Part shown: in pieces, positions 1-64,000 of the stretch
How positions within the stretch are numbered: position 1 is the first letter of the stretch
Layout of the letters: every line of letters begins with the position of its first letter
Assembly (NCBI RefSeq): GCF_036365525.1
Contig: NC_090404.1
Location: 4,650,001-4,714,000 of the forward strand
Length of the DNA stretch: 64,000 nucleotides
Source of the DNA: Heterodontus francisci
Lineage: Eukaryota
Direction of reading: 5' to 3'
Notes under the pieces: generated by a model
The model's database searches: none
What the model was told of the DNA's origin: nothing
Seen by the model: the letters and a program-made list of their open reading frames with translations, nothing else
Translations under genes and position numbers: made by a program

Positions 1-2440
1 ATCATTAATGTACACTAAAAACAGCAAGGGTCGCAGCAACAATCCCTGTGGTACACCACTGGTCACAGGCTTCCACCCACAAAAACAACCCTCGACCATC
101 ACCCTCTGCCTCCTGCCACTGAGCCCATTTTGGATCCAATTTGCCAAATTGCCTTGGATCCCATGGGCTCTTAGCTTCTTGACCAATCTCCCATGTAGGA
201 CCTTATCAAAAGTCTAACTGAAGTCCATAAATACTACATCAACTACTTGACTTTCATCCACACATTTCATCACCGACTCAAAAAATTCAATCAAGTTAGT
301 CAGACACGATCTCCCCCTGACAAAGCAATGCTGACTATCCCTGATTAATCACTGCCTCTCCAATTGGAGATTAATCCTGTCCCTCAGAGATTTTTCCAAT
401 AGTTTCCCAACCAATGATGTTAGACTCACTGGCCTGTAATAACCTGGTTTATCCCTGCGACACTTCTTAAATAATGGTACCACATTCGCTGTCCTCCAAT
501 CTTCTGGTACCTCTCCTGTGGCCAGAGAGGATTTGAAACTTTGTGTCAGAGCCCCTGCTATCTCCTCCCTTGCCTCACATAACAGCCTGTGATACATCTC
601 ATCTGGGCCTGGGGATTTATACAGTTTTCAGCCCGATATAACTGCAAATACGTCTTCCCTTTCAATGCTAATATGTTCAAGTATATCACAATCCCCCTCC
701 CTGATCTCTACATCTACATCGTCCTTCTCCATAGTGAACACAGATGAAAAGTAATCATTTAAAACCTCACCTATGTTCTCCGTCTCCACACACAGATTGC
801 CACTTTGGTCCCTAATGTGTCCTACTCTTTCCCTGGTTATCCCCTTGCCTTTAATATACTTGCAAAACGCCTTCGGATTTTCCTTTATCACGCCTGCCAG
901 TGTTTTTTCATGTCCCCTCTTCGCTCTCCTAATAACTTATTTAAGTAACCCCCTACAATTTCTATACTCCTCTAGTGCCTCCACTGTTTTCAGCACACTG
1001 AATATGCCATAAGTCTACGTTTTTTTACTGATCCAATCCTCTATATCCCTTAACATCCAGGGTTCCCTGAACTTGTTGGTTCTACCCTTCACCTTCCTGG
1101 GTACATGTTGGCTCTGAACTCTCACTATTTCCTCTTTGAATGACTCCCACTGATCTGATGTCGACTTTCCTACAAGTAGCTGCTCTCAGTCCACTTTGGC
1201 CAGATCATGTTTTATCATCCGAAAATCGGCCTTCTCCCAATTCAGTACCTTTATTTTCCGTCCATCTTTGTCCTTTTCCATAACTACCTTAAATCTTGCA
1301 GAGTTATGGACACTATCCCCGAAATGTTCCCCCACTGACACTTCTACCACTTGTCCGACTTCATTCCCTAGGATTAGGTCCAGTACTGCCCCTTCTCTTG
1401 TTTGGACTATCTACGTACTGGCTCAAAAAGCTCTCCTGTATGCATTTTAAGAATTCCGCCCCCTTTAAGCTATTTGCACTGAGACGATCCCAGTTGATAT
1501 AGGGGAAGTTGAAATTCCCTGCTATTATTACCCTATTATTTATACATCTCTCTGAGGTTTGCCTACATATCGGCTCCTCTATCTCTCCCTGACTATTTGG
1601 AGGCCTGTAGTACACTCCCAGCCAAGTGATTGCCCCCTTTGTATTTTTAAGTTCTACCCATTTGAGGAACCTTTTACATATCATCCCTCCTTATTGCAAT
1701 AATTGACTCCTTGATCAACAGTGCAAGGCCAACTCCTCTTTTACACCCTCCCCTACCATGCCTGAAGATTCAATACCCTCGGATACTGAACTGCCAGCAC
1801 TGCCCTTCCCTCAACCATGACCCTGTGACAGCAATAATACCATATTCCCAAGTGCTAATCAACACCCTCAATTCATCTGCCTTACTTGTAACACTCCTTG
1901 CATGAAAATAAATTCAATCCAGCCTTGCATCTTGCACTTGTGCCTTAACAGGTCTATATTTGCTCTGCCTTCCAGAATGACTCAGTTTATATCTATGACT
2001 GTGCATCACCCTCTACCATACCTCCACTCAGTATCCCATCCCCCTGCCAAGTTAGTTTAAACCCCCCACCCCCACACCCTCCAACAGCACGTGCAAACCT
2101 CCCAGCAAGGATGTTGGCCTGTTCCGGTTCAGGTGCAACCCGTCCAACTTGTACAGGTCCCAAATTTGCCGGAAAAAGACCCAGTGATCCAGGAAACTAA
2201 AGCCTTCCCTCCTGCACCACCTCCTCAGCCACGCATTCATCTGCTCTGTCCTTCCAATCCTATGCTCACTCGCACGTGGCACCGGGAGTAATCCAGGTAT
2301 TACAACCTTTGAGATCCTGCATTTTAATCTGCTTCCCAGCTCACTAAATTCTTGTTGCAGGACCTCATCCCTCTTTTCACCTATGTCGTTGGTCCCAAAG
2401 TATACTACGACCTCTGACTGTTCCCCTCCCCTTTCAGAAT
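1..2440 (-). mobile_element. CR1 LINE, decayed ORF1 esterase plus ORF2 endonuclease/RT
   Basis: ORF fragments GTNDIG...GLHLN (SGNH esterase), GVYYRPPN, PEDWRTANVVPLFKK...YRPVSLTS. Confidence 0.92.
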
Positions 2441-2819
2441 ATGAATTAGTAAACTTTGACACAACACAGTGTGTCACTAAGTAATGTAAAGCGCAGTGCA
2501 CTATGCTCACCTTCAGTCCTGTCCCTCAATCCAGGTTCATCTCTGGGAGACTGTTGCAGGTTTCAACCCATCCTTTCAACACCAATATTACCCACATAAT
2601 ACAGAGCAATTAGAAATTGAACACAGCTGCTGATAATTATTCACAAAACTAAACGTATTTTTCCAACGAAAAATGATTAAATCCTCACACACAAATGTAT
2701 ATCTTGATATGTATTAATATATATGACGGTCACTGTCGTCCCATCGAGCTATATGTCTGTCTATCTCCCAATCTATCTGTCCGTCTGTCTCGCTTTATGG
2801 CTAGCTAGCGATCAAGCTA

Positions 2820-2952
2820 NNNNNNNNNNNNNNNNNNNNNNNNNNNNNNNNNNNNNNNNNNNNNNNNNNNNNNNNNNNNNNNNNNNNNNNNNNNNNNNNN
2901 NNNNNNNNNNNNNNNNNNNNNNNNNNNNNNNNNNNNNNNNNNNNNNNNNNNN
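2820..2952. other. Assembly gap
   Basis: Run of N. Confidence 1.
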
Positions 2953-4894
2953 CTTTGTAAGAGATGTTTTACAGTGCAGCAATAAATAAGATAGGACCTG
3001 GTGTAATATAAAAAGAGACAGGAGAGAATGCAGTCTTGACTGAGACAGGGCTGTGGGTAATACAATTTGAGACTGGGCCTTGTGCAGTAATAACTGAGAC
3101 ATTGCCGAGTGTAAAATAACCAGATACATGGTCTAGCCGAGTAATAATCTGGACATGTTCTAGTGTAATGTAAGCAAGGACTGGGGGCAGCCTAGTGGAA
3201 TATAAACCAAAACAAGGTCATTTAAATAAAAAGTATGTGAGGGCCTTGTGTAATGTAACCAGACACATGTTCTCGAGTAATAGAGATATCAACAGTCAAT
3301 TTTATTGTAAACAGAAACACCAGTTAATATAGCAAGAACTGAGAGAGGGCCAAGTGAAGCTAGTAACGCTGCATGACCTCAAATAAAATAAACTAAGAGA
3401 GATTTTTACTTCAAAATCCTTCCTAATAGCAGTGTGGGTGTACCTACTCCACAGGGACTGCAGCGGTTCAAGAAAGCAGCTCACTGTCACCTTCTCAAAG
3501 GCAATTATGGATAGGCAATTAATGCTGGCCTGGCCAGCGACACCCACAACCCATTAAACGAATAAATAAAATAGACTTTCACTGCCATCCGCTGGCCAGA
3601 CATTGCCATTGCTCCTACTGTGAAAATGTCAATGTCGCTTACTGTTTCTGTCGTAATGTATCAAGAAACAACTCAACTAATTCCAGATGAACGTGGCCGA
3701 TTTGTGCCTCGAAACATCAGGAACAGTGCAAAGCGGTTGAATTCCAGTTTATGTATTTTTGTTGATCTTGGTTCAAGGGAGGAGTGTTGACCAGGACACA
3801 GTGTGGAACTATGGGACTTTTAATGTCCACCTCAACAAAAAAGGGGTGGGGGAGAGATTATTGTTTCAAAATGTCCCTGGAATGATATTGCCCTTTCATT
3901 AATGGACCCATTGGAAGCCTGGTTAATATACTCAGTTTCTGAAGCTGACATGGAATCCACAAATTACTGATTCTGAAATCAGAGTCAAGTTGTGTTACCC
4001 AAGTTGCTGCTGAAATGTTTCCTGTGTCCAGGTGACATTTTATATCAACATTGGTTAATACCATTGCTGTTACACTTCCGTATACTGATATCACAAATAG
4101 CAACTTCTGGATTACAATTACAAAACTTTTGATTGATACAATTGAAATTCATTGAATCAAGGACTCTGACAGCACAGAAGTGTGGCTGCTTGAAAGAGCT
4201 ATCCAATCAGTTCCATTCTCCTGGTCTTTCTCCAAAGTCCTGAAAATCTTTCCTTTTCATGTAATTATACAATACACTTTTGAAAGTTACAATTTTAAGT
4301 GGTTACACCAACCTTTCAGGTCATTCATTCCAGCTGATAACTCGCTGAACTTTTAAATAAAACTCCTCATCTTCTCCCTTCTTCATTGACCATTGATTCT
4401 AAATCTGTGTCCTCTCGTTATCAACATTCCTGCCAGTGGAAACTTTGTCATGGATGTTTTTCCGTGCGATTTGTGTGGTTTGGAACGGAGAAATGATTGT
4501 TCGAATGAGTGAGTTCACAGGATTCAGTATTTCACCTTCTTCCTCAACACCTGAGGCCAAGAAGTTAGATGTTGATGTAGTGTAGCTGATATCAGCATCA
4601 CCTGACACGGGAAAGGTCCCTGGTCACTTGGGAAACATTTCATTCAGTTTGTGACAGGATGTTGCTGGTTTATAAACAGTAATGTAAACTATTATCATTC
4701 GCCTGACAGATGAGCTGTCTTGTGATAAAAGCAGAAAGCGCTGCAAATACTCAGCAGGTCTGGCAGCATCTGTGGAGAGAGTAGCAGTGCTAAATTTTCA
4801 GGTCTGTGACCTTAACTCAGAACACAGATCAGCACTTTCTATTTTCATTTCAGACTTCCATCATCAGCAGTTTTTCCTTTTATTGAACGCTTGC

Positions 4895-4965
4895 TTCCCT
4901 GGTCAGGAAACAAACCCGGCCGTGGCGGCAGGAACTCCCAATTCTAACCACTAGACCATCAAGGA
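4895..4965 (-). pseudogene. tRNA-Glu-derived pseudogene
   Basis: TCCTTGATGGTCTAGTGGTTAGAATT...GGGTTTGTTTCCTGACCAGGGAA matches the vertebrate tRNA-Glu frame, with mutated anticodon arm and B-box. Confidence 0.75.
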
Positions 4966-5774
4966 ACAGGACCTGCGAGCTCCGGAGCCATTGTTGATAT
5001 AATTGAAGGTATCGGTGTTAATTTCTTAATTTAATTTGTGCTGGATGCAAAACCATTTCATAACGCTGCTGCTTCCAGATCTATTTAAATGTGTCTGTAT
5101 ATTTCGTTCACGTTTCGAGTCAGTCTGTCTTCAATCTGAAAGTAATTTCTGCCTGTTTATTTCCCTCTTACTTTTCATTTAGACCTAAATATTATCACGG
5201 TCTTGTGTTTTATTTCTCTCTTTGGGAAATATTGTGCTGTTCCTTTAGGACTGTAAAAGATCAGTGCAACTTTCAGGCAGTAAGTTCCGGAGGGTCAGTG
5301 AGCCAGGGTGCATTCCGATTGCCAAACAGCAGCCACAGAGAAAGAGAGGACACGAGATTCAATGTTACAGGTTAGACTTTTAAAATTAGCCGAACAACTG
5401 TCAGAAGCGGAGCTCTGAGACAATTTAAACTGAAAAAAACTGTGTTATTTCTCTCTCAAAATTCTACAAAGCGTCATGCCGAATTAATTCGACAAAAAAT
5501 AAGAAAAGGCTTCTTCTTTCACAACAAGTTATCTGCTGTGTTCATTGCTGGAAAAAAAAGAAGAGGTTAATGCAACAACTGCCGAACTGCTGAACCTTTA
5601 TATTTGAGGTATCCTTTTTCTCATGGGACCATGGAAGTCTGCAAGTGAACTTTGACTGTAGTGTATTGGAAGACCAGTCATCAGAATCGTAACTTACAGA
5701 GACTTGTTTATTTGTTCTATTTCTGAGAGGAAGATACACTTACAAATCAACAATCTTTTAAAACAGAGTTTCTA

Positions 5775-8310
5775 GAATCATAGAGTGATAGAGCACAGAA
5801 GCAGGCTATTCGGCCCATCCTGTCCATGCTGGCCATCAAGCACCTATCCATTCTAATCCTATTTACCACCATATGGCCCATAGCCTTGTATGCTATGGCG
5901 TTTCAAGTGCTCATCAAAATACTTCGCAAATGTTGTGAGGGTTCATGCCTCCACCAAAATTTCAGGCACTGTGTTCCAGATTCCAACCACACTCTGGGTG
6001 GTTTGTTTTCCTCAAATCCCATCTAAGCCTCCTGCCCCTTATCTTTAATCAATGCCCACTGGTTATTGACACCTCTGCTGAGGGAAATCGTTTCTTCCTA
6101 TCTACCCAAACTATGCCCCTCATAATTTTCTACCCCTCAATCAGGTCCCCCCTCAGACTTCCCTGCGCTTAGGAAAACAACCCTAGCCTATCCACTCTCT
6201 CTTCACTGCTCAAATGTTCCAGCCCAGGCAACATCCTGGTGAGCCTCCTCTGCACCCTCTCCAGAGCAATCACATCTTTCCGATAGTGTGGCGACCAGAA
6301 GTGCACAGAGTACTCCAGCTATGGCCGAAATAGTGTTTTGTACATCTCCATCATAACTTCCCTGCTCTTATATTCTATGCCTCGCATAATATAGGCAAAT
6401 ATCCCAAATGCCTTCCTAACCACCTTATCTACCTGTGCAGCTGCCTTCAGTCTTCAGTGATACATGGACAAGTCCGCCAAGGCCCTTGTGACTCTCTCTA
6501 CTTCCGAGGGACCTGCGACACATTGCATATTCTCCTGCCTTGTTAGTCCTCCCAAAATGCATCTCAGGATTAAATTATATTTGCCACTGCTCCGCACATC
6601 TTATCAGCCCATATATATCGTCCTGTAATCTAATGCTATCCTCCTCACTATTTACAACACCACCAATTTTCGTGTCATCTACAAATTTACTGATCATACC
6701 TCCTATATTCACGTCTAAATCATTAATGTACACCACAAACAGCAAGGGTCCCAGCCCCGATTCCTGTGGTACACCACTGGTCACAGGCTCCCAATCGCAA
6801 AAACAATCCGCAACCACCACTCTCTGCCTCTTGTCACTAAGCCAATCTTGGATCCAATTTGCCAAATTATCCTGGATCCCATGGTCTCTTATCTTCTTTC
6901 CCAATCTCCCTTCGGGACCTTATCAAAAGCCTTACTGAAGCCCATGTAGACTACATCAACTGCTTTACCCTCATCGACACACCTAGTGACCTCCTAGAAA
7001 AATTCAATCAAATTTGTTAGACACAATCTCCCTCTGACAAATCCATGCTGACTATCCCTTATTAATCACTGCCTCTCCAAGTGTAGTTTAATCCTGTACA
7101 TCAGAACACTTTCCAAACGTTTCCCAACGACTGGTGATGGACTCATTTGCTTGAAAGCAACTAGTTTATCCCTTCTTTCCTTCTAGAATAATGATACCTC
7201 ATTCACTGTCCCCCAGTCCTCTGGCACTTCTCCTGTGGCCAGAGAGGTTTTGAAAATTTGTGTCAGAGCCCCAGTAATCTCCTCACTTGTCTCACAAATC
7301 AGCCTGGGATACAGCTCATCTGGGTCTGGGGATTTATCCACTTTTAAGCCCACGAAAACCATTCATACCTCCTCCCTTTCAATGCTAATTTGTTCAAGTA
7401 TATCACAATCCCCTTCCTGATCTTTTCACCTACATCGTCCTTTTCCAATGTGAACACAGATGGAAAGTAATCATTTAAAACCTCACCTACATCTTCCAGC
7501 TCCACACAAAGATTGCTGCTTTGGTCCTTAATGGGCACTACTTGTTCCCTGATTATTCTCTTGCCATAAATATACTTATAAAACGCTTTGGGATATTCCT
7601 TTATCTTGCCCACCCGTGTGTTTTTCATGCCGCCTCTTCCCTCTCAAATTTTTTTTTCACTACACCCCGACACTTCCTCTCATCCTCGAGGGCCTCCACA
7701 GCATTCAGCTCTCTGAATATGCCGTAGGGCTCCTTTTGTTTTCCTTATTCAATCCTCTATATCACTTGACATCTTGGGTTCCCTAGACTTATTGGTCCCG
7801 CCCTTTACCTTTACTAGAATATGTTGGCTCTGAACTCTCACTATTTCCTTTTTGAATGACTCTGATATATACTTTTCTGAAAGTAGCTGATCCCAGTCCA
7901 ATTTGACCAGGTCCTGTTTTATAATATTTGAAAGCGGCCTTCCCCCAATTCAGTACCATTATTTCCGGTCCATCTTTGTCCTTTTCCATAACTACCTTAA
8001 ATCTTACAGAGTCCTATCCCCGAAATGCTTCCCCACTGACGCTTCTACCACTTTTCCGGCTTCATTTTCGAAGCGCAGATCCTGTATGGCCCCTTCTCTT
8101 GGAGGACGTTCTACGTGCTGGCTAACAAAGATCTCACAGATGCACTTTAAGAATTACGCCCCCTTTAAACCTTTTTCACTGAGACTATCTCAGCTAATAT
8201 TGTGGAAGTTGAAATACCCTACTATTATTACCCTATTATTTTTACACCTCTCTGAGATTTGCTGACATATCTGCTCCGTTACCTCTCCGTGGCTGTTTGG
8301 AGGCCTGGAG
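5775..8310 (-). mobile_element. CR1 LINE ORF2 and 3' end, decayed
   Basis: SGVPQESGLGPLLFVVYINDL...KFVDDTK; CR1 3' tail near 5775-5830. Confidence 0.9.
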
Positions 8311-8484
8311 TGCAGTTGGGGGTACTCATTCAAGGAATGCACAAAATTAATATGTAAGTGCAGCAGGCGATTAGGAAGGCAAATGGAATGTCGGCCTTTA
8401 TTACAAGGGGGTCGAAATACAGAAAGAAAGAAGTCTTACTGAAACACTGTCTGCATTTTTGGTCTCCACATTTAAGAAAGGAAT

Positions 8485-9860
8485 TTTTTATTCGTTACAA
8501 AGGATGTGGGCGTCGCTGGCCAGGCCAGCATTTATTGCCCATCCCTAATTGCCCTTGAGAAGGTGGTGGTGAGATGCCTTCTTCAACCGCGGGTAGGAAC
8601 GCACAGTGCTCTTAGGAAGGGAGTTCCAGGTTTTGATGCAGTGACAGTGAAGGAACAGCGATCTGGTTCGAAGTCAGGGTGGTGTGTGGCTTGGAGGGGA
8701 TCTTGCAGGTGGTGGTGTTCCCAACCATTGCTGCCCTTGTCCTTCAAGTTGGTAGAGGTCGCGGCTTTGGAACGTGCTGTCGAATGAGCCTTGCTGCATT
8801 GCTGCAATGCATCTTGTAGATGGCACACATTGCTGCCACTGTGCGTCGGTGGTGAAGCGAGTGAATGTTTCCGGATGGGGTACCAATCAAGCCGGTTGCT
8901 TTGTCCTTGATGGTGTCCAGTTTCTTGAATGTTGTTGGAGCTACATCCATCCAGGCAAGTGGAGATTACTCCCTCACAATCCTGACTTGTGCCTTGCAGA
9001 TGGCAGACAGGCTTTGGGGAGTCAGGAGGTCAGTTACTCGCCACAGGATGCCTAGCCTCTGACCTGCATTTGTAGTCATGGCTACTCCTGTATGTTTCTG
9101 ATCAATGTTCACCCTCAGGATGTTGATAGTGGGGGATTCGGCGATCATAATGCCATTGAATGACAAGGGGAGATGGTTAGATTCTCTTTTGATGAAGATG
9201 GTCATTGCCTGGCACGTCGGTGGTGCGAACGTTGCTTGCCACTTCTCAGTCCTCACTGGATATTGTCCAGGTCTGGCTGTATTAATACACGGGATGCTTC
9301 AGTATATGAGGAGTTGCGAATGGTGCTGAATATTGTGTAATCATCAGCGAACATCCCCACTTCTGACCTTATGATTGAAGGAAGGTCATTGATGCAGCAG
9401 CTTAAGATGGTTGGGCCAAGGACACTACGCTGAGGAACTCCTGCAATGATGTCCTGCAGCTGAGAATTTTGACCTCCAACAACCACAGCCATCGTCTTTT
9501 GCACTAGGTATGAGTCCAACCAGTGGAAAAGCTTCCCCCTGATTCTCATTGATTCCAGTTTTACTAGGGCTCCTTGGTGTCGTTCTCGGTCAAATGTTGC
9601 CTTGATGTCAAGGGCAATCACTCTCACCTCACCTCGAGAGTACAGCTCTTTTTTCCATGTTTGAACCAAGGCTGTAATGAGGTCTGGAACTGAGTGGCCC
9701 TGGCGGAACTCAAACTGAGCGTCACTGAGCAGGTTATTGCTGAGCAACTGCCGCTTGATGGCACTGTCGGGGTCACCTTCCATCACTTTACTGATCATCG
9801 AGAGTGGACTGATGGTGCAGTAATTGGCCAGCTTGGTTTTGCCTTGCCTTTTGGGCAGGC
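8485..9860 (-). mobile_element. LINE (L2/CR1 clade) RT fragment
   Basis: ORF 9253-9882: QFEFRQGHS...LDIKATFD...GVPQRSVLGP...FADD; related copy at 26030-27150, 3' ends at 3410-3570 and 56250-56490. Confidence 0.85.
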
Positions 9861-10065
9861 GGTGTCGTAGAGGCATTGTCAATGCACTAGTAATCCAGAA
9901 ACGCAGGGTATTCCCTTAAGGGAAGGAGTTCGAATCCCACCATGGCAGAAATTGGACTAAAAGCAAAATACTGCGGATGCTCGAAATCTGAAATAAAAAC
10001 AAGAAATGCTGGAACCACTCAGCAGGTCGGGCAGCATCTGTGGAGAGAGAAGCAGAGTTAACGTT

Positions 10066-10495
10066 AAGGGACACTGACTATGATGAGAGGTTGAGTAAAT
10101 TGGCCGATATTCTCTGGAGTTTAGAAGAATGAGAGGTCTTCTAATTGCCAGGGTAGAAGCTGAGAGATGGTTTTCATTGGTCAGGGAATGCAGAAAACTG
10201 GGACACAGCCTTAGGATAAGGGGCCAATCATTCAGGCGTCAGATGAGGAGAAATTACTACACTCAAAGCTTTGTGAATGTTTGGAATTCTCTACCACAGA
10301 GGGTTGTGGATGCTCCACTATTGCATACATTTAAGGTTGGGATAGATAGTTGTTTGGCTTCGCAATGATTCAAAGGGTATGGGGAGTGGTAGGAAAGTGG
10401 CGTTGAAGCCCAAGATCAGCCATGATCATTTTAAATGGCGGAGCAGTCTCGATGGACCAGATGATCTACTTCTGCTCCTATTGCTTGTGTTCTTG
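10066..10495 (+). mobile_element. CR1 3' fragment
   Basis: YTQSFVNVWNSLPQRVV; CR1-type tail. Confidence 0.8.
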
Positions 10496-10759
10496 TGGGA
10501 GCTCCCTTGGGCAGTGGTATTTGGCAAATAACCCTCTGGCTGGGTAATCCTTTGCAAGTTTCGATTGGATGCTGCTTTAATGCAACTGATGCACTTAAAA
10601 CTTGCCTCCTCCCAACTGAATAGAATTCCTCAAGTGTTGTTGTCGAGAGTTGTCGTCATTTGCAATTTCAGTGAGGTCTTTGTTTCACAGCAGAGGCTGT
10701 TTATCGGTGTGACAGCGCCCTCTGGTGAGCACTAATCGGAACTCTCATTCTGGAGTTTT

Positions 10760-13140
10760 TGACGAGAACATCGGAGCAGGAGCAGGCCACACAGCCAATC
10801 GAGCCGACTCCGCCATTCAACACGATCTTGGCAGATCATCCACTTCAACGACTTTTCCCACGCTATCTCCCCTTTATGCCATTGACGTCTAGAAATCATG
10901 TTAATGATTGCTTTAAATATCCTCATTGACTGAGTTTCCACAAACCTATGGGGGAGAGAATGCCAAAGATTCACAACCCTCTGAGTAATGACATTTCTCC
11001 TCATCTCTGCCTGAAGTGGTTTCACCCTTATTTTGAGATTGTGCCCCCTGGTTCTAGATCCCCCAACAAGGGGAAACATCTTACCTGCATCTACCCTGTC
11101 TATCCCCTTAAGTATTTTGTAGGTTACAATGAGATCATCTCTCATTCTTCGAAACTCTAGAGAATACAGGCCCAGGTTCCCCACTCTCTTTTCAGAAGGC
11201 AGTCCTGCCATCCCGGGAGCAAGCCTGGTGAGCCTCGTTGCACTCTCTCTTTGGTAATAATATCCTTCCTCAGTAAGGGAACCAAAACGGCACACAATCC
11301 TGCAGGTGCTGTTTAACCGAGGTTCTGTACAATTGAAGCCAGACTTCACCAGTCCCGTACTCAAAACCTCTTGCAAAAAAATCTAACATATCATCAGCCT
11401 TCCTAATTGCTTGTTGCACCTGCATGTTCGCTTTCAATGACTTATTGACGAGGACACCCAGGTCTCTTTCACATCTGCTTTTATTTTAGAGATACAGCAC
11501 TGAAACAGGCCCTTCGGCCCACCGAGTCTGTGCCGATCATCAACCACCCATTTATACTAATGCTACACTAATCCCATATTTCTACCTCATCCCCACCTGT
11601 CCCTATATTTCCCGACAACCTACCTACACTAGGGGCAATTGCTAATGGCCAATTTACCTGTCAACCTGCAAGTCTTTGGCATGTGGGAGGAAACCGGAGC
11701 ATCCGGAGGAAACCCACGCAAACACAGGGAGAACTTGCAAACTCCACACAGGCAGTACCCAGAATTGAACCCGGGTCGCTGGAGCTGTGAGGCTGCGGTG
11801 CTAACCACTGCATTATTTAATCTCTTACTATTTAAGAAATACTCTGCCCATCTATTCCTCCTAGCAAAGTGAATAACCTCACATTTTTCCACATTATGTC
11901 CATCTGCCACGTTCTTGCCCACTCACTAGGTCTCTCCAAATCCCCTTGAAGCCGCTTTGCATCTTCCTCACAACAGACATTCCCGTCTAGTTTTGTGTCA
12001 TCCACGAACATTGAAATATTACATTTGGTTCCCATATCTAAATCATTGACATATATTGTGAACAGCTGGAGCCTAAATACTGATCCTCGTTTTCCCTCAC
12101 CAGTCACAGCCTGCTAATGCGAGAATTACCCATTTATTACTACTCTCTGCTTTCAGCCTGCTAACAGATCCTTAAACTACTCCAGTATATATTACCTCCT
12201 ATCGCATGTGCTTTCATTTTGCTGACCAACCTCCTGTGGGGGACTTTATCAAAACGTTCTGAAAATCCAAGTATACTACGTCCATTGACTCTCCTTCATC
12301 ACTTCTGTTAGTAATATCGTCGAAAAGCTTCTAAAGTTTCGTCAAACATGATTTCCCATTCATAAAACCATGTTTACTATGCACAGTCTGATCATTATTA
12401 TCCAAGTGTCCACTTATTACATCCGTTACAATACATTCTAGCATTTCCCTGGCACTGATGTAAGACTAACAGGTCCGTACTTCCCTGTTTTCTCTCTCCC
12501 TCCCTTCTTAAATTGTGGGGTGACATTTCTCACCTTCCAATTTGCCGGAACCGTTCCAGAATCTATAGAATTTTGGAATATGATCACCAACACTTCCACT
12601 ATCTCATTGTTTCCGCTTTTAAAACACTGAGATACGAACGTAGGAATTCGGAGCAGGAGTAGGCCACTCAGCCCCTCGAACCTGCTACACCATCCAATAC
12701 GTTCATGGCTGAACTGATTATTCCACATTACCACCTACCCCCGATCATCTTTCACCCCCTTGCTTATCAAGAAGCTATCTACCTCCGCCTTAAACATATT
12801 AAAAGACTCTGCTTCCATTGTCTTCTGAGGAAGAGAGTTCCAAAGACCCACGACCCTCTGAGAGAACTGGGATGAGAGAGGGATATACAATATCAGGTCC
12901 CATGGACTTATCAGCATTTAGCCCTATTAATTTCTCCAATACAACCTTCTTCCTAACACCAAATTCCTTCAATTACTCATTCTCCCTAGTCCCTTGAATC
13001 TCTAAAGCTGGGAGATTAATTATACCTTCCTCAGTGAAGACTGACACAAAGTAAACATTTAGCTTCTCTACCATTTCTCTATTCCCCACTTTAAATTCAC
13101 TTGAATCTGCCTGTAATGGACCCACATTAGCCTTAGCCTA
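10760..13140 (-). mobile_element. CR1 LINE with nested SINE and nested CR1 3' fragment
   Basis: LYSLEFRRMRDDLI...TQRVVNLWHSLP; FVDDTKL; second tail at about 12630-12865. Confidence 0.88.
11478..11812 (-). mobile_element. tRNA-derived SINE (HE1/V-SINE-like)
   Basis: CAGTGGTTAGCACC...GGGTTCAATTC A/B boxes, V-SINE-like core, CR1-derived tail; plus-strand copies at about 51703-51993 and 55940-56230. Confidence 0.8.
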
Positions 13141-13163
13141 ACGAGTACCATGCATCCCTGAAG

Positions 13164-13596
13164 TACTGCGGGGCTCATGGCGCAGAAATGCAAGGTGATG
13201 TTGGAGATCAGGGCATTGCCAATCGCTAGCTCAGTAATCTTGGCATCTTTTGTCAACATAGAAACAAACCAATTAATGATGTCGGTGTTCCTGTGTACAT
13301 TCCCTCCATTAAGATGAAGCATATACTGTGCCGGCTGCCCAGCGTGCTGACTGCACCAGTACATATAAGTGTTAGAATCGTTTCTCGTTTCAAGCTGCAC
13401 AGTCGTGTGATGTTACTTTTCTCTTCAATTGTCATTTCAAGGACAGTCTGTTCAATTGTGTCTTGGTGGTTCAATTATAAGAGAATATCATAGTAATAGT
13501 CATGATTCGAAGCATTATCATCACCACCATCTCAATGAACATAATTATTATCATTTGACCAATAATGAAACCTAGGTTGCAGCAGGGAAAATGCAT
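13164..13596 (-). pseudogene. TCR alpha/delta-type V pseudogene, minus strand, RSS broken
   Basis: Joining ORFs 13253-13474 and 13068-13400 gives DTIEQTVLEMTIEEKSNITRLC/.../NTYMYWCSQHAGQPAQYMLH...LHFCAMSP. Heptamer CGCAGTA, 23-nt spacer, then CR1 sequence in place of the nonamer. Possible leader MHFPCCNLGFII at 13560-13596. Confidence 0.8.
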
Positions 13597-14099
13597 TTTT
13601 GCTTGAAAGGAAACATTACAGTAAAGTAATTTAATGATTATTAACAGTGGCAGCCTGTTCCATATGATGCTTTCTGAGTCTGTAATTCTGCAGTCTGGAA
13701 AATCCGCTGTCTGAGCGAACGCATTTCCTAACCCACTGACCTTCTAACTCAGCCAGTGCCAAACAGGGAACAGCGACAGCAATTTCTCCATAAACACAGG
13801 GGAAGCAAGGCGGCTCAGAGACAGAGCAACTGAAGTTTTGCGGGCGGGGCTGCCGCGGGGGGCAGTGTTGACACACGGAGGATTCATTTGTAAGGAACTG
13901 AATTCATTCATAATGTCGCAATCTGAAATTGTATAACTCTGCCTGTCTCTAAGAGTTGTTTTACTTGCGTAATTATTGCACATTCGCTACAAGCAGGCTT
14001 GCGATATGAAAGACAGAATTATTATATTATTTACAAGTTACCGAAATCTTCATCAGTGAAGTGGGTTAAAACTCGGGTGGGAATGTAACGGTGGGAAAT

Positions 14100-14660
14100 G
14101 GAATGAAATGGTAATAAAAGCAAAATACTGCAGATGTTGGAAATCTAATAGGACAAGGTCACAGAAAATAACTGAGCATCAGGTCATGGACCAAAGGCAG
14201 CGGTATGTTAATGTGTGGTCACATACAAGCGTTACTGCAGAGAGGGTGCACATTGACAGAAAATGAACAGCCCTGACCCCAAGCACAATCATGAAAAAAA
14301 CTGAGTAGGCACAATAGAAACAAACGAAGCAAATTAAAATAAAATAAAAGAAACAAAGAAAAAAGAAAAAAGAAAAAATAACTAAGAATAAAAATTAAAA
14401 GGTGGGTCCGTCATGCACTGAAATTTTTGAACTCATTGTTCAGTCCGGCAGGCTGTAGTGTGCCGAATTGGTAAATGAGATGCTGTTCCTCGAGCTTGTG
14501 TTGATGTTCACTGGAACACTGCAGCCATCCCAGGACAGAGATGTGGGCATGAGAACAGGGGGTGTATTGAAATGGACAGCAACCGGAAGCTCGGGGTCGT
14601 GCTTTCGGACTGAGTGGAGGTGTTCCACAAAGCGGTCACCCAAACTGCGTTTAGTCTCCT
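14100..14660 (-). mobile_element. Penelope-like element fragment
   Basis: GDRFVEHLHSVRKHDPELPVAVHFN (GIY-YIG C-terminus) plus the shared PLE terminal sequence. Confidence 0.78.
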
Positions 14661-14980
14661 CGACATTGGGGACGGAAGTGACTGTTCAGAGAGGTAGAAA
14701 TGGACGGGAGAAGAAATTCCAGCCGGTCGAATAACAACTCGGCACTGTTTCTTCCTTTCCAGTTCTGTAAGGTCGCAGTCTCTATTTCTGAAGTTCAGAC
14801 TGGAACCGCAGAGATAAAACTCTGCCTGACACCGCTTATTGTCCTGATCACAGGTCGGTACCATTAGAAACTCCCTGCAACATTCGCCAATCATCATTAA
14901 ATTTCCCATCTCCAGCTGTGGGTCACTTTCACTTTATTGTACTTCATCTAACATGCTGGGTGTCCGCTGTTTATTTTCAG

Positions 14981-15287
14981 AGATGGGTAACAGAGACTCA
15001 GGGCTCCAGTAAGAACAAGGAGTTGGATCAGTAAATTTAGCAATAATCTATAGTTGTTCTGCATGGTTTCACTTGCCAGCTGTAACCTGTTCTGGTATCA
15101 CCAGTATCCACACCGAGCTCCTTAGTATCTGTTCAGAACCGATAGTCACGAAAATAAGGAAACGGCTCCCGGTTTTGAACACTTCAGCGGTAATCTCAAC
15201 CGGATGCAAGGCACTTTTCTCCTGCCTTTGAAAGGCTTGAGGATCACAGACAACGACTATTATTACTGCACCATAAGACCCACAGTG
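14981..15287 (+). pseudogene. TCR alpha/delta-type V pseudogene (heptamer intact, nonamer lost)
   Basis: TTTTCAG acceptor; NLFWYHQYPHRAP*YLFRTDS...FSGNLNRMQGTFLL...ITDNDYYYCTIRP then CACAGTG at 15281-15287. Confidence 0.85.
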
Positions 15288-15549
15288 AATAAGATTCCTC
15301 GAGCAGAACACAGGTCGGCATTAAGGGTGGGCGCCAAGAAAATACATGGGATTGAATCCCATTTCAGTTTGCACAGAAAATGAAGGGAATATGCACTTTT
15401 TGCGAGCTATTTTCTCAGTCAGTGCTCTCACCGTTGTGAAAGGTAACATTTTTGCAGCATTTGAATCTTGGGTCAAATTCAGATATTCCCAGCTACCTGT
15501 TAACAATGACTTGCAGATCTCTGGGATGAATAACAGGATCGATCTGTCC

Positions 15550-15860
15550 AAGTAACATATCCGTCAGGCCACATCTTGCAAAGTTTCTGGAATTGCATTG
15601 GTAACAAAAGCGGCTGAATGAAATCATCACTTTACTGGTACAAGTTGAACATAAGTGATACCGCACACCGATTTGAAGAGGAGTGGCTACTTATAATGTC
15701 CCTGATAGCCTTAGGACTGTCTCAATGATGTTCATGCTCGGGAGGGTATTCATTCATACCAGGGCTTGAGAGCAAATCGAATTATTTCACCTTAATTAGA
15801 GAGAGATCTATTTCTCATATAACATAAAGATATCCAGTTAGACAACAATGGAGACAATGT
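15550..15860 (+). pseudogene. Possible highly decayed V-domain remnant
   Basis: In-frame C(15594)-x13-W(15636) in NCIGNKSG*MKSSLYWYK; later KDIQLD-like FR3 remnant; no RSS found. Confidence 0.4.
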
Positions 15861-16165
15861 GAGAAAGAAGCAGAAAGACTGCCAACGAGATAAACAACAA
15901 GTGACTGAGACAGGGAGAAAGATGCACAAACGTATTCAGGGAAGAAAGTATTGGTGAGACACAGCAGTAATTAGTCCTCAACGAACCTGATTGGTTCACA
16001 GTTGACATAATATCTGAGCCACCAGCCAACGTAACCCAGAGAAACACCCGTCCGTTTTCCAATAAGTGAATTCTGCCTCGATCAAAGGTCATTCTTCAAT
16101 ATCGGATTGGAAAATTAACAATTAAAGCATTCTACTATTTTCAGTCGAACGCTAAACCAGACAGC

Positions 16166-16632
16166 ATGTGCTTCCTACGTTTCTTACTGATGATACTGGT
16201 CTTGTTGTCCGGTGAACCTATGTTTAAAAGATCAGTGTGTCCTCCATTGGTTATATTCAGTCTTCTAATTTCGACTTCTGTGTATTGTTACAGGAATGAG
16301 TGGTGACGATTCAGTGTCCCTGGACCCACTTGAATTAACGGTTCAGGAAAGACGGGCGGTAATTCTGAACTTTAGTTACACGACAGCGTAGCCTGACTTA
16401 AATCTCTTCTGGTACATGCAGTATCTGAGGGAAGCTCCGAGATTTTACTGAGAACATGCAGCATGGTACAGGGGGATAAATCTCCAGATTTTCCAGATTC
16501 TGGTGAATTGGTCAAAGAAAAGAAAACAGTTCCTTCAAAAGTCGACGGGGCTCTTGTCTCTGACTCTGCGGTGCGTTACTGAGTCCTCCGCCTCACACTG
16601 TCAGAGGAGCGCAGTCTGTCAGTACAAACATG
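16166..16632 (+). pseudogene. TCR alpha/delta-type V pseudogene with leader exon and 23-RSS
   Basis: Leader MCFLRFLLMILVLLS|GTGAAC (16166-16211). V exon from 16294: GMSGDDSVS...LTVQERRAVILNFSYTTA*PDLNLFWYMQYLREAP, frameshift, ...SDSAVRY*VLR. CACACTG-23-ACAAACATG (16594-16632). Confidence 0.88.
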
Positions 16633-17589
16633 TCAAAGGACTCTCACCTCCTCTCACTGAATCTGGATTGTTATCTGATAATGGAACACAAACCAAACTA
16701 TGAAGATAAACACATGGGTCAATTTATAGATGGGTAGTTCATTAAACAGTTAGAAAGATAAATGGACAGTCTCGCCGCCTTCACTTTCTCCTTCAATGAT
16801 CTCTTCCTCCTTTGTTTGAAAGTATCCAGCTGCTGCAGACAAGCGCCTGTGAATTCCGGCTGTGGAGTCTGTGAGTATAAAGCTCAGTGTGTTTCACAGC
16901 TCAGTAACGGGTTGGTTCTTGTTCGTTTGGGAGCTGAATGATGAGATAGTTGGACATTAGCACTTCAGTCATCATTCCGATTGCCCGACTGCAACATAAC
17001 CAAGAGGTGGATCGGATCATGAAGAATATAAAACAGTTAACTCTGGATATAACTTTAAATTAAACTGCGGAATTATAGCTTAGGGACACGGGTTCAAACT
17101 ATGAAAGGTCATTTCAGGACCGGTATCAGGAAATTCTTCAGCAATCAATGCGTGGAATCAAGTTCCAGATGCAACAGAAGATGGTCAAACCTGGGATTAA
17201 TTTCATAAAATGATGGATATTCCAAAGGCGAAGGTTGGAGCAGGATGGGGTTGGAGGCATGTTGGTGTTAAACAGTCTATCCTAAGAGTGGCAGAATTCC
17301 AACTCCCGCCCTGCATGATCCTGTGATCTTGTGATCAATCGCAGGAGTCGGCAATTTCTTTTGGACATGCAGTCGCTTGTAGTCACCAGCAGAGGGCACT
17401 AAATGTCTTCACTGTGTTGGTGTCAATGTGGCAGCGACTGCAGCTTCAGTATTGAGTAACTTTACTGAAGAAGCGGATTGAAGAAAAGTTTCGGTAACAG
17501 AAACATTCATTTCAAATGGAAGTTGTTTTTATCGATGTCATGATGAAGGAATAAAATATTATTACTAATGGCGATATTCTGCATTTTGT

Positions 17590-17850
17590 AAGAAGCCGAT
17601 CACCACAGAATCACTCAGTCCATTTGTTGTGACACTCCGCCACTCTCCTCAAAGCTGTCAATTATTCCCTATTGCATTCAAGTAAAAGGTGCTGGCTGTC
17701 TCGTTTATCTGCAGAACAACTGCAAACTTGTTATGCTGGCTGTGGGAAATTCTAATGAGCAGTGCACAGGTCTTCTCGTGGAATTCAATGGCACAGATGC
17801 CAGGACAACATGAATTATTTTCCTCATGCACCAGCCTCACAGACTGGCTC
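17590..17850 (-). pseudogene. Possible decayed TCR V remnant
   Basis: KFAVVLQINETASTFYL and LSDSVV resemble TCR-V FR3; no intact RSS. Confidence 0.35.
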
Positions 17851-18725
17851 TGTTAAAGGGCCAACATTGAGTTTTAACCCCGTCCAGTTCCCTGTTGTGA
17901 GAACAATTTCCCTGTTCACTGCTCTGATGTCATCAATTCTGGATGAAAGGACCGAAGAGCTGATTGGATGAATTGCAGTACTAATGCGCTGAGTGCTGAT
18001 TGGATGAACTGGAGAATAAAGGATTTGTGATCTGATTGGACGAATTAAACAACAAAGGACCCGTGAGTTGACTGGATGTCACCTGCTGTCCAGGCCAGCA
18101 ATGGACCTATCGGGAGAAAGGCTGGATATCGAACAGCATCTTCGAAAGGCCTGATGAAAACAATTCCAGCTTCAATCAGTTCAGTTCATATCAGCCCACA
18201 ACTGTCTGAAAACGTGTTGGATGTTACTTTTTATTTATTCCTCACAGCTGCAGCTCTCTTAACTGGGAAGTTCACAATTTACACAAGGCCGCCTTTCACA
18301 TCTTGATCATATAGTTCATCGGTCTGTTCCCTGAAGACAAGGGTAACAATCGATTGATCGGAAGTGAACAAAGCAATCCGGATCTACCTTGAGTCAACAC
18401 TGAACACTGTTTGAGCAAACTCGACAAGCTCCCCCAATAAGAGAAATTGGAAGAGTTGAGCTGAGATTACAGGGGAATGGCAGACAGACATGGTCCTCCC
18501 CACCAGGGCTAATGACAGACACCGATAGACACACGAGTCTTACACCCATAGGCCGTTTGTAGGCTTCCCTTTACAGTCGATCCCAGCACCTTCCTGTTGC
18601 AGCTTCTGAACTGTGGAAAGTGTATTTGTGTTTACCTGTCCTGAATTCTCAGTTAAGTATTGGGGGTGACGGGCTGATTCTGGGAGATAGACGTTGGTTA
18701 ATTTAATATTGCTCTGTTCTTGCAG

Positions 18726-19071
18726 GACATTGTCGAGGAGACTCCGTTTCACAGACACCGGCTGTAATCACAGTAAGTGAAGGAGACGATGTTCGGTTGC
18801 ACTGCGATTATACAACTACAAGCAGCAGCAATCCTTACCTATTCTGGTACCGTTAGTATCCCAGTGGATACATGGAATATCTGCTGCAAAGAAACAAATA
18901 CAGTGAGGACCGAGAAAGATTTCCAGAGGACCGTTTTTCAGCGTAGCTCGATGATTCGATCCGAACCATCCCGCTGAAAGAATCTAAAACAGAACTGACA
19001 GACTCTGCGGTGTACTACTGCGCACTGAGACCCACAGAGACACAGAGCTGGGCTGATCCTGAACAAAAACT
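18726..19071 (+). pseudogene. TCR alpha/delta-type V pseudogene with near-consensus 23-RSS
   Basis: TGCAG acceptor; GHCRGDSVSQTPAVITVSEGDDVRLHCDYTTTSSSNPYLFWYR*YP...RFSA*LDDSIRTIPL...TDSAVYYCALRP; two stops; CACAGAG-23-ACAAAAACT (19033-19071). Confidence 0.93.
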
Positions 19072-19369
19072 GTCAGAGAGTCTCTCAACATAACAGCAAG
19101 TTAGGGAAACATTGTGATTGGAGGCGAGTGTCTGCATTAGTGATTAGAACTTGTACTGTTAATGTTAATATACAGTTATCCTTTTTCCTGCAATGTTTCA
19201 CTTTTCAAATAATGATCTAATTTCCTTTTAAAAGTAACGATTGAATCTACCTCCACCAACATTTGCAGGCAGTGTCTTATGGAGCATAACATCTCTCTGA
19301 ATAAAGGCAAAATTCTCTTCCTTTTTCCTCTGTTTCTTTTTGCAAGTATCTATGTGTTTTTGCAGATTG

Positions 19370-20845
19370 GCAACACCGGACAGCCCGCTTCTACCTCCTT
19401 CCAAAAATTCACAAACAAGACTGTCCTGGCAGACCCATCGTTTCAGCCTGTTCCTGCCCCACTGAACTTATTTCTTTCTTTCTTGACTCTATCTTTTCTC
19501 AACTGGTCCAGTCTCTTCCCACCTGCATCCGTGACTCTTCTGAAGCCCTACATCGTATTTGACAATTTCCAGTTTCCTGGCCCACACCACCTCCTCTTCA
19601 CGATGGACGTCCAATGTTTCTACACCTCCATCCCCCACCAGGAAAGTCTGAGGGCTCACCGCTTCTTCCTTGAACAGAGGTCTTCGTTATGCCTGCCTTT
19701 TTGTGGGATATGTCGAACATTCCTTGTTCCAGTCCAACTAAGGCCCCCTGACCCAACTCGTTTTCCGGTATATTGATGATTGTATCGGTGCCGTTTCCTG
19801 CACCCGCCCCGAACTGGAAATCATTGTCAACTTTGCTTCTAATTTCCACCCTTCTCTCACCTTTACATGGTCCATCTCCGACACATCCCTTCCCTTCCTT
19901 GACGTCATTGTCTCCATCTCTCGGGATAGGCTGTCTCATATAAGCCCACAGACTCCCATAACTACCTCGACTACACTTCTTCACACCCTACCTCCTGTAA
20001 GGACTTTATTTTATTATCCCAGTTTCTCGGTCTCCAAGGCATCAGTTCCGATGATGCAACCTTCGGCAACAGCGCTTCTGACCTGTTTTCCTCTTTCCTC
20101 AACACAGCATTCCCCGTACCATCCCACACCACCTCCCACGCTCCACCCCCACAGCCACACTGTTGTTGACGGGGCCCTTCAACCATGTCTGGCCTATTTC
20201 CCACACTTCTGCCCGCACCCCTTCCCCTCCATCCCAGAACCGCGACAGGGTTCCCCTTGTCCTCACTTTCCACCTCACCAGCCTCCATATCCAAAGGATC
20301 ATCCTCCACCATTTCTGCCACGTCCAGCGTGATGCCAATACCAAACGCAGCTTCCCCTCCTCTCCCATGTCAGCATTCCGAAGGGATCATTCCCTCCGCG
20401 ACACCCTAGTCAACTCCTCCATTACCCCCAAAGGCCGTCCCCTTCCTATGGCTCCTTCCCATGCAATCACTGGAGGTGCAATACCTGCCCCTTTACCTCC
20501 TCTCTCCTCACTATCCACGGTCCGAAACACTCCATTCAGAAGAAGCAGAGGTTTGCTTGTACTTCCTTCAATGCAGTATACTGTATTCGCTGCTCGCAAT
20601 GCAGTCACCTCTGCACTCGGGAGACCAAAGGCAGATTGGGTGACCGCTTTCGGGAACACCTCTGCTCAGTCTAAAAACATGCCCCGAGCTTCTTGTCGCT
20701 TGTCATTTCAATACCCGCACCCGCTCCCACCCATACAAAGCCCCGCCCCTCCCACCCTCCAACTCCCCCCACACCCCCCCCCCCCCCCACCCCCGCCACT
20801 CTGCTCTCTTGACGACTTCTCTGTCCTGGGCTTGCAGCAGTGTTA
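19370..20845 (+). mobile_element. Penelope-like retroelement (RT + GIY-YIG), decayed; 3' terminal part resumes at about 22660-23030 after a CR1 insertion
   Basis: LLFTMDVQCFYTSIPH, FRYIDD, RVPLVLTFH, YCIRCSQC...RLGDRFREH motifs. Confidence 0.85.
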
Positions 20846-20849
20846 CGTG

Positions 20850-22655
20850 TGCTGTGGACAGAGTGGAACCAGTGGATGGAGCTGACTTAGGTTTCCAGAA
20901 GGCATTTGATAAGGTGCCACATCAAAGGTTATTGCAGAAAATAAAAGCTCATGGTGTGGGGGGTAACATATTGACATGGACAGAAGATTGGTTAGCTAAC
21001 AGCAACAGAGAGTAGGCATAAATAGGTCAGTTTCTGAATGGCAAGATGTAACGAGTGGTGTGTCACAGGGATCTGTGCTGGGGCCTCAACTTTTTACAAT
21101 TTATATAAATGACTTCAATGAAGGGACCGAAGGTATGGTTTCTCAATTTGCTGATGACATAAAAATGGCTGGAAAGTAACTTGCAAAGAGGACATAAGAA
21201 GGCTACAAAGGGATGTAGATAGGTTAAGTGAGTGGGATAAGATCTGGAAAAGTGTGTATAATGTGGGAAAGTGTGAGATTGTCCACTTTGGCAGGAAGAA
21301 TAAAAAAGAAACATGTTATCTAAATGGTGAGAGATTTCCGAGCTGTGAGATGCAGAGGGATCTGGGTGCCCTAGTGCATGAATCGCAAAAGGTTAGTATG
21401 GAGATACAGCACATAATTAGGAAAGCTAATAGAATGTTATCGTTTAATTGAATACAAAAGTAAGCAGGTTATGCTTCAGCTATAAAGGACGTTGGCGTGA
21501 CCACATCTGGATTACTGTGTACAGTAACTGGTTCCTCATTTAAGGAAGGATGTAAATACGTTGGAGGCAGTAGAGAGATGGTTTCCGAGACGAATACCTG
21601 GAATGGATGGGCTTTCTTACCAGGAAAGGTCCTGGGGAAAATTGATATACAGAGAGATTTGGGTGTTCAGGTCCATTGTTCCCTGAAGGTGGCAACGCAG
21701 GTCAATAGAGTGGTCAAGAAGGCATACGGCATGCTTTCCTTCATCGGACGGGGTATTGAGTACAAGAGTTGGCAAGTCATGTTACAGTTGTATAAGACTT
21801 TGGTTCGGCCACATTTGGAATACTGCGTGCAGTTCTGGTCGCCACATTACCAAAAGGATGTGGATGCTTTGGAGAGGGTGCAGAGGAGGTTCACCAGGAT
21901 GTTGCCTGGTATGGAGGGCGCTAGCTATGAAGAGAAGTTGAGTAGATTGGGATTATTTTCATTCGAAAGACGGAGGTTGAGGGGGGACCTGATTGAGGTG
22001 TACAAAATCATGAGAGGTATAGACAGGTTAGATAGCAAGAAGCTTTTTCCCATAGTGGGGGATTCAATTACTAGGGGTCACGAGTTCAAAGTGAGAGGGG
22101 AAAAGTTTAGGGGAGATATGCGTGGAACGTTCTTTACGCAGAGGGTGGTGGGTGCCTGGAACGCGTTGCCAGCGGAGGTGGTAGACGTGGGCATGATAGC
22201 ATCTTTTAAGATGTATCTAGACAGATACATGAATGGGCAGGAAGCAAAGAGATACAGACCCTTAGAAAATAGGCGACATGTTTAGATAGAGGATCTGGAT
22301 CGGCGCAGGCTTGGAGGGCCGAAGGGCCTGTTCCTGTGCAGCAATTTTCTTTGTTCTTTGTTCTTTGAAAGATAGGATAAGGTTGGCTTGCATCAGCTGG
22401 AACTTAGAGGAGTAAGAGGCGACTTGATTGAAACATATAATATCTTGCGGGGGCTTGACAGGGTGGATGTGGAAAGGATGGTTCCCCTTGTGGGAGAATC
22501 TCGAACTGTTACTGTTTAAAATTAAGGTGTCGCCCATTTGAGACCGAGATGAGGAGAATTTTTTTCTCTCAGAGGGTCGGCAGTCTTTTGATTCCTCTTC
22601 CTCAAAAGGCAGTGGAAGCAGAGTCTTTGAATATTATTAAGGTACAGTTAGATAT
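20850..22655 (+). mobile_element. Old CR1 with a young CR1 3' fragment nested at about 21623-22367
   Basis: FQKAFDKVPH RT motif; intact inner ORF 21497-22285 ending in a (TTCTTTG)n tail. Confidence 0.9.
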
Positions 22656-23218
22656 TTTATTTCTTTTCATCATTCGTTTTTTAACCATGTGTCTGCCCAC
22701 TTTTTGTTCGTGTTTGTGCTTTTGGCTTGGGCTGTTCATTATTCTGTCATTTACATCCTCTCTGCACTAATGCTTCGTCCTTCACCACACGATTGGCACT
22801 CTCTTTGCCTTTGCCTTTGCCCCATGACCTCCTTGTCTGTTAATCGTTGACCATCTGTCCTATCAACACTTTCCCTTTTGTTCCCTTTACCCCCAACCCC
22901 GCTTTATTTGTATCTAAGCTATTACATTTCTAAACTTTGCCCATTCTGATGAAAGGTCAGTCACATGAAACGTTAACTCTGCTTCTCTCTCCACAGGTGC
23001 TGAGTGTTTCCATCACGTTTTATTTTTATTAATGTTTTTGTGTCCAGCTATTACTGACCCTCCCTCACACGGGCAACAGTTTCTCTTTATTCACTCTATC
23101 AAAATCCATTTTTTCTTCATATGTCACTCAGTGATCTTTTATTCTTTATATTGTATCCTGCTTTTGTTGGGATTTACTATTCACACATTCTCTAAATGTT
23201 TCTCTCTCTATCCTGCAG

Positions 23219-23556
23219 AGAGCGGCCTTGAAGGCATCACTCATCAACCAAAAGAAAATGTGACAGCTCGGGGAGGAGTGATCTCCACCATGACGAGCTC
23301 CTATACTGAGGTGACGAGAGTTTGCCTGGACTGGTACCGGGATGGTCTCTCCTGGATCCGGAGAAATTCTCATCTACTGCACCGACGGGTTCATTGACAA
23401 TTCGTCTTTTGCAACCCGGCGCTTCACCACATCTTTGGTCAAAAAATACACAGCCATCAGTGAAACAGTTTCACAGGTGGCGGCTGCCAGGAAATACTTC
23501 TGAGTCTTAACACCGCACACAGCCGTGTAGGTTGGGAAAGAGCCTATACATAAACT
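23219..23556 (+). pseudogene. Strongly decayed TCR-type V pseudogene with 23-RSS
   Basis: CCTGCAG acceptor; ITHQPKENVTARGG...SYTE...LDWYR, frameshift, ...RRFTTSL...KYF*VLTP; CACAGCC-23-ACATAAACT (23518-23556). Confidence 0.72.
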
Positions 23557-24339
23557 GAAGATGTAATGACAAGAATACTGTGTCAGTGAACTCGCGGTAT
23601 CATTGTATTTCATGATCGCTACTGAGTGCAATGGTCCAATGGAGAAGCGTAACAATTCTTTCATCCATTTTTCCCTCAGTGTATCATAAACGGACAGATT
23701 GACAATTTTATCGAACATTGTGCACCCAAAGGATTTTATTTTTGTTGACCACAAATTACCGATATCTCGAAAACACTTGGACTCCCAAATTCCTTCATTC
23801 CTCCACAAGAGTCAGCGTCAGAATCAATGACACCATTTCTGGCACAGAATTCCACATTCATACTTCTTACTTTGTGATAAACTTCCTTTTATTTAAAAGT
23901 CAATCTTCTGCTGTTTGAAAGCTCACACTATTGGCTATCTTTATTGTCGCTGTTTCCACAGGGACCAGCAGAGTTTCTTCTTTGCTTTGCATTGTTACAG
24001 TCCATTTTACCAGATTGTGTTGATGAGCGGTCACCTCCTCCTGGGAATGCCCCGCCCACCCACCCCCAACACCTTGGATTCAGTCTCCAATCCTCTCAGT
24101 GATCCTCTCCGCTCAAGAGGACACCTGTCGGGACCTAGGAAGCTCCCGGCAGAAAGGAGGTTCTGTTTGGAATGACTCCGCTATTGACTGGGCAGAGGAG
24201 GGCTGAAGCTCCCGCAATTCACATCAGCTTGCAAACGCCTGGGATGTCGCTGACAGTGACGTTTCAGTCAATGATATTGCATTTGCGAATGTGTGGGTAG
24301 TGAGCCATCTGACACCAACAATCAAGACCATCAAGATTT

Positions 24340-25272
24340 TGAAAGCAAGAAATGCTGGAAATACTCAGTAGGTATGGCAGCATCTGTGGAGAAGAAGCAG
24401 AGTTAATGTTCACTGGAACGGGCAGAGATGTGAGAGCGGGGGGACTGCTGAAATCGCAAGCAACCGGAAGCTCGGGGTCATGCTTTCGGGCTTGGCGGAG
24501 GTGTTCCACAACGCGGTCACCCAGTTTGCGTTTGGTCTCCCCAATGGAGAGGAGACCATATTGTGAGCAGCGAATACAGTATACTACAGTGAAAGAAGTA
24601 TGAGTAAATCGTTGGTTCACCTGAAATGAGTGTTTGGGGCCTTGGATAGTGAGGAGAGAGGAGGTAAAGGGGCAGGTATTACACCTTCTGCGATTGCAGG
24701 GGAAGGTGCCTTGGGAAGGGGACGAGGTGTATTGGTAAATGGAGGAGTGGACCAGGGTGTCGCGGAGGGAATGATCCCTTCAGAATGCAGACATGGGAAG
24801 GGAGGGGAAGATGCATTTGGTAGTGGCATCACGCTGGTCGTGGCGTAAATGGCGCTGGATGATCCCTTTGAATATGGAGACTGATGGGGTGGAAAATGAG
24901 GACAAGGGGAACGCGTTTCTGAGAGGGGGGGGGAAGGAGTGAGGGTAGAGGTGCAGGAAATGGGCCGGACATGGTTGAGGGTCCTGTCAACCACAGAGGG
25001 GGGAAATTCATGGTTGAGGAAAAGGGGAAGTCATATCAGAAGCGCTGTCATGGAAGGTAGCATCGTCAGAGCAGATCCATCGGAGACTGGGACTAGTGTC
25101 TGGGAGAAACTGGGAGAATGGAATGGAGTTCTTACAGGAGGCTGGGTGTGATGAAGTGTAGTCAAGGTGGCTGTGGGAGTCGGTGGGCTTATAATGGATA
25201 TTAGCAGACAGCCTATCCCCAAAGATGGAAACGGAGAAGTCGAGGAAGGGAAGGGCAGTGTCGGAGATGGAC
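24340..25272 (-). mobile_element. Penelope-like element fragment
   Basis: LPFLDFSVSI...HYKPTDSHSHLDYTSSHP; VVYCIRCSQYGLLSIGETKRKLGDR (GIY-YIG). Confidence 0.85.
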
Positions 25273-26029
25273 GGTTTCCCATGATATTTCCTGAATCTGT
25301 AACTCTGCAATGCAGGAGAATCTCTGACGGAGCAGAAATACAAATCCCACTCCCCCTCCACTGCTGATCCAACCAATGACAAGAATGGACCCGCGGCAGC
25401 ACTCCCTCCAATAACACAATCGGGTCAGAGCAAGAGCAGCAAATGGAAGTTGTGGGCGAGGATGCTGCAGACTCAAAATTTGAGTGAAGTGTGAGGCGAC
25501 ACTCTGCTGCACTCGGAACTGATTGAGCGGGAATAGTGTCTGTTGAATCTCCAGAATTCAGTGGCTATTCTCCACCTGCTTACTGTTCAGTTGACTGGGA
25601 AATTTAGAGTGGAAGGAGAATGAAGGTACCAGAATAAGAGAATCTGAGAGCACAGAGTGAGGCCATTCGGCCTATACTCCCGATGCCTCTTTGGAAGAGT
25701 TCACTAATTCATACCTCACCCCCTACATTTTTCGCATTGTCCTGTTTTGTTGTTCATTTTCAAGTATTTTAGAATTCCCTTTCGAAAATTGCTGTTCAAT
25801 CTGCTTCCACCACCCTTTCAAGCAGTACATTCCAAATCTTAACAAATCACCGTGTATTAAATATAACTCAATTTTCCCTGTCATTTTTCAACAACTATTT
25901 TAAATTGGAGGCCTTGGGATACACAATTTTATGCCAGTGGAAACAGTTACGTGCAATCTACTCTATACTGATATATGGAGAACAATCCCAGCTTTCTCTC
26001 GTCCCTCTGCATAAAAGTTCATCATTTTA

Positions 26030-27150
26030 CTTATTCTTTAATCGGAGGTGGGCATCTCTGGTGAGGTCAGTATTTAATACTTGTCTCTACTTGCCTTTAA
26101 TAAGGTGGCGGTGAGCTGCCTTCTTGAACTACCGCAGTCCTGGGGGTGCAGGTTCACCCACAGTGCTATTAGGAAGTGAGCTCCAGGATTTTGATCCAGC
26201 AACAGTGAAGGAACGGCATTTTAGTTTCAAGTCAGGATGGTGTGTGGTTTGGAGGGGAACTTTCAGCTGCTAGCGTTCCTATGTATCTATCGTCCTTGTC
26301 CTTCCAGGTGTTAAAGATCACGGGAATGGAAGGTACTGTCCAAGGCGTCTTGGTGCGTTGCTGCAGTGCATCTTGTAGATGGTACACACTGCTGCTACTG
26401 TGTATGGGTGGTGGAGTGAGTGAATGCTGAAGGTTGTGGATGTGGTGCCGATCAAGCGGGCTGCATTCTCCTGGATGGTGTGGAGCTTCCTGACTGTTGT
26501 TGGAGCTGCACGTCTATAGGCAAATGGAGGGTATTCCATCACACTCCTGACTTATGCATGTAGGCGGTGGACAGGCTTTGTGGAGACAGTAAGTTAGTCA
26601 CTCGCCGCAGAATTCCTAGCCTCTGACCTGCTCTAGTAGCCATAGTACTTTTATGGCTGGTCCAATTCAGTTTCTGGTCAATGATAACCTGCAGAATTAG
26701 GTACGTGGGGGATTCAGCAATGGCAATGGTATTGTACATCAAGGGAAGATGGTTCGATTCTCTTTTGTTTGAGATGGTCATTGCCTGGCACCTGCTTTGT
26801 GTGAAGTTTACCTGCCACTTATCAGCCCAAGCCTGGATGTTGTCCATGTCTTGCTGCATCTGGATACGGACTGCCACAAATGGTGCTGAACATGGTGCAA
26901 TCCTCAGCGAATATACCAATTCTGACCTTATTATTGATGGAAGGTCATTGACGAAGCAGCTGAGGATGGTCTTTCCTAGGACACTACCCTGAGGAACTCA
27001 TGCAGTGATGTCCTGGGACTGAGATGATTGACCTCCAACAACCACAACCATCTTCATTTGTCCAGGTATGACTCCAACCAGCGGAAATGTTCCCCCTTGA
27101 TTCTCATGGGCACCCGTTTTGCTCAGGCTCCTTGATGCTATACTCCTGCT
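26030..27150 (-). mobile_element. LINE (L2/CR1 clade) fragment, same family as 8485-9860
   Basis: QAWADKWQVNF...IDQKLNWTSH; shared 3' UTR. Confidence 0.8.
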
Positions 27151-27529
27151 ACCATTTTGGTTTACTTCCTCTGCACTCGCTTCAATGTCTTGAGATTCTT
27201 TTTCAATAGTGGGGACAGCTGTTAAGCAAACAGGCATATAATTTCCTGTAGTCTGTCACACCCCTTTTTGCGAGTTTTCAATCCTCTCGGAGGTTTCCAG
27301 AATCTAGGGTATTTTGGGAGATTGCAACCAATACATCCACTATCTCTACAGTGACTTCTTTTAAAGGGAGATGGAATGGAGCAAGGTGAGGGGATCCCTC
27401 GGCTGGTGTTCAGTGAGTTCAGGAAGATGGTATCAGAGGGAATGGAGCAGGGAGAGAAGATTCCTGGGGTGATCTTCAGTGAGTTCAAGGAGATGGTGTA
27501 AGAGGGAATAGAGCAGAACAAAGAGGAAG

Positions 27530-30500
27530 TTCATCTGAGGCGGCGGGGGGGGCGGGGCGGGGGTGCGGGGGTGTTGCGGAGGGCAAAGAACGAGGTATAG
27601 TAGAAATGATGGAGGCAGTGATTCAACATGTGCATAACAGAAAAGTGGACACTGTGTGTGTATCTGACAGAACAGGTGGACAGTGTGGTTTGTGTATATA
27701 ACAGTAAATTTGAAGTTAGAGTCGATGTGTCAGATAGGCCTCAGAATCCGGGGCTCATTCCTACCGTTTGTCCTCACTCTTGTGTCTACCAGATCCCAGG
27801 CTCTGGGAGTCATCCCAGCAAATAACTTGATTAAAATTCATTGAAACCCTAATTAACTAATTAATTAATAAATAGAGGTGCAACTACACCGAAGGGACGA
27901 GATTACTGCATTTAATATTTATAGTAGAAATCTAGCGCTCGGGACCATATAGTTAATTGTAACTTTATTTAGTAAGGATTTAATAAGTATTTCTTTTAAA
28001 TTAATTTATTAATTAGTGCTAGAAATGTCTGTTAGAGGGGTAAAGTGCTTCACCTGTGAGATGTGGGAGGTCCGTGACACTTGCAGCATTGCGGACAACG
28101 TCATCTGCAAGAAGTGTACCCAATTGCAGCTCGTCACAGACCGCATGGATCGGTTGGAGCAGCAATTGGATGCGCTTAGGAGCGTGCAAGTGGTGGATAA
28201 CATCATAGACAGGAATTTTAGAGACGTGGGTACACCCAAGGTGCAGGCAGATGGATGGGTGACCGCTAGAAGGGGCAGGCAGTTAGTGCAGGAATCCACT
28301 GTGGCTGTCCACCTCTCTAACAAGTATACCGTTTTGGATACTGTTGGGAGGGATGGCCAATCAGGGGAAAACAACAGCAGCAGCCACAGCAGTGGCACCA
28401 CGGCTGGTACTGTTGTTCAACAGGGAGAGACAAAGCGCAGAACAGCATTAATTCTTGGGTACTCTATAGTCAGGGGCACAGATAGGCGCTTCTGAGGACG
28501 TGAAAGAGACTCTCAGATCGTATACTGCCTTCCTGGTGCCAGGGTCAAGGATGTCTCTGAACGGGCAGGGGGCATTCTGAAGGGGAGGGTGAACAGCCAG
28601 AGTTTGTGGTACACATTGGTACCAACGACATAGGCAGGAAGAGTGACGGGGTTCTGCAGGAGGAATTCCGAGAGTTAGGTAGTAAGTTAAAAAACAGGAC
28701 CTCTAGGGTTGTAATCTCGGGATTACTCCCTGTGCCACGTGCCAGTGAGGCTAGAAATAAGAAGATAGTGCAGCTGAACACGTGGCTAAACAGCTGGTGG
28801 AGGAGGGAGGGTTTCAGATATCTGGATCATTGGGATCTCTTCCGGGGCAGGTGGGACCTGTACAAGAAGGACGGGTTGCATCTAAACTGGAGGGGCACAA
28901 ATGTCCTGGCCGCGACTTTTGCTAGCGTCACTCGGGAGGGTTTAAACTAGTGTGGCAGGAGGGGTGGGAACAAGAGCAGTTGGTCAGCAGGTGAAACAAC
29001 TGAGGGGGAACTAGTAAATAAGGCCAGTAAGACTGAGAGGAAGAGCAGGCAGGGAGATGTTGCTGAGCACAGCGGGACTGGTGGTCTGAAGTGCATTTGT
29101 TTCAATGCGAGAAGTATAACAGGTAAGGCAGATGAAATTAAAGCTTGGATTAGTACTTGATGTTGTTGCTATTACAGAGATTTGGTTGAGGTAAGGGCAG
29201 GATTGGCAGCTAAATGTTCCAGGATTTAGAAGCTTCAGGCGGGATAGAGGGGGGTGTAAACGGGGTGGGGGAGTTGCATTACTGGTGAAGGAGGATATCA
29301 CAGCTGAATATGTTACAGCATAATATAGACAGATTGGAGAGTTGGGCAGAGAAATGGCAGATGGAGTTCAATCAGGGCAAATGCGAGGTGATGCATTTTG
29401 GAAGATCCAATTCAACAGTGAACTATACAGTGAATGGAAAAGTCCTGGGGAAAATTGATGTCCAGAGAGATTTGGATGTTCAGGTCCATTGTTCCCTGAA
29501 GATGGCAACGCAGGTAAATAGAGTGGTCAAGAAGGCATACGGCATGCTTTCCTTCATCGGACGGGGTATTGAGTACAAGAGTTGGCAGGTCATGTTACAG
29601 TTGTATAGGACTTTGGTTCGGCCACATTTGGAATACTGCGTACAGTTCTGGTCGCCACATTACCAAAATGATGTGGATGCTTTGGAGAGGGTGCAGAGGA
29701 GGTTCACCAGGATGTTGCCTGGTATGGAGGGCGCTAGCTATGAAGAGAGGTTGAGTAGATTAGGATTATTTTCATTAGAAAGACGGAGGTTGAGGGGGGA
29801 CCTGATTGAGGTGTACAAAATCATGACAGGCATAGACATGGGGGATAGCAAGAAGCTTTTTCCCAGAGTGGGGGATTCAATTACTAGGGGTCATGAGTTC
29901 AAAGTGAGAGGGGAAAAGTTTAGGGGGGATATGCGTGGAAAGTTCTTTACGCAGAGGGTGGTGGGTGCCTGGAACGCGTTGCCAGCGGAGGTGGTAGACG
30001 CGGGCATGATAGCATCTTTTAAGATGTATCTAGACAGATACATGAATGGGCAGGAAGCAAAGAGATACAGACCCTTAGAAAATAGGCGACATGTTTAGAT
30101 AGAGGATCTGGATCGGCGCAGGCTTGGAGGGCCGAAGGGCCTGTTCCTGTGCTGTAATTATCTTTGTTCTTTGTTCTTTGTTCCTTGTACTGCGGGAGGA
30201 TACCTCGGAAATACCTCGGCAGCGAGGCAATATGCAGAGCTCAGGAATAGGACGGGTGCAGTCACAATGTTGGGGGTTTACTACAGGCCTCCCAACAGCC
30301 AGCGGGAGAGAGAGAAACATATATGTAGATAGATTTTGGAAAGATGTAAAAGCAACAGGTTTGTTGTGGTCGGTAATTTAAACTTCCCCTAGATTGACTG
30401 GGACTCAATTAGTGCTAGGGGCTTGGATGGGGCAGAATTTGGAAGGAGCATCCAGGGGGGCTTCTTGAAACAATGTGTAGATTGTCCAACTAGGGAAGGG

Positions 30501-32760
30501 GCCGTACTGTACCTGGTATTGGGGAATGAGCCCAGCCAGGTGGTCGATGTTTCTGTAAGGGAGCATTTCCGGAACGGTAGCCATAATTCCGTAAGTTTTA
30601 AGGTACTTGTGGATAAGGATAAGAGTAGTCCTCCGGTGAAGGTGCTAAATTGGAGGAAGGCTAATTATAACAATATTAGGCAGGAACTGAAGAATTTAGA
30701 TTGGGGGCGGCTGTTTGAGGGTCAATCAACATCTGACATGTGGGAGTCTTTCAAACGTCAGTTGATTAGAATCCAGGACCAGCATGTTCCTGTGAGGATG
30801 AAAGATAAGTTAGGCAAGTTTCGGGTACCTTGGATAACGAGGGATATTGTGAGCCTAGTGAAAAAGTAAAAGGAAGCATTCGTAAGGGCGAGAAGGCTGG
30901 GAACATACGAAGCCCTTGAGGAATATAACGAAAGTAGAAAGCAACTTAAGCAAGGAGTCAGGAGGGTTAAAAGCGGTCATGAAAAGTCTTTGACAAACAG
31001 GATTAAGGAGAAACCCAAGGCTTTATATACGTATATAAAGAACAAGAGGGTACCCAGGGTAAGGGTTGGCCCACTCAAGGACAGAGAAGGAAATCTGTGC
31101 GTGGAGCCTGAGGAAGTGTGCGAGGTACTAAATGAGTACTTTGTATCAGTATTCACCCAAGAGAAGGACTTGGTGGATGATGAGTTCAGGGAAGGGAGTG
31201 TAGATTGTCTGGGTCATGTCGATATCAAAAATGAGGTGTTGGGTGTCTTGAAAAACATTAAGATAGAGATGTCCCCAGGGCCTGATGGGATCTACAGCAG
31301 AATACTGAGGGAGGCAAAGGAGGAAATTTCTGGAGCCTTGACAGAAATCTTTGTATTCTCATTGGCTACAGGTGAGATCCCAGAGGACAGGAAAATAGCC
31401 AATGTTGTTCCTTTGTTTAAGAAGGGTGGTAAGGATAATCCAGGAAATTAGAGGCCGGTGAGCCTTACGTCAGTGTTAGGGAAATTATAAGAGAGGATTC
31501 TTCGGGACAGAATTTATTCCCATTTGGAAACAAATGGACTTATTAGCGAGAGGCAGCATGGCTTTGTGAAAGAGAGGTCGTGTCTCACTAACTTGATCGT
31601 GTTGTTTGAGGAAGTGACGAAGATGATTGATGAAGGAAGGGCAGTGGAAGTTGTCTACATGGACTTCAGTAAAGTCTTTGACAAGGTCCTTCATGGCAGA
31701 TTGGTACAAAAGGTGAAGTTACACGGGATCAGAGGTGAGCTGGCAAGATGGATGCAGAACTGGCTCGGTCATAGAAGACAGAGGGTAGCAGTGGAAGGGT
31801 GCTTTTCTGAATGGAGGACTGTGACTAATGGTGTTTTGCAGGGATCAGTGCTGGGACCTTTGCTGTTTGCAGTATATGTAAATGATTTGGGGGGAAATGT
31901 AGCAGGTCTGATTAGTAAGTTTGCGGACGACGCAAAGGTTGGTGGAGTTGAGAATAGTGATGAGGATTGTCAGAGGATGCAGCAGGATATAGATTGGTTG
32001 GAGACATAGGCAGAGAAATGGCAGTTGGAGTTTAATCCAGACAAATGTGAGGTAATGCATTTTGGAAGGTCTAATACAAGTGGGAAGTATACAGTAATGG
32101 CAGAACCCTTAGGAGTATTGAGAGGCAGAGAGATCTGGGCGAACAGGTCCAAAGATCACTGAAAGTGGCAACGCAGGTGGATAAGGTAGTCAAGAAGGCA
32201 TATGGCATGCTTGCCTTCATCGGTTGGGGCATAGAGTATAAAAATTGGCAAGTTATGCTGCAGCTGTACAGACCCTCAGTTAGGCCACACTTGGAATATT
32301 GCATACAGTTCTGGTCGCCATACCACCAGAAGCATGTGGAGGCTTTGGAGAGGGTACAGAAGAGGTTTACCAGGATGTTGCCTGGTCAGGAGGGTATTAG
32401 CTACCAGGAGAGGTTGGATAAACTCGAATTGTTTTCACTGGAACGACGGAGGTGGAGGGGTGACATGATAGAGGTTTACAAAGTTATGAATTGCATGGAC
32501 AGAGTGCTTAGTCGGAAGGTTTTTCCCAGGGTGGAAGAGTCAGTTACTAGACGACATAGGTTTAAGGTGCGAGGGGCAAAGTTTAAAGGGGATGTGCGAG
32601 GCAAGTTCTTTACACAGAGGGTGGTGAGTGCCTGGAACCTGCTGCCGGGGGAGGTGGTGGAAGCAGGTACGATAGTGACATTTAAGAGGCATCTTGACAA
32701 ATGCACGAATAGGATGGGAATAGAGGGATACGGTCCCCGGATGTGCAGAAGGTTTTAGTT
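27530..32760 (+). mobile_element. Near full-length CR1 (ORF1 Zn-finger/esterase + ORF2) with nested young CR1 at 29308-30187
   Basis: CFTCEMW...CKKC; GTNDIG...GLHLN; endonuclease, RT (KFADD) and C-terminal domain in order; multiple stops. Confidence 0.93.
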
Positions 32761-34005
32761 TTGACAGGCATTGTTCATTTTTCTTTGAATTGTGCATCCT
32801 TGTTTGTCTAATAGGCTTCAGGATTAGGAAGTCATTCCCAGGGGTTGTCCTCTCTGATGTATTAGATAGTCCCTTGGATGTGGGCTCATTCATCGGGTTT
32901 TTGCTTCCTGTAGTGGCAGATGGACCCCAGGATCTTGGAATAATTCCCAGCATTTATTCTTAATGGTCTATCGTTCCAGATATTCATTAGTCTTGAGGAA
33001 TCATTCCCAGCGTTTATTGTCTCTCATGTCTGTGTTATATTTCTAACCTGGTCTGTGCCTGCCCTGGGAGCGTTTGCTGGTGCAGTGCAAAGGGAGCTTT
33101 ACTGTGTATCTAACCCGGGCTGTGCCTGCACTGAGAGTGTGTGTTGTCGCAGGGTGAAGGCAGCTGCACTCTGCATTATCCCGTGCACTACCTCTTCTGG
33201 GAGTGTTTGATGGACAGTATTCTTTCATATACTATACTGTATCAGCCTGTGATGGAGCAGGACGCTGCTCTTTAATGCAACGTGGCACCTGACTGTGACA
33301 GACTATAAGATGGGAGGTGCTCCTCTTCGCTGTGCGGCCATTCTGTCCCTGGGCATTGGCATTTGGAGGCAGAAGGAAAGGTGTCTTTATTCTGATGGGC
33401 CACTGGATGGCGCAGCAGCACCATCACCGAAAGACTTTTGGTTCAAACACAAACCAGACAGGACTGGTGGAAAATACCTGTCAGGAAAAGGGAAAATGTG
33501 TAATCGGTTAAATGGAGTGCGTGAATGGGCCTTGGAGCAAGGATTTCAGCAAAGTCAAGTTAGTCCATTTGTTACTCAAGATTTATTAACAATTTCAAAA
33601 AAAACATTTTACAGTAACATTCTTAAAGGGTCTAAAGTGAATTTAACACCTGTGAGTAACATTGAGGACAAAACACATGCGATCTGAGCTGTAGACTACT
33701 TCTAAAATTGTTACAGATCAGAGAGAAAACAGGGGCTCAACATAAAGCGGAGGAAACAGTTGCAAATAAGGAATAGTTATTTATTTACAGATGAAATTCA
33801 AACTACTGTGAAACTCGAAGGCGCATAGACATGATAGGTAAGATTATCTGACACAATTCAAAGAGAAAAACGGAAACAATGTTTATGATCTTCTCAGCTA
33901 CAGATTCTGAACCATAAACTGACGGCAATTTACTTTTACAGTTTGTTTGATAATACAGAGATGTTAAAAAATAAGGAAAATCCAGGGCGGCCGAAATTCG
34001 ATCGA

Positions 34006-34014
34006 TCACTTAAC
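34006..34014 (-). CDS. IGHM: IgM TM2 exon (VK*)
   Basis: TTTTACAG|GTT AAG TGA completes the KVK tail; AATAAA at 33780-33785 downstream. Confidence 0.9.
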   Translation of the reverse strand, partial: VK

Positions 34015-34146
34015 CTGTAAAAGAGGGATAAAAGAATGAAGCAGAGATTTCGTGGTCTTGGACATTCATCTCAGAACTATGAAATTTTAGAGATTTGTTA
34101 AACAGCTTCATTTAATTTGAAATGTGAGTGGATTGAATATTCTCAC

Positions 34147-34274
34147 CTTCACCAGAGTGACGGCAGCGCTGTAGAAAATGCTCAGGAAGAACAGGATGAT
34201 GAATGTGGAAGCGGTTGTCCAGATGTTGCCGCTCTCTTCCTCATTGTCTTCAATCCAGATGTGGCCTGTGTAAT
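34147..34274 (-). CDS. IGHM: IgM transmembrane exon TM1 (not in ORF track)
   Basis: (D)[46 protein letters not shown] motif, GTGAGA donor; an alternative in-frame acceptor is possible at 34265. Confidence 0.95.
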
Positions 34275-34829
34275 CTTCGGGTTTTTAGAGGAGAAATATA
34301 TTTAGATCGTTCATTAATCCAGGATATAAGATTGTCAATTTGCACTCGCAGAGTTCTTCCTTAAGCCATTATTTTGCTCTCTAATTTAATTTTCAATTTG
34401 TATCTATTGTGAAGTTAATCACTCTTAGCAATCTACCTCTGTTACTAACCCCACAGCCATTCTTCCCATATGATCCTCGTCCAGGCCCTGTTGGAAAATA
34501 TGATATTTCTTTCTTCAGGGTCAGGCGCTATTCTCGTCTGGATCGATCTTGTTCTATCATTCGGGATATCGATGGAATTTTACTGATCAATATCGATAGT
34601 TTTGAGATTTTCATTGGTGCTGGGTAAGAGATTGGATGCGAGTTCTAATCTTGTTTATTTGTGATGGAAGTTGTTGGTCAATCATTAACTGACCTCAGTT
34701 TCTAAGTGAAAACTTTGCTTCACTGTGTTTGTAGGTCCAACATGTATGAGGGAATATGTTGGAGAAGGTGCCCATTCAAACAGTGCATTTGAATGCTACT
34801 TTCACATATCGCCTGGTGCTTTTGTTTGT

Positions 34830-35760
34830 ACGCTTTAATACATGTGTATGTGTGCATAAGTATCTGTTACTTTGCATCACTCAGTGCGTGTCCATGGCTT
34901 GTGTGTGTGAGATTTAATGTATGTTTTAATGCGTTTCTTTGTGCACCCGCCTGTGAATGTATCAATGTGCGTATTTATATCTTGATGCCCGTGTGTTGTG
35001 TCCCTGTATGTCAGTATGTGCTTATGTGCCAATGTGTATCAATGTGTGTTTTCAAGTGGCCGCGTGTGTGTGTATGTGCATGTGCGTGTGTATAAAATAT
35101 ATCATCCTTAATGTTTTATCTTCATTCATCCATGTGTGTGCATGAGCATGATAATGTTTGTTTTTGTGTGTGGTTTGGTCCCCATGCGTGCTTCATGTTG
35201 TGAGCTTTTGTGTTGACAGATGTCTTTATGTTTTCCTGTGTGTCAATGTGTGTTTATGTTTCCATGTGTGCGTATGAGTTTGTTATTGTTTCTTTTTGTG
35301 TGCTTCTGTCCCCATAAGTGTGATAATGCGTCTGCTTTTGTGTTGATGTCTACGTTTATGCATTAATATGTGTGATTATGTGTACATGTGTGCTAATGTG
35401 TGTGTTATGTGCATGTTTTTGCATCCATGTATGTGTCATAATGTTAATGTTGGTGTCTATTTGTGTGTGAGTGATCGTGTTAATGTGTCTGTTTAAATGT
35501 TTGTGTGCAGATGTGTTTGTCTGTTAATGTGCGAGTATGTTTCCATCTAGCTGTGTTTATGTCTATGATAATGAAAGCTTTTCCGTCTATGTTTCTGTGT
35601 TTGTGAGACTGTACTAATGTGTACATTTATGTTTATTTTTGCGTGGGTGACTGTGAAGTGTTTATATCTGCGTTTGAGTCTGTTTGTGTGTGTAGGTGTA
35701 AGTGTGTGGTTGTGCATTTGAGTGTGTTTATGTGTGTGTTTTTGTCTGTGTGCCTGCGCA
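34830..35760. repeat. Degenerate (TG)n low-complexity tract in the CH4-TM intron
   Basis: Pervasive TGTG composition. Confidence 0.85.
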
Positions 35761-37029
35761 TCTTTATTCTTGTTCAAAGTTTTACAGAGAATAAATAACC
35801 GGGTCTGACCCTGACGGTGTGCATTATGGAGAATATTCTTCACTGTTCTGTGTATAAATGTATTCTGTGCGAGATGTCATCTGACATCATCTGAATGACT
35901 GCAACAATGCAACTGATGGATAAAAACAGAAGTTCTGGAAATACTCAGCAGGTCAGACAGCAGCTGTGGACAGAGAAGCAGAATTAACGTTTCAGGTCGG
36001 TGCCCTTTTCACACACCTGAAATGTTAACTCTGCTTCTCTCTCCACAGATGCTGCCTGACCTGCTGAGTATTTAAGCATTTTCTGTTTTTATTTCAGCTT
36101 TCCCCTGTCTGCAATATTTTGCTTTTATTTCCATGAAACTGATGGGCCTCAGAATCATCAGGAACAGGAGATGATTAAATCTTCAGCTAGATTTAGATGA
36201 TTAGATTATTAGAATTTAACCGGGAGACCGTGAACGATATTACGTTACATAAATATATATTTTACAATGTGATTCCCATGTGGAAAGTTTAAAATCTTCG
36301 CACACTGCGCTCGAAGCCGACTTTGTACTGATGGCATTTGAGTCCATTTAATAGAGAGCAGGGGGACTGGGAGTATAAGGTTTACAAATGTCCTTGCCCC
36401 TTTTTCTGTTGGAGGAAATATGGGGAGGAGCAACAGTCAGTTCACAATTCTCTTTACCGTCTGTCTGTTGCAGAAGTACCGTTGCAGTGGATTCACAAGT
36501 ACCCTTTCCTCTTTGTTTGGGAAGTGGGGTACAGTGTTTTAGTAAATTCCTCTTCCCCCTCTTTCTGATGGGGGATTTTGGGAAGACTTCGTATTCGTGT
36601 GTGGCCATCACTTCAGTTCCCAGTGTGCATGATGCTGCAACTAAAAACTGACCCTATTCTGAAGGGATGGCCAACACGAGAAGCAGGTACACCGAGATCT
36701 AAATGCACTGCGTATTTTTGTTGGTAAGGGGAAATGTCCAGATTCCCCATCTCCTCCTCCCCGGCCCCCCACCCCTGTCCCCCTCTAATGCTCCCCACCG
36801 CCTCCCCCTCCTCCAACGGGAGGAAAGTTGCTGAAATTCTTCCACAGAATCCAATAATGAATCAGGTTTACTCTGTGAATTAATATGTGCTGGAAACACT
36901 GGTTGGACAAGACTTGGGCCCGAGACCTGCAAATATCATGCTTTGATGAAAAGACCTACACTTAGCAAATGTGTGAAGCCCAATTCATTGAGCTGTTGTG
37001 TATTTAAATCGCGATTGGAAGAAAAGGTC

Positions 37030-37048
37030 TTTATTGTGTTTTTTTATT
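37030..37048 (-). terminator. Secretory-mu polyadenylation signals
   Basis: Two AATAAA (37043-37048, 37030-37035) within 50 nt after the tailpiece stop. Confidence 0.8.
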
Positions 37049-37076
37049 TAAGAATTGAAATGCAATCGAGAAATTC

Positions 37077-37471
37077 TCATTGACATGAATTAACGGTGTC
37101 CAACAGTGCAAGGGAAATGTTCACAAAACTCGGTTTACCGCTGGATTTATTAACTGTTCTGTTGATGATCTTCAAGGGGATCGCTTCATGTCCCACCACA
37201 CAGGAGTAAGAAGCGCCGCTGGCCCACTCCTCCGCTGCAATGGATAACAGGCTGTAGATGAAGTAGGAGCTCTTGTCGTTCTCCGCCATCACCTCGGTGT
37301 TCTTGTAGTTGCCGGGATTCACCGACTTGTCATTGACAGTCCACTTGACGAAGATCTCTCGGGGGGAGAAACCTCTCACTAAGCAGGTGAGGGAGAGGAA
37401 CCTCTCTGCGGAGACTTCTTCTGCTGGGGGCAGGAGAACAGACACAGACGGTTCCCGCAGATCTTTCCATG
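37077..37471 (-). CDS. IGHM: IgM CH4 exon plus secretory tailpiece
   Basis: [15 protein letters not shown]...[10 protein letters not shown]...YSCVVGHE...[24 protein letters not shown]; N-glycan sequon and penultimate Cys; internal G|GTAAAC donor at 37139/37138 for the membrane form. Confidence 0.97.
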
Positions 37472-37941
37472 CTGAAAAATTAAAATAAATGTCAATAAAC
37501 TAGACAATTTCAGAGACAATGACACCGGTGGTTAAATGTGAGAGAAATTGTGAAGGTTTTCCTTTTCCTCTCTGGGGCCTGTGCTGTTTTCCAGCCGGCG
37601 CAGAGGCGCTGCAATCCTGCTCGCCGAGAACATAAAGGATTTGACTGGAAAATTACATAGAACATGCAGCACAGGAGCAGGCCATTAGGACGAGCTAGCC
37701 TATGCTGGTGTTTATGCTGCACACGGACCTCCTCCCACCTTACTTCAGCTCTTTCTATTCCTTTCTCCATAATCTACGTATCTAGCATCACCTGAAATGC
37801 ATCACCTCTGGCCCCAGGGAGGTTCAATAGTGAATTACAATTAAAGTATCAGCGTAATCCATTCAACCACTTAATTGGGCCTTGCACAAACACCGGCAAG
37901 AAGCACAACCTCTGACTTATTGCTTCAATCACATTGCTCAC

Positions 37942-38247
37942 CTTCCTTGTGGATGGAATCTCTGAGAGGAGTCGGCAGATCCTGATGGCTCACCACACAG
38001 TAGAACACAGCCTCACTCAGCCAGGCTTGTGTCGAGATGTCTACAGTGCTGATCACGCTGTCGGGATCCTCTCCGGGTTGGACGGCAATCTCTGATTTCA
38101 AAGGCTTCTGTTCTTGTGTCCAGGACACGTTGACACCATAAGGAGCATTAGACACGACGCAGGTTAAGGTGACCGTCGCCTCCAGTAAGACCTGTTCTAT
38201 TGATGGTGGCAGTAGTTTAATTACTGGATGATTGCACTCGGAAGAAT
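37942..38247 (-). CDS. IGHM: IgM CH3 exon
   Basis: 306 nt, CAG...GTGAG; [16 protein letters not shown]...LTCVVSN...VSW...[13 protein letters not shown]. Confidence 0.96.
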
Positions 38248-38744
38248 CTGCAGAACAGAAATGAGAGTCAAAGAAATCTCCATCTTCAGGATCAGGACGC
38301 GAGTATTTAACTATCACTTTCTTCAGGAGGGGAAAAACACCTTTCACTTCAACACTGTCGTTCATGGGAAGGGCAACGATTTGTAAATTCAGGGACATCC
38401 AAGCGGATCACATCTCTGCTGAATATAATGGCTCTGTCACCCGAGGACATGAGCTACACATGAAATTCATACTGGCTCAAAACGAATGAAATTACGAATT
38501 TTCGGACCAACTGGAAACAAAGTTAATGTTCTGGTGCCTTGTCAGTATATTTGGGGAGATGAAAATGTTCAGCAACCAGACAGAGGAGGGGCGAAAGGTC
38601 GGTAAAATGCAGTCCCAAGGTTTTTGTTTTTCTGTGGTGAGGAATAATTCGCAATACTGGACGAGATAGTTTTCTAATATCTGCCACGAGTGAGTATTTC
38701 TCATGTGTCGGCCTGGAGTTAGAAGGCGATCTGACCACAGGACT

Positions 38745-39300
38745 GTAATAAGACCATAAGAATAAGAGTGTGCATTCAGCCCCTCGAGCTGCGTTCCGCC
38801 ATTCAATTACACGATGTCTGAATTGTATCTTAATTCTGTTTACCCATATATAACCCTTAATACCCTTACCTGTCAGAAATCTATCACTCGCAACATTAAA
38901 GTTTTCAATAGATGTCAAGCTTCTAAAGCGAGTTGGGGGAGAGAATTCCAGATTACCGCTATCTACTGTGTGAATATTCCCTTCCTGATATCATTCCTGA
39001 ATGACCATGGTCTAATCTGAAGGTTATGCCCCCTTGTTCTGAAGTTCCTCACCAGAGGAAATATTTTTCTCCATTGACTCCATCAATTCCAGTAAACATC
39101 TTAACCACCTCAATTAGATCACCCTTTAATCTTCTATCCTCAAAGCAATACCAGTTTGGCCTGTGAAACCTGTCCTCTTAACTTAACCCGATCAGCCCCG
39201 TTATCATTATGGTCAATTCTTGTTGCACCACTCCCAAGGCCAATACATTCTTCCTGTGCTCTGCAGTCCAGAATTGAACACAGTTTTCTAAATAGGGTAG
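38745..39300 (-). mobile_element. CR1 3' fragment in the CH2-CH3 intron
   Basis: LENCVQFW; DRFLTGKGIKGY; CR1 tail. Confidence 0.75.
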
Positions 39301-39651
39301 ATGCTCTTTCTGGCACCTGATTCCGAGGCCGTTACCAAGAAAGGGTTCCAGATGCCGATTGCTGCTCCGTGTATGATTAGCCCATTCAGGATCAAGCTGA
39401 TATACAGGCCACCTCACTCACTATATGACATCACAGTAGAGCTAAACATTCTTTCATGATGTGATGACATGTTGAACCGTGAGCAATCCTAATTTCTAAT
39501 TTCTAAATCCTAAACTCACAGCCAAATAACACATAAAAACTGCACGATGGCGATTTAGAAATTGTTCTTTGTACTAACTCCAATAAATTCCTGACTTTCA
39601 GTAACATGGAGTACAGAAAGGTGTGGAGCTTCCTGGGACTGTGCATCTTAC

Positions 39652-39969
39652 CTGGAGATCCGGTGATGTTTCGGCTTTGGGTGGCCGCTTGATGGGAGAC
39701 CTGGCAGGTATAGACCGTGTTGGTGAACCATTCCCGAGCGGGGACTGTCAGCCGACTGGTCGCTGAGAAGTTCCCGTTCGTTTCACAGGCGGGAGAGGTG
39801 ACGAAGCCCGATTCCATGGGATGTCCATCCTTCAACCAACTCACGGTTATTGCTTCTGGATGGAAATCGATGATTGAACACACGACAGTTGCAAATCTGC
39901 TGCTTGTGATTTCTTCACTGGAAGTCTGGGTGAGGATAACAGTTGGATGGACGATGTCACCTTTACAAT
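39652..39969 (-). CDS. IGHM: IgM CH2 exon
   Basis: 318 nt, AG...GTAAG; [14 protein letters not shown]...[20 protein letters not shown]...YTCQVSH. Confidence 0.96.
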
Positions 39970-40181
39970 CTTCAAGAAAAAACATGTTAGACATTTCGAG
40001 AAGAAATTAATAACTAATACAAACTGTTCTTATATTTTAACAGGTTATTTGCATCAAGCAGGCACTAACTGATGTTTCCAGGGGTCTGCACTGTGCACAA
40101 CACTCTAAATGTGGAATAGCCAATGTTCTACACAAGATCCTTCTAGCTTTTCTGTTTTTCCACAGTTTCCACAACACTAAC

Positions 40182-40478
40182 CTGGAATTTCCTTGATCCA
40201 GAGCGACTCTCCGCGTCGAACCTCGCAGTAGATTTTGCTGCTTCCCACCTCTGACTCAGTGATGGTTAATTGGCTGCTCAGGGTGTAGGTTCCCTTCTTG
40301 TTCAGCACTGACGGGTAAGTCTTCAAACCAGTGGTGATCGGTTCTTCACCTTTCTTCCAGGAAACGCTGGTGATTTGGGGGATGTAGTCCATCGCCAAAC
40401 AGCCGTAGGCCATGGAGCCATCGGTGTTGGGTTGTTCACAGGAGCACAGGCCGTAAAGAGTTGGGGGAGACGGTGTCG
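40182..40478 (-). CDS. IGHM: IgM CH1 exon
   Basis: 297 nt, phase 1/1, AG...GTTAGT; [14 protein letters not shown]...[18 protein letters not shown]...[16 protein letters not shown] (C1-set). Confidence 0.96.
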
Positions 40479-42169
40479 CTAGGAAAGAATGGCAAATTGA
40501 ACAAGTTAGACTGTGATTCATGCTTATTAAGTAACCAGACATCTCGCAATTCGACTCCAGCTGGAAACTGATTCCAATATTTTCCGATTAAAACCTTCAT
40601 CCGCATTTGAGCTGCGATCAGTTACATCATTTGGTGTTCATCACCTGTCGGTCCCCTGGTCAGGAACACACCTCTCTTTCAGGACCTGTCACATTACAAA
40701 AGTAAGAGCCTTTTGAAGTTATCTGAATGAGGTATTTTTCATTGGATTAAACTGAAAGAGGAGTTTCCCCACTTTGTTCGGCCAATATTTATTTCTAAAT
40801 CAACAACACTTGGTCAAAAAACATGCGGCATTTAGTTTTTGGAAATTTCTTCTCTGCAAATTGACTGCTGGGTTTCTCCGCACCTCCACCTCCTCCCAGC
40901 AACCCTCCCCACCACCAGCAGACCACCCCGCCCCCCCAACTCCCACTCCCCCTCCAAAAATATAGCAACTACTCTGAAAAAGTGCCATTGGAATGCGTGC
41001 TTGTAAAATGAACTTAATACTGTAAACTTGAATACAAGGCAAATTCATACCATTACTTTCCCATAAAAACCTACAATACATCTGAGCATGCTTATGACCC
41101 TGGGTGATAAATTCATAGACATGATAGCTGAGAAGAAGGCCATTCGGTCCATCAGGCCTGTGAAAGATCACTCCAGCGATCCCGCTGACCTTCCAATTCC
41201 TAATCTTTTCAAAATTTAATTTTATCCAGCTATTTTAGATTCTGTTTACAGCCCTCTTTCTGATAGGACATTCCAGATCCTAACAACCCCCTGTGTAGAA
41301 AAGTAGATTCATACACTCTTCCTTCATTCTTTTGACGCTGATTTTAAATCAGTGTCCTCTACAGACCAACTCACTGATCTGGGCAAATTGGTATCTGAAT
41401 TTCTGTATAAAACATTCATTATTCAAAACACCTCACCAGACTTCATTTTAATCTTCTATGTTCCTATAATAGTGAAGAACTTTTACAATAAATAGTTGAA
41501 GTCTACTTTAAAATATGGACTGAATCATTTCGTACACAGATTTCAGAGGGGAATTTTTACACAGCCTAGTTTCTGGAATTAAAATTTTTAATGACTCGGC
41601 AATGACTCTAAGCTATCACTTTCCTTTTCAGTACTTGAAGATTGTGACTTCTGTTCGATATTATTCGACTGAATGGATTCTCTGGAGTTTGCTTCTCCCT
41701 CCAACTCAAATAATAAACCGAATTAGATCCGATTCGTAAAAATCGGTCATTTGGACTGATGCACTTTAAACGGTCCATTTAACTTTCCAAAGTATCTTCC
41801 CACCCCTCACCAGTGAGAACTGGTGTTGCTGACTGTGTCGTTACAGACACATCTTCTTGCTGCTTGCACCGACCATAATGTGAACATCAGGACTATTCTA
41901 CAAATATTCTACAAATATCTGATATTGTCATTACTTAAACATTATAAATCGAGTGAATATCAGTCGGTTCCATGGAAGGAAGGACAAAAGTTCCTGAAGT
42001 GTTATTGCTGACATGGTCAACTCTCACTTCTGATTTGTGCGGATAATTCAAACACCTGAGGCCTATGGGTCAGATATTGGAAGCTCGCTCACCAATATGA
42101 TGTGAAAGAGGATGCTGGTTATGCTAGCGCAACAGTAGGACATATGGGCTTTCAAATGTCACGTAAGAG

Positions 42170-43230
42170 AACATTCGGAAAATGGAAGCGCATGGATTAA
42201 AGGGGTCTTAGTAACCTGTTCAGGTATAGGAAACAGAGAGTGACGGTGAACCAATGATTTTCTGACTGGAGAGAATTAAGCATTGTGATCCCCCCTTGCG
42301 TTGGTCATAGGGTCATTATTATTTTTGTTAAATATAATGACGTGGTATTGGGTATGGGGCGTAGAATTTCGAAGGTCAAAGACGATACTAAACAAATAGT
42401 GAGCAGGATAGTATCAGAGTTCAGAAGGACATGGGCAGGTGAAATGTTCAGAGACAGAGCAAATACAATTTCATGCGGTTAAATGTGAAGTGCTGGAACT
42501 TTTGAGGGACAACACGGAAAATTAATGCAATCTAAATGGTTGGATATTCAAGGGGTAGAAATGTAGAGGGACCAGAGTTGCATTTTCACAATGTTTTTTT
42601 TCAAGGTCGTTAAGAAAGCGAATGGAATACTTGGTCTTGTAAAATGGAGTACGAATTACAAAAAAACAGGAAGTCATATTAAAGTATTACTAATCACTAA
42701 TTAGGCTGGAGTATTTTTGCACAATTCTGGCCGTCACACTTTCGAAAGGATGTCAAGGCTTTGTGGGGAGTGTCGAGGGAGTTTACCAGACTGATGCCAG
42801 GAATGAGGGAGTTCAGTTATATAGAGTTATTATACGAGATAATTGTTCTCATTAGGCGGTTACCGATTAGTTATGTTCAAAATTATGGGTTGTTTTGATA
42901 GAGCAGATAAGGAAAAACTATTTCCTCTGAAAAGTGGGTCAGTAACAAAATAATTAATTGTCAAAAACGAGCGTGGGCGGGTGGTGGCTGCGGAAAGTGG
43001 TTTCTTTCCTGACAGAGGGGGCTTTTCACAGATGCATCGAACGATTACACCACAAAAGGAGGCCATTCAGCCCGTCGTGTCTGTGCAGCTTCTCTGCAGG
43101 TGCAACCGGACATATCCTTGAAGAACATTAATTTGCGTGGCTATGAGGGAAAAACTGGCTTGTCAGATTAAATTGGAGAGCGCTTTGAGAGCTAACACAG
43201 GCATGACGGGCTGAATGGCCAAATTCTCTG
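42170..43230 (+). mobile_element. Highly decayed CR1 in the J-CH1 intron
   Basis: Colinear similarity to the RT/C-terminal CR1 copies elsewhere in the window. Confidence 0.65.
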
Positions 43231-43959
43231 CGAGAACTTTCCATCATTCTACCCGACTCAGTAGTATTAGTTATCCCCAATTTAATGGGACGAAAAGCTT
43301 CATAAATTTTAACATCTCTGTGACATATATTTTGTTGCTTTTTATAATGAAAGAGGGTTTTTAAAATAAGAGGTTCTGAGCGATTTTATTCAAATGAGTC
43401 AATCAGATACTGTCAGAGACTTAAAGCATATTGTGATTGACATTGATTGCAAGCTCACTGTTTCACTTCAAAAATTTCACAAGAGCTTACTTCAGCGGCT
43501 GTGTGCCCTCTGCTGTGACACAATCCAATAATTGCCTCTCACCAGAGTTTATCACTGACTGTCACCTTTTGAAAATACTTGAACTAAATAATGATTTCAA
43601 ACATGAGAATATCATGATGGTTATTCGGAGCGGGAGTCTCCACTATCTCCATTTAAAGTGCCAAAATAACGTCCAGTCTCCCATCAGATCAGAACAGGCG
43701 TTGGTCTCTGGAGCGTTACAATCACTTCCTGAAACTGTTTGTTCTGAAAGTGCACTCAAAATCAGGCCAATCTCATTCAATAATTATCTGAAACTTAATA
43801 TGTTTAAATATTATTAATTCATTAAAATATGGCCAAGAATTATTATTAAAATCAATTCATGTGCGTTGTTTCATCTGGACAATTGAATAATTTATATTCA
43901 TATATCTGGGTCGAGGACTCACAGCTTATGAGTTTGATGCACATTGAGATTCCTTGAAC

Positions 43960-44360
43960 ACTGTGGGGAAAACATTCTCAGATCAGGTACAGGACAGTTA
44001 AGCTGCAAAGTAAAGATCCATCTATACGGCAATATCATGAGTTGTAATCTCAGACATCGCAAGTGTTAAATTCCGTAGAAAGCTGCCTCTACACTACACT
44101 GTCACTCTGGGTCAGGTCCACCATCTGTTTAATATAAAATAAAAATTCCCTCTACGCTGTCCCATCAAATATATCCAGGACAGGTTCAATCCGGTTTAGA
44201 TACTGAGTAATTCCTCCCTCTACGCTGTCCCCATCAAGTAGTCCCAGGACAGTTACAATATAGATTAAATATACAGTAAAACTTTCTCCGCATTGCCGAA
44301 TCAATCACTCCCAAGGGAGGTACATTACTGATTACAAACTGACCAAATCTCCTTCTACAG
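43960..44360. repeat. ~70-bp minisatellite; inverted copy at 33040-33260
   Basis: Repeated CCCTCTACGCTGTCCCATCAA...CCAGGACAG...AGATAC.GAGTAA units. Confidence 0.7.
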
Positions 44361-47300
44361 TCCGTCTGTTGTGTCTCTGAACTGTTATTTCTGACTGCCA
44401 CAGACTGGAATTATGATCTCATTGCTGAGGCGCCTCATCAAACTTAAAGTCAAACTTTTAGGTTTCTCGGGGGTACAAGTTTCTTAATTAAATGGATCAA
44501 GTTGCACTCCTTGAAATGAAACGAACCAGTCTGTTTGCAACCTGCAGGGAGGATTCCTCGTCCTGACACAGTGAGCAGGCGCACAGCAACAGAACAGACA
44601 CAAACGGTGCAACAATCGGGCTGTCAGCAGTTAGATCTGTTCAATTGTCAATTTCAATGAAGCTGTTTGATTCTAGTTCATCAATTGTCAAATTGTGACC
44701 ACTCCAAATCTGTATACTCTTTGAAATTAAACTGATATTCATTTCAAAAACTCCCTTCGACCTCCAAATGTTTCTCCCTGTCTGTTTACAATCTTAAAAG
44801 CATGTTAGAAAGTTTCGCTTAAAATGAGTACATCAGAAGAATACACATTCAGGAAAATTAGATGTCCATAACCAGAACTCAGTGACAGAGTAAGAATTTA
44901 GAAAATCAGGAGATATGTATCTTGCAAACTGATTACCCACTGGTTTGACACAATTTCATAATTCAATTTTACAAAAAAAATTAGTTGAACCACTGCTCAA
45001 AGTTAATTCATTAAAATCTGCGGTGATACTTGATTGAGCTGAGAACAGCTGAGTAAGAAATGTATTGTTCTCTAAGTTATTGCCAGACATAATGAATTAA
45101 ACTCTCCGATTCTTGAGACTTTGCACTCATTGGAATCCTGGCAAGTATACTATTGAATTGTGGGAGGTCATTTATGTTTAGTGAATTAGCACTATTATAT
45201 TCTAAGCTAATATTCATGTTAGCTGATTTTATACTGCACTTATCATTTATAAATAAATAAAAATAAATAAATTATTTAATATTACTTCAAGACCAGTTTC
45301 TGCCTGGCACCTTGTGAATTAATGGAGTTTTAATTAAGTCATTATGACACTTTATCAGTATTAAATAATTAACGTCATATTAATAGATGAAAACCTTCAG
45401 ACAAATATATTACTTCATGCTGAAATCGAATCACAGTGCAATAATTTAAAATGAACAATAACTTCTAGTCCCGCCCTGCTTTCTCTCTACAAACTTGTAA
45501 ACTGCGCAGGTATCTGAATGCGTTGATATTTTATAAGCTCCTTCCATTCTCAGCGAGTATTTCACACAATGGATTTAGCCTGGCCGGGGTCACATGTCAC
45601 TAACTGGGCTGCAACATGGCCTGTTTGTGAAAGCAGCTCTCCCGTGTTTAAATATCGTTATAAATCTTAACTATATGAGATAAAATATCTAAAACATCCG
45701 GGCACTTTGCGATCAGTAACTATGCTGCCACTATTTAATCACACGATGTTTTTAGATTTTACTCCCGTAATTCACAAATTAATTGCAAAATATATTTTGA
45801 TTTTTATTGAAAGAAGTTCCAAAATGATCACTGCAAAACTGGACGAAAACAACTCTTTCAAATCATCTGTGACATTGAAACCTAATGAGCAAATGTAGCC
45901 GAGATTTGGCGGATCAATTTAATATTTATTAAGAATTAAGCATAACTCTCAGGTATAATCTGTTCTTTATCTATCATTCCATCCTGCGTGCAGCACAACT
46001 ATGGGAGACAGGATGTTGTTACTGAATTCAAAACTAACATTAAACTTTTGTAATTAATTGAATCTGCTTGAATTTCCAGGTGTTATTTGTTTGTCTTTAG
46101 CCTCACGCAGTCTGCAAGTTTCTTCAATTTAAATAAAATCATATGCACAATTCTTTGACTGCCATTGACCTCTTGTCCCAGGAAAATGGTTAATATTAAA
46201 TTAGTGATAATTATCTCACTATCCAACAACAAATGACATTGAAGAAAGAACATGGAAGAACATGAACTCAAAGAATGTAATAACCGGACAGATAGATTGC
46301 ACTGACAAACTGCAATTTACAACGCCTATTTAAGTTGTAAGTAAATACAAGCTGACATTCACCTGTTTTAATCAGGAATATCACAATTAATTTAAAAGCG
46401 CTCATTAACCTGAAAACAGCACTGGAATAAGTACACTCTTATTGAAATAATTTCAAGCACAATTAAAAATAGTCTCCAGTCATAAAGTTTTCCGGTCACG
46501 ACAATTGTGCGCTTGGCACACCAGAACTGTAAAAGACGATTCATGAATAATGAATCGATCTTAATATGAAAGCGTATTTGGTTTATATGAGGACATATTG
46601 CCGCATTATAATTGTTTGAATTGTATTAATTTTACTCTCCAATCTGCAAACCTGCTACTTATTAAGTTTGTAATTGCAGTAACATTTCACGGATTGAAGG
46701 AGCGTTACAAACCATGGCTTAACAGTTCAATCTGCAATTATCATTTAAATTTTTTTAAATGCCTTGAAATATCTTTTTTTTTATTTCTGAAATCTGCCTG
46801 TTATCCGGCTTTCGAATCGTCTTTGAAGCAGTTTCAAACAAATAGAATGTATCCATTTGATCAGAAAACCTGCAGCCGCTCGGTGTCACCCGGGTTCAAC
46901 AAAGCAGAAACGCCAAATAGTTTTACAAATTTTACTTTGTAACACAGAGACACACTCTCCTCAGCAGATAACCTCCAACTCACATCACTGAGGGGCTGAA
47001 TCCCACCTCAGTGCGTTTCAAGGCGAAGCAGCTTAATTCCACAATCACTTTCAGTAGAATCAAATGTAACATCCCAAAAAAAAATCTCAATACAGAATCC
47101 ACCGAGCCTGCCTGTCTCTGAATTACCAAATATATAAAATAATGGCAGCAGATTTGTTAGTACAGAGAGCATGTTTAATAAATTAATATTGATTCTGTAG
47201 CATATTTCATTGATATTGCCTGATATCACTGCATTATTAAAAGTGACGTTATATTAATGTAAATCTGGCCAAAGCTGCAAATTTGTTATTTATGTAATTC

Positions 47301-47833
47301 ATAATTACATCAAAATTTATTGTATTACATATGAGCATTCGTAAGCAGTAGATTGATAGATAGCAATTTAATTACCACAAATAAAAATAGATCAAAATAT
47401 CAGAAGGCTATTTTTGACCACTGAAGCTTTCTGCATAATTTTATTTCAAACATATTTAAAGACTTATTGTTTCTATTCGATCAGAAAACCTGCAGCAACT
47501 AGATGTCACCCAGATTAAACATTGCAGAAACGTCAAACGGTTTAAATACCAAACAGTTTGGTATTTAAAGTAGCCCAAACACTCAGTCTCATCAACAAAT
47601 AAACACCAAATCACATCAATCTGGAGCTGAATCCTTCAACAGTACCGTGTGTAAAGAAACCATTAAGTTCTTTAATCCCTTAGCAGCAGAATCACATAAA
47701 ACATTGCAACAAATTCGCAATATAGAATCCACCAAATCCACTTTTCAGTGAACGAATGTATCATGACAAAAAACAGAAATATAAAATTAAAAACACAAAT
47801 AAAACAGTTAATGAATAAATGTATGTTTCTTAC

Positions 47834-47881
47834 CTGCAGTCACCGTCACCATGGTCCCTTGTCCCCAGTACTCAAGATAGT
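47834..47881 (-). CDS. IGHJ: IgH J segment (YLEYWGQGTMVTVTA)
   Basis: WGQG motif, GTAAG donor; RSS at 47882-47920 (CACAGTG-23-ACAATAACC on +). Confidence 0.97.
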
Positions 47882-48246
47882 CACAGTGTTACATTCCCTG
47901 GGCTGGGTCACACAATAACCGGCTCTGCACAGAATAGTGAGAAATCCATTATTATTTTAAATATCCACACTCCAGAGGCAAAATAAAATCTTGATGGTTC
48001 TTTGTAAAATTATAACTGCGTTAATAATTCTTTTCACTCTTTATAAATTTCCCTGATGTTTTATATTTCACACAGTAACATATCAGCAATTATTGAAATC
48101 ACTAACTGATGAATGAATAATTAATCCATTTATCCATAATAAACCGTGCTAGGAGGACAGTGCTGGACACAAATAGTACTTCACTGTATATATAGTTGGA
48201 TTGTTAAAGCGAGCACTGACCCAGACTCATCAATTAGTGCTGAGGG

Positions 48247-48315
48247 AGTTTTTGTATTGACAGTAACTGCTGTGCCACCCAGTATAGCACAGTGAGACAA
48301 ACCGTGTCAAATACT
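48247..48315 (-). other. IGHD: IgH D2 segment (CTATACTGGGTGG, 48275-48287) with 12/12 RSS
   Basis: On +: AGTTTTTGT-12-TGCTGTG [D] CACAGTG-12-TCAAATACT. Confidence 0.95.
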
Positions 48316-48626
48316 GTGGCGGACTGTTAACTGTAAAATACAGAGTTTACATTTCACAGCGATCTCAAAAACATGATTGCGATCCCCCTAAGAGGACATC
48401 AGTGAGAAAGTTCAGTTTATACCAGTCATTATATTTATAAAGAGATCGGAATATTTCTGAACCATCTGTGCTGATTTAGCGTGACAGTCAATATTAATAA
48501 AGCAGGAGACTTCTATACAATTTTACAAATCTATATTGTATTTCCCCAATTTTATATTTAATCCTCATTGTTTACGGACCATCTGCTGCGTTAGTGATCG
48601 CTGGTTTGAGCAAACTCCCTGTCTGG

Positions 48627-48707
48627 GGTTTTTGTATGAAGAACTCGCTCTGTACAGCACCGTGACCCACTGTAGTACCCACAGTGACACTAACCTGCAC
48701 AAATACT
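48627..48707 (-). other. IGHD: IgH D1 segment (GGTACTACAGTGGGT, 48665-48679) with 5' 12-RSS and 3' 22-RSS
   Basis: On +: GGTTTTTGT-22-CACCGTG [D] CACAGTG-12-ACAAATACT. Confidence 0.95.
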
Positions 48708-49097
48708 GCACTCACTGTCTGTTCAGTACTGCCTCCCAATATTCACTTCAAATAAAAATTCACTTCTGATCTAATTCAGAATATATCCAAATGTTTACAC
48801 CATGCAGTAGGAATTGAACCCAGCTCCAAGTAACTCCCTCCAGATATCAGTCACATTAAAACTAGCATCTTATCCAGATTTGCAATTGCTGATACTATTA
48901 ATATTAAAAATCAGCACAGCCAAAATTACTCATCAGTACTTCGGTTCGTGTCTTAGATTTATACCATTGAATTTTCACTGTGCTACTTGTGTGAGAGACG
49001 GTCTATGGCCTGGTTCTGAACTCTGCCGTTAACATTGTATTTAATAAAATTACTGACCGTCAGTTTATGATGGAAGTTATCGAATTCTCTCTCCATA

Positions 49098-49136
49098 TGT
49101 TCTTGTACATGTCCAGCCCTGGTTCCTCTCACTGTG
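49098..49136 (-). promoter_or_regulatory. VH 3' recombination signal (23-RSS)
   Basis: CACAGTG + 23 nt + ACAAGAACA. Confidence 0.95.
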
Positions 49137-49441
49137 GTCTGTTGCACAGTAATATATAGCGGTGTCTTCAGTCTTCAGGCTCTTCATGTCCAAAGCGAAA
49201 ATGTTTTTTGAAGTGTCTTTGGACGCAGTAAATCGATCTTTAATCCCTGGGGCGTAGTAGTTGCTGGATGAACTAGCATAGCTAACCAGCCACTCCAGCC
49301 CCTGTCCGGGAACCTGCCGGACCCAGCTCATCCAGGTGCTGCCAAGAGTGAACCCGCTGGTTTTACAGGTCAGTCTCAGGGAGCCTCCGGGTTTCCCGGT
49401 CTCTGCCTCTGGCTGAGTCAACACGATATCCGAATGGACAC
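49137..49441 (-). CDS. IGHV: IgM heavy-chain V exon, intact and unrearranged
   Basis: TTTTACAG acceptor; [25 protein letters not shown]...[12 protein letters not shown]...[11 protein letters not shown]; both Cys and the Trp present, no stops. Confidence 0.98.
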
Positions 49442-49566
49442 CTGTAAAAAATATCAAAAACCCCGAGAATTAATCCTGGTGAAATGATTCCTGACTCTGT
49501 AATATTTCAGAGAAAGACTATCACTGATCCAATTAGTGAGAGACTCGGATAGTAAAAACTACTCAC

Positions 49567-49612
49567 GGGATAAGAAAACCAGCAACAGACTGAGAGAAAT
49601 CGCCAACCTCAT
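49567..49612 (-). CDS. IGHV: IgM VH leader exon (MRLAISLSLLLVFLS)
   Basis: ATG at 49612, hydrophobic 15-codon signal peptide plus 1 nt, then GTGAGT donor; 46 nt, phase 1. Confidence 0.95.
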
Positions 49613-49689
49613 CCTTCTGGCAATTCGGGGAAAATGGTTCTGACAAGAACTCACTGAGCAAACTGGCTCCCGCACTGTTGTATTGCGGT

Positions 49690-49830
49690 CCCAGTGACCT
49701 GCATTTAAGTACCCGGCAGAAGGGGGCGAGGTTACAGGCGCCGCCTATAGATTCCCTTATGGAGGCGGTAACTGGATCCACGTCCCACCTTCCACATCAT
49801 CAACAGAATGGACTCATATCATTACACTGA
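49690..49830 (-). promoter_or_regulatory. VH promoter region
   Basis: TTAAAT TATA-like element about 95 nt upstream of the ATG; no ATGCAAAT octamer seen nearby, as known for shark VH promoters. Confidence 0.55.
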
Positions 49831-51383
49831 GTTATTATTAAATGCGAACTTTTTATCTGTATCCAGGGATAGTCAATCGGCTGTGTGGTTTCAATGCAAT
49901 GTGTTACTTGGTACTAAATGGAACTGTTGCAGTGAAGAATGTGTCAGTAATAAACAATTGCATTGTGGACTGTGAATTAAATTCCTTTATTTCCTCAACT
50001 CATCACAGGGGATGTGAATCACTAAGATTAAATTACGTTACCAAGGTCAAAAGTTACTGATAGTATGTATCAATTCATCTCCCGTTATCTATCCCCTCGA
50101 TCAATACCAGTGAAGTATCCCCAATAATTTGAATTGTTATCAAGTTATGCAATTAAATGCGGGACATGAGTAAAGTGATTCTATTTTCAATTTGACTGGC
50201 TGTAGTTATACGATTTAGGATCAGAATGAATAGAAACGCCTCGTATTATACAAGTCTCTCTCTCTGTCTGCATTTCTCGAGCTGCTCCTCACCATGACTC
50301 GACGCCATTCCTTTAAAAATTACCAAATACAGAAGTCCGCTTGCCTTGTCACGTAAAATTCATATCAGCTTTTGAAAAAGAGAATCTAGTGAATCAGAAT
50401 CAATACGGTGATCAGGAAATCTATCCCTGATACCCAGATTATTGCAGCTAACATTAATAACTGACTGGTATCAGGAACACAGTACATCAGGACTTAAAGC
50501 TTTGCTGCAAAATATCACAATTATTTGTTGTGGAAACGGATCACAAACTGGGCATTTCTCTAACCACTGATATCTCCACTGAGAGGGATGGATATGCAAT
50601 CCAAATTATCAGACATTAAACTGTCCGCAGCTGTTATCAGTAATGAAAGAGACTTTATCGTTTGAATGTGATACACAGCTCTGTGAGAAAATTCATGGAA
50701 ATGCAGCGGGTTCAGAGCAATTCCACCTATTTCATTATTTACTTGACGATTCCCAATTTTCTATTTCCGATGTGGATGTGAGGGTCATTAAAATCTCTCT
50801 CTACAACTTCATGTAGTAGAAATAAATGGTTTTAATGATTCAGAATACTATTGAATTGTCACATGTCAATTTATTATTTTGCGCTCCCAGTTTATAATGA
50901 TATGAGCAGTGAGTTTACCGAAAATCATCCTTTAGACGTGATACCGTGAAATGATTTATTTTTTGTAAGAGCGCTGCAGAATAGTTAATATTTAAATGGT
51001 TAAATGCCACCTTTGTCCATTCATATTCACACTAATCTGCCCCACACAGTATTTGGCACCAACCCAGCCGACTGTCATCAGGGAGACTCAAACAGCAATG
51101 TCATTTACAGGAAGCATCTGGGGTTCTGTGCAGTAAATCAAAGATCTGTTTCCTCATTACTGACCGCTTGGCTACAAACCAACTTCAAACCCTTACCATT
51201 GTCAATGAGGCCTATTGATAAACAAATCTGCCCAGCAACAATACTGGAGTTAATTTTATTTTTTTCAGTTGCTTGCCGAGGTGAACTGTTCCCATCTCTC
51301 AGCAAAGGAAATATATCCACTGTCTCAGACACCCTTTTAGGACCAACAGTCTGAGGAACTGTGCAGCATATCATAACATTGTA

Positions 51384-51463
<80 letters not shown>

Positions 51464-51470
51464 TTAGTTA
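51384..51470. repeat. (TAGA)n microsatellite
   Basis: About 19 perfect units. Confidence 0.97.
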
Positions 51471-52469
51471 GTGTGGGCCTCAGAGAGAAAATACATTCTG
51501 TAATTGATAAATATGATTGTTTGCGTTGATGGAGACATAGCTGCAACGATGCAGGGATGACTAGCTAGTTGGATGGCTGAATGAAAGCAAAATACTGCTG
51601 ATGCTGAAAATCTGACATCAAAGTGAAAAGTGTTGGACATACTCAGCAGGTCCGGCAGCAACTGTGGAGAAAGAAACAGAGTTAACGTTTAACGTTTGTG
51701 CAGTAGGCGACACAGTGGCACAGTGGTTAGCACTGCAGCCTCACAATTCCAGTGACCTGGATTCGGGTACTGCCTGTGTGGAGTTCTCCTTGTGACCGCG
51801 TGGGCTTCTGCCGGGTACTCTGGTTGCTTCCCACAGCCAAAGGCTTGCAGGTCGATGGGTAAATTGGCTATTGTAAATTACTCCTAATGTGGGTATGTGG
51901 TAGGGAATATGGGATTAACATAGGATTAGTATAAATGGGTGGTTGTTGGTTGGCACAGACTCGGTGGGCCGAAGGGCCGGTTTCAGTGCTGTTTGCTTCT
52001 CCAAAAACTTTCATCAGAACTGGCAAAGGTTAGACATGTAATAGGCTGTGTGAAAGTGGTGGAGTTGGTGAGGAATAGAATAAAAGGGAAGGTTTGGCAC
52101 AGAGCAGAAGAGATTTCCTGAATGTCTAAACGTTTTGTTTCACGTACTGATGAACAGATTGATGGATGTGTGGAATGAACTGATGGACAGATAGATAGAT
52201 GGGCCTGAAAGATGCTGTTCTACAACCACATCTTTGTGATTGACGATTCTTAACAGGAAGCCGCCTCTTTATTTCATTTACATTACTTTGACACCTTCCA
52301 GTTCTACCTGATTTTCTGGATCATTTCAATCCCTTGGATATCCAGAAGTAACGAGATCAATTCACAAAGAGAAGCCTGGCGATATCCCTGCGGTATCTGG
52401 ACTAATGGGGCACATTTATCACAAAGATATAAAGGGAGAATATGACTGGGTTATGAAGGGACGATTGTA

Positions 52470-52701
52470 ATATTTCTGAACATGTGGTCCTTTCATGTAC
52501 ATCAAAGCACTCAACTCGAATTACTTCAAACACATCAGCAATATAGAAAATCATTGGATACATTTTTCACTTCCCTCTGTAAATACTTATTCCTCTGTTA
52601 TACTGGTCCAGTCAAACCATTCTAAAGAACACAGATAAAAGGAGAATAAACTGTAACTTTCTTTACCGCCATATATTCATTGTAAGTCTTTGGCCACAGT
52701 G
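52470..52701 (+). pseudogene. Possible V remnant upstream of the VH
   Basis: EHVVLSCT...; ACCGCCATATAT-TCATTGT (TAIY-x-C, like TAIYYC) followed by a perfect CACAGTG at 52695. Confidence 0.35.
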
Positions 52702-53684
52702 AAATATATCATGTGGGTATCGCACACTGTGGTCCCAAATTCAAATGTCCTTAACTCCTTCAGCCACATTCCCCAGAGCCTCTCCATTTAGTCCATTCAT
52801 GCACTATTGTTCACGAGTTCAGTACATCAGTGAGATTTACTGAGGCTGATGGTTTAGGGTCCCTGTTATAAGAACATGAGAAATATGGGCACGAGTAGGC
52901 CCTTCAGCCGCTCAAGCCTGCTCCGCCATTTAAGAATATCATGGCTGATCTTGTTGTGGTCTTAACACCACTTTCTTGCTTGACCCGAAACCTTCCGCAA
53001 CCAATCCCTGATAACCCTTGATTCCCTTGTCGATCAAAAATGGGTGACCATGATATCATTGTCGATTGTTGTGAAGACCCATCTGATGCACTATTGTCAT
53101 TCAGGGAAGGAAATGTGCTGTCCTTATCTGTTCTGGACTACATGTGACTCCAGACCCACGCCGATGTGGTTGACTCTTAACTGTCCTCTGAAATGGACTA
53201 GCCCGCCACTCAGTTCAAGGGCAATTAGGGATGGGCAATAAATGCTGGCCTATCCAGCGACGCCCACATCGCAGGAACAAATTAAAAATTGTTCGAATAA
53301 TACAATTCCCAGAATGGCAGAGTTATTCTCGTGTTGGATTCAAGGTCACACCCACAGACATTGAATGTACTAACTATAACAAAAACAAAAAGTGCTGGAA
53401 AAGCTCAGCAGATCTGGCAGCATCTGTGGAGAGAGAAGCAAAGTTCACGTTTCAGGTCTGTGACCTTTCATCAAAACTGGCAAAGTTTAGAAAAGAATTT
53501 CCTCCTGTTCACTGTACTGACTACCTGCCGTTCTGAACCATATGGGGGAATGACCTGAGAGGTCCGGACTCTGCCTGATTTAACACTGTATCTATAATGG
53601 AAGTTTAACTGTTGAATGCCTGGAGTTCCATTTACTTATTCCTCCTTGATCTATATTTTAATGAGCAATGACCCTTGACCATCA

Positions 53685-54165
53685 GCCGTGGCATGGTTGG
53701 TAGCACTCTCCCCACTGCGTTTGCAGGTCCCAGTTTCATGTTCTACTCCAGGACCTGAGCACAAAAATTACATTGGAACTACAGTGGACTGCTGCACTGT
53801 CAGAGGTATCGATTTTCGGATGGGAAAAGAACCCAAGGCGCTGTCTGCTCTCTCAGGTGTGAAGGATCCCATGGCACTATTTCGAACAAGTGCTGGTGAG
53901 TTCTACCAGGTGTTCTGATCAGTATTTATCCTTCAACCGACCTCACGAAACAGATTATCTGGTCATTGTCGTATTGCTGTTATTGGAGGGGCAGAGTGGC
54001 CTGCTGCTGCTCCCAATTCGCATGTTCGTCTGCTTGCTGTGTGCAAATTGGCTGCTGCATTTCCTACATTGCATCAGTGATGGTAGTTCACAAGTAGTTC
54101 ATTAGTTGCAACGTTTTTGAGACGTCCTGTGGTCGTGAAAGGCCCGAGAGAAATGCAACAATTTT
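53685..54165 (+). mobile_element. tRNA-headed SINE (DeuSINE-like)
   Basis: GCCGTGGCATGGTTGGTAGCAC head; core TTGCTGTGTGCAAATTGGCTGCTGCATTTCCTACATT; AGAAATGCAA end. Confidence 0.6.
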
Positions 54166-54479
54166 TGGTCTTTTTTACGAACGATAGTTGTAAAAAGGAG
54201 TGATGGATTGAGCAAGTAAATCATACACTGCTCGAATGATAAAGCTGAGAAGGAGGCCATTCAGCCTTTCAGGACTGCACCAGCTCTTTGACAAACTATC
54301 CAATTACTCCACTCCCCCCCTGCTATTTCGCCAAAACCGTGCATTCTTTTTCCATTTGAAATATCTATGAAATTCCCTTTCAAAAGTTATTGTTCAATCT
54401 ACTTCCCCCTTTTCAGGAATTGCATTCCAGATCATAACAATTTCCTCTGTCATTTGTCTTCCTCCTCATATCGCCTAGA

Positions 54480-55750
54480 CTCATAGAATTAGAGAGTCAT
54501 TTACGGCACAGACGGAAGCCATTCGGCCCATTGAGTACATGCTGGCTCTCCACAGAGCTTTTCAGTCAGTGCCCCACTGCCCCACTCGATCCTCGTAGCC
54601 CTGCAAGTCTATTTCCTTCAAATGACCATCCAGTTTCCTTTTGAAGTCATTTATTGTCTCTGCTTCCACCACCTTTGTGGACAGCAATTTCCAAGTCATT
54701 ACCACCCGCTGTGTTACAGCGTTCCTCTTCATATTCCCCTTGCATCTATTGTCCAAAGCCTTCATTCTGTGTCTCCTAGTCCTTGTACCATTAGTTAATG
54801 TGAACGACTTTTCCTCCTCTAATATAAAATAAAACAAGAAATGCTGGAAATACTCAGCAGTATTTACACTCAGAACGGTATGTTAATGCCTTTGTTCCAT
54901 GACCTTGTGGTCAGTTATTCTCTGTGATCCGATCTTATCAACACCTTCACCTTTGTTATCTCTTGCCCCACCCCCGCTTCACTTGCTTAAAAACTTTTAC
55001 ATTTCTAATATTTGTTAGTTCTGATGAAGGGTCACTGACCGGAAACATTAACTCTGTTTATCTCTGCACAGATGCTGCCAGACCTGCTGAGAATATCCAG
55101 CATTTCTTGTTTTTATTTCAGATTTCCAGCATCTGCAGTATTTTGCTTTTATTTTCCACCTCGAACTTGCCTAAATCTGTCATAATCTTGTACATGTTTA
55201 TTAATCTCCCCTCAACCTCTTTTGTTTGAAGAAGAATAAGCTCAGTTTTTCCAACTTAACCTTGTCACTAAAATCCTCCATCCCCAGAACTATTCTAATA
55301 AATCTCTGTCAAGGACTCTCACATGCTTCCAAAAGTGTGGTGACCAGAACTGGACGCAATACTCCAGCATTGGCCTGACCTGAGCTTTATAAATGTTCAG
55401 CGTAACTTCCCTGCTTTTGTACTCAATACCTGTGTTTATGAAGCCCAAGATCCCATATGCTTGCCTAACCACTCTCTCAAGATGTTGTGCCACCTTCAAA
55501 GATCAATGCACATGCATCCCAATGTCCCCCTGTTCCTGTACACTCTTTAGAACTATGCCATTAAGTAAATGCTGCCTCTCCCTTTTCCTTCTGCCAAAAT
55601 GCATCACCTGCCACTTGTCTGTCCACTCTGCTGACCTATCTATGTCCTGTTGCAGTCGTTATATATCATCCTCACTACTTGCCATACCTCCACGTTTGGT
55701 GTCATCTGCAAATTTGGAGATTCTACTCCATGTTCCAAGATCCAAGTCTA
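54480..55750 (-). mobile_element. CR1 3' region with inserted PLE terminal fragment (about 54825-55155)
   Basis: LEYCVQFWSPH; TQRVVMTW; PLE terminal motif inside. Confidence 0.8.
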
Positions 55751-57943
55751 CGTAGCTTTTGGTTATATTGCTATTTACCTTGAATTTTTGTCCTCTCGTT
55801 ATCAACCGTTCTACCATTGGAAATATTTTCAATTTACATATTCTATCAAACGCACCAACGCTCCTCAGACAGCACCTTCCAAACCCACAACCTCTACCAC
55901 CTCGAATGACAAGAGTACCAGATGCATGGGACCATCACAGGGCGGCACAGTGGCGCAGCAGTTAGCACTGCAGCTTCACAGCTCCAGCGACCCGGCTTCA
56001 ATTCTGGGTACTGCCAGTGTGGAGTTTGCAAGTTCTCCCACATCCAAAAGACTTGCAGGTAAATAGGTAAATTGGCCATTATAAATTGTCCCTAGTATAG
56101 GTAAGTGGTAGGGGAATATAGAGATAGGTGAGCATGTGGTAGGAATATGGGATTAGAGGAGGAATGGCATAAATGGGTGGTTAATGGTAGGCACAGACTT
56201 GGTGGGCCGAAAGGCCTGTTTCAGTGCTGGAAATCAAAATCAAATCACCACCTGCAAGTTCCCATCCAAATCACACACCATCCTGACTTGGAACTATATC
56301 GCTGTTCCTTCACTGTCGCTGGGTCAATATCCTGGAACTCCCTTCCTAACAGCACTGCGGGTGTAGCTACCTCACATGAACTGCAGTGGTTCAAGAAGGC
56401 AGCTCATCACCACCTTTTCAAGGGCAATTAGGGATGGGCAATAAATGCTGGCCTAGGCAGGGATGCCCACATCCCATGAATAAAAAAAAATCAAAACATC
56501 TCTATGAAATCTCCTTTTAACCTTTTCTTCTCTCAGCAGAACAAACTTTGCTGCTTCAGTCTCTCCATCTAACAGAAATCTTTATCCTTGGTACCATTTT
56601 AGAACATTTCTCTGGACCATCTCCAAGGCCTTGAAGTCCTTCTGAAAAAGTGGTACCCAGAAATGAACACAATACTCCAGCTGCGGCCAACTGGTGTTTT
56701 GTAAAAGTTTAGCATAATCATAATTTTTCTGCTGGAGTCGTCTATGACTTGGTGCAATGAGAACTGAGGTAAGGGCTAATGTAATATAAACAGATGGATG
56801 GTGCGGTGTAGTAATAACTGAGACAGGATCTAGTGCAATATAAATTGACACATTATGCAATGCAAGAATAAAAGAGATATTGTGCAGCGTAATATAGATG
56901 GCTATGTGACATTGAGTAATATAAACAGCGGAATCATTTTGTGTAATAGGTTTAGAGCCATGCTTAAATATATTACATGATCTGCAATTACGTTTTGAAT
57001 AAAAGGAAATAAAATGCTAAACTATAATTTGTGAAGGTAATTATCCATCTTTGTTGAATCCATTGAGAAGTATTAATAATGATGTGCTTTCTACACAAAC
57101 GCACACATTTTACATATACACATATACAATTACACATACATGTACACTTACATGTGTGTTTGTGTGTGCTCGATTAGTTTTCGGTTGTTCCCATCTAGCA
57201 GCTGAGAGCTATGGAATTAGGTTAAAGTTACACTAGACTCTGCCTCCTTTGTTACTGCACTAGACACTGCTGCAGTTTATATTACAGTAGACATTATCTC
57301 AGTTGGCATTGCATTAGACATCTCTTTGTTTATTTTGCACACGACTCATTCTAGTTTACTGCTGCACTTGACCATGCTTCAACTTATATTACACAAGGCC
57401 CTGCCTCAGTTGTTTCTGCAATGCACCATATCTCTGTTTATATTACACTGGACTCTGTCCCAGCATACTACATTAGACCATGTGCAGTTATTACTGCAGG
57501 AGACCATTTGTCTGTTTATAATACATAGGCTTTGCTCAGTTGTTACTACTAGATCATGTCCCACTTATATTACACGAAATCCTATCCCACCAATATTGTA
57601 CTAGACCATGTTGCTTTTTATATTATGCTAGGTCTTGTCCCAGTTATTACTGCAGCAGCCCATAGGGTTGTGTTTTGTGGTCACGGTTCCAGACTCTGTC
57701 TGACACCGGCATTAGGTCAGACGAAACCTAAATAGAAAATCCTGCAGGGAAAACAATTCTTAACAATAGAAAGGAATTGTGAAAATTATCACAGTACAAC
57801 ACAAGTGATGGATTCGTAAACTTCAACACAACAGAATTTGTCAGTAAGCAGTATAAATTGCTTAATTTTAGTCCTATCCCTCAACCCAGTTCATCTCTGG
57901 GAGATTGTCACAAGATTCGCCCCATCCTTTCAACAAAAATATT

Positions 57944-59216
57944 GGTCATGTCTTACCAACTTAATAGAATTCTTTGAGGAAGTGACAAAGTTGATTGATG
58001 AGGGAAGTGCTGTAGATGTCATATACATGGACTTCAGTAAGGCGTTTGATAAGGTTCCCCATGGTAGGCTGATGGAGAAAGTGAAGTCGCATGGGGTCCG
58101 GGGTGTACTAGCTAGATGGATAAAGAACTGGCTGGGCAACAGGAGACAGAGAGTCGGAGTGGAAGGGAGTTTCTCAAAATGGATACGTGTGACCAGTGGT
58201 GTTCCACAGGGATCCGTGCTGGGACCACTGTTGTTTGTGATATACATAAATGATTTGGAGGAACGTATAGGTGGTCTGATTAGCAAGTTTGCAGACGACA
58301 CTATGATTGGTGGAGTTGCAGATAGTGAAGGGGACAGTCAGATAATACAGCACAATATAGATAGATTGGAGACTTGGGCAGATAAATGGCAGATGGAGTT
58401 CAATCAAGGCAAATGTGAGGTGATGCATTTTGGAAGATCCAATTCAATAGTGAACAATACAGTAAATGGAAAAGTCCTGGGGAAAATTGATGTCCAGAGA
58501 GATTTGGGTGTTCAGATCCATTGTTCCCTGAAGGTGGCAACGCAGGTCAATAGAGTGGTCAAGAAGCATCCGGCATGCTTTCCTTCATCGGACGGGGTAT
58601 TGAGTACAAGGGTTGGCAGGTCATGTTACAGTTGTATAAGACTTTGGTTCAGCAACATTTGGAATACTGCGTGCAGTTCAGGTCGCCACATTACCAAAAG
58701 GATGTGGATGCTTTGGAGAGGGTGCAGAGGAGGTTCACCAGGATGTTGCCTGGTATGGAGGGCACTAGCTATGAAGAGAGGTTGAGTAGATCAGGATTAT
58801 TTTTATTAGAAAGACGGAGGTTGAGGGCGGACCTGATTGAGGTGTACAAAATCAAGAGAGGTTTCGACAGGGTGGATAGCAAGAAGCTTTTTCTCAGAGT
58901 GGGGGATTCAATTACTAGGGGTCACGAGTTCAAAGTGAGAGGGGAAAAGTTTAGGGGGGATATGCGTGGAAAGTTCTTTCCGCAGAGGGTGGTGGGTGCC
59001 TGGAACACGTTGCCAGTGGAAGTGGTAGACGCGGGCATGATCGCGTCTTTTAAGATGTATCTAGACAGATACATGAATGGGCAGGAAGCAAAGAGATACA
59101 GACCCTTAGAAAATAGGCGGCATGTTTAGACAGAGGAACTGGATCGGCGCAGGCTTGGAGGGCCGAAGGGCCTGTTCCTGTGCTGTAATTTTCTTTGTTC
59201 TTTCTTTGTTCTTTGT
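57944..59216 (+). mobile_element. Young 5'-truncated CR1 insertion
   Basis: SCLTNLIEFFEE...GVPQGSVLGP...FADD; (TTCTTTG)n tail; near-identical to 21623-22367 and 29308-30187. Confidence 0.93.
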
Positions 59217-59529
59217 ATTACCCACATAATACCAGAGCAATTAGAAATTGCACACCACTGCTTATCGCTATGAACAAGATTAAACGTATTCTTACAACCA
59301 AAAATGATTGCACCACACACAGACATATATTTTCATTTATATTCCTATCCATCTATCTATATAAAAGTTAAATGGTCTGGTGCCGTAAAATAACTGAGAC
59401 ACGGCCTCGTATAAACAAACGACAAAGACATGGTTTAATGTAATTAAACAGAGTTATGGTTTAATGCGATATTCAATTCAATTCAATACCATTTTATTGA
59501 TGATAAGTTGAATAGGAGAGAACAGAGTG

Positions 59530-59950
59530 GAGATGTGGTGGCCAAGTGACATACACCAATATACTACTCAGAAAATTAAAATCCTTTTGAGTAGAACCCG
59601 TAATCATGAAACTCTTCTATACAGTTGTTGTTTTGGGTGCTGTCCTTTTTGGATCTCTTTCCTGGTACTGTTGTCTTCGGAATGTAGATACTTTCAGGGT
59701 ACAGAGATTTCTGAACCAAGCAGGAATGGTAGTGATGAGCAGATATTTCTTGGCAACATCTGCTCTCAAAGAATTTGTACAAAAGAACATTATGAACAGT
59801 AAGAATCGCCCCTTGTCTCAATTTTACTTTTCAAAGCGTTCAGGGAAAAGGCTACAATCCCTTAAACGTAGGACAAATCGGTTCTTGAACTCGTTCGTGC
59901 CTTTCTCTGAAATAACTTTTAACGGGAGCTTGATAAATGGATGACCATAT
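59530..59950 (+). mobile_element. Rex1/Babar-type LINE C-terminal fragment
   Basis: LFYTVVVLGAVLFGSLSWY...SGKRLQSLKRRTNRFLNSFVP. Confidence 0.65.
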
Positions 59951-61429
59951 CCATTCATTAAGGGACTCATTGATTATTTTCATGTCTTGAAATTAGTTTT
60001 AAACATCTATTTTAATCAACTTAGACTTTGTGTGATAGGGTAATTTTCTTTCTTTTTATTGCTATTGTCCATATGCAATTTTAAAGTGTGCAATGTTATT
60101 CCGATCGAGCAGCTGAGAGTTATGGCATTAGCTGGATTTTAGCATCCTGCACCAGCCCATCTGGCGGTGCTGTGTGGTCACGGTTCCAGACCCTGTCTGA
60201 CACAGTCAGTTGGTCAGATGAAAGCTAAACAGAATATCCTGCAGGGAAAACATCCCTCAGCAATAAAAGGAATCTGTGAGCAATTTTCACAGTACAACAC
60301 AACAGTGAATTCGTAAACTTTAACACAAAGTTTATCACTAAGTAGAGTAAAGTTCATTACACCTTTAGTCTGGTCCCTCAATCCCAGTTGATCGCTGGGA
60401 GATGGTTACATTACGCAAGTTGACGCTGACCATTGTTTGTAAAATTTAGCAACATCATTATTTTTCTACTCGTCATCTACGGCCTCGTGAAATGAGAACT
60501 GAAACAAGGCCTATTTTAATGTAAACAGATACATGGTCCGGTAGTACACATTACATGACACTCGGCCCTGTTTACATTACATTTGGCCCTATTTCTGTTG
60601 ATGTTACTGTGGTCTTGTCTCAGTTTTAAATGCAGAAACGTTTGACTCTTAGTATAGCAAACAAGATTCTGTCTCAGTCATTACTGCACTAGGCCAACTC
60701 CCTCTCTCTCTCCCTCTCTGTTTATAATGCACCACCTCCTCTCCCAGTTACTAAACCATGTCTCTATTTCCATTGCTCCAGACCCTGCCTCTGTTATTAC
60801 TCAACTAAATTAATTCTGCTGATATTTCACTGTCCCAGTTTATGTTACTAGAGATGCTGCCTCCTTTATTGTTGCACTAGACTACGCTTCTACTCACATT
60901 TCACAAGGCCCTGTCTCACATATTACTACACTGGGCCATATCTCTGTTTCTATTAAGCAAAGCCCTGTCTCAGCTTACAACATAAGACCATGTGCTGTTA
61001 TTAGTGTAGGAGACCATTTCTCTGTTTATAATACATATTGAATTAAGTAAATGCTTTAAAAATTGGTGACGATAATTACTTATATTTATGGAGTTGAAAA
61101 CAATATGGTGTGCTTTGCACAGATACAAATGGGGTTACTTTGGTGAGAGAGTGAAACCAGGGGCTAAATGGGGACTGTGCTAATGAAAAGCCCTTGTTTG
61201 AATGTCTGCATTTAGCATCCAATTTCCATCTAATTGCTGATTGCCATAAAATTGAACTTGTCTGGAAATGCTAAACCAGAGACCAGCAGCTTCAGCACTC
61301 AGATGCTGATTAACCACAATATTCTTGAATCAATATATGTGGGCTCCATGCACACACTTCTACTATAAGTGTGAGGTTGGCGTCCTGACACACGGTAACA
61401 AGTTTCAGGGTGGCTCAGGAACCAACTGA

Positions 61430-61670
61430 GTGGCTGCACAGATTCTCAGAAATCCTTGTAGGTCCTGGTGGAGGAGATCCAGGAGAGGAGGGATGTCCTG
61501 TACCCGCAATGTACCCTTCTGTCTCACTATCCTGCAGCAGCTGGTGCAACTCTGCCTGGCCTCATTTCCTCCTCCCATTCGTACACCAGGATGCCGATGA
61601 CCTCGCTGTGAAGGCCATTCCTTGAGAGGCAGGTTCTGCCACAAGTGGCGGAACCCCTTCAACCAAGATC
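61430..61670 (+). mobile_element. Possible Harbinger/PIF Myb-SANT remnant
   Basis: RFS.../L*VLVEEIQERRDVLYP resembles the Myb/SANT-like ORF of Harbinger transposons. Confidence 0.45.
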
Positions 61671-61919
61671 AACAAATTAAACGAACAAACGTTCAGCCAT
61701 CTTGCTCTGTTACAAATTTCTCTGTGCAGAAATCGGCCACATTCATCTGGAATTAGTTGCACTTCAAATTTTGGGACCTCCTAGAGAAGGTGATGGGCTG
61801 GTACATCAACGCAAGTTGTTTCTTGGTGTATTAATATCAGAAGCAGTAACTGACATCGACATTTTCACAAGAGGAGCAATGGCCAAACACAACCACAAGG
61901 TGTCAGTGAAAGCCCGATT

Positions 61920-63500
61920 GTTTACATTACTTGAAACAGGTGCTGCCTTCATTATTACTGCTCCAGATCCTGTTTCTGTTTATATTACACTCGATGCTGT
62001 CTCTGTTTATATTAAGCTGGAACTTGCTTATGTCTATATTATACTAGATGTTGTCACTGTTTATATTATGTTAGGTCATTTTCCAATTCGTATTCCAACA
62101 ACCATTGTCTCTGAACATATAAAAACAGTCCATTGTTCAGCTATCCCGACATTGGCCCAATCTCAGGTGTTAATACTCTGGACCATGTTCCAGCTTGCAC
62201 CACACAATACCCTGTCTAGGTCATTCCTGCACGAGATCACATTTCTGTTTCTATCACACAAAGCCCTGTCTCTGTTATTACTGTGATGAACCATCTCTCT
62301 GTTACTACTACACGGAATTCTGTCTCACCTAGTGCTGCACTTGTCCATGTCTCAGATCATTGAAATCGAGGTTCTGTATCAATAATTACTGCACTGGACC
62401 TTGTCTCGGTTTTTCTTCTAATGGACCCTGTCTCACGTTCTATCATGTCCCTGTTCTCATTACACAAGACTCTGTCCCAATTATTATTGCACTCGACAGA
62501 TTTCAGATTACACTTGATCATGTATCTGTTTAACTTACACCAGAACATGTCTGTTAATACTACACGAGACACAATCTCAGTTTTTACTGAGCTAGATCCA
62601 GTGTTGGTTCATATTACCGTATATCTTGTATCAATAATTGGTGCACTGGAGCCTGTCTCAGTATTCCTGCACCAGGCCCTGTCCCTGTTTATATTACCAC
62701 AGTGCCTGTCTCTGATCATGTTGCACCAGTCCCTCTCTCAGTTATTACTGTTCTGGACCCTATCTCAGCTGCTACTACACAGGACTATGCCTCTGTTTAT
62801 ATTAAGTTCGGCAAAGTCTCTGTTATTGCTGCACCAAACCCTGTGTCTGTTTATAGTACACTAAACCCAGTCTCAATTAGTGCTGGACCATTCAATGTCT
62901 CCGTTCATATTACACTGGAACATGTCCCTGTTAATACTCCACTTGCACATGTCCCTGTTCGTATTAAAATAAGTCTTGTCTTTTCATTACTAATGTGTTT
63001 ATATTGCAATTAGAACACTCTCTGTTTATATTACACAGGACCCTGTCTCTTTTTATATGACACTTGACCCTGTCTCTTTTTATATTACACTGGACCCTGT
63101 CTCTGTTTATATTCCATTTGACCCTTTCTCTGTTTATATTACACTGGACCATGACTCAGTTACGACTGCACTTCGTTGCATCTCTGTTTATATTACATTC
63201 GACCCTATCTCTGTTCTTACTACACCAGGCCTTGGCCCTGTTTATATTACACTCGACCTTATCTCTGTTCTTTCTGCACTAGGCCCTGTCTCGATTTATA
63301 TTACACTCGACCTTATCTCTGTTCTTTCTGCACCAAGCCCTGTCACTGTTTATATTACTCTCGGCCCTGTCTCTGTTTGCATTACACTCGGCCGTGCCTC
63401 TGTTTATATTAAACTAGGCCCTGTCTCTGTTTATATTACTTTGGACGCTGACTCTGTTTATATTACTGTTAACACTGTCTCTGTTTATATTTCACGAGAC
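61920..63500 (+). repeat. 27-bp minisatellite (consensus ~GACCCTGTCTCTGTTTATATTACACTG)
   Basis: Regular units at 63020-63500; decayed arrays at 57230-57660 and 60560-61030, and inverted at 2955-3370 and 56750-56960. Confidence 0.9.
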
Positions 63501-63509
63501 CCATTTCGG

Positions 63510-64000
63510 CAAAAGTGACCATAACGCTGGAAGGTTTAAGATAGTTATGGAAAATGACAAAGATAGACCAGAAATAAAGGTACTGAGTTGGGGGAAGGAC
63601 GATTTCAATACGATAAAATAGGATCTGGCCTAAGTGGACTGGGAGCCGCTACTTGGAGGAAATTCTACATCAGACCAGTGTGAGTCATTCAAAGGGGAAA
63701 CAGTGAGCGTTCAAAGACAACATGTACCCGTTAAGGTGAAGGGAACCCTGGATGTCAAGGGATATAGAGGATTGGATCAGGGAAAAAGGAAGCTTTTGGC
63801 AGATTCACAGCGCTGAAAGCAGTGGAGGTACTAGATGAGTATCGAAAGTGTAGCGGGGGGGGGGGTACTTAAAAAAGTAATTAGGAGAGAGAAGAGTAGA
63901 TAAGAAAAAACACTGGCAGGCTAGATAAAGGAAACTTCTAAAGCGTTTTCTAAGTATATTAAGGGTAAGAGGATAACCAGGGAAAGAGTAGGACCCATTA
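63510..64000 (+). mobile_element. CR1 ORF2 fragment running off the window
   Basis: DWEPLLGG...QHVPVKVK; FSKYIKGKRITRERVGP. Confidence 0.85.

Follow-up and report, generated by a model that had tools for sequence, protein, structure and literature searches.

The stretch of DNA analysed here, 64,000 nucleotides in all and hereafter the window, very probably belongs to the elasmobranch antigen-receptor complex (AgRC), in which an ordinary IgM minicluster is accompanied by five dead TCR V genes left over from turnover; we put the probability of this reading at roughly 0.85. Both the membership of the window in the wider complex and its history are what we infer from its content. The AgRC links IgM, IgW and IgNAR clusters to TCR alpha/delta (Flajnik et al., Sci Adv 2025, PMC12227049), with TCR alpha/delta-type V exons situated between the IgH clusters, and its chromosome carries TCR alpha/delta D-J-C, IgW, IgNAR, UrIg2 and PSMB5, some IgL clusters also being found in the complex (PMC12227049). 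The sequence-only reading had interpreted the window as a case of IgH-TCR alpha/delta linkage, and this general idea agrees with the published picture. The novelty that it assumed, however, does not stand, since a 2025 publication already describes mixing of antibody and TCR genes in four other species of sharks and rays, and its statement that most IgH elements in the neighbourhood of shark TCR delta are defective finds no support in Flajnik et al. (PMC12227049).

The minus strand contains one IgM minicluster which, as read from the sequence, is germline-unjoined and free of detectable lesions. It consists of the following elements:

49567-49612, minus strand: leader exon 1 (46 nt, phase 1; ATG 49612-49610, donor GT 49566-49565; direct reading)
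49137-49441, minus strand: VH exon (leader end and V region), ending in YYCATD
49098-49136, minus strand: VH 23-RSS (CACAGTG, 23-nt spacer, ACAAGAACA)
48627-48707, minus strand: D1 with its RSSs (coding 48679-48665; 5' 12-RSS; 3' 22-RSS CACGGTG-22-ACAAAAACC)
48247-48315, minus strand: D2 with its RSSs (coding 48287-48275; 12-RSS on each side; direct reading)
47834-47920, minus strand: JH with 23-RSS (coding 47881-47834; WGQGT motif; GT donor)
40182-40478, minus strand: Cmu1 exon (Pfam C1-set, 5.5e-11)
39652-39969, minus strand: Cmu2 exon (C1-set, 3.3e-20)
37942-38247, minus strand: Cmu3 exon (C1-set, 4.7e-9)
37077-37471, minus strand: Cmu4 exon with secretory tailpiece and stop (C1-set, 2e-21)
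34147-34274, minus strand: TM1 exon (acidic spacer and hydrophobic membrane segment; AG acceptor, GT donor)

Leader exon 1 meets the V exon at an in-frame junction across a GT..AG intron (split leader). The VH exon matches the Pfam V-set family (8.5e-16), is 87% identical to a Heterodontus francisci Ig heavy chain V region, scores 50.7 bits with a TCR-like profile versus 189.9 bits with an IgH profile and falls within the IGHV clade of our tree (SH-aLRT 100), which makes it a canonical shark IgM VH. D1 and D2 are devoid of stops in all frames, and the spacers (12-D1-22, 12-D2-12, 23-JH) conform to the 12/23 rule for joining as V-D1-D2-J. One extra, lone RSS-like site lies between VH and D1. 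Further downstream, each Cmu exon has an open frame and is bordered by AG/GT, and Cmu4 with the mu tailpiece aligns end to end (residues 4-121) with solved IgM heavy constant mu chains (E ~1e-46). Poly(A) signals are found near Cmu4 at 37048 and 37035, and a cryptic donor for the membrane form (G/GTAAA) lies within Cmu4 at 37139/37138; TM1, for which a Pfam search returned no match, is compatible with this donor in phase. A very short TM2 exon was not located in the window. The anatomy and the open frames show that the cluster is intact, as the sequence-only reading had maintained, from the split leader through TM1 and with canonical RSSs. Judged from sequence, it is presumably also fully functional, and its rearrangement and expression may be expected. 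RAG would join VH (23) to D1 (12/22), D2 (12/12) and JH (23), every join proceeding by deletion within the cluster, and the transcript would then be spliced onto Cmu1-4 and end either with the secretory tail or, via the cryptic donor in Cmu4, with the TM exons.

The Heterodontus-type IgM minicluster is classically described as VH-D1-D2-JH-Cmu. The cluster in the window resembles it closely, with single VH and JH segments, two Ds, and four Cmu exons and TM on ~15.5 kb, RSS spacers of 23 / 12-22 / 12-12 / 23 and no germline-joined segments; apart from the lone RSS-like site, nothing notable sets it apart.

At 10.6-21 kb downstream of the cluster lie five V-gene remnants, four of them firm and one (Ve) probable, in agreement with the earlier count of at least five V segments at this distance:

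13170-13462, minus strand: Va, one frameshift near 13395, ends in FCAMSP, RSS destroyed
14991-15281 (to 15287 with heptamer), plus strand: Vb, two stops, LFWY motif, ends in CTIRP; heptamer CACAGTG retained, nonamer gone
16302-16591 (to 16632 with RSS), plus strand: Vc, two stops and a frameshift (near 16440), Phe in place of the first Cys; weak 23-RSS CACACTG-23-ACAAACATG
18737-19033 (to 19071 with RSS), plus strand: Vd, two TAG stops, one following WYR and the other RFSA; good 23-RSS CACAGAG-23-ACAAAAACT at 19033-19071
23236-23512 (to 23556 with RSS), plus strand: Ve (probable), frameshift at 23347, no first Cys and a stop at the position of the second; weak 23-RSS CACAGCC-23-ACATAAACT at 23518-23556

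Stops, a frameshift or both interrupt every one of them, so that all five are pseudogenes, as had been proposed. Four converge on the IgM cluster, Va on the minus strand being parallel to it. Vd is the best-preserved remnant, and the RSSs range from good (Vd) over recognisable (Vc, Ve) and reduced to the heptamer (Vb) to lost (Va); for Ve, the probability of finding an RSS remnant at the expected place by chance is ~7e-4 by our own estimate, which is not the output of a tool. Leader exons of the V remnants were not found, and none was recognised for Vd. A profile scan of 2,111 stop-free six-frame segments covering the whole window, in which the V remnants score significantly, yielded no further ones at E < 0.01.

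Profile scores, tree and PDB matches support the assignment of these remnants to the TCR alpha/delta type rather than to IgH, as the sequence-only reading had suggested from their motifs. Vd scores 142.6 bits with the TCR-like profile versus 32.3 bits with the IgH profile, the TCR-like panel having been recruited with a piece of Vd and thus favouring it; the corresponding values are 54.7 versus 21.7 bits for Vb, 46.3 versus 11.4 bits for Va and, after frame correction, 18.7 versus 6.0 bits for Ve, and Vc reaches 52.7 bits with the TCR-like profile and finds no match with the IgH profile. In the PDB, the first 39 residues of Vd match almost exclusively TCR alpha chains, along with a few of delta (best E 2.4e-9). 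They share 76% identity with a Chiloscyllium V and 62% with the V of a TCR alpha chain model from Stegostoma, a model whose remaining relatives are all TCR alpha. When a profile was built from Va, Vb, Vc and Ve, i.e., without Vd, its best 60 PDB matches comprised ~43 TCR alpha chains, ~15 VH, one VNAR and no light chain. For Ve individually, support was absent from both the PDB and the Atlas searches. In a phylogeny of the pseudogenes with TCR alpha-like and IgH Vs, all five fall outside the IGHV clade (SH-aLRT 100), and Vd joins the shark TCR alpha Vs.

Conceivably, the remnants might instead be decayed IgL, TCR beta/gamma, TAILV or non-rearranging V-set exons, a scenario that we regard as quite improbable. 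The comparison panel consisted of TCR alpha-like and IgH Vs, and the exclusion of shark IgL, TCR beta and TCR gamma Vs therefore rests on PDB lists of mostly mammalian chains. Moreover, Va is recognised in the Atlas as a V-set whose chain type is unplaced, IgL-lambda, TRBV and IGKV clusters ranking equal to the best, the FR3 pieces of Vb and Vd on their own match antibody as well as TCR chains, and some IgL clusters have been placed in the same complex (PMC12227049). Against this, TCR alpha dominates the PDB lists although antibodies are far commoner in the PDB, and the TCR-like profile beats the IgH profile by 12-110 bits for all five remnants. RSS remnants follow four of the five Vs, with a 23-nt spacer recognisable in three, which shows them to be Vs of the rearranging type. 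A TAILV identity was rejected, as the remnants all fall outside the IGHV clade (SH-aLRT 100) and have low IgH profile scores. In nurse shark, TAILV and Ig-TCR delta chimeric chains (refs 26, 27, 33 in PMC12227049) likewise involve Ig and TCR delta elements that are close on one chromosome; TAILVs, however, are IgH-like Vs in the TCR delta locus, whereas the window shows the reverse, dead TCR-like Vs beside an IgH cluster.

The V remnants and the cluster are separated by a repeat-rich spacer:

19100-34100, no strand: spacer between V remnants and cluster, made up of CR1/L2-like LINE pieces and other repeats, and including Ve

Its LINE pieces include an esterase ORF1 (28606-28950) and a reverse transcriptase (RT, 31524-32009). 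At least 8.5 of its 15.0 kb are copied elsewhere in the window, and at least 57% is LINE and other repeat debris, with near-identical LINE pieces (94-97% mutual identity) at 21.6-22.4 kb, 29.3-30.2 kb and 58.3-59.2 kb. Such similarity between LINE copies within the spacer could in principle have led to an assembly misjoin, by which the cluster and the V remnants, derived from separate places, became fused. We consider this very improbable indeed, as the near-identical pieces measure merely ~0.75-0.9 kb, which is short compared with modern long reads, and the same juxtaposition has been published for four species (PMC12227049). As assembled, the sequence is contiguous here: the sole run of Ns in the window lies at 2820-2952, so that no gap intervenes between V remnants and cluster, and the gap-free linkage reported earlier holds.

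In combining an IgH minicluster with TCR alpha/delta-type V exons across sequence that has no gap, the window is similar to the AgRC; it differs in that it supplies the pseudogene state, orientation and RSS state of the Vs, on which PMC12227049 is silent. Another parallel is provided by the TCR delta and TCR beta loci, in which an inverted V follows the C gene (PMC12227049); there, too, 23-RSS V segments lie 3' of a constant region and face back to C. Here, however, the constant gene is Cmu and the Vs are pseudogenes, for which use by inversion is not expected.

As to the history of the locus, IgH miniclusters and TCR alpha/delta segments would be interleaved across this chromosome region, and the five dead Vs 3' of the cluster, which are devoid of coding function, would be what remains of TCR V genes that underwent birth-and-death turnover around IgM clusters over a long time, the spacer having been stretched later by retroelement insertions. 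We read the remnants in this way because their decay is very uneven, the end branches in the tree extending from 0.16 (Vd) to 3.6 (Ve), with Va, Vb and Ve at 2.1-3.6. A tentative alternative, which we rate as possible though doubtful, is that segmental duplication copied the cluster along with a convergent block of TCR Vs, in which case the Vs would be passengers that were dead before or soon after copying and not remnants of a once-working local array. The great age of the pseudogenes Va, Vb and Ve would suit such co-amplification, but Vd, with an end branch of 0.16 and an intact RSS, is young and would accordingly have died much later than the rest, a pattern more in keeping with local turnover than with a single set of fossils held in common. 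That the number of IgM clusters has grown by repeated segmental copying of such a module inside a TCR alpha/delta V array appears unlikely.

Unlikely as well, though worth considering, is a role for the 23-RSS of Vd, which is still intact and points at the cluster, its orientation matching that of the JH RSS. This RSS could join with the 3' 12-RSS of D2 and thereby delete J-Cmu; if true, such joining would constitute a built-in route to cluster silencing and a selective reason for the decay of most neighbouring RSSs. Putatively, the VH of the window might also be joined in cis, over a distance of megabases, to D-J segments of TCR delta.

Summed up, close IgH/TCR alpha/delta linkage is already published (PMC12227049), and the window contributes useful annotation and no new principle. 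It is a base-level example, probably from a species beyond the four published, to judge by the 87% identity of its VH, the closest found, to one from Heterodontus francisci, and adds to the known picture that the TCR Vs between clusters are here all pseudogenes of very different ages, that all but one of the five point towards the IgM cluster and that one RSS looks native. The linkage of IgH clusters and TCR alpha/delta in cartilaginous fish bears on the origin of antigen-receptor loci from one complex, on the formation of Ig-TCR delta chimeras and on the question of why shark TCR genes hypermutate.

An IgM cluster stands beside a group of decayed TCR alpha/delta-type V segments in the window, as the sequence-only reading had proposed, and exons, RSSs and remnants can all be read directly. 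According to six-frame reading and an RSS scan, the IgH cluster occupies the minus strand from 49.6 to 34.1 kb and the V-like pieces lie at 13 to 24 kb; the remainder of the window is largely made up of reverse-transcriptase ORFs and repeats. The separation, previously put at 10-21 kb, is 10.6 kb from the end of TM1 (34147) to the remnant Ve and about 21 kb to the remnant Va. It is indeed free of gaps, since the sole N run of the window falls at 2820-2952. Four of the remnants (Vb, Vc, Vd and Ve) face the cluster's 3' end, and Va is oriented as the cluster itself.

The cluster is a germline-unjoined minicluster, with the following variable part:

49612-49567 (-), leader exon 1, beginning with the ATG at 49612 and followed by a GT donor (direct reading)
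49441-49137 (-), V exon, terminal YYCATD (direct reading)
directly 3' of the V exon (-), VH RSS: CACAGTG, 23-nt spacer, ACAAGAACA
48679-48665 (-), D1, with a 5' 12-RSS and, 3', CACGGTG-22-ACAAAAACC
48287-48275 (-), D2, with a 12-RSS at both ends
47881-47834 (-), JH, with a 23-RSS, the WGQGT motif and a GT donor

D1 and D2 are free of stop codons in every frame. Between the VH exon and a Heterodontus francisci Ig heavy chain V region identity is 87 %, against 72-78 % for VHs from other sharks; in a maximum-likelihood tree the exon is nested in a shark VH clade. An isolated RSS-like site (CACAGTG, 24-nt spacer, ACACGAACC) also occurs between the VH RSS and D1, at 48943-48982 (-), some 150 bp beyond the VH heptamer on its 3' side. 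No coding segment is recognisable alongside, and the site may be either the remains of a lost segment or a match by chance.

Downstream, all four Cmu exons are open, with AG/GT borders, phase 1 and a Pfam C1-set domain:

40478-40182 (-), Cmu1
39969-39652 (-), Cmu2
38247-37942 (-), Cmu3
37471-37077 (-), Cmu4 and tailpiece
34274-34147 (-), TM1, with the acidic stretch and the hydrophobic segment expected of it

Residues 4-121 of Cmu4 and its tailpiece align to solved IgM heavy constant mu chains (E about 1e-46), and the isotype is therefore mu. Poly(A) signals follow the Cmu4 stop, and a cryptic donor for the membrane form (G|GTAAA) lies at 37139/37138, its phase matched by TM1. The description of the cluster as complete, with secretory and TM exons, holds for the Cmu4 tailpiece and TM1; the very short TM2 was looked for in the window and could not be placed. 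Among the exons and RSSs read, with each exon searched separately rather than in a joined spliced model, the cluster appears free of lesions. As a separate observation, three small sequencing runs from the same sample (X3, X6 and X7; 116-160 million letters) contain 41-52 % of the words sampled from the V-to-Cmu1 stretch (40100-49700), and far larger DNA runs contain no greater share. This could reflect RNA with unspliced IgM transcripts or words common to many IgM clusters; none of the listed runs is recorded as RNA, and these three may be RNA or DNA.

On the other side of the spacer, tblastn with intact V proteins retrieved from the protein library located four V places at E 3e-9 to 1e-44 and, at a looser threshold, a weak fifth (Ve):

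13170-13462 (-), Va: one frameshift, terminal FCAMSP, RSS destroyed
14991-15281 (+), Vb: two stops, LFWY motif, terminal CTIRP, RSS reduced to the heptamer
16302-16591 (+), Vc: two stops and one frameshift, Phe in place of the first Cys, RSS CACACTG-23-ACAAACATG
18737-19033 (+), Vd: two TAG stops, HCDYTT and LFWY motifs, terminal YYCALRP, RSS CACAGAG-23-ACAAAAACT
23236-23512 (+), Ve: one frameshift, first Cys lost, second Cys replaced by a stop, RSS CACAGCC-23-ACATAAACT

When a profile of TCR alpha-like Vs was run against every stop-free six-frame segment of the window (2,111 in all), the V remnants and the VH were the only matches at E < 0.01. A sixth candidate at about 5.9 kb was rejected, as it falls within a LINE, in the tail of ORF2. 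The earlier count of at least five V segments is accordingly better given as four firm remnants and one probable. Ve reaches 18.7 bits against the TCR-like profile after frame correction and gained no support from PDB or Atlas searches, the latter giving chance-type SpoIIE matches; its RSS remnant lies exactly at the expected position, for which we estimate, by our own reckoning and not with a tool, a chance probability of about 7e-4. The 23-RSSs that had been ascribed to the Vs survive in part: Vd, Vc and Ve keep the 23-nt spacer, and those of Vb and Va are lost to the extents listed.

Several comparisons place the remnants with TCR rather than IgH Vs, in agreement with the sequence-only reading. 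The first 39 residues of Vd matched almost exclusively TCR alpha and a few delta chains in the PDB (best E 2.4e-9); they share 76 % identity with a Chiloscyllium punctatum V from a library of 1.8 billion proteins and 62 % with the V of a Stegostoma model named "T cell receptor alpha chain"; with that model as query, all other relatives were TCR alpha, so that it offers no contrast panel. Of the top 60 distinct PDB sequences retrieved by a profile that combined Va, Vb, Vc and Ve and excluded Vd, about 43 were TCR alpha chains and about 15 antibody heavy chains; one was a VNAR, and light chains were absent. Antibodies far outnumber TCRs in the PDB. An FR1 piece of Vc gave nothing useful as a PDB query, and the top ranks for Va alone in the Atlas were IgL-lambda, TRBV and IGKV clusters. 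The profile scores below compare TCR alpha-like with IgH Vs, the TCR-like panel having been recruited with a piece of Vd; Vs of shark IgL, TCR beta and TCR gamma are absent from the panel as a whole.

Profile scores in bits, TCR-like vs IgH
Vd: 142.6 vs 32.3
Vb: 54.7 vs 21.7
Vc: 52.7 vs no match
Va: 46.3 vs 11.4
Ve: 18.7 vs 6.0
VH of the window: 50.7 vs 189.9

The 28 IgH Vs come together as a single clade in the maximum-likelihood tree (SH-aLRT 100, stem length 1.76), with all five remnants outside it, and Vd clusters with the Stegostoma and Chiloscyllium Vs (support 91). Alpha and delta types are indistinguishable from these comparisons.

End branches in the same tree measure 0.16 for Vd, 1.25 for Vc and 2.1-3.6 for Va, Vb and Ve, which implies that the Vs died at widely separate times. 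The RSS of Vd is probably still whole. The gene models of the closest Chiloscyllium V proteins (P0014 and P0156) translate across the RSS, and the residues are nearly the same as those of Vd at 19033-19071 (+), which argues that this V subfamily probably has CACAGAG as its native heptamer. Judged from these translations, heptamer, nonamer and much of the spacer seem to be conserved across shark orders.

The spacer between remnants and cluster (19.1-34.1 kb) has at least 8.5 of its 15.0 kb present in a further copy within the window (local blast, 14301-14450 left out). The duplicated sequence takes in a CR1/L2-like LINE, whose coding parts are an esterase ORF1 and an RT, as well as LINE pieces 94-97 % identical to one another. 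Because of these repeat and LINE copies, the distance from the Vs to the cluster was once shorter. One LINE family has three 3' ends, at 21623-22367, 29314-30189 and 58346-59217 (+), whose 94-97 % identity marks them as recent insertions; older copies, 66-77 % identical, are found at 1-1645, 6120-7608 and 31980-32737. A second interspersed repeat occurs at 14468-14909 and 20163-20885 (+) and at 24264-25512 (-), and includes an inverted pair (20290-20685 vs 24475-24871) of 81-87 % complementarity. The ORFs of these three copies had no match in a Pfam search; they carry a motif that may resemble the nuclease domain of Penelope-like elements. Furthermore, a minisatellite at 63019-63502 (+) comprises about 18 copies of a 27-bp unit (69 % matches) and translates into a repeated DPVSVYITL-like motif, and similar open frames extend over about 2 kb (61.7-63.5 kb).

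The pseudo-V block may have decayed in situ or may have been co-amplified with the IgM cluster. The sequence-only interpretation was right in kind, in that the window represents a mixed Ig/TCR alpha/delta locus. Such a locus has already been published from four other sharks and rays (Flajnik et al., Sci Adv 2025, PMC12227049), so novelty is low; the published arrangement is that of the window. Our literature search found no prior description more specific than this one. The text of the 2025 paper makes no mention of the pseudogene state, orientation or RSS state of the V exons, whereas the window gives all three. It thus adds base-level detail to the mixed locus, probably from a species outside the four published.
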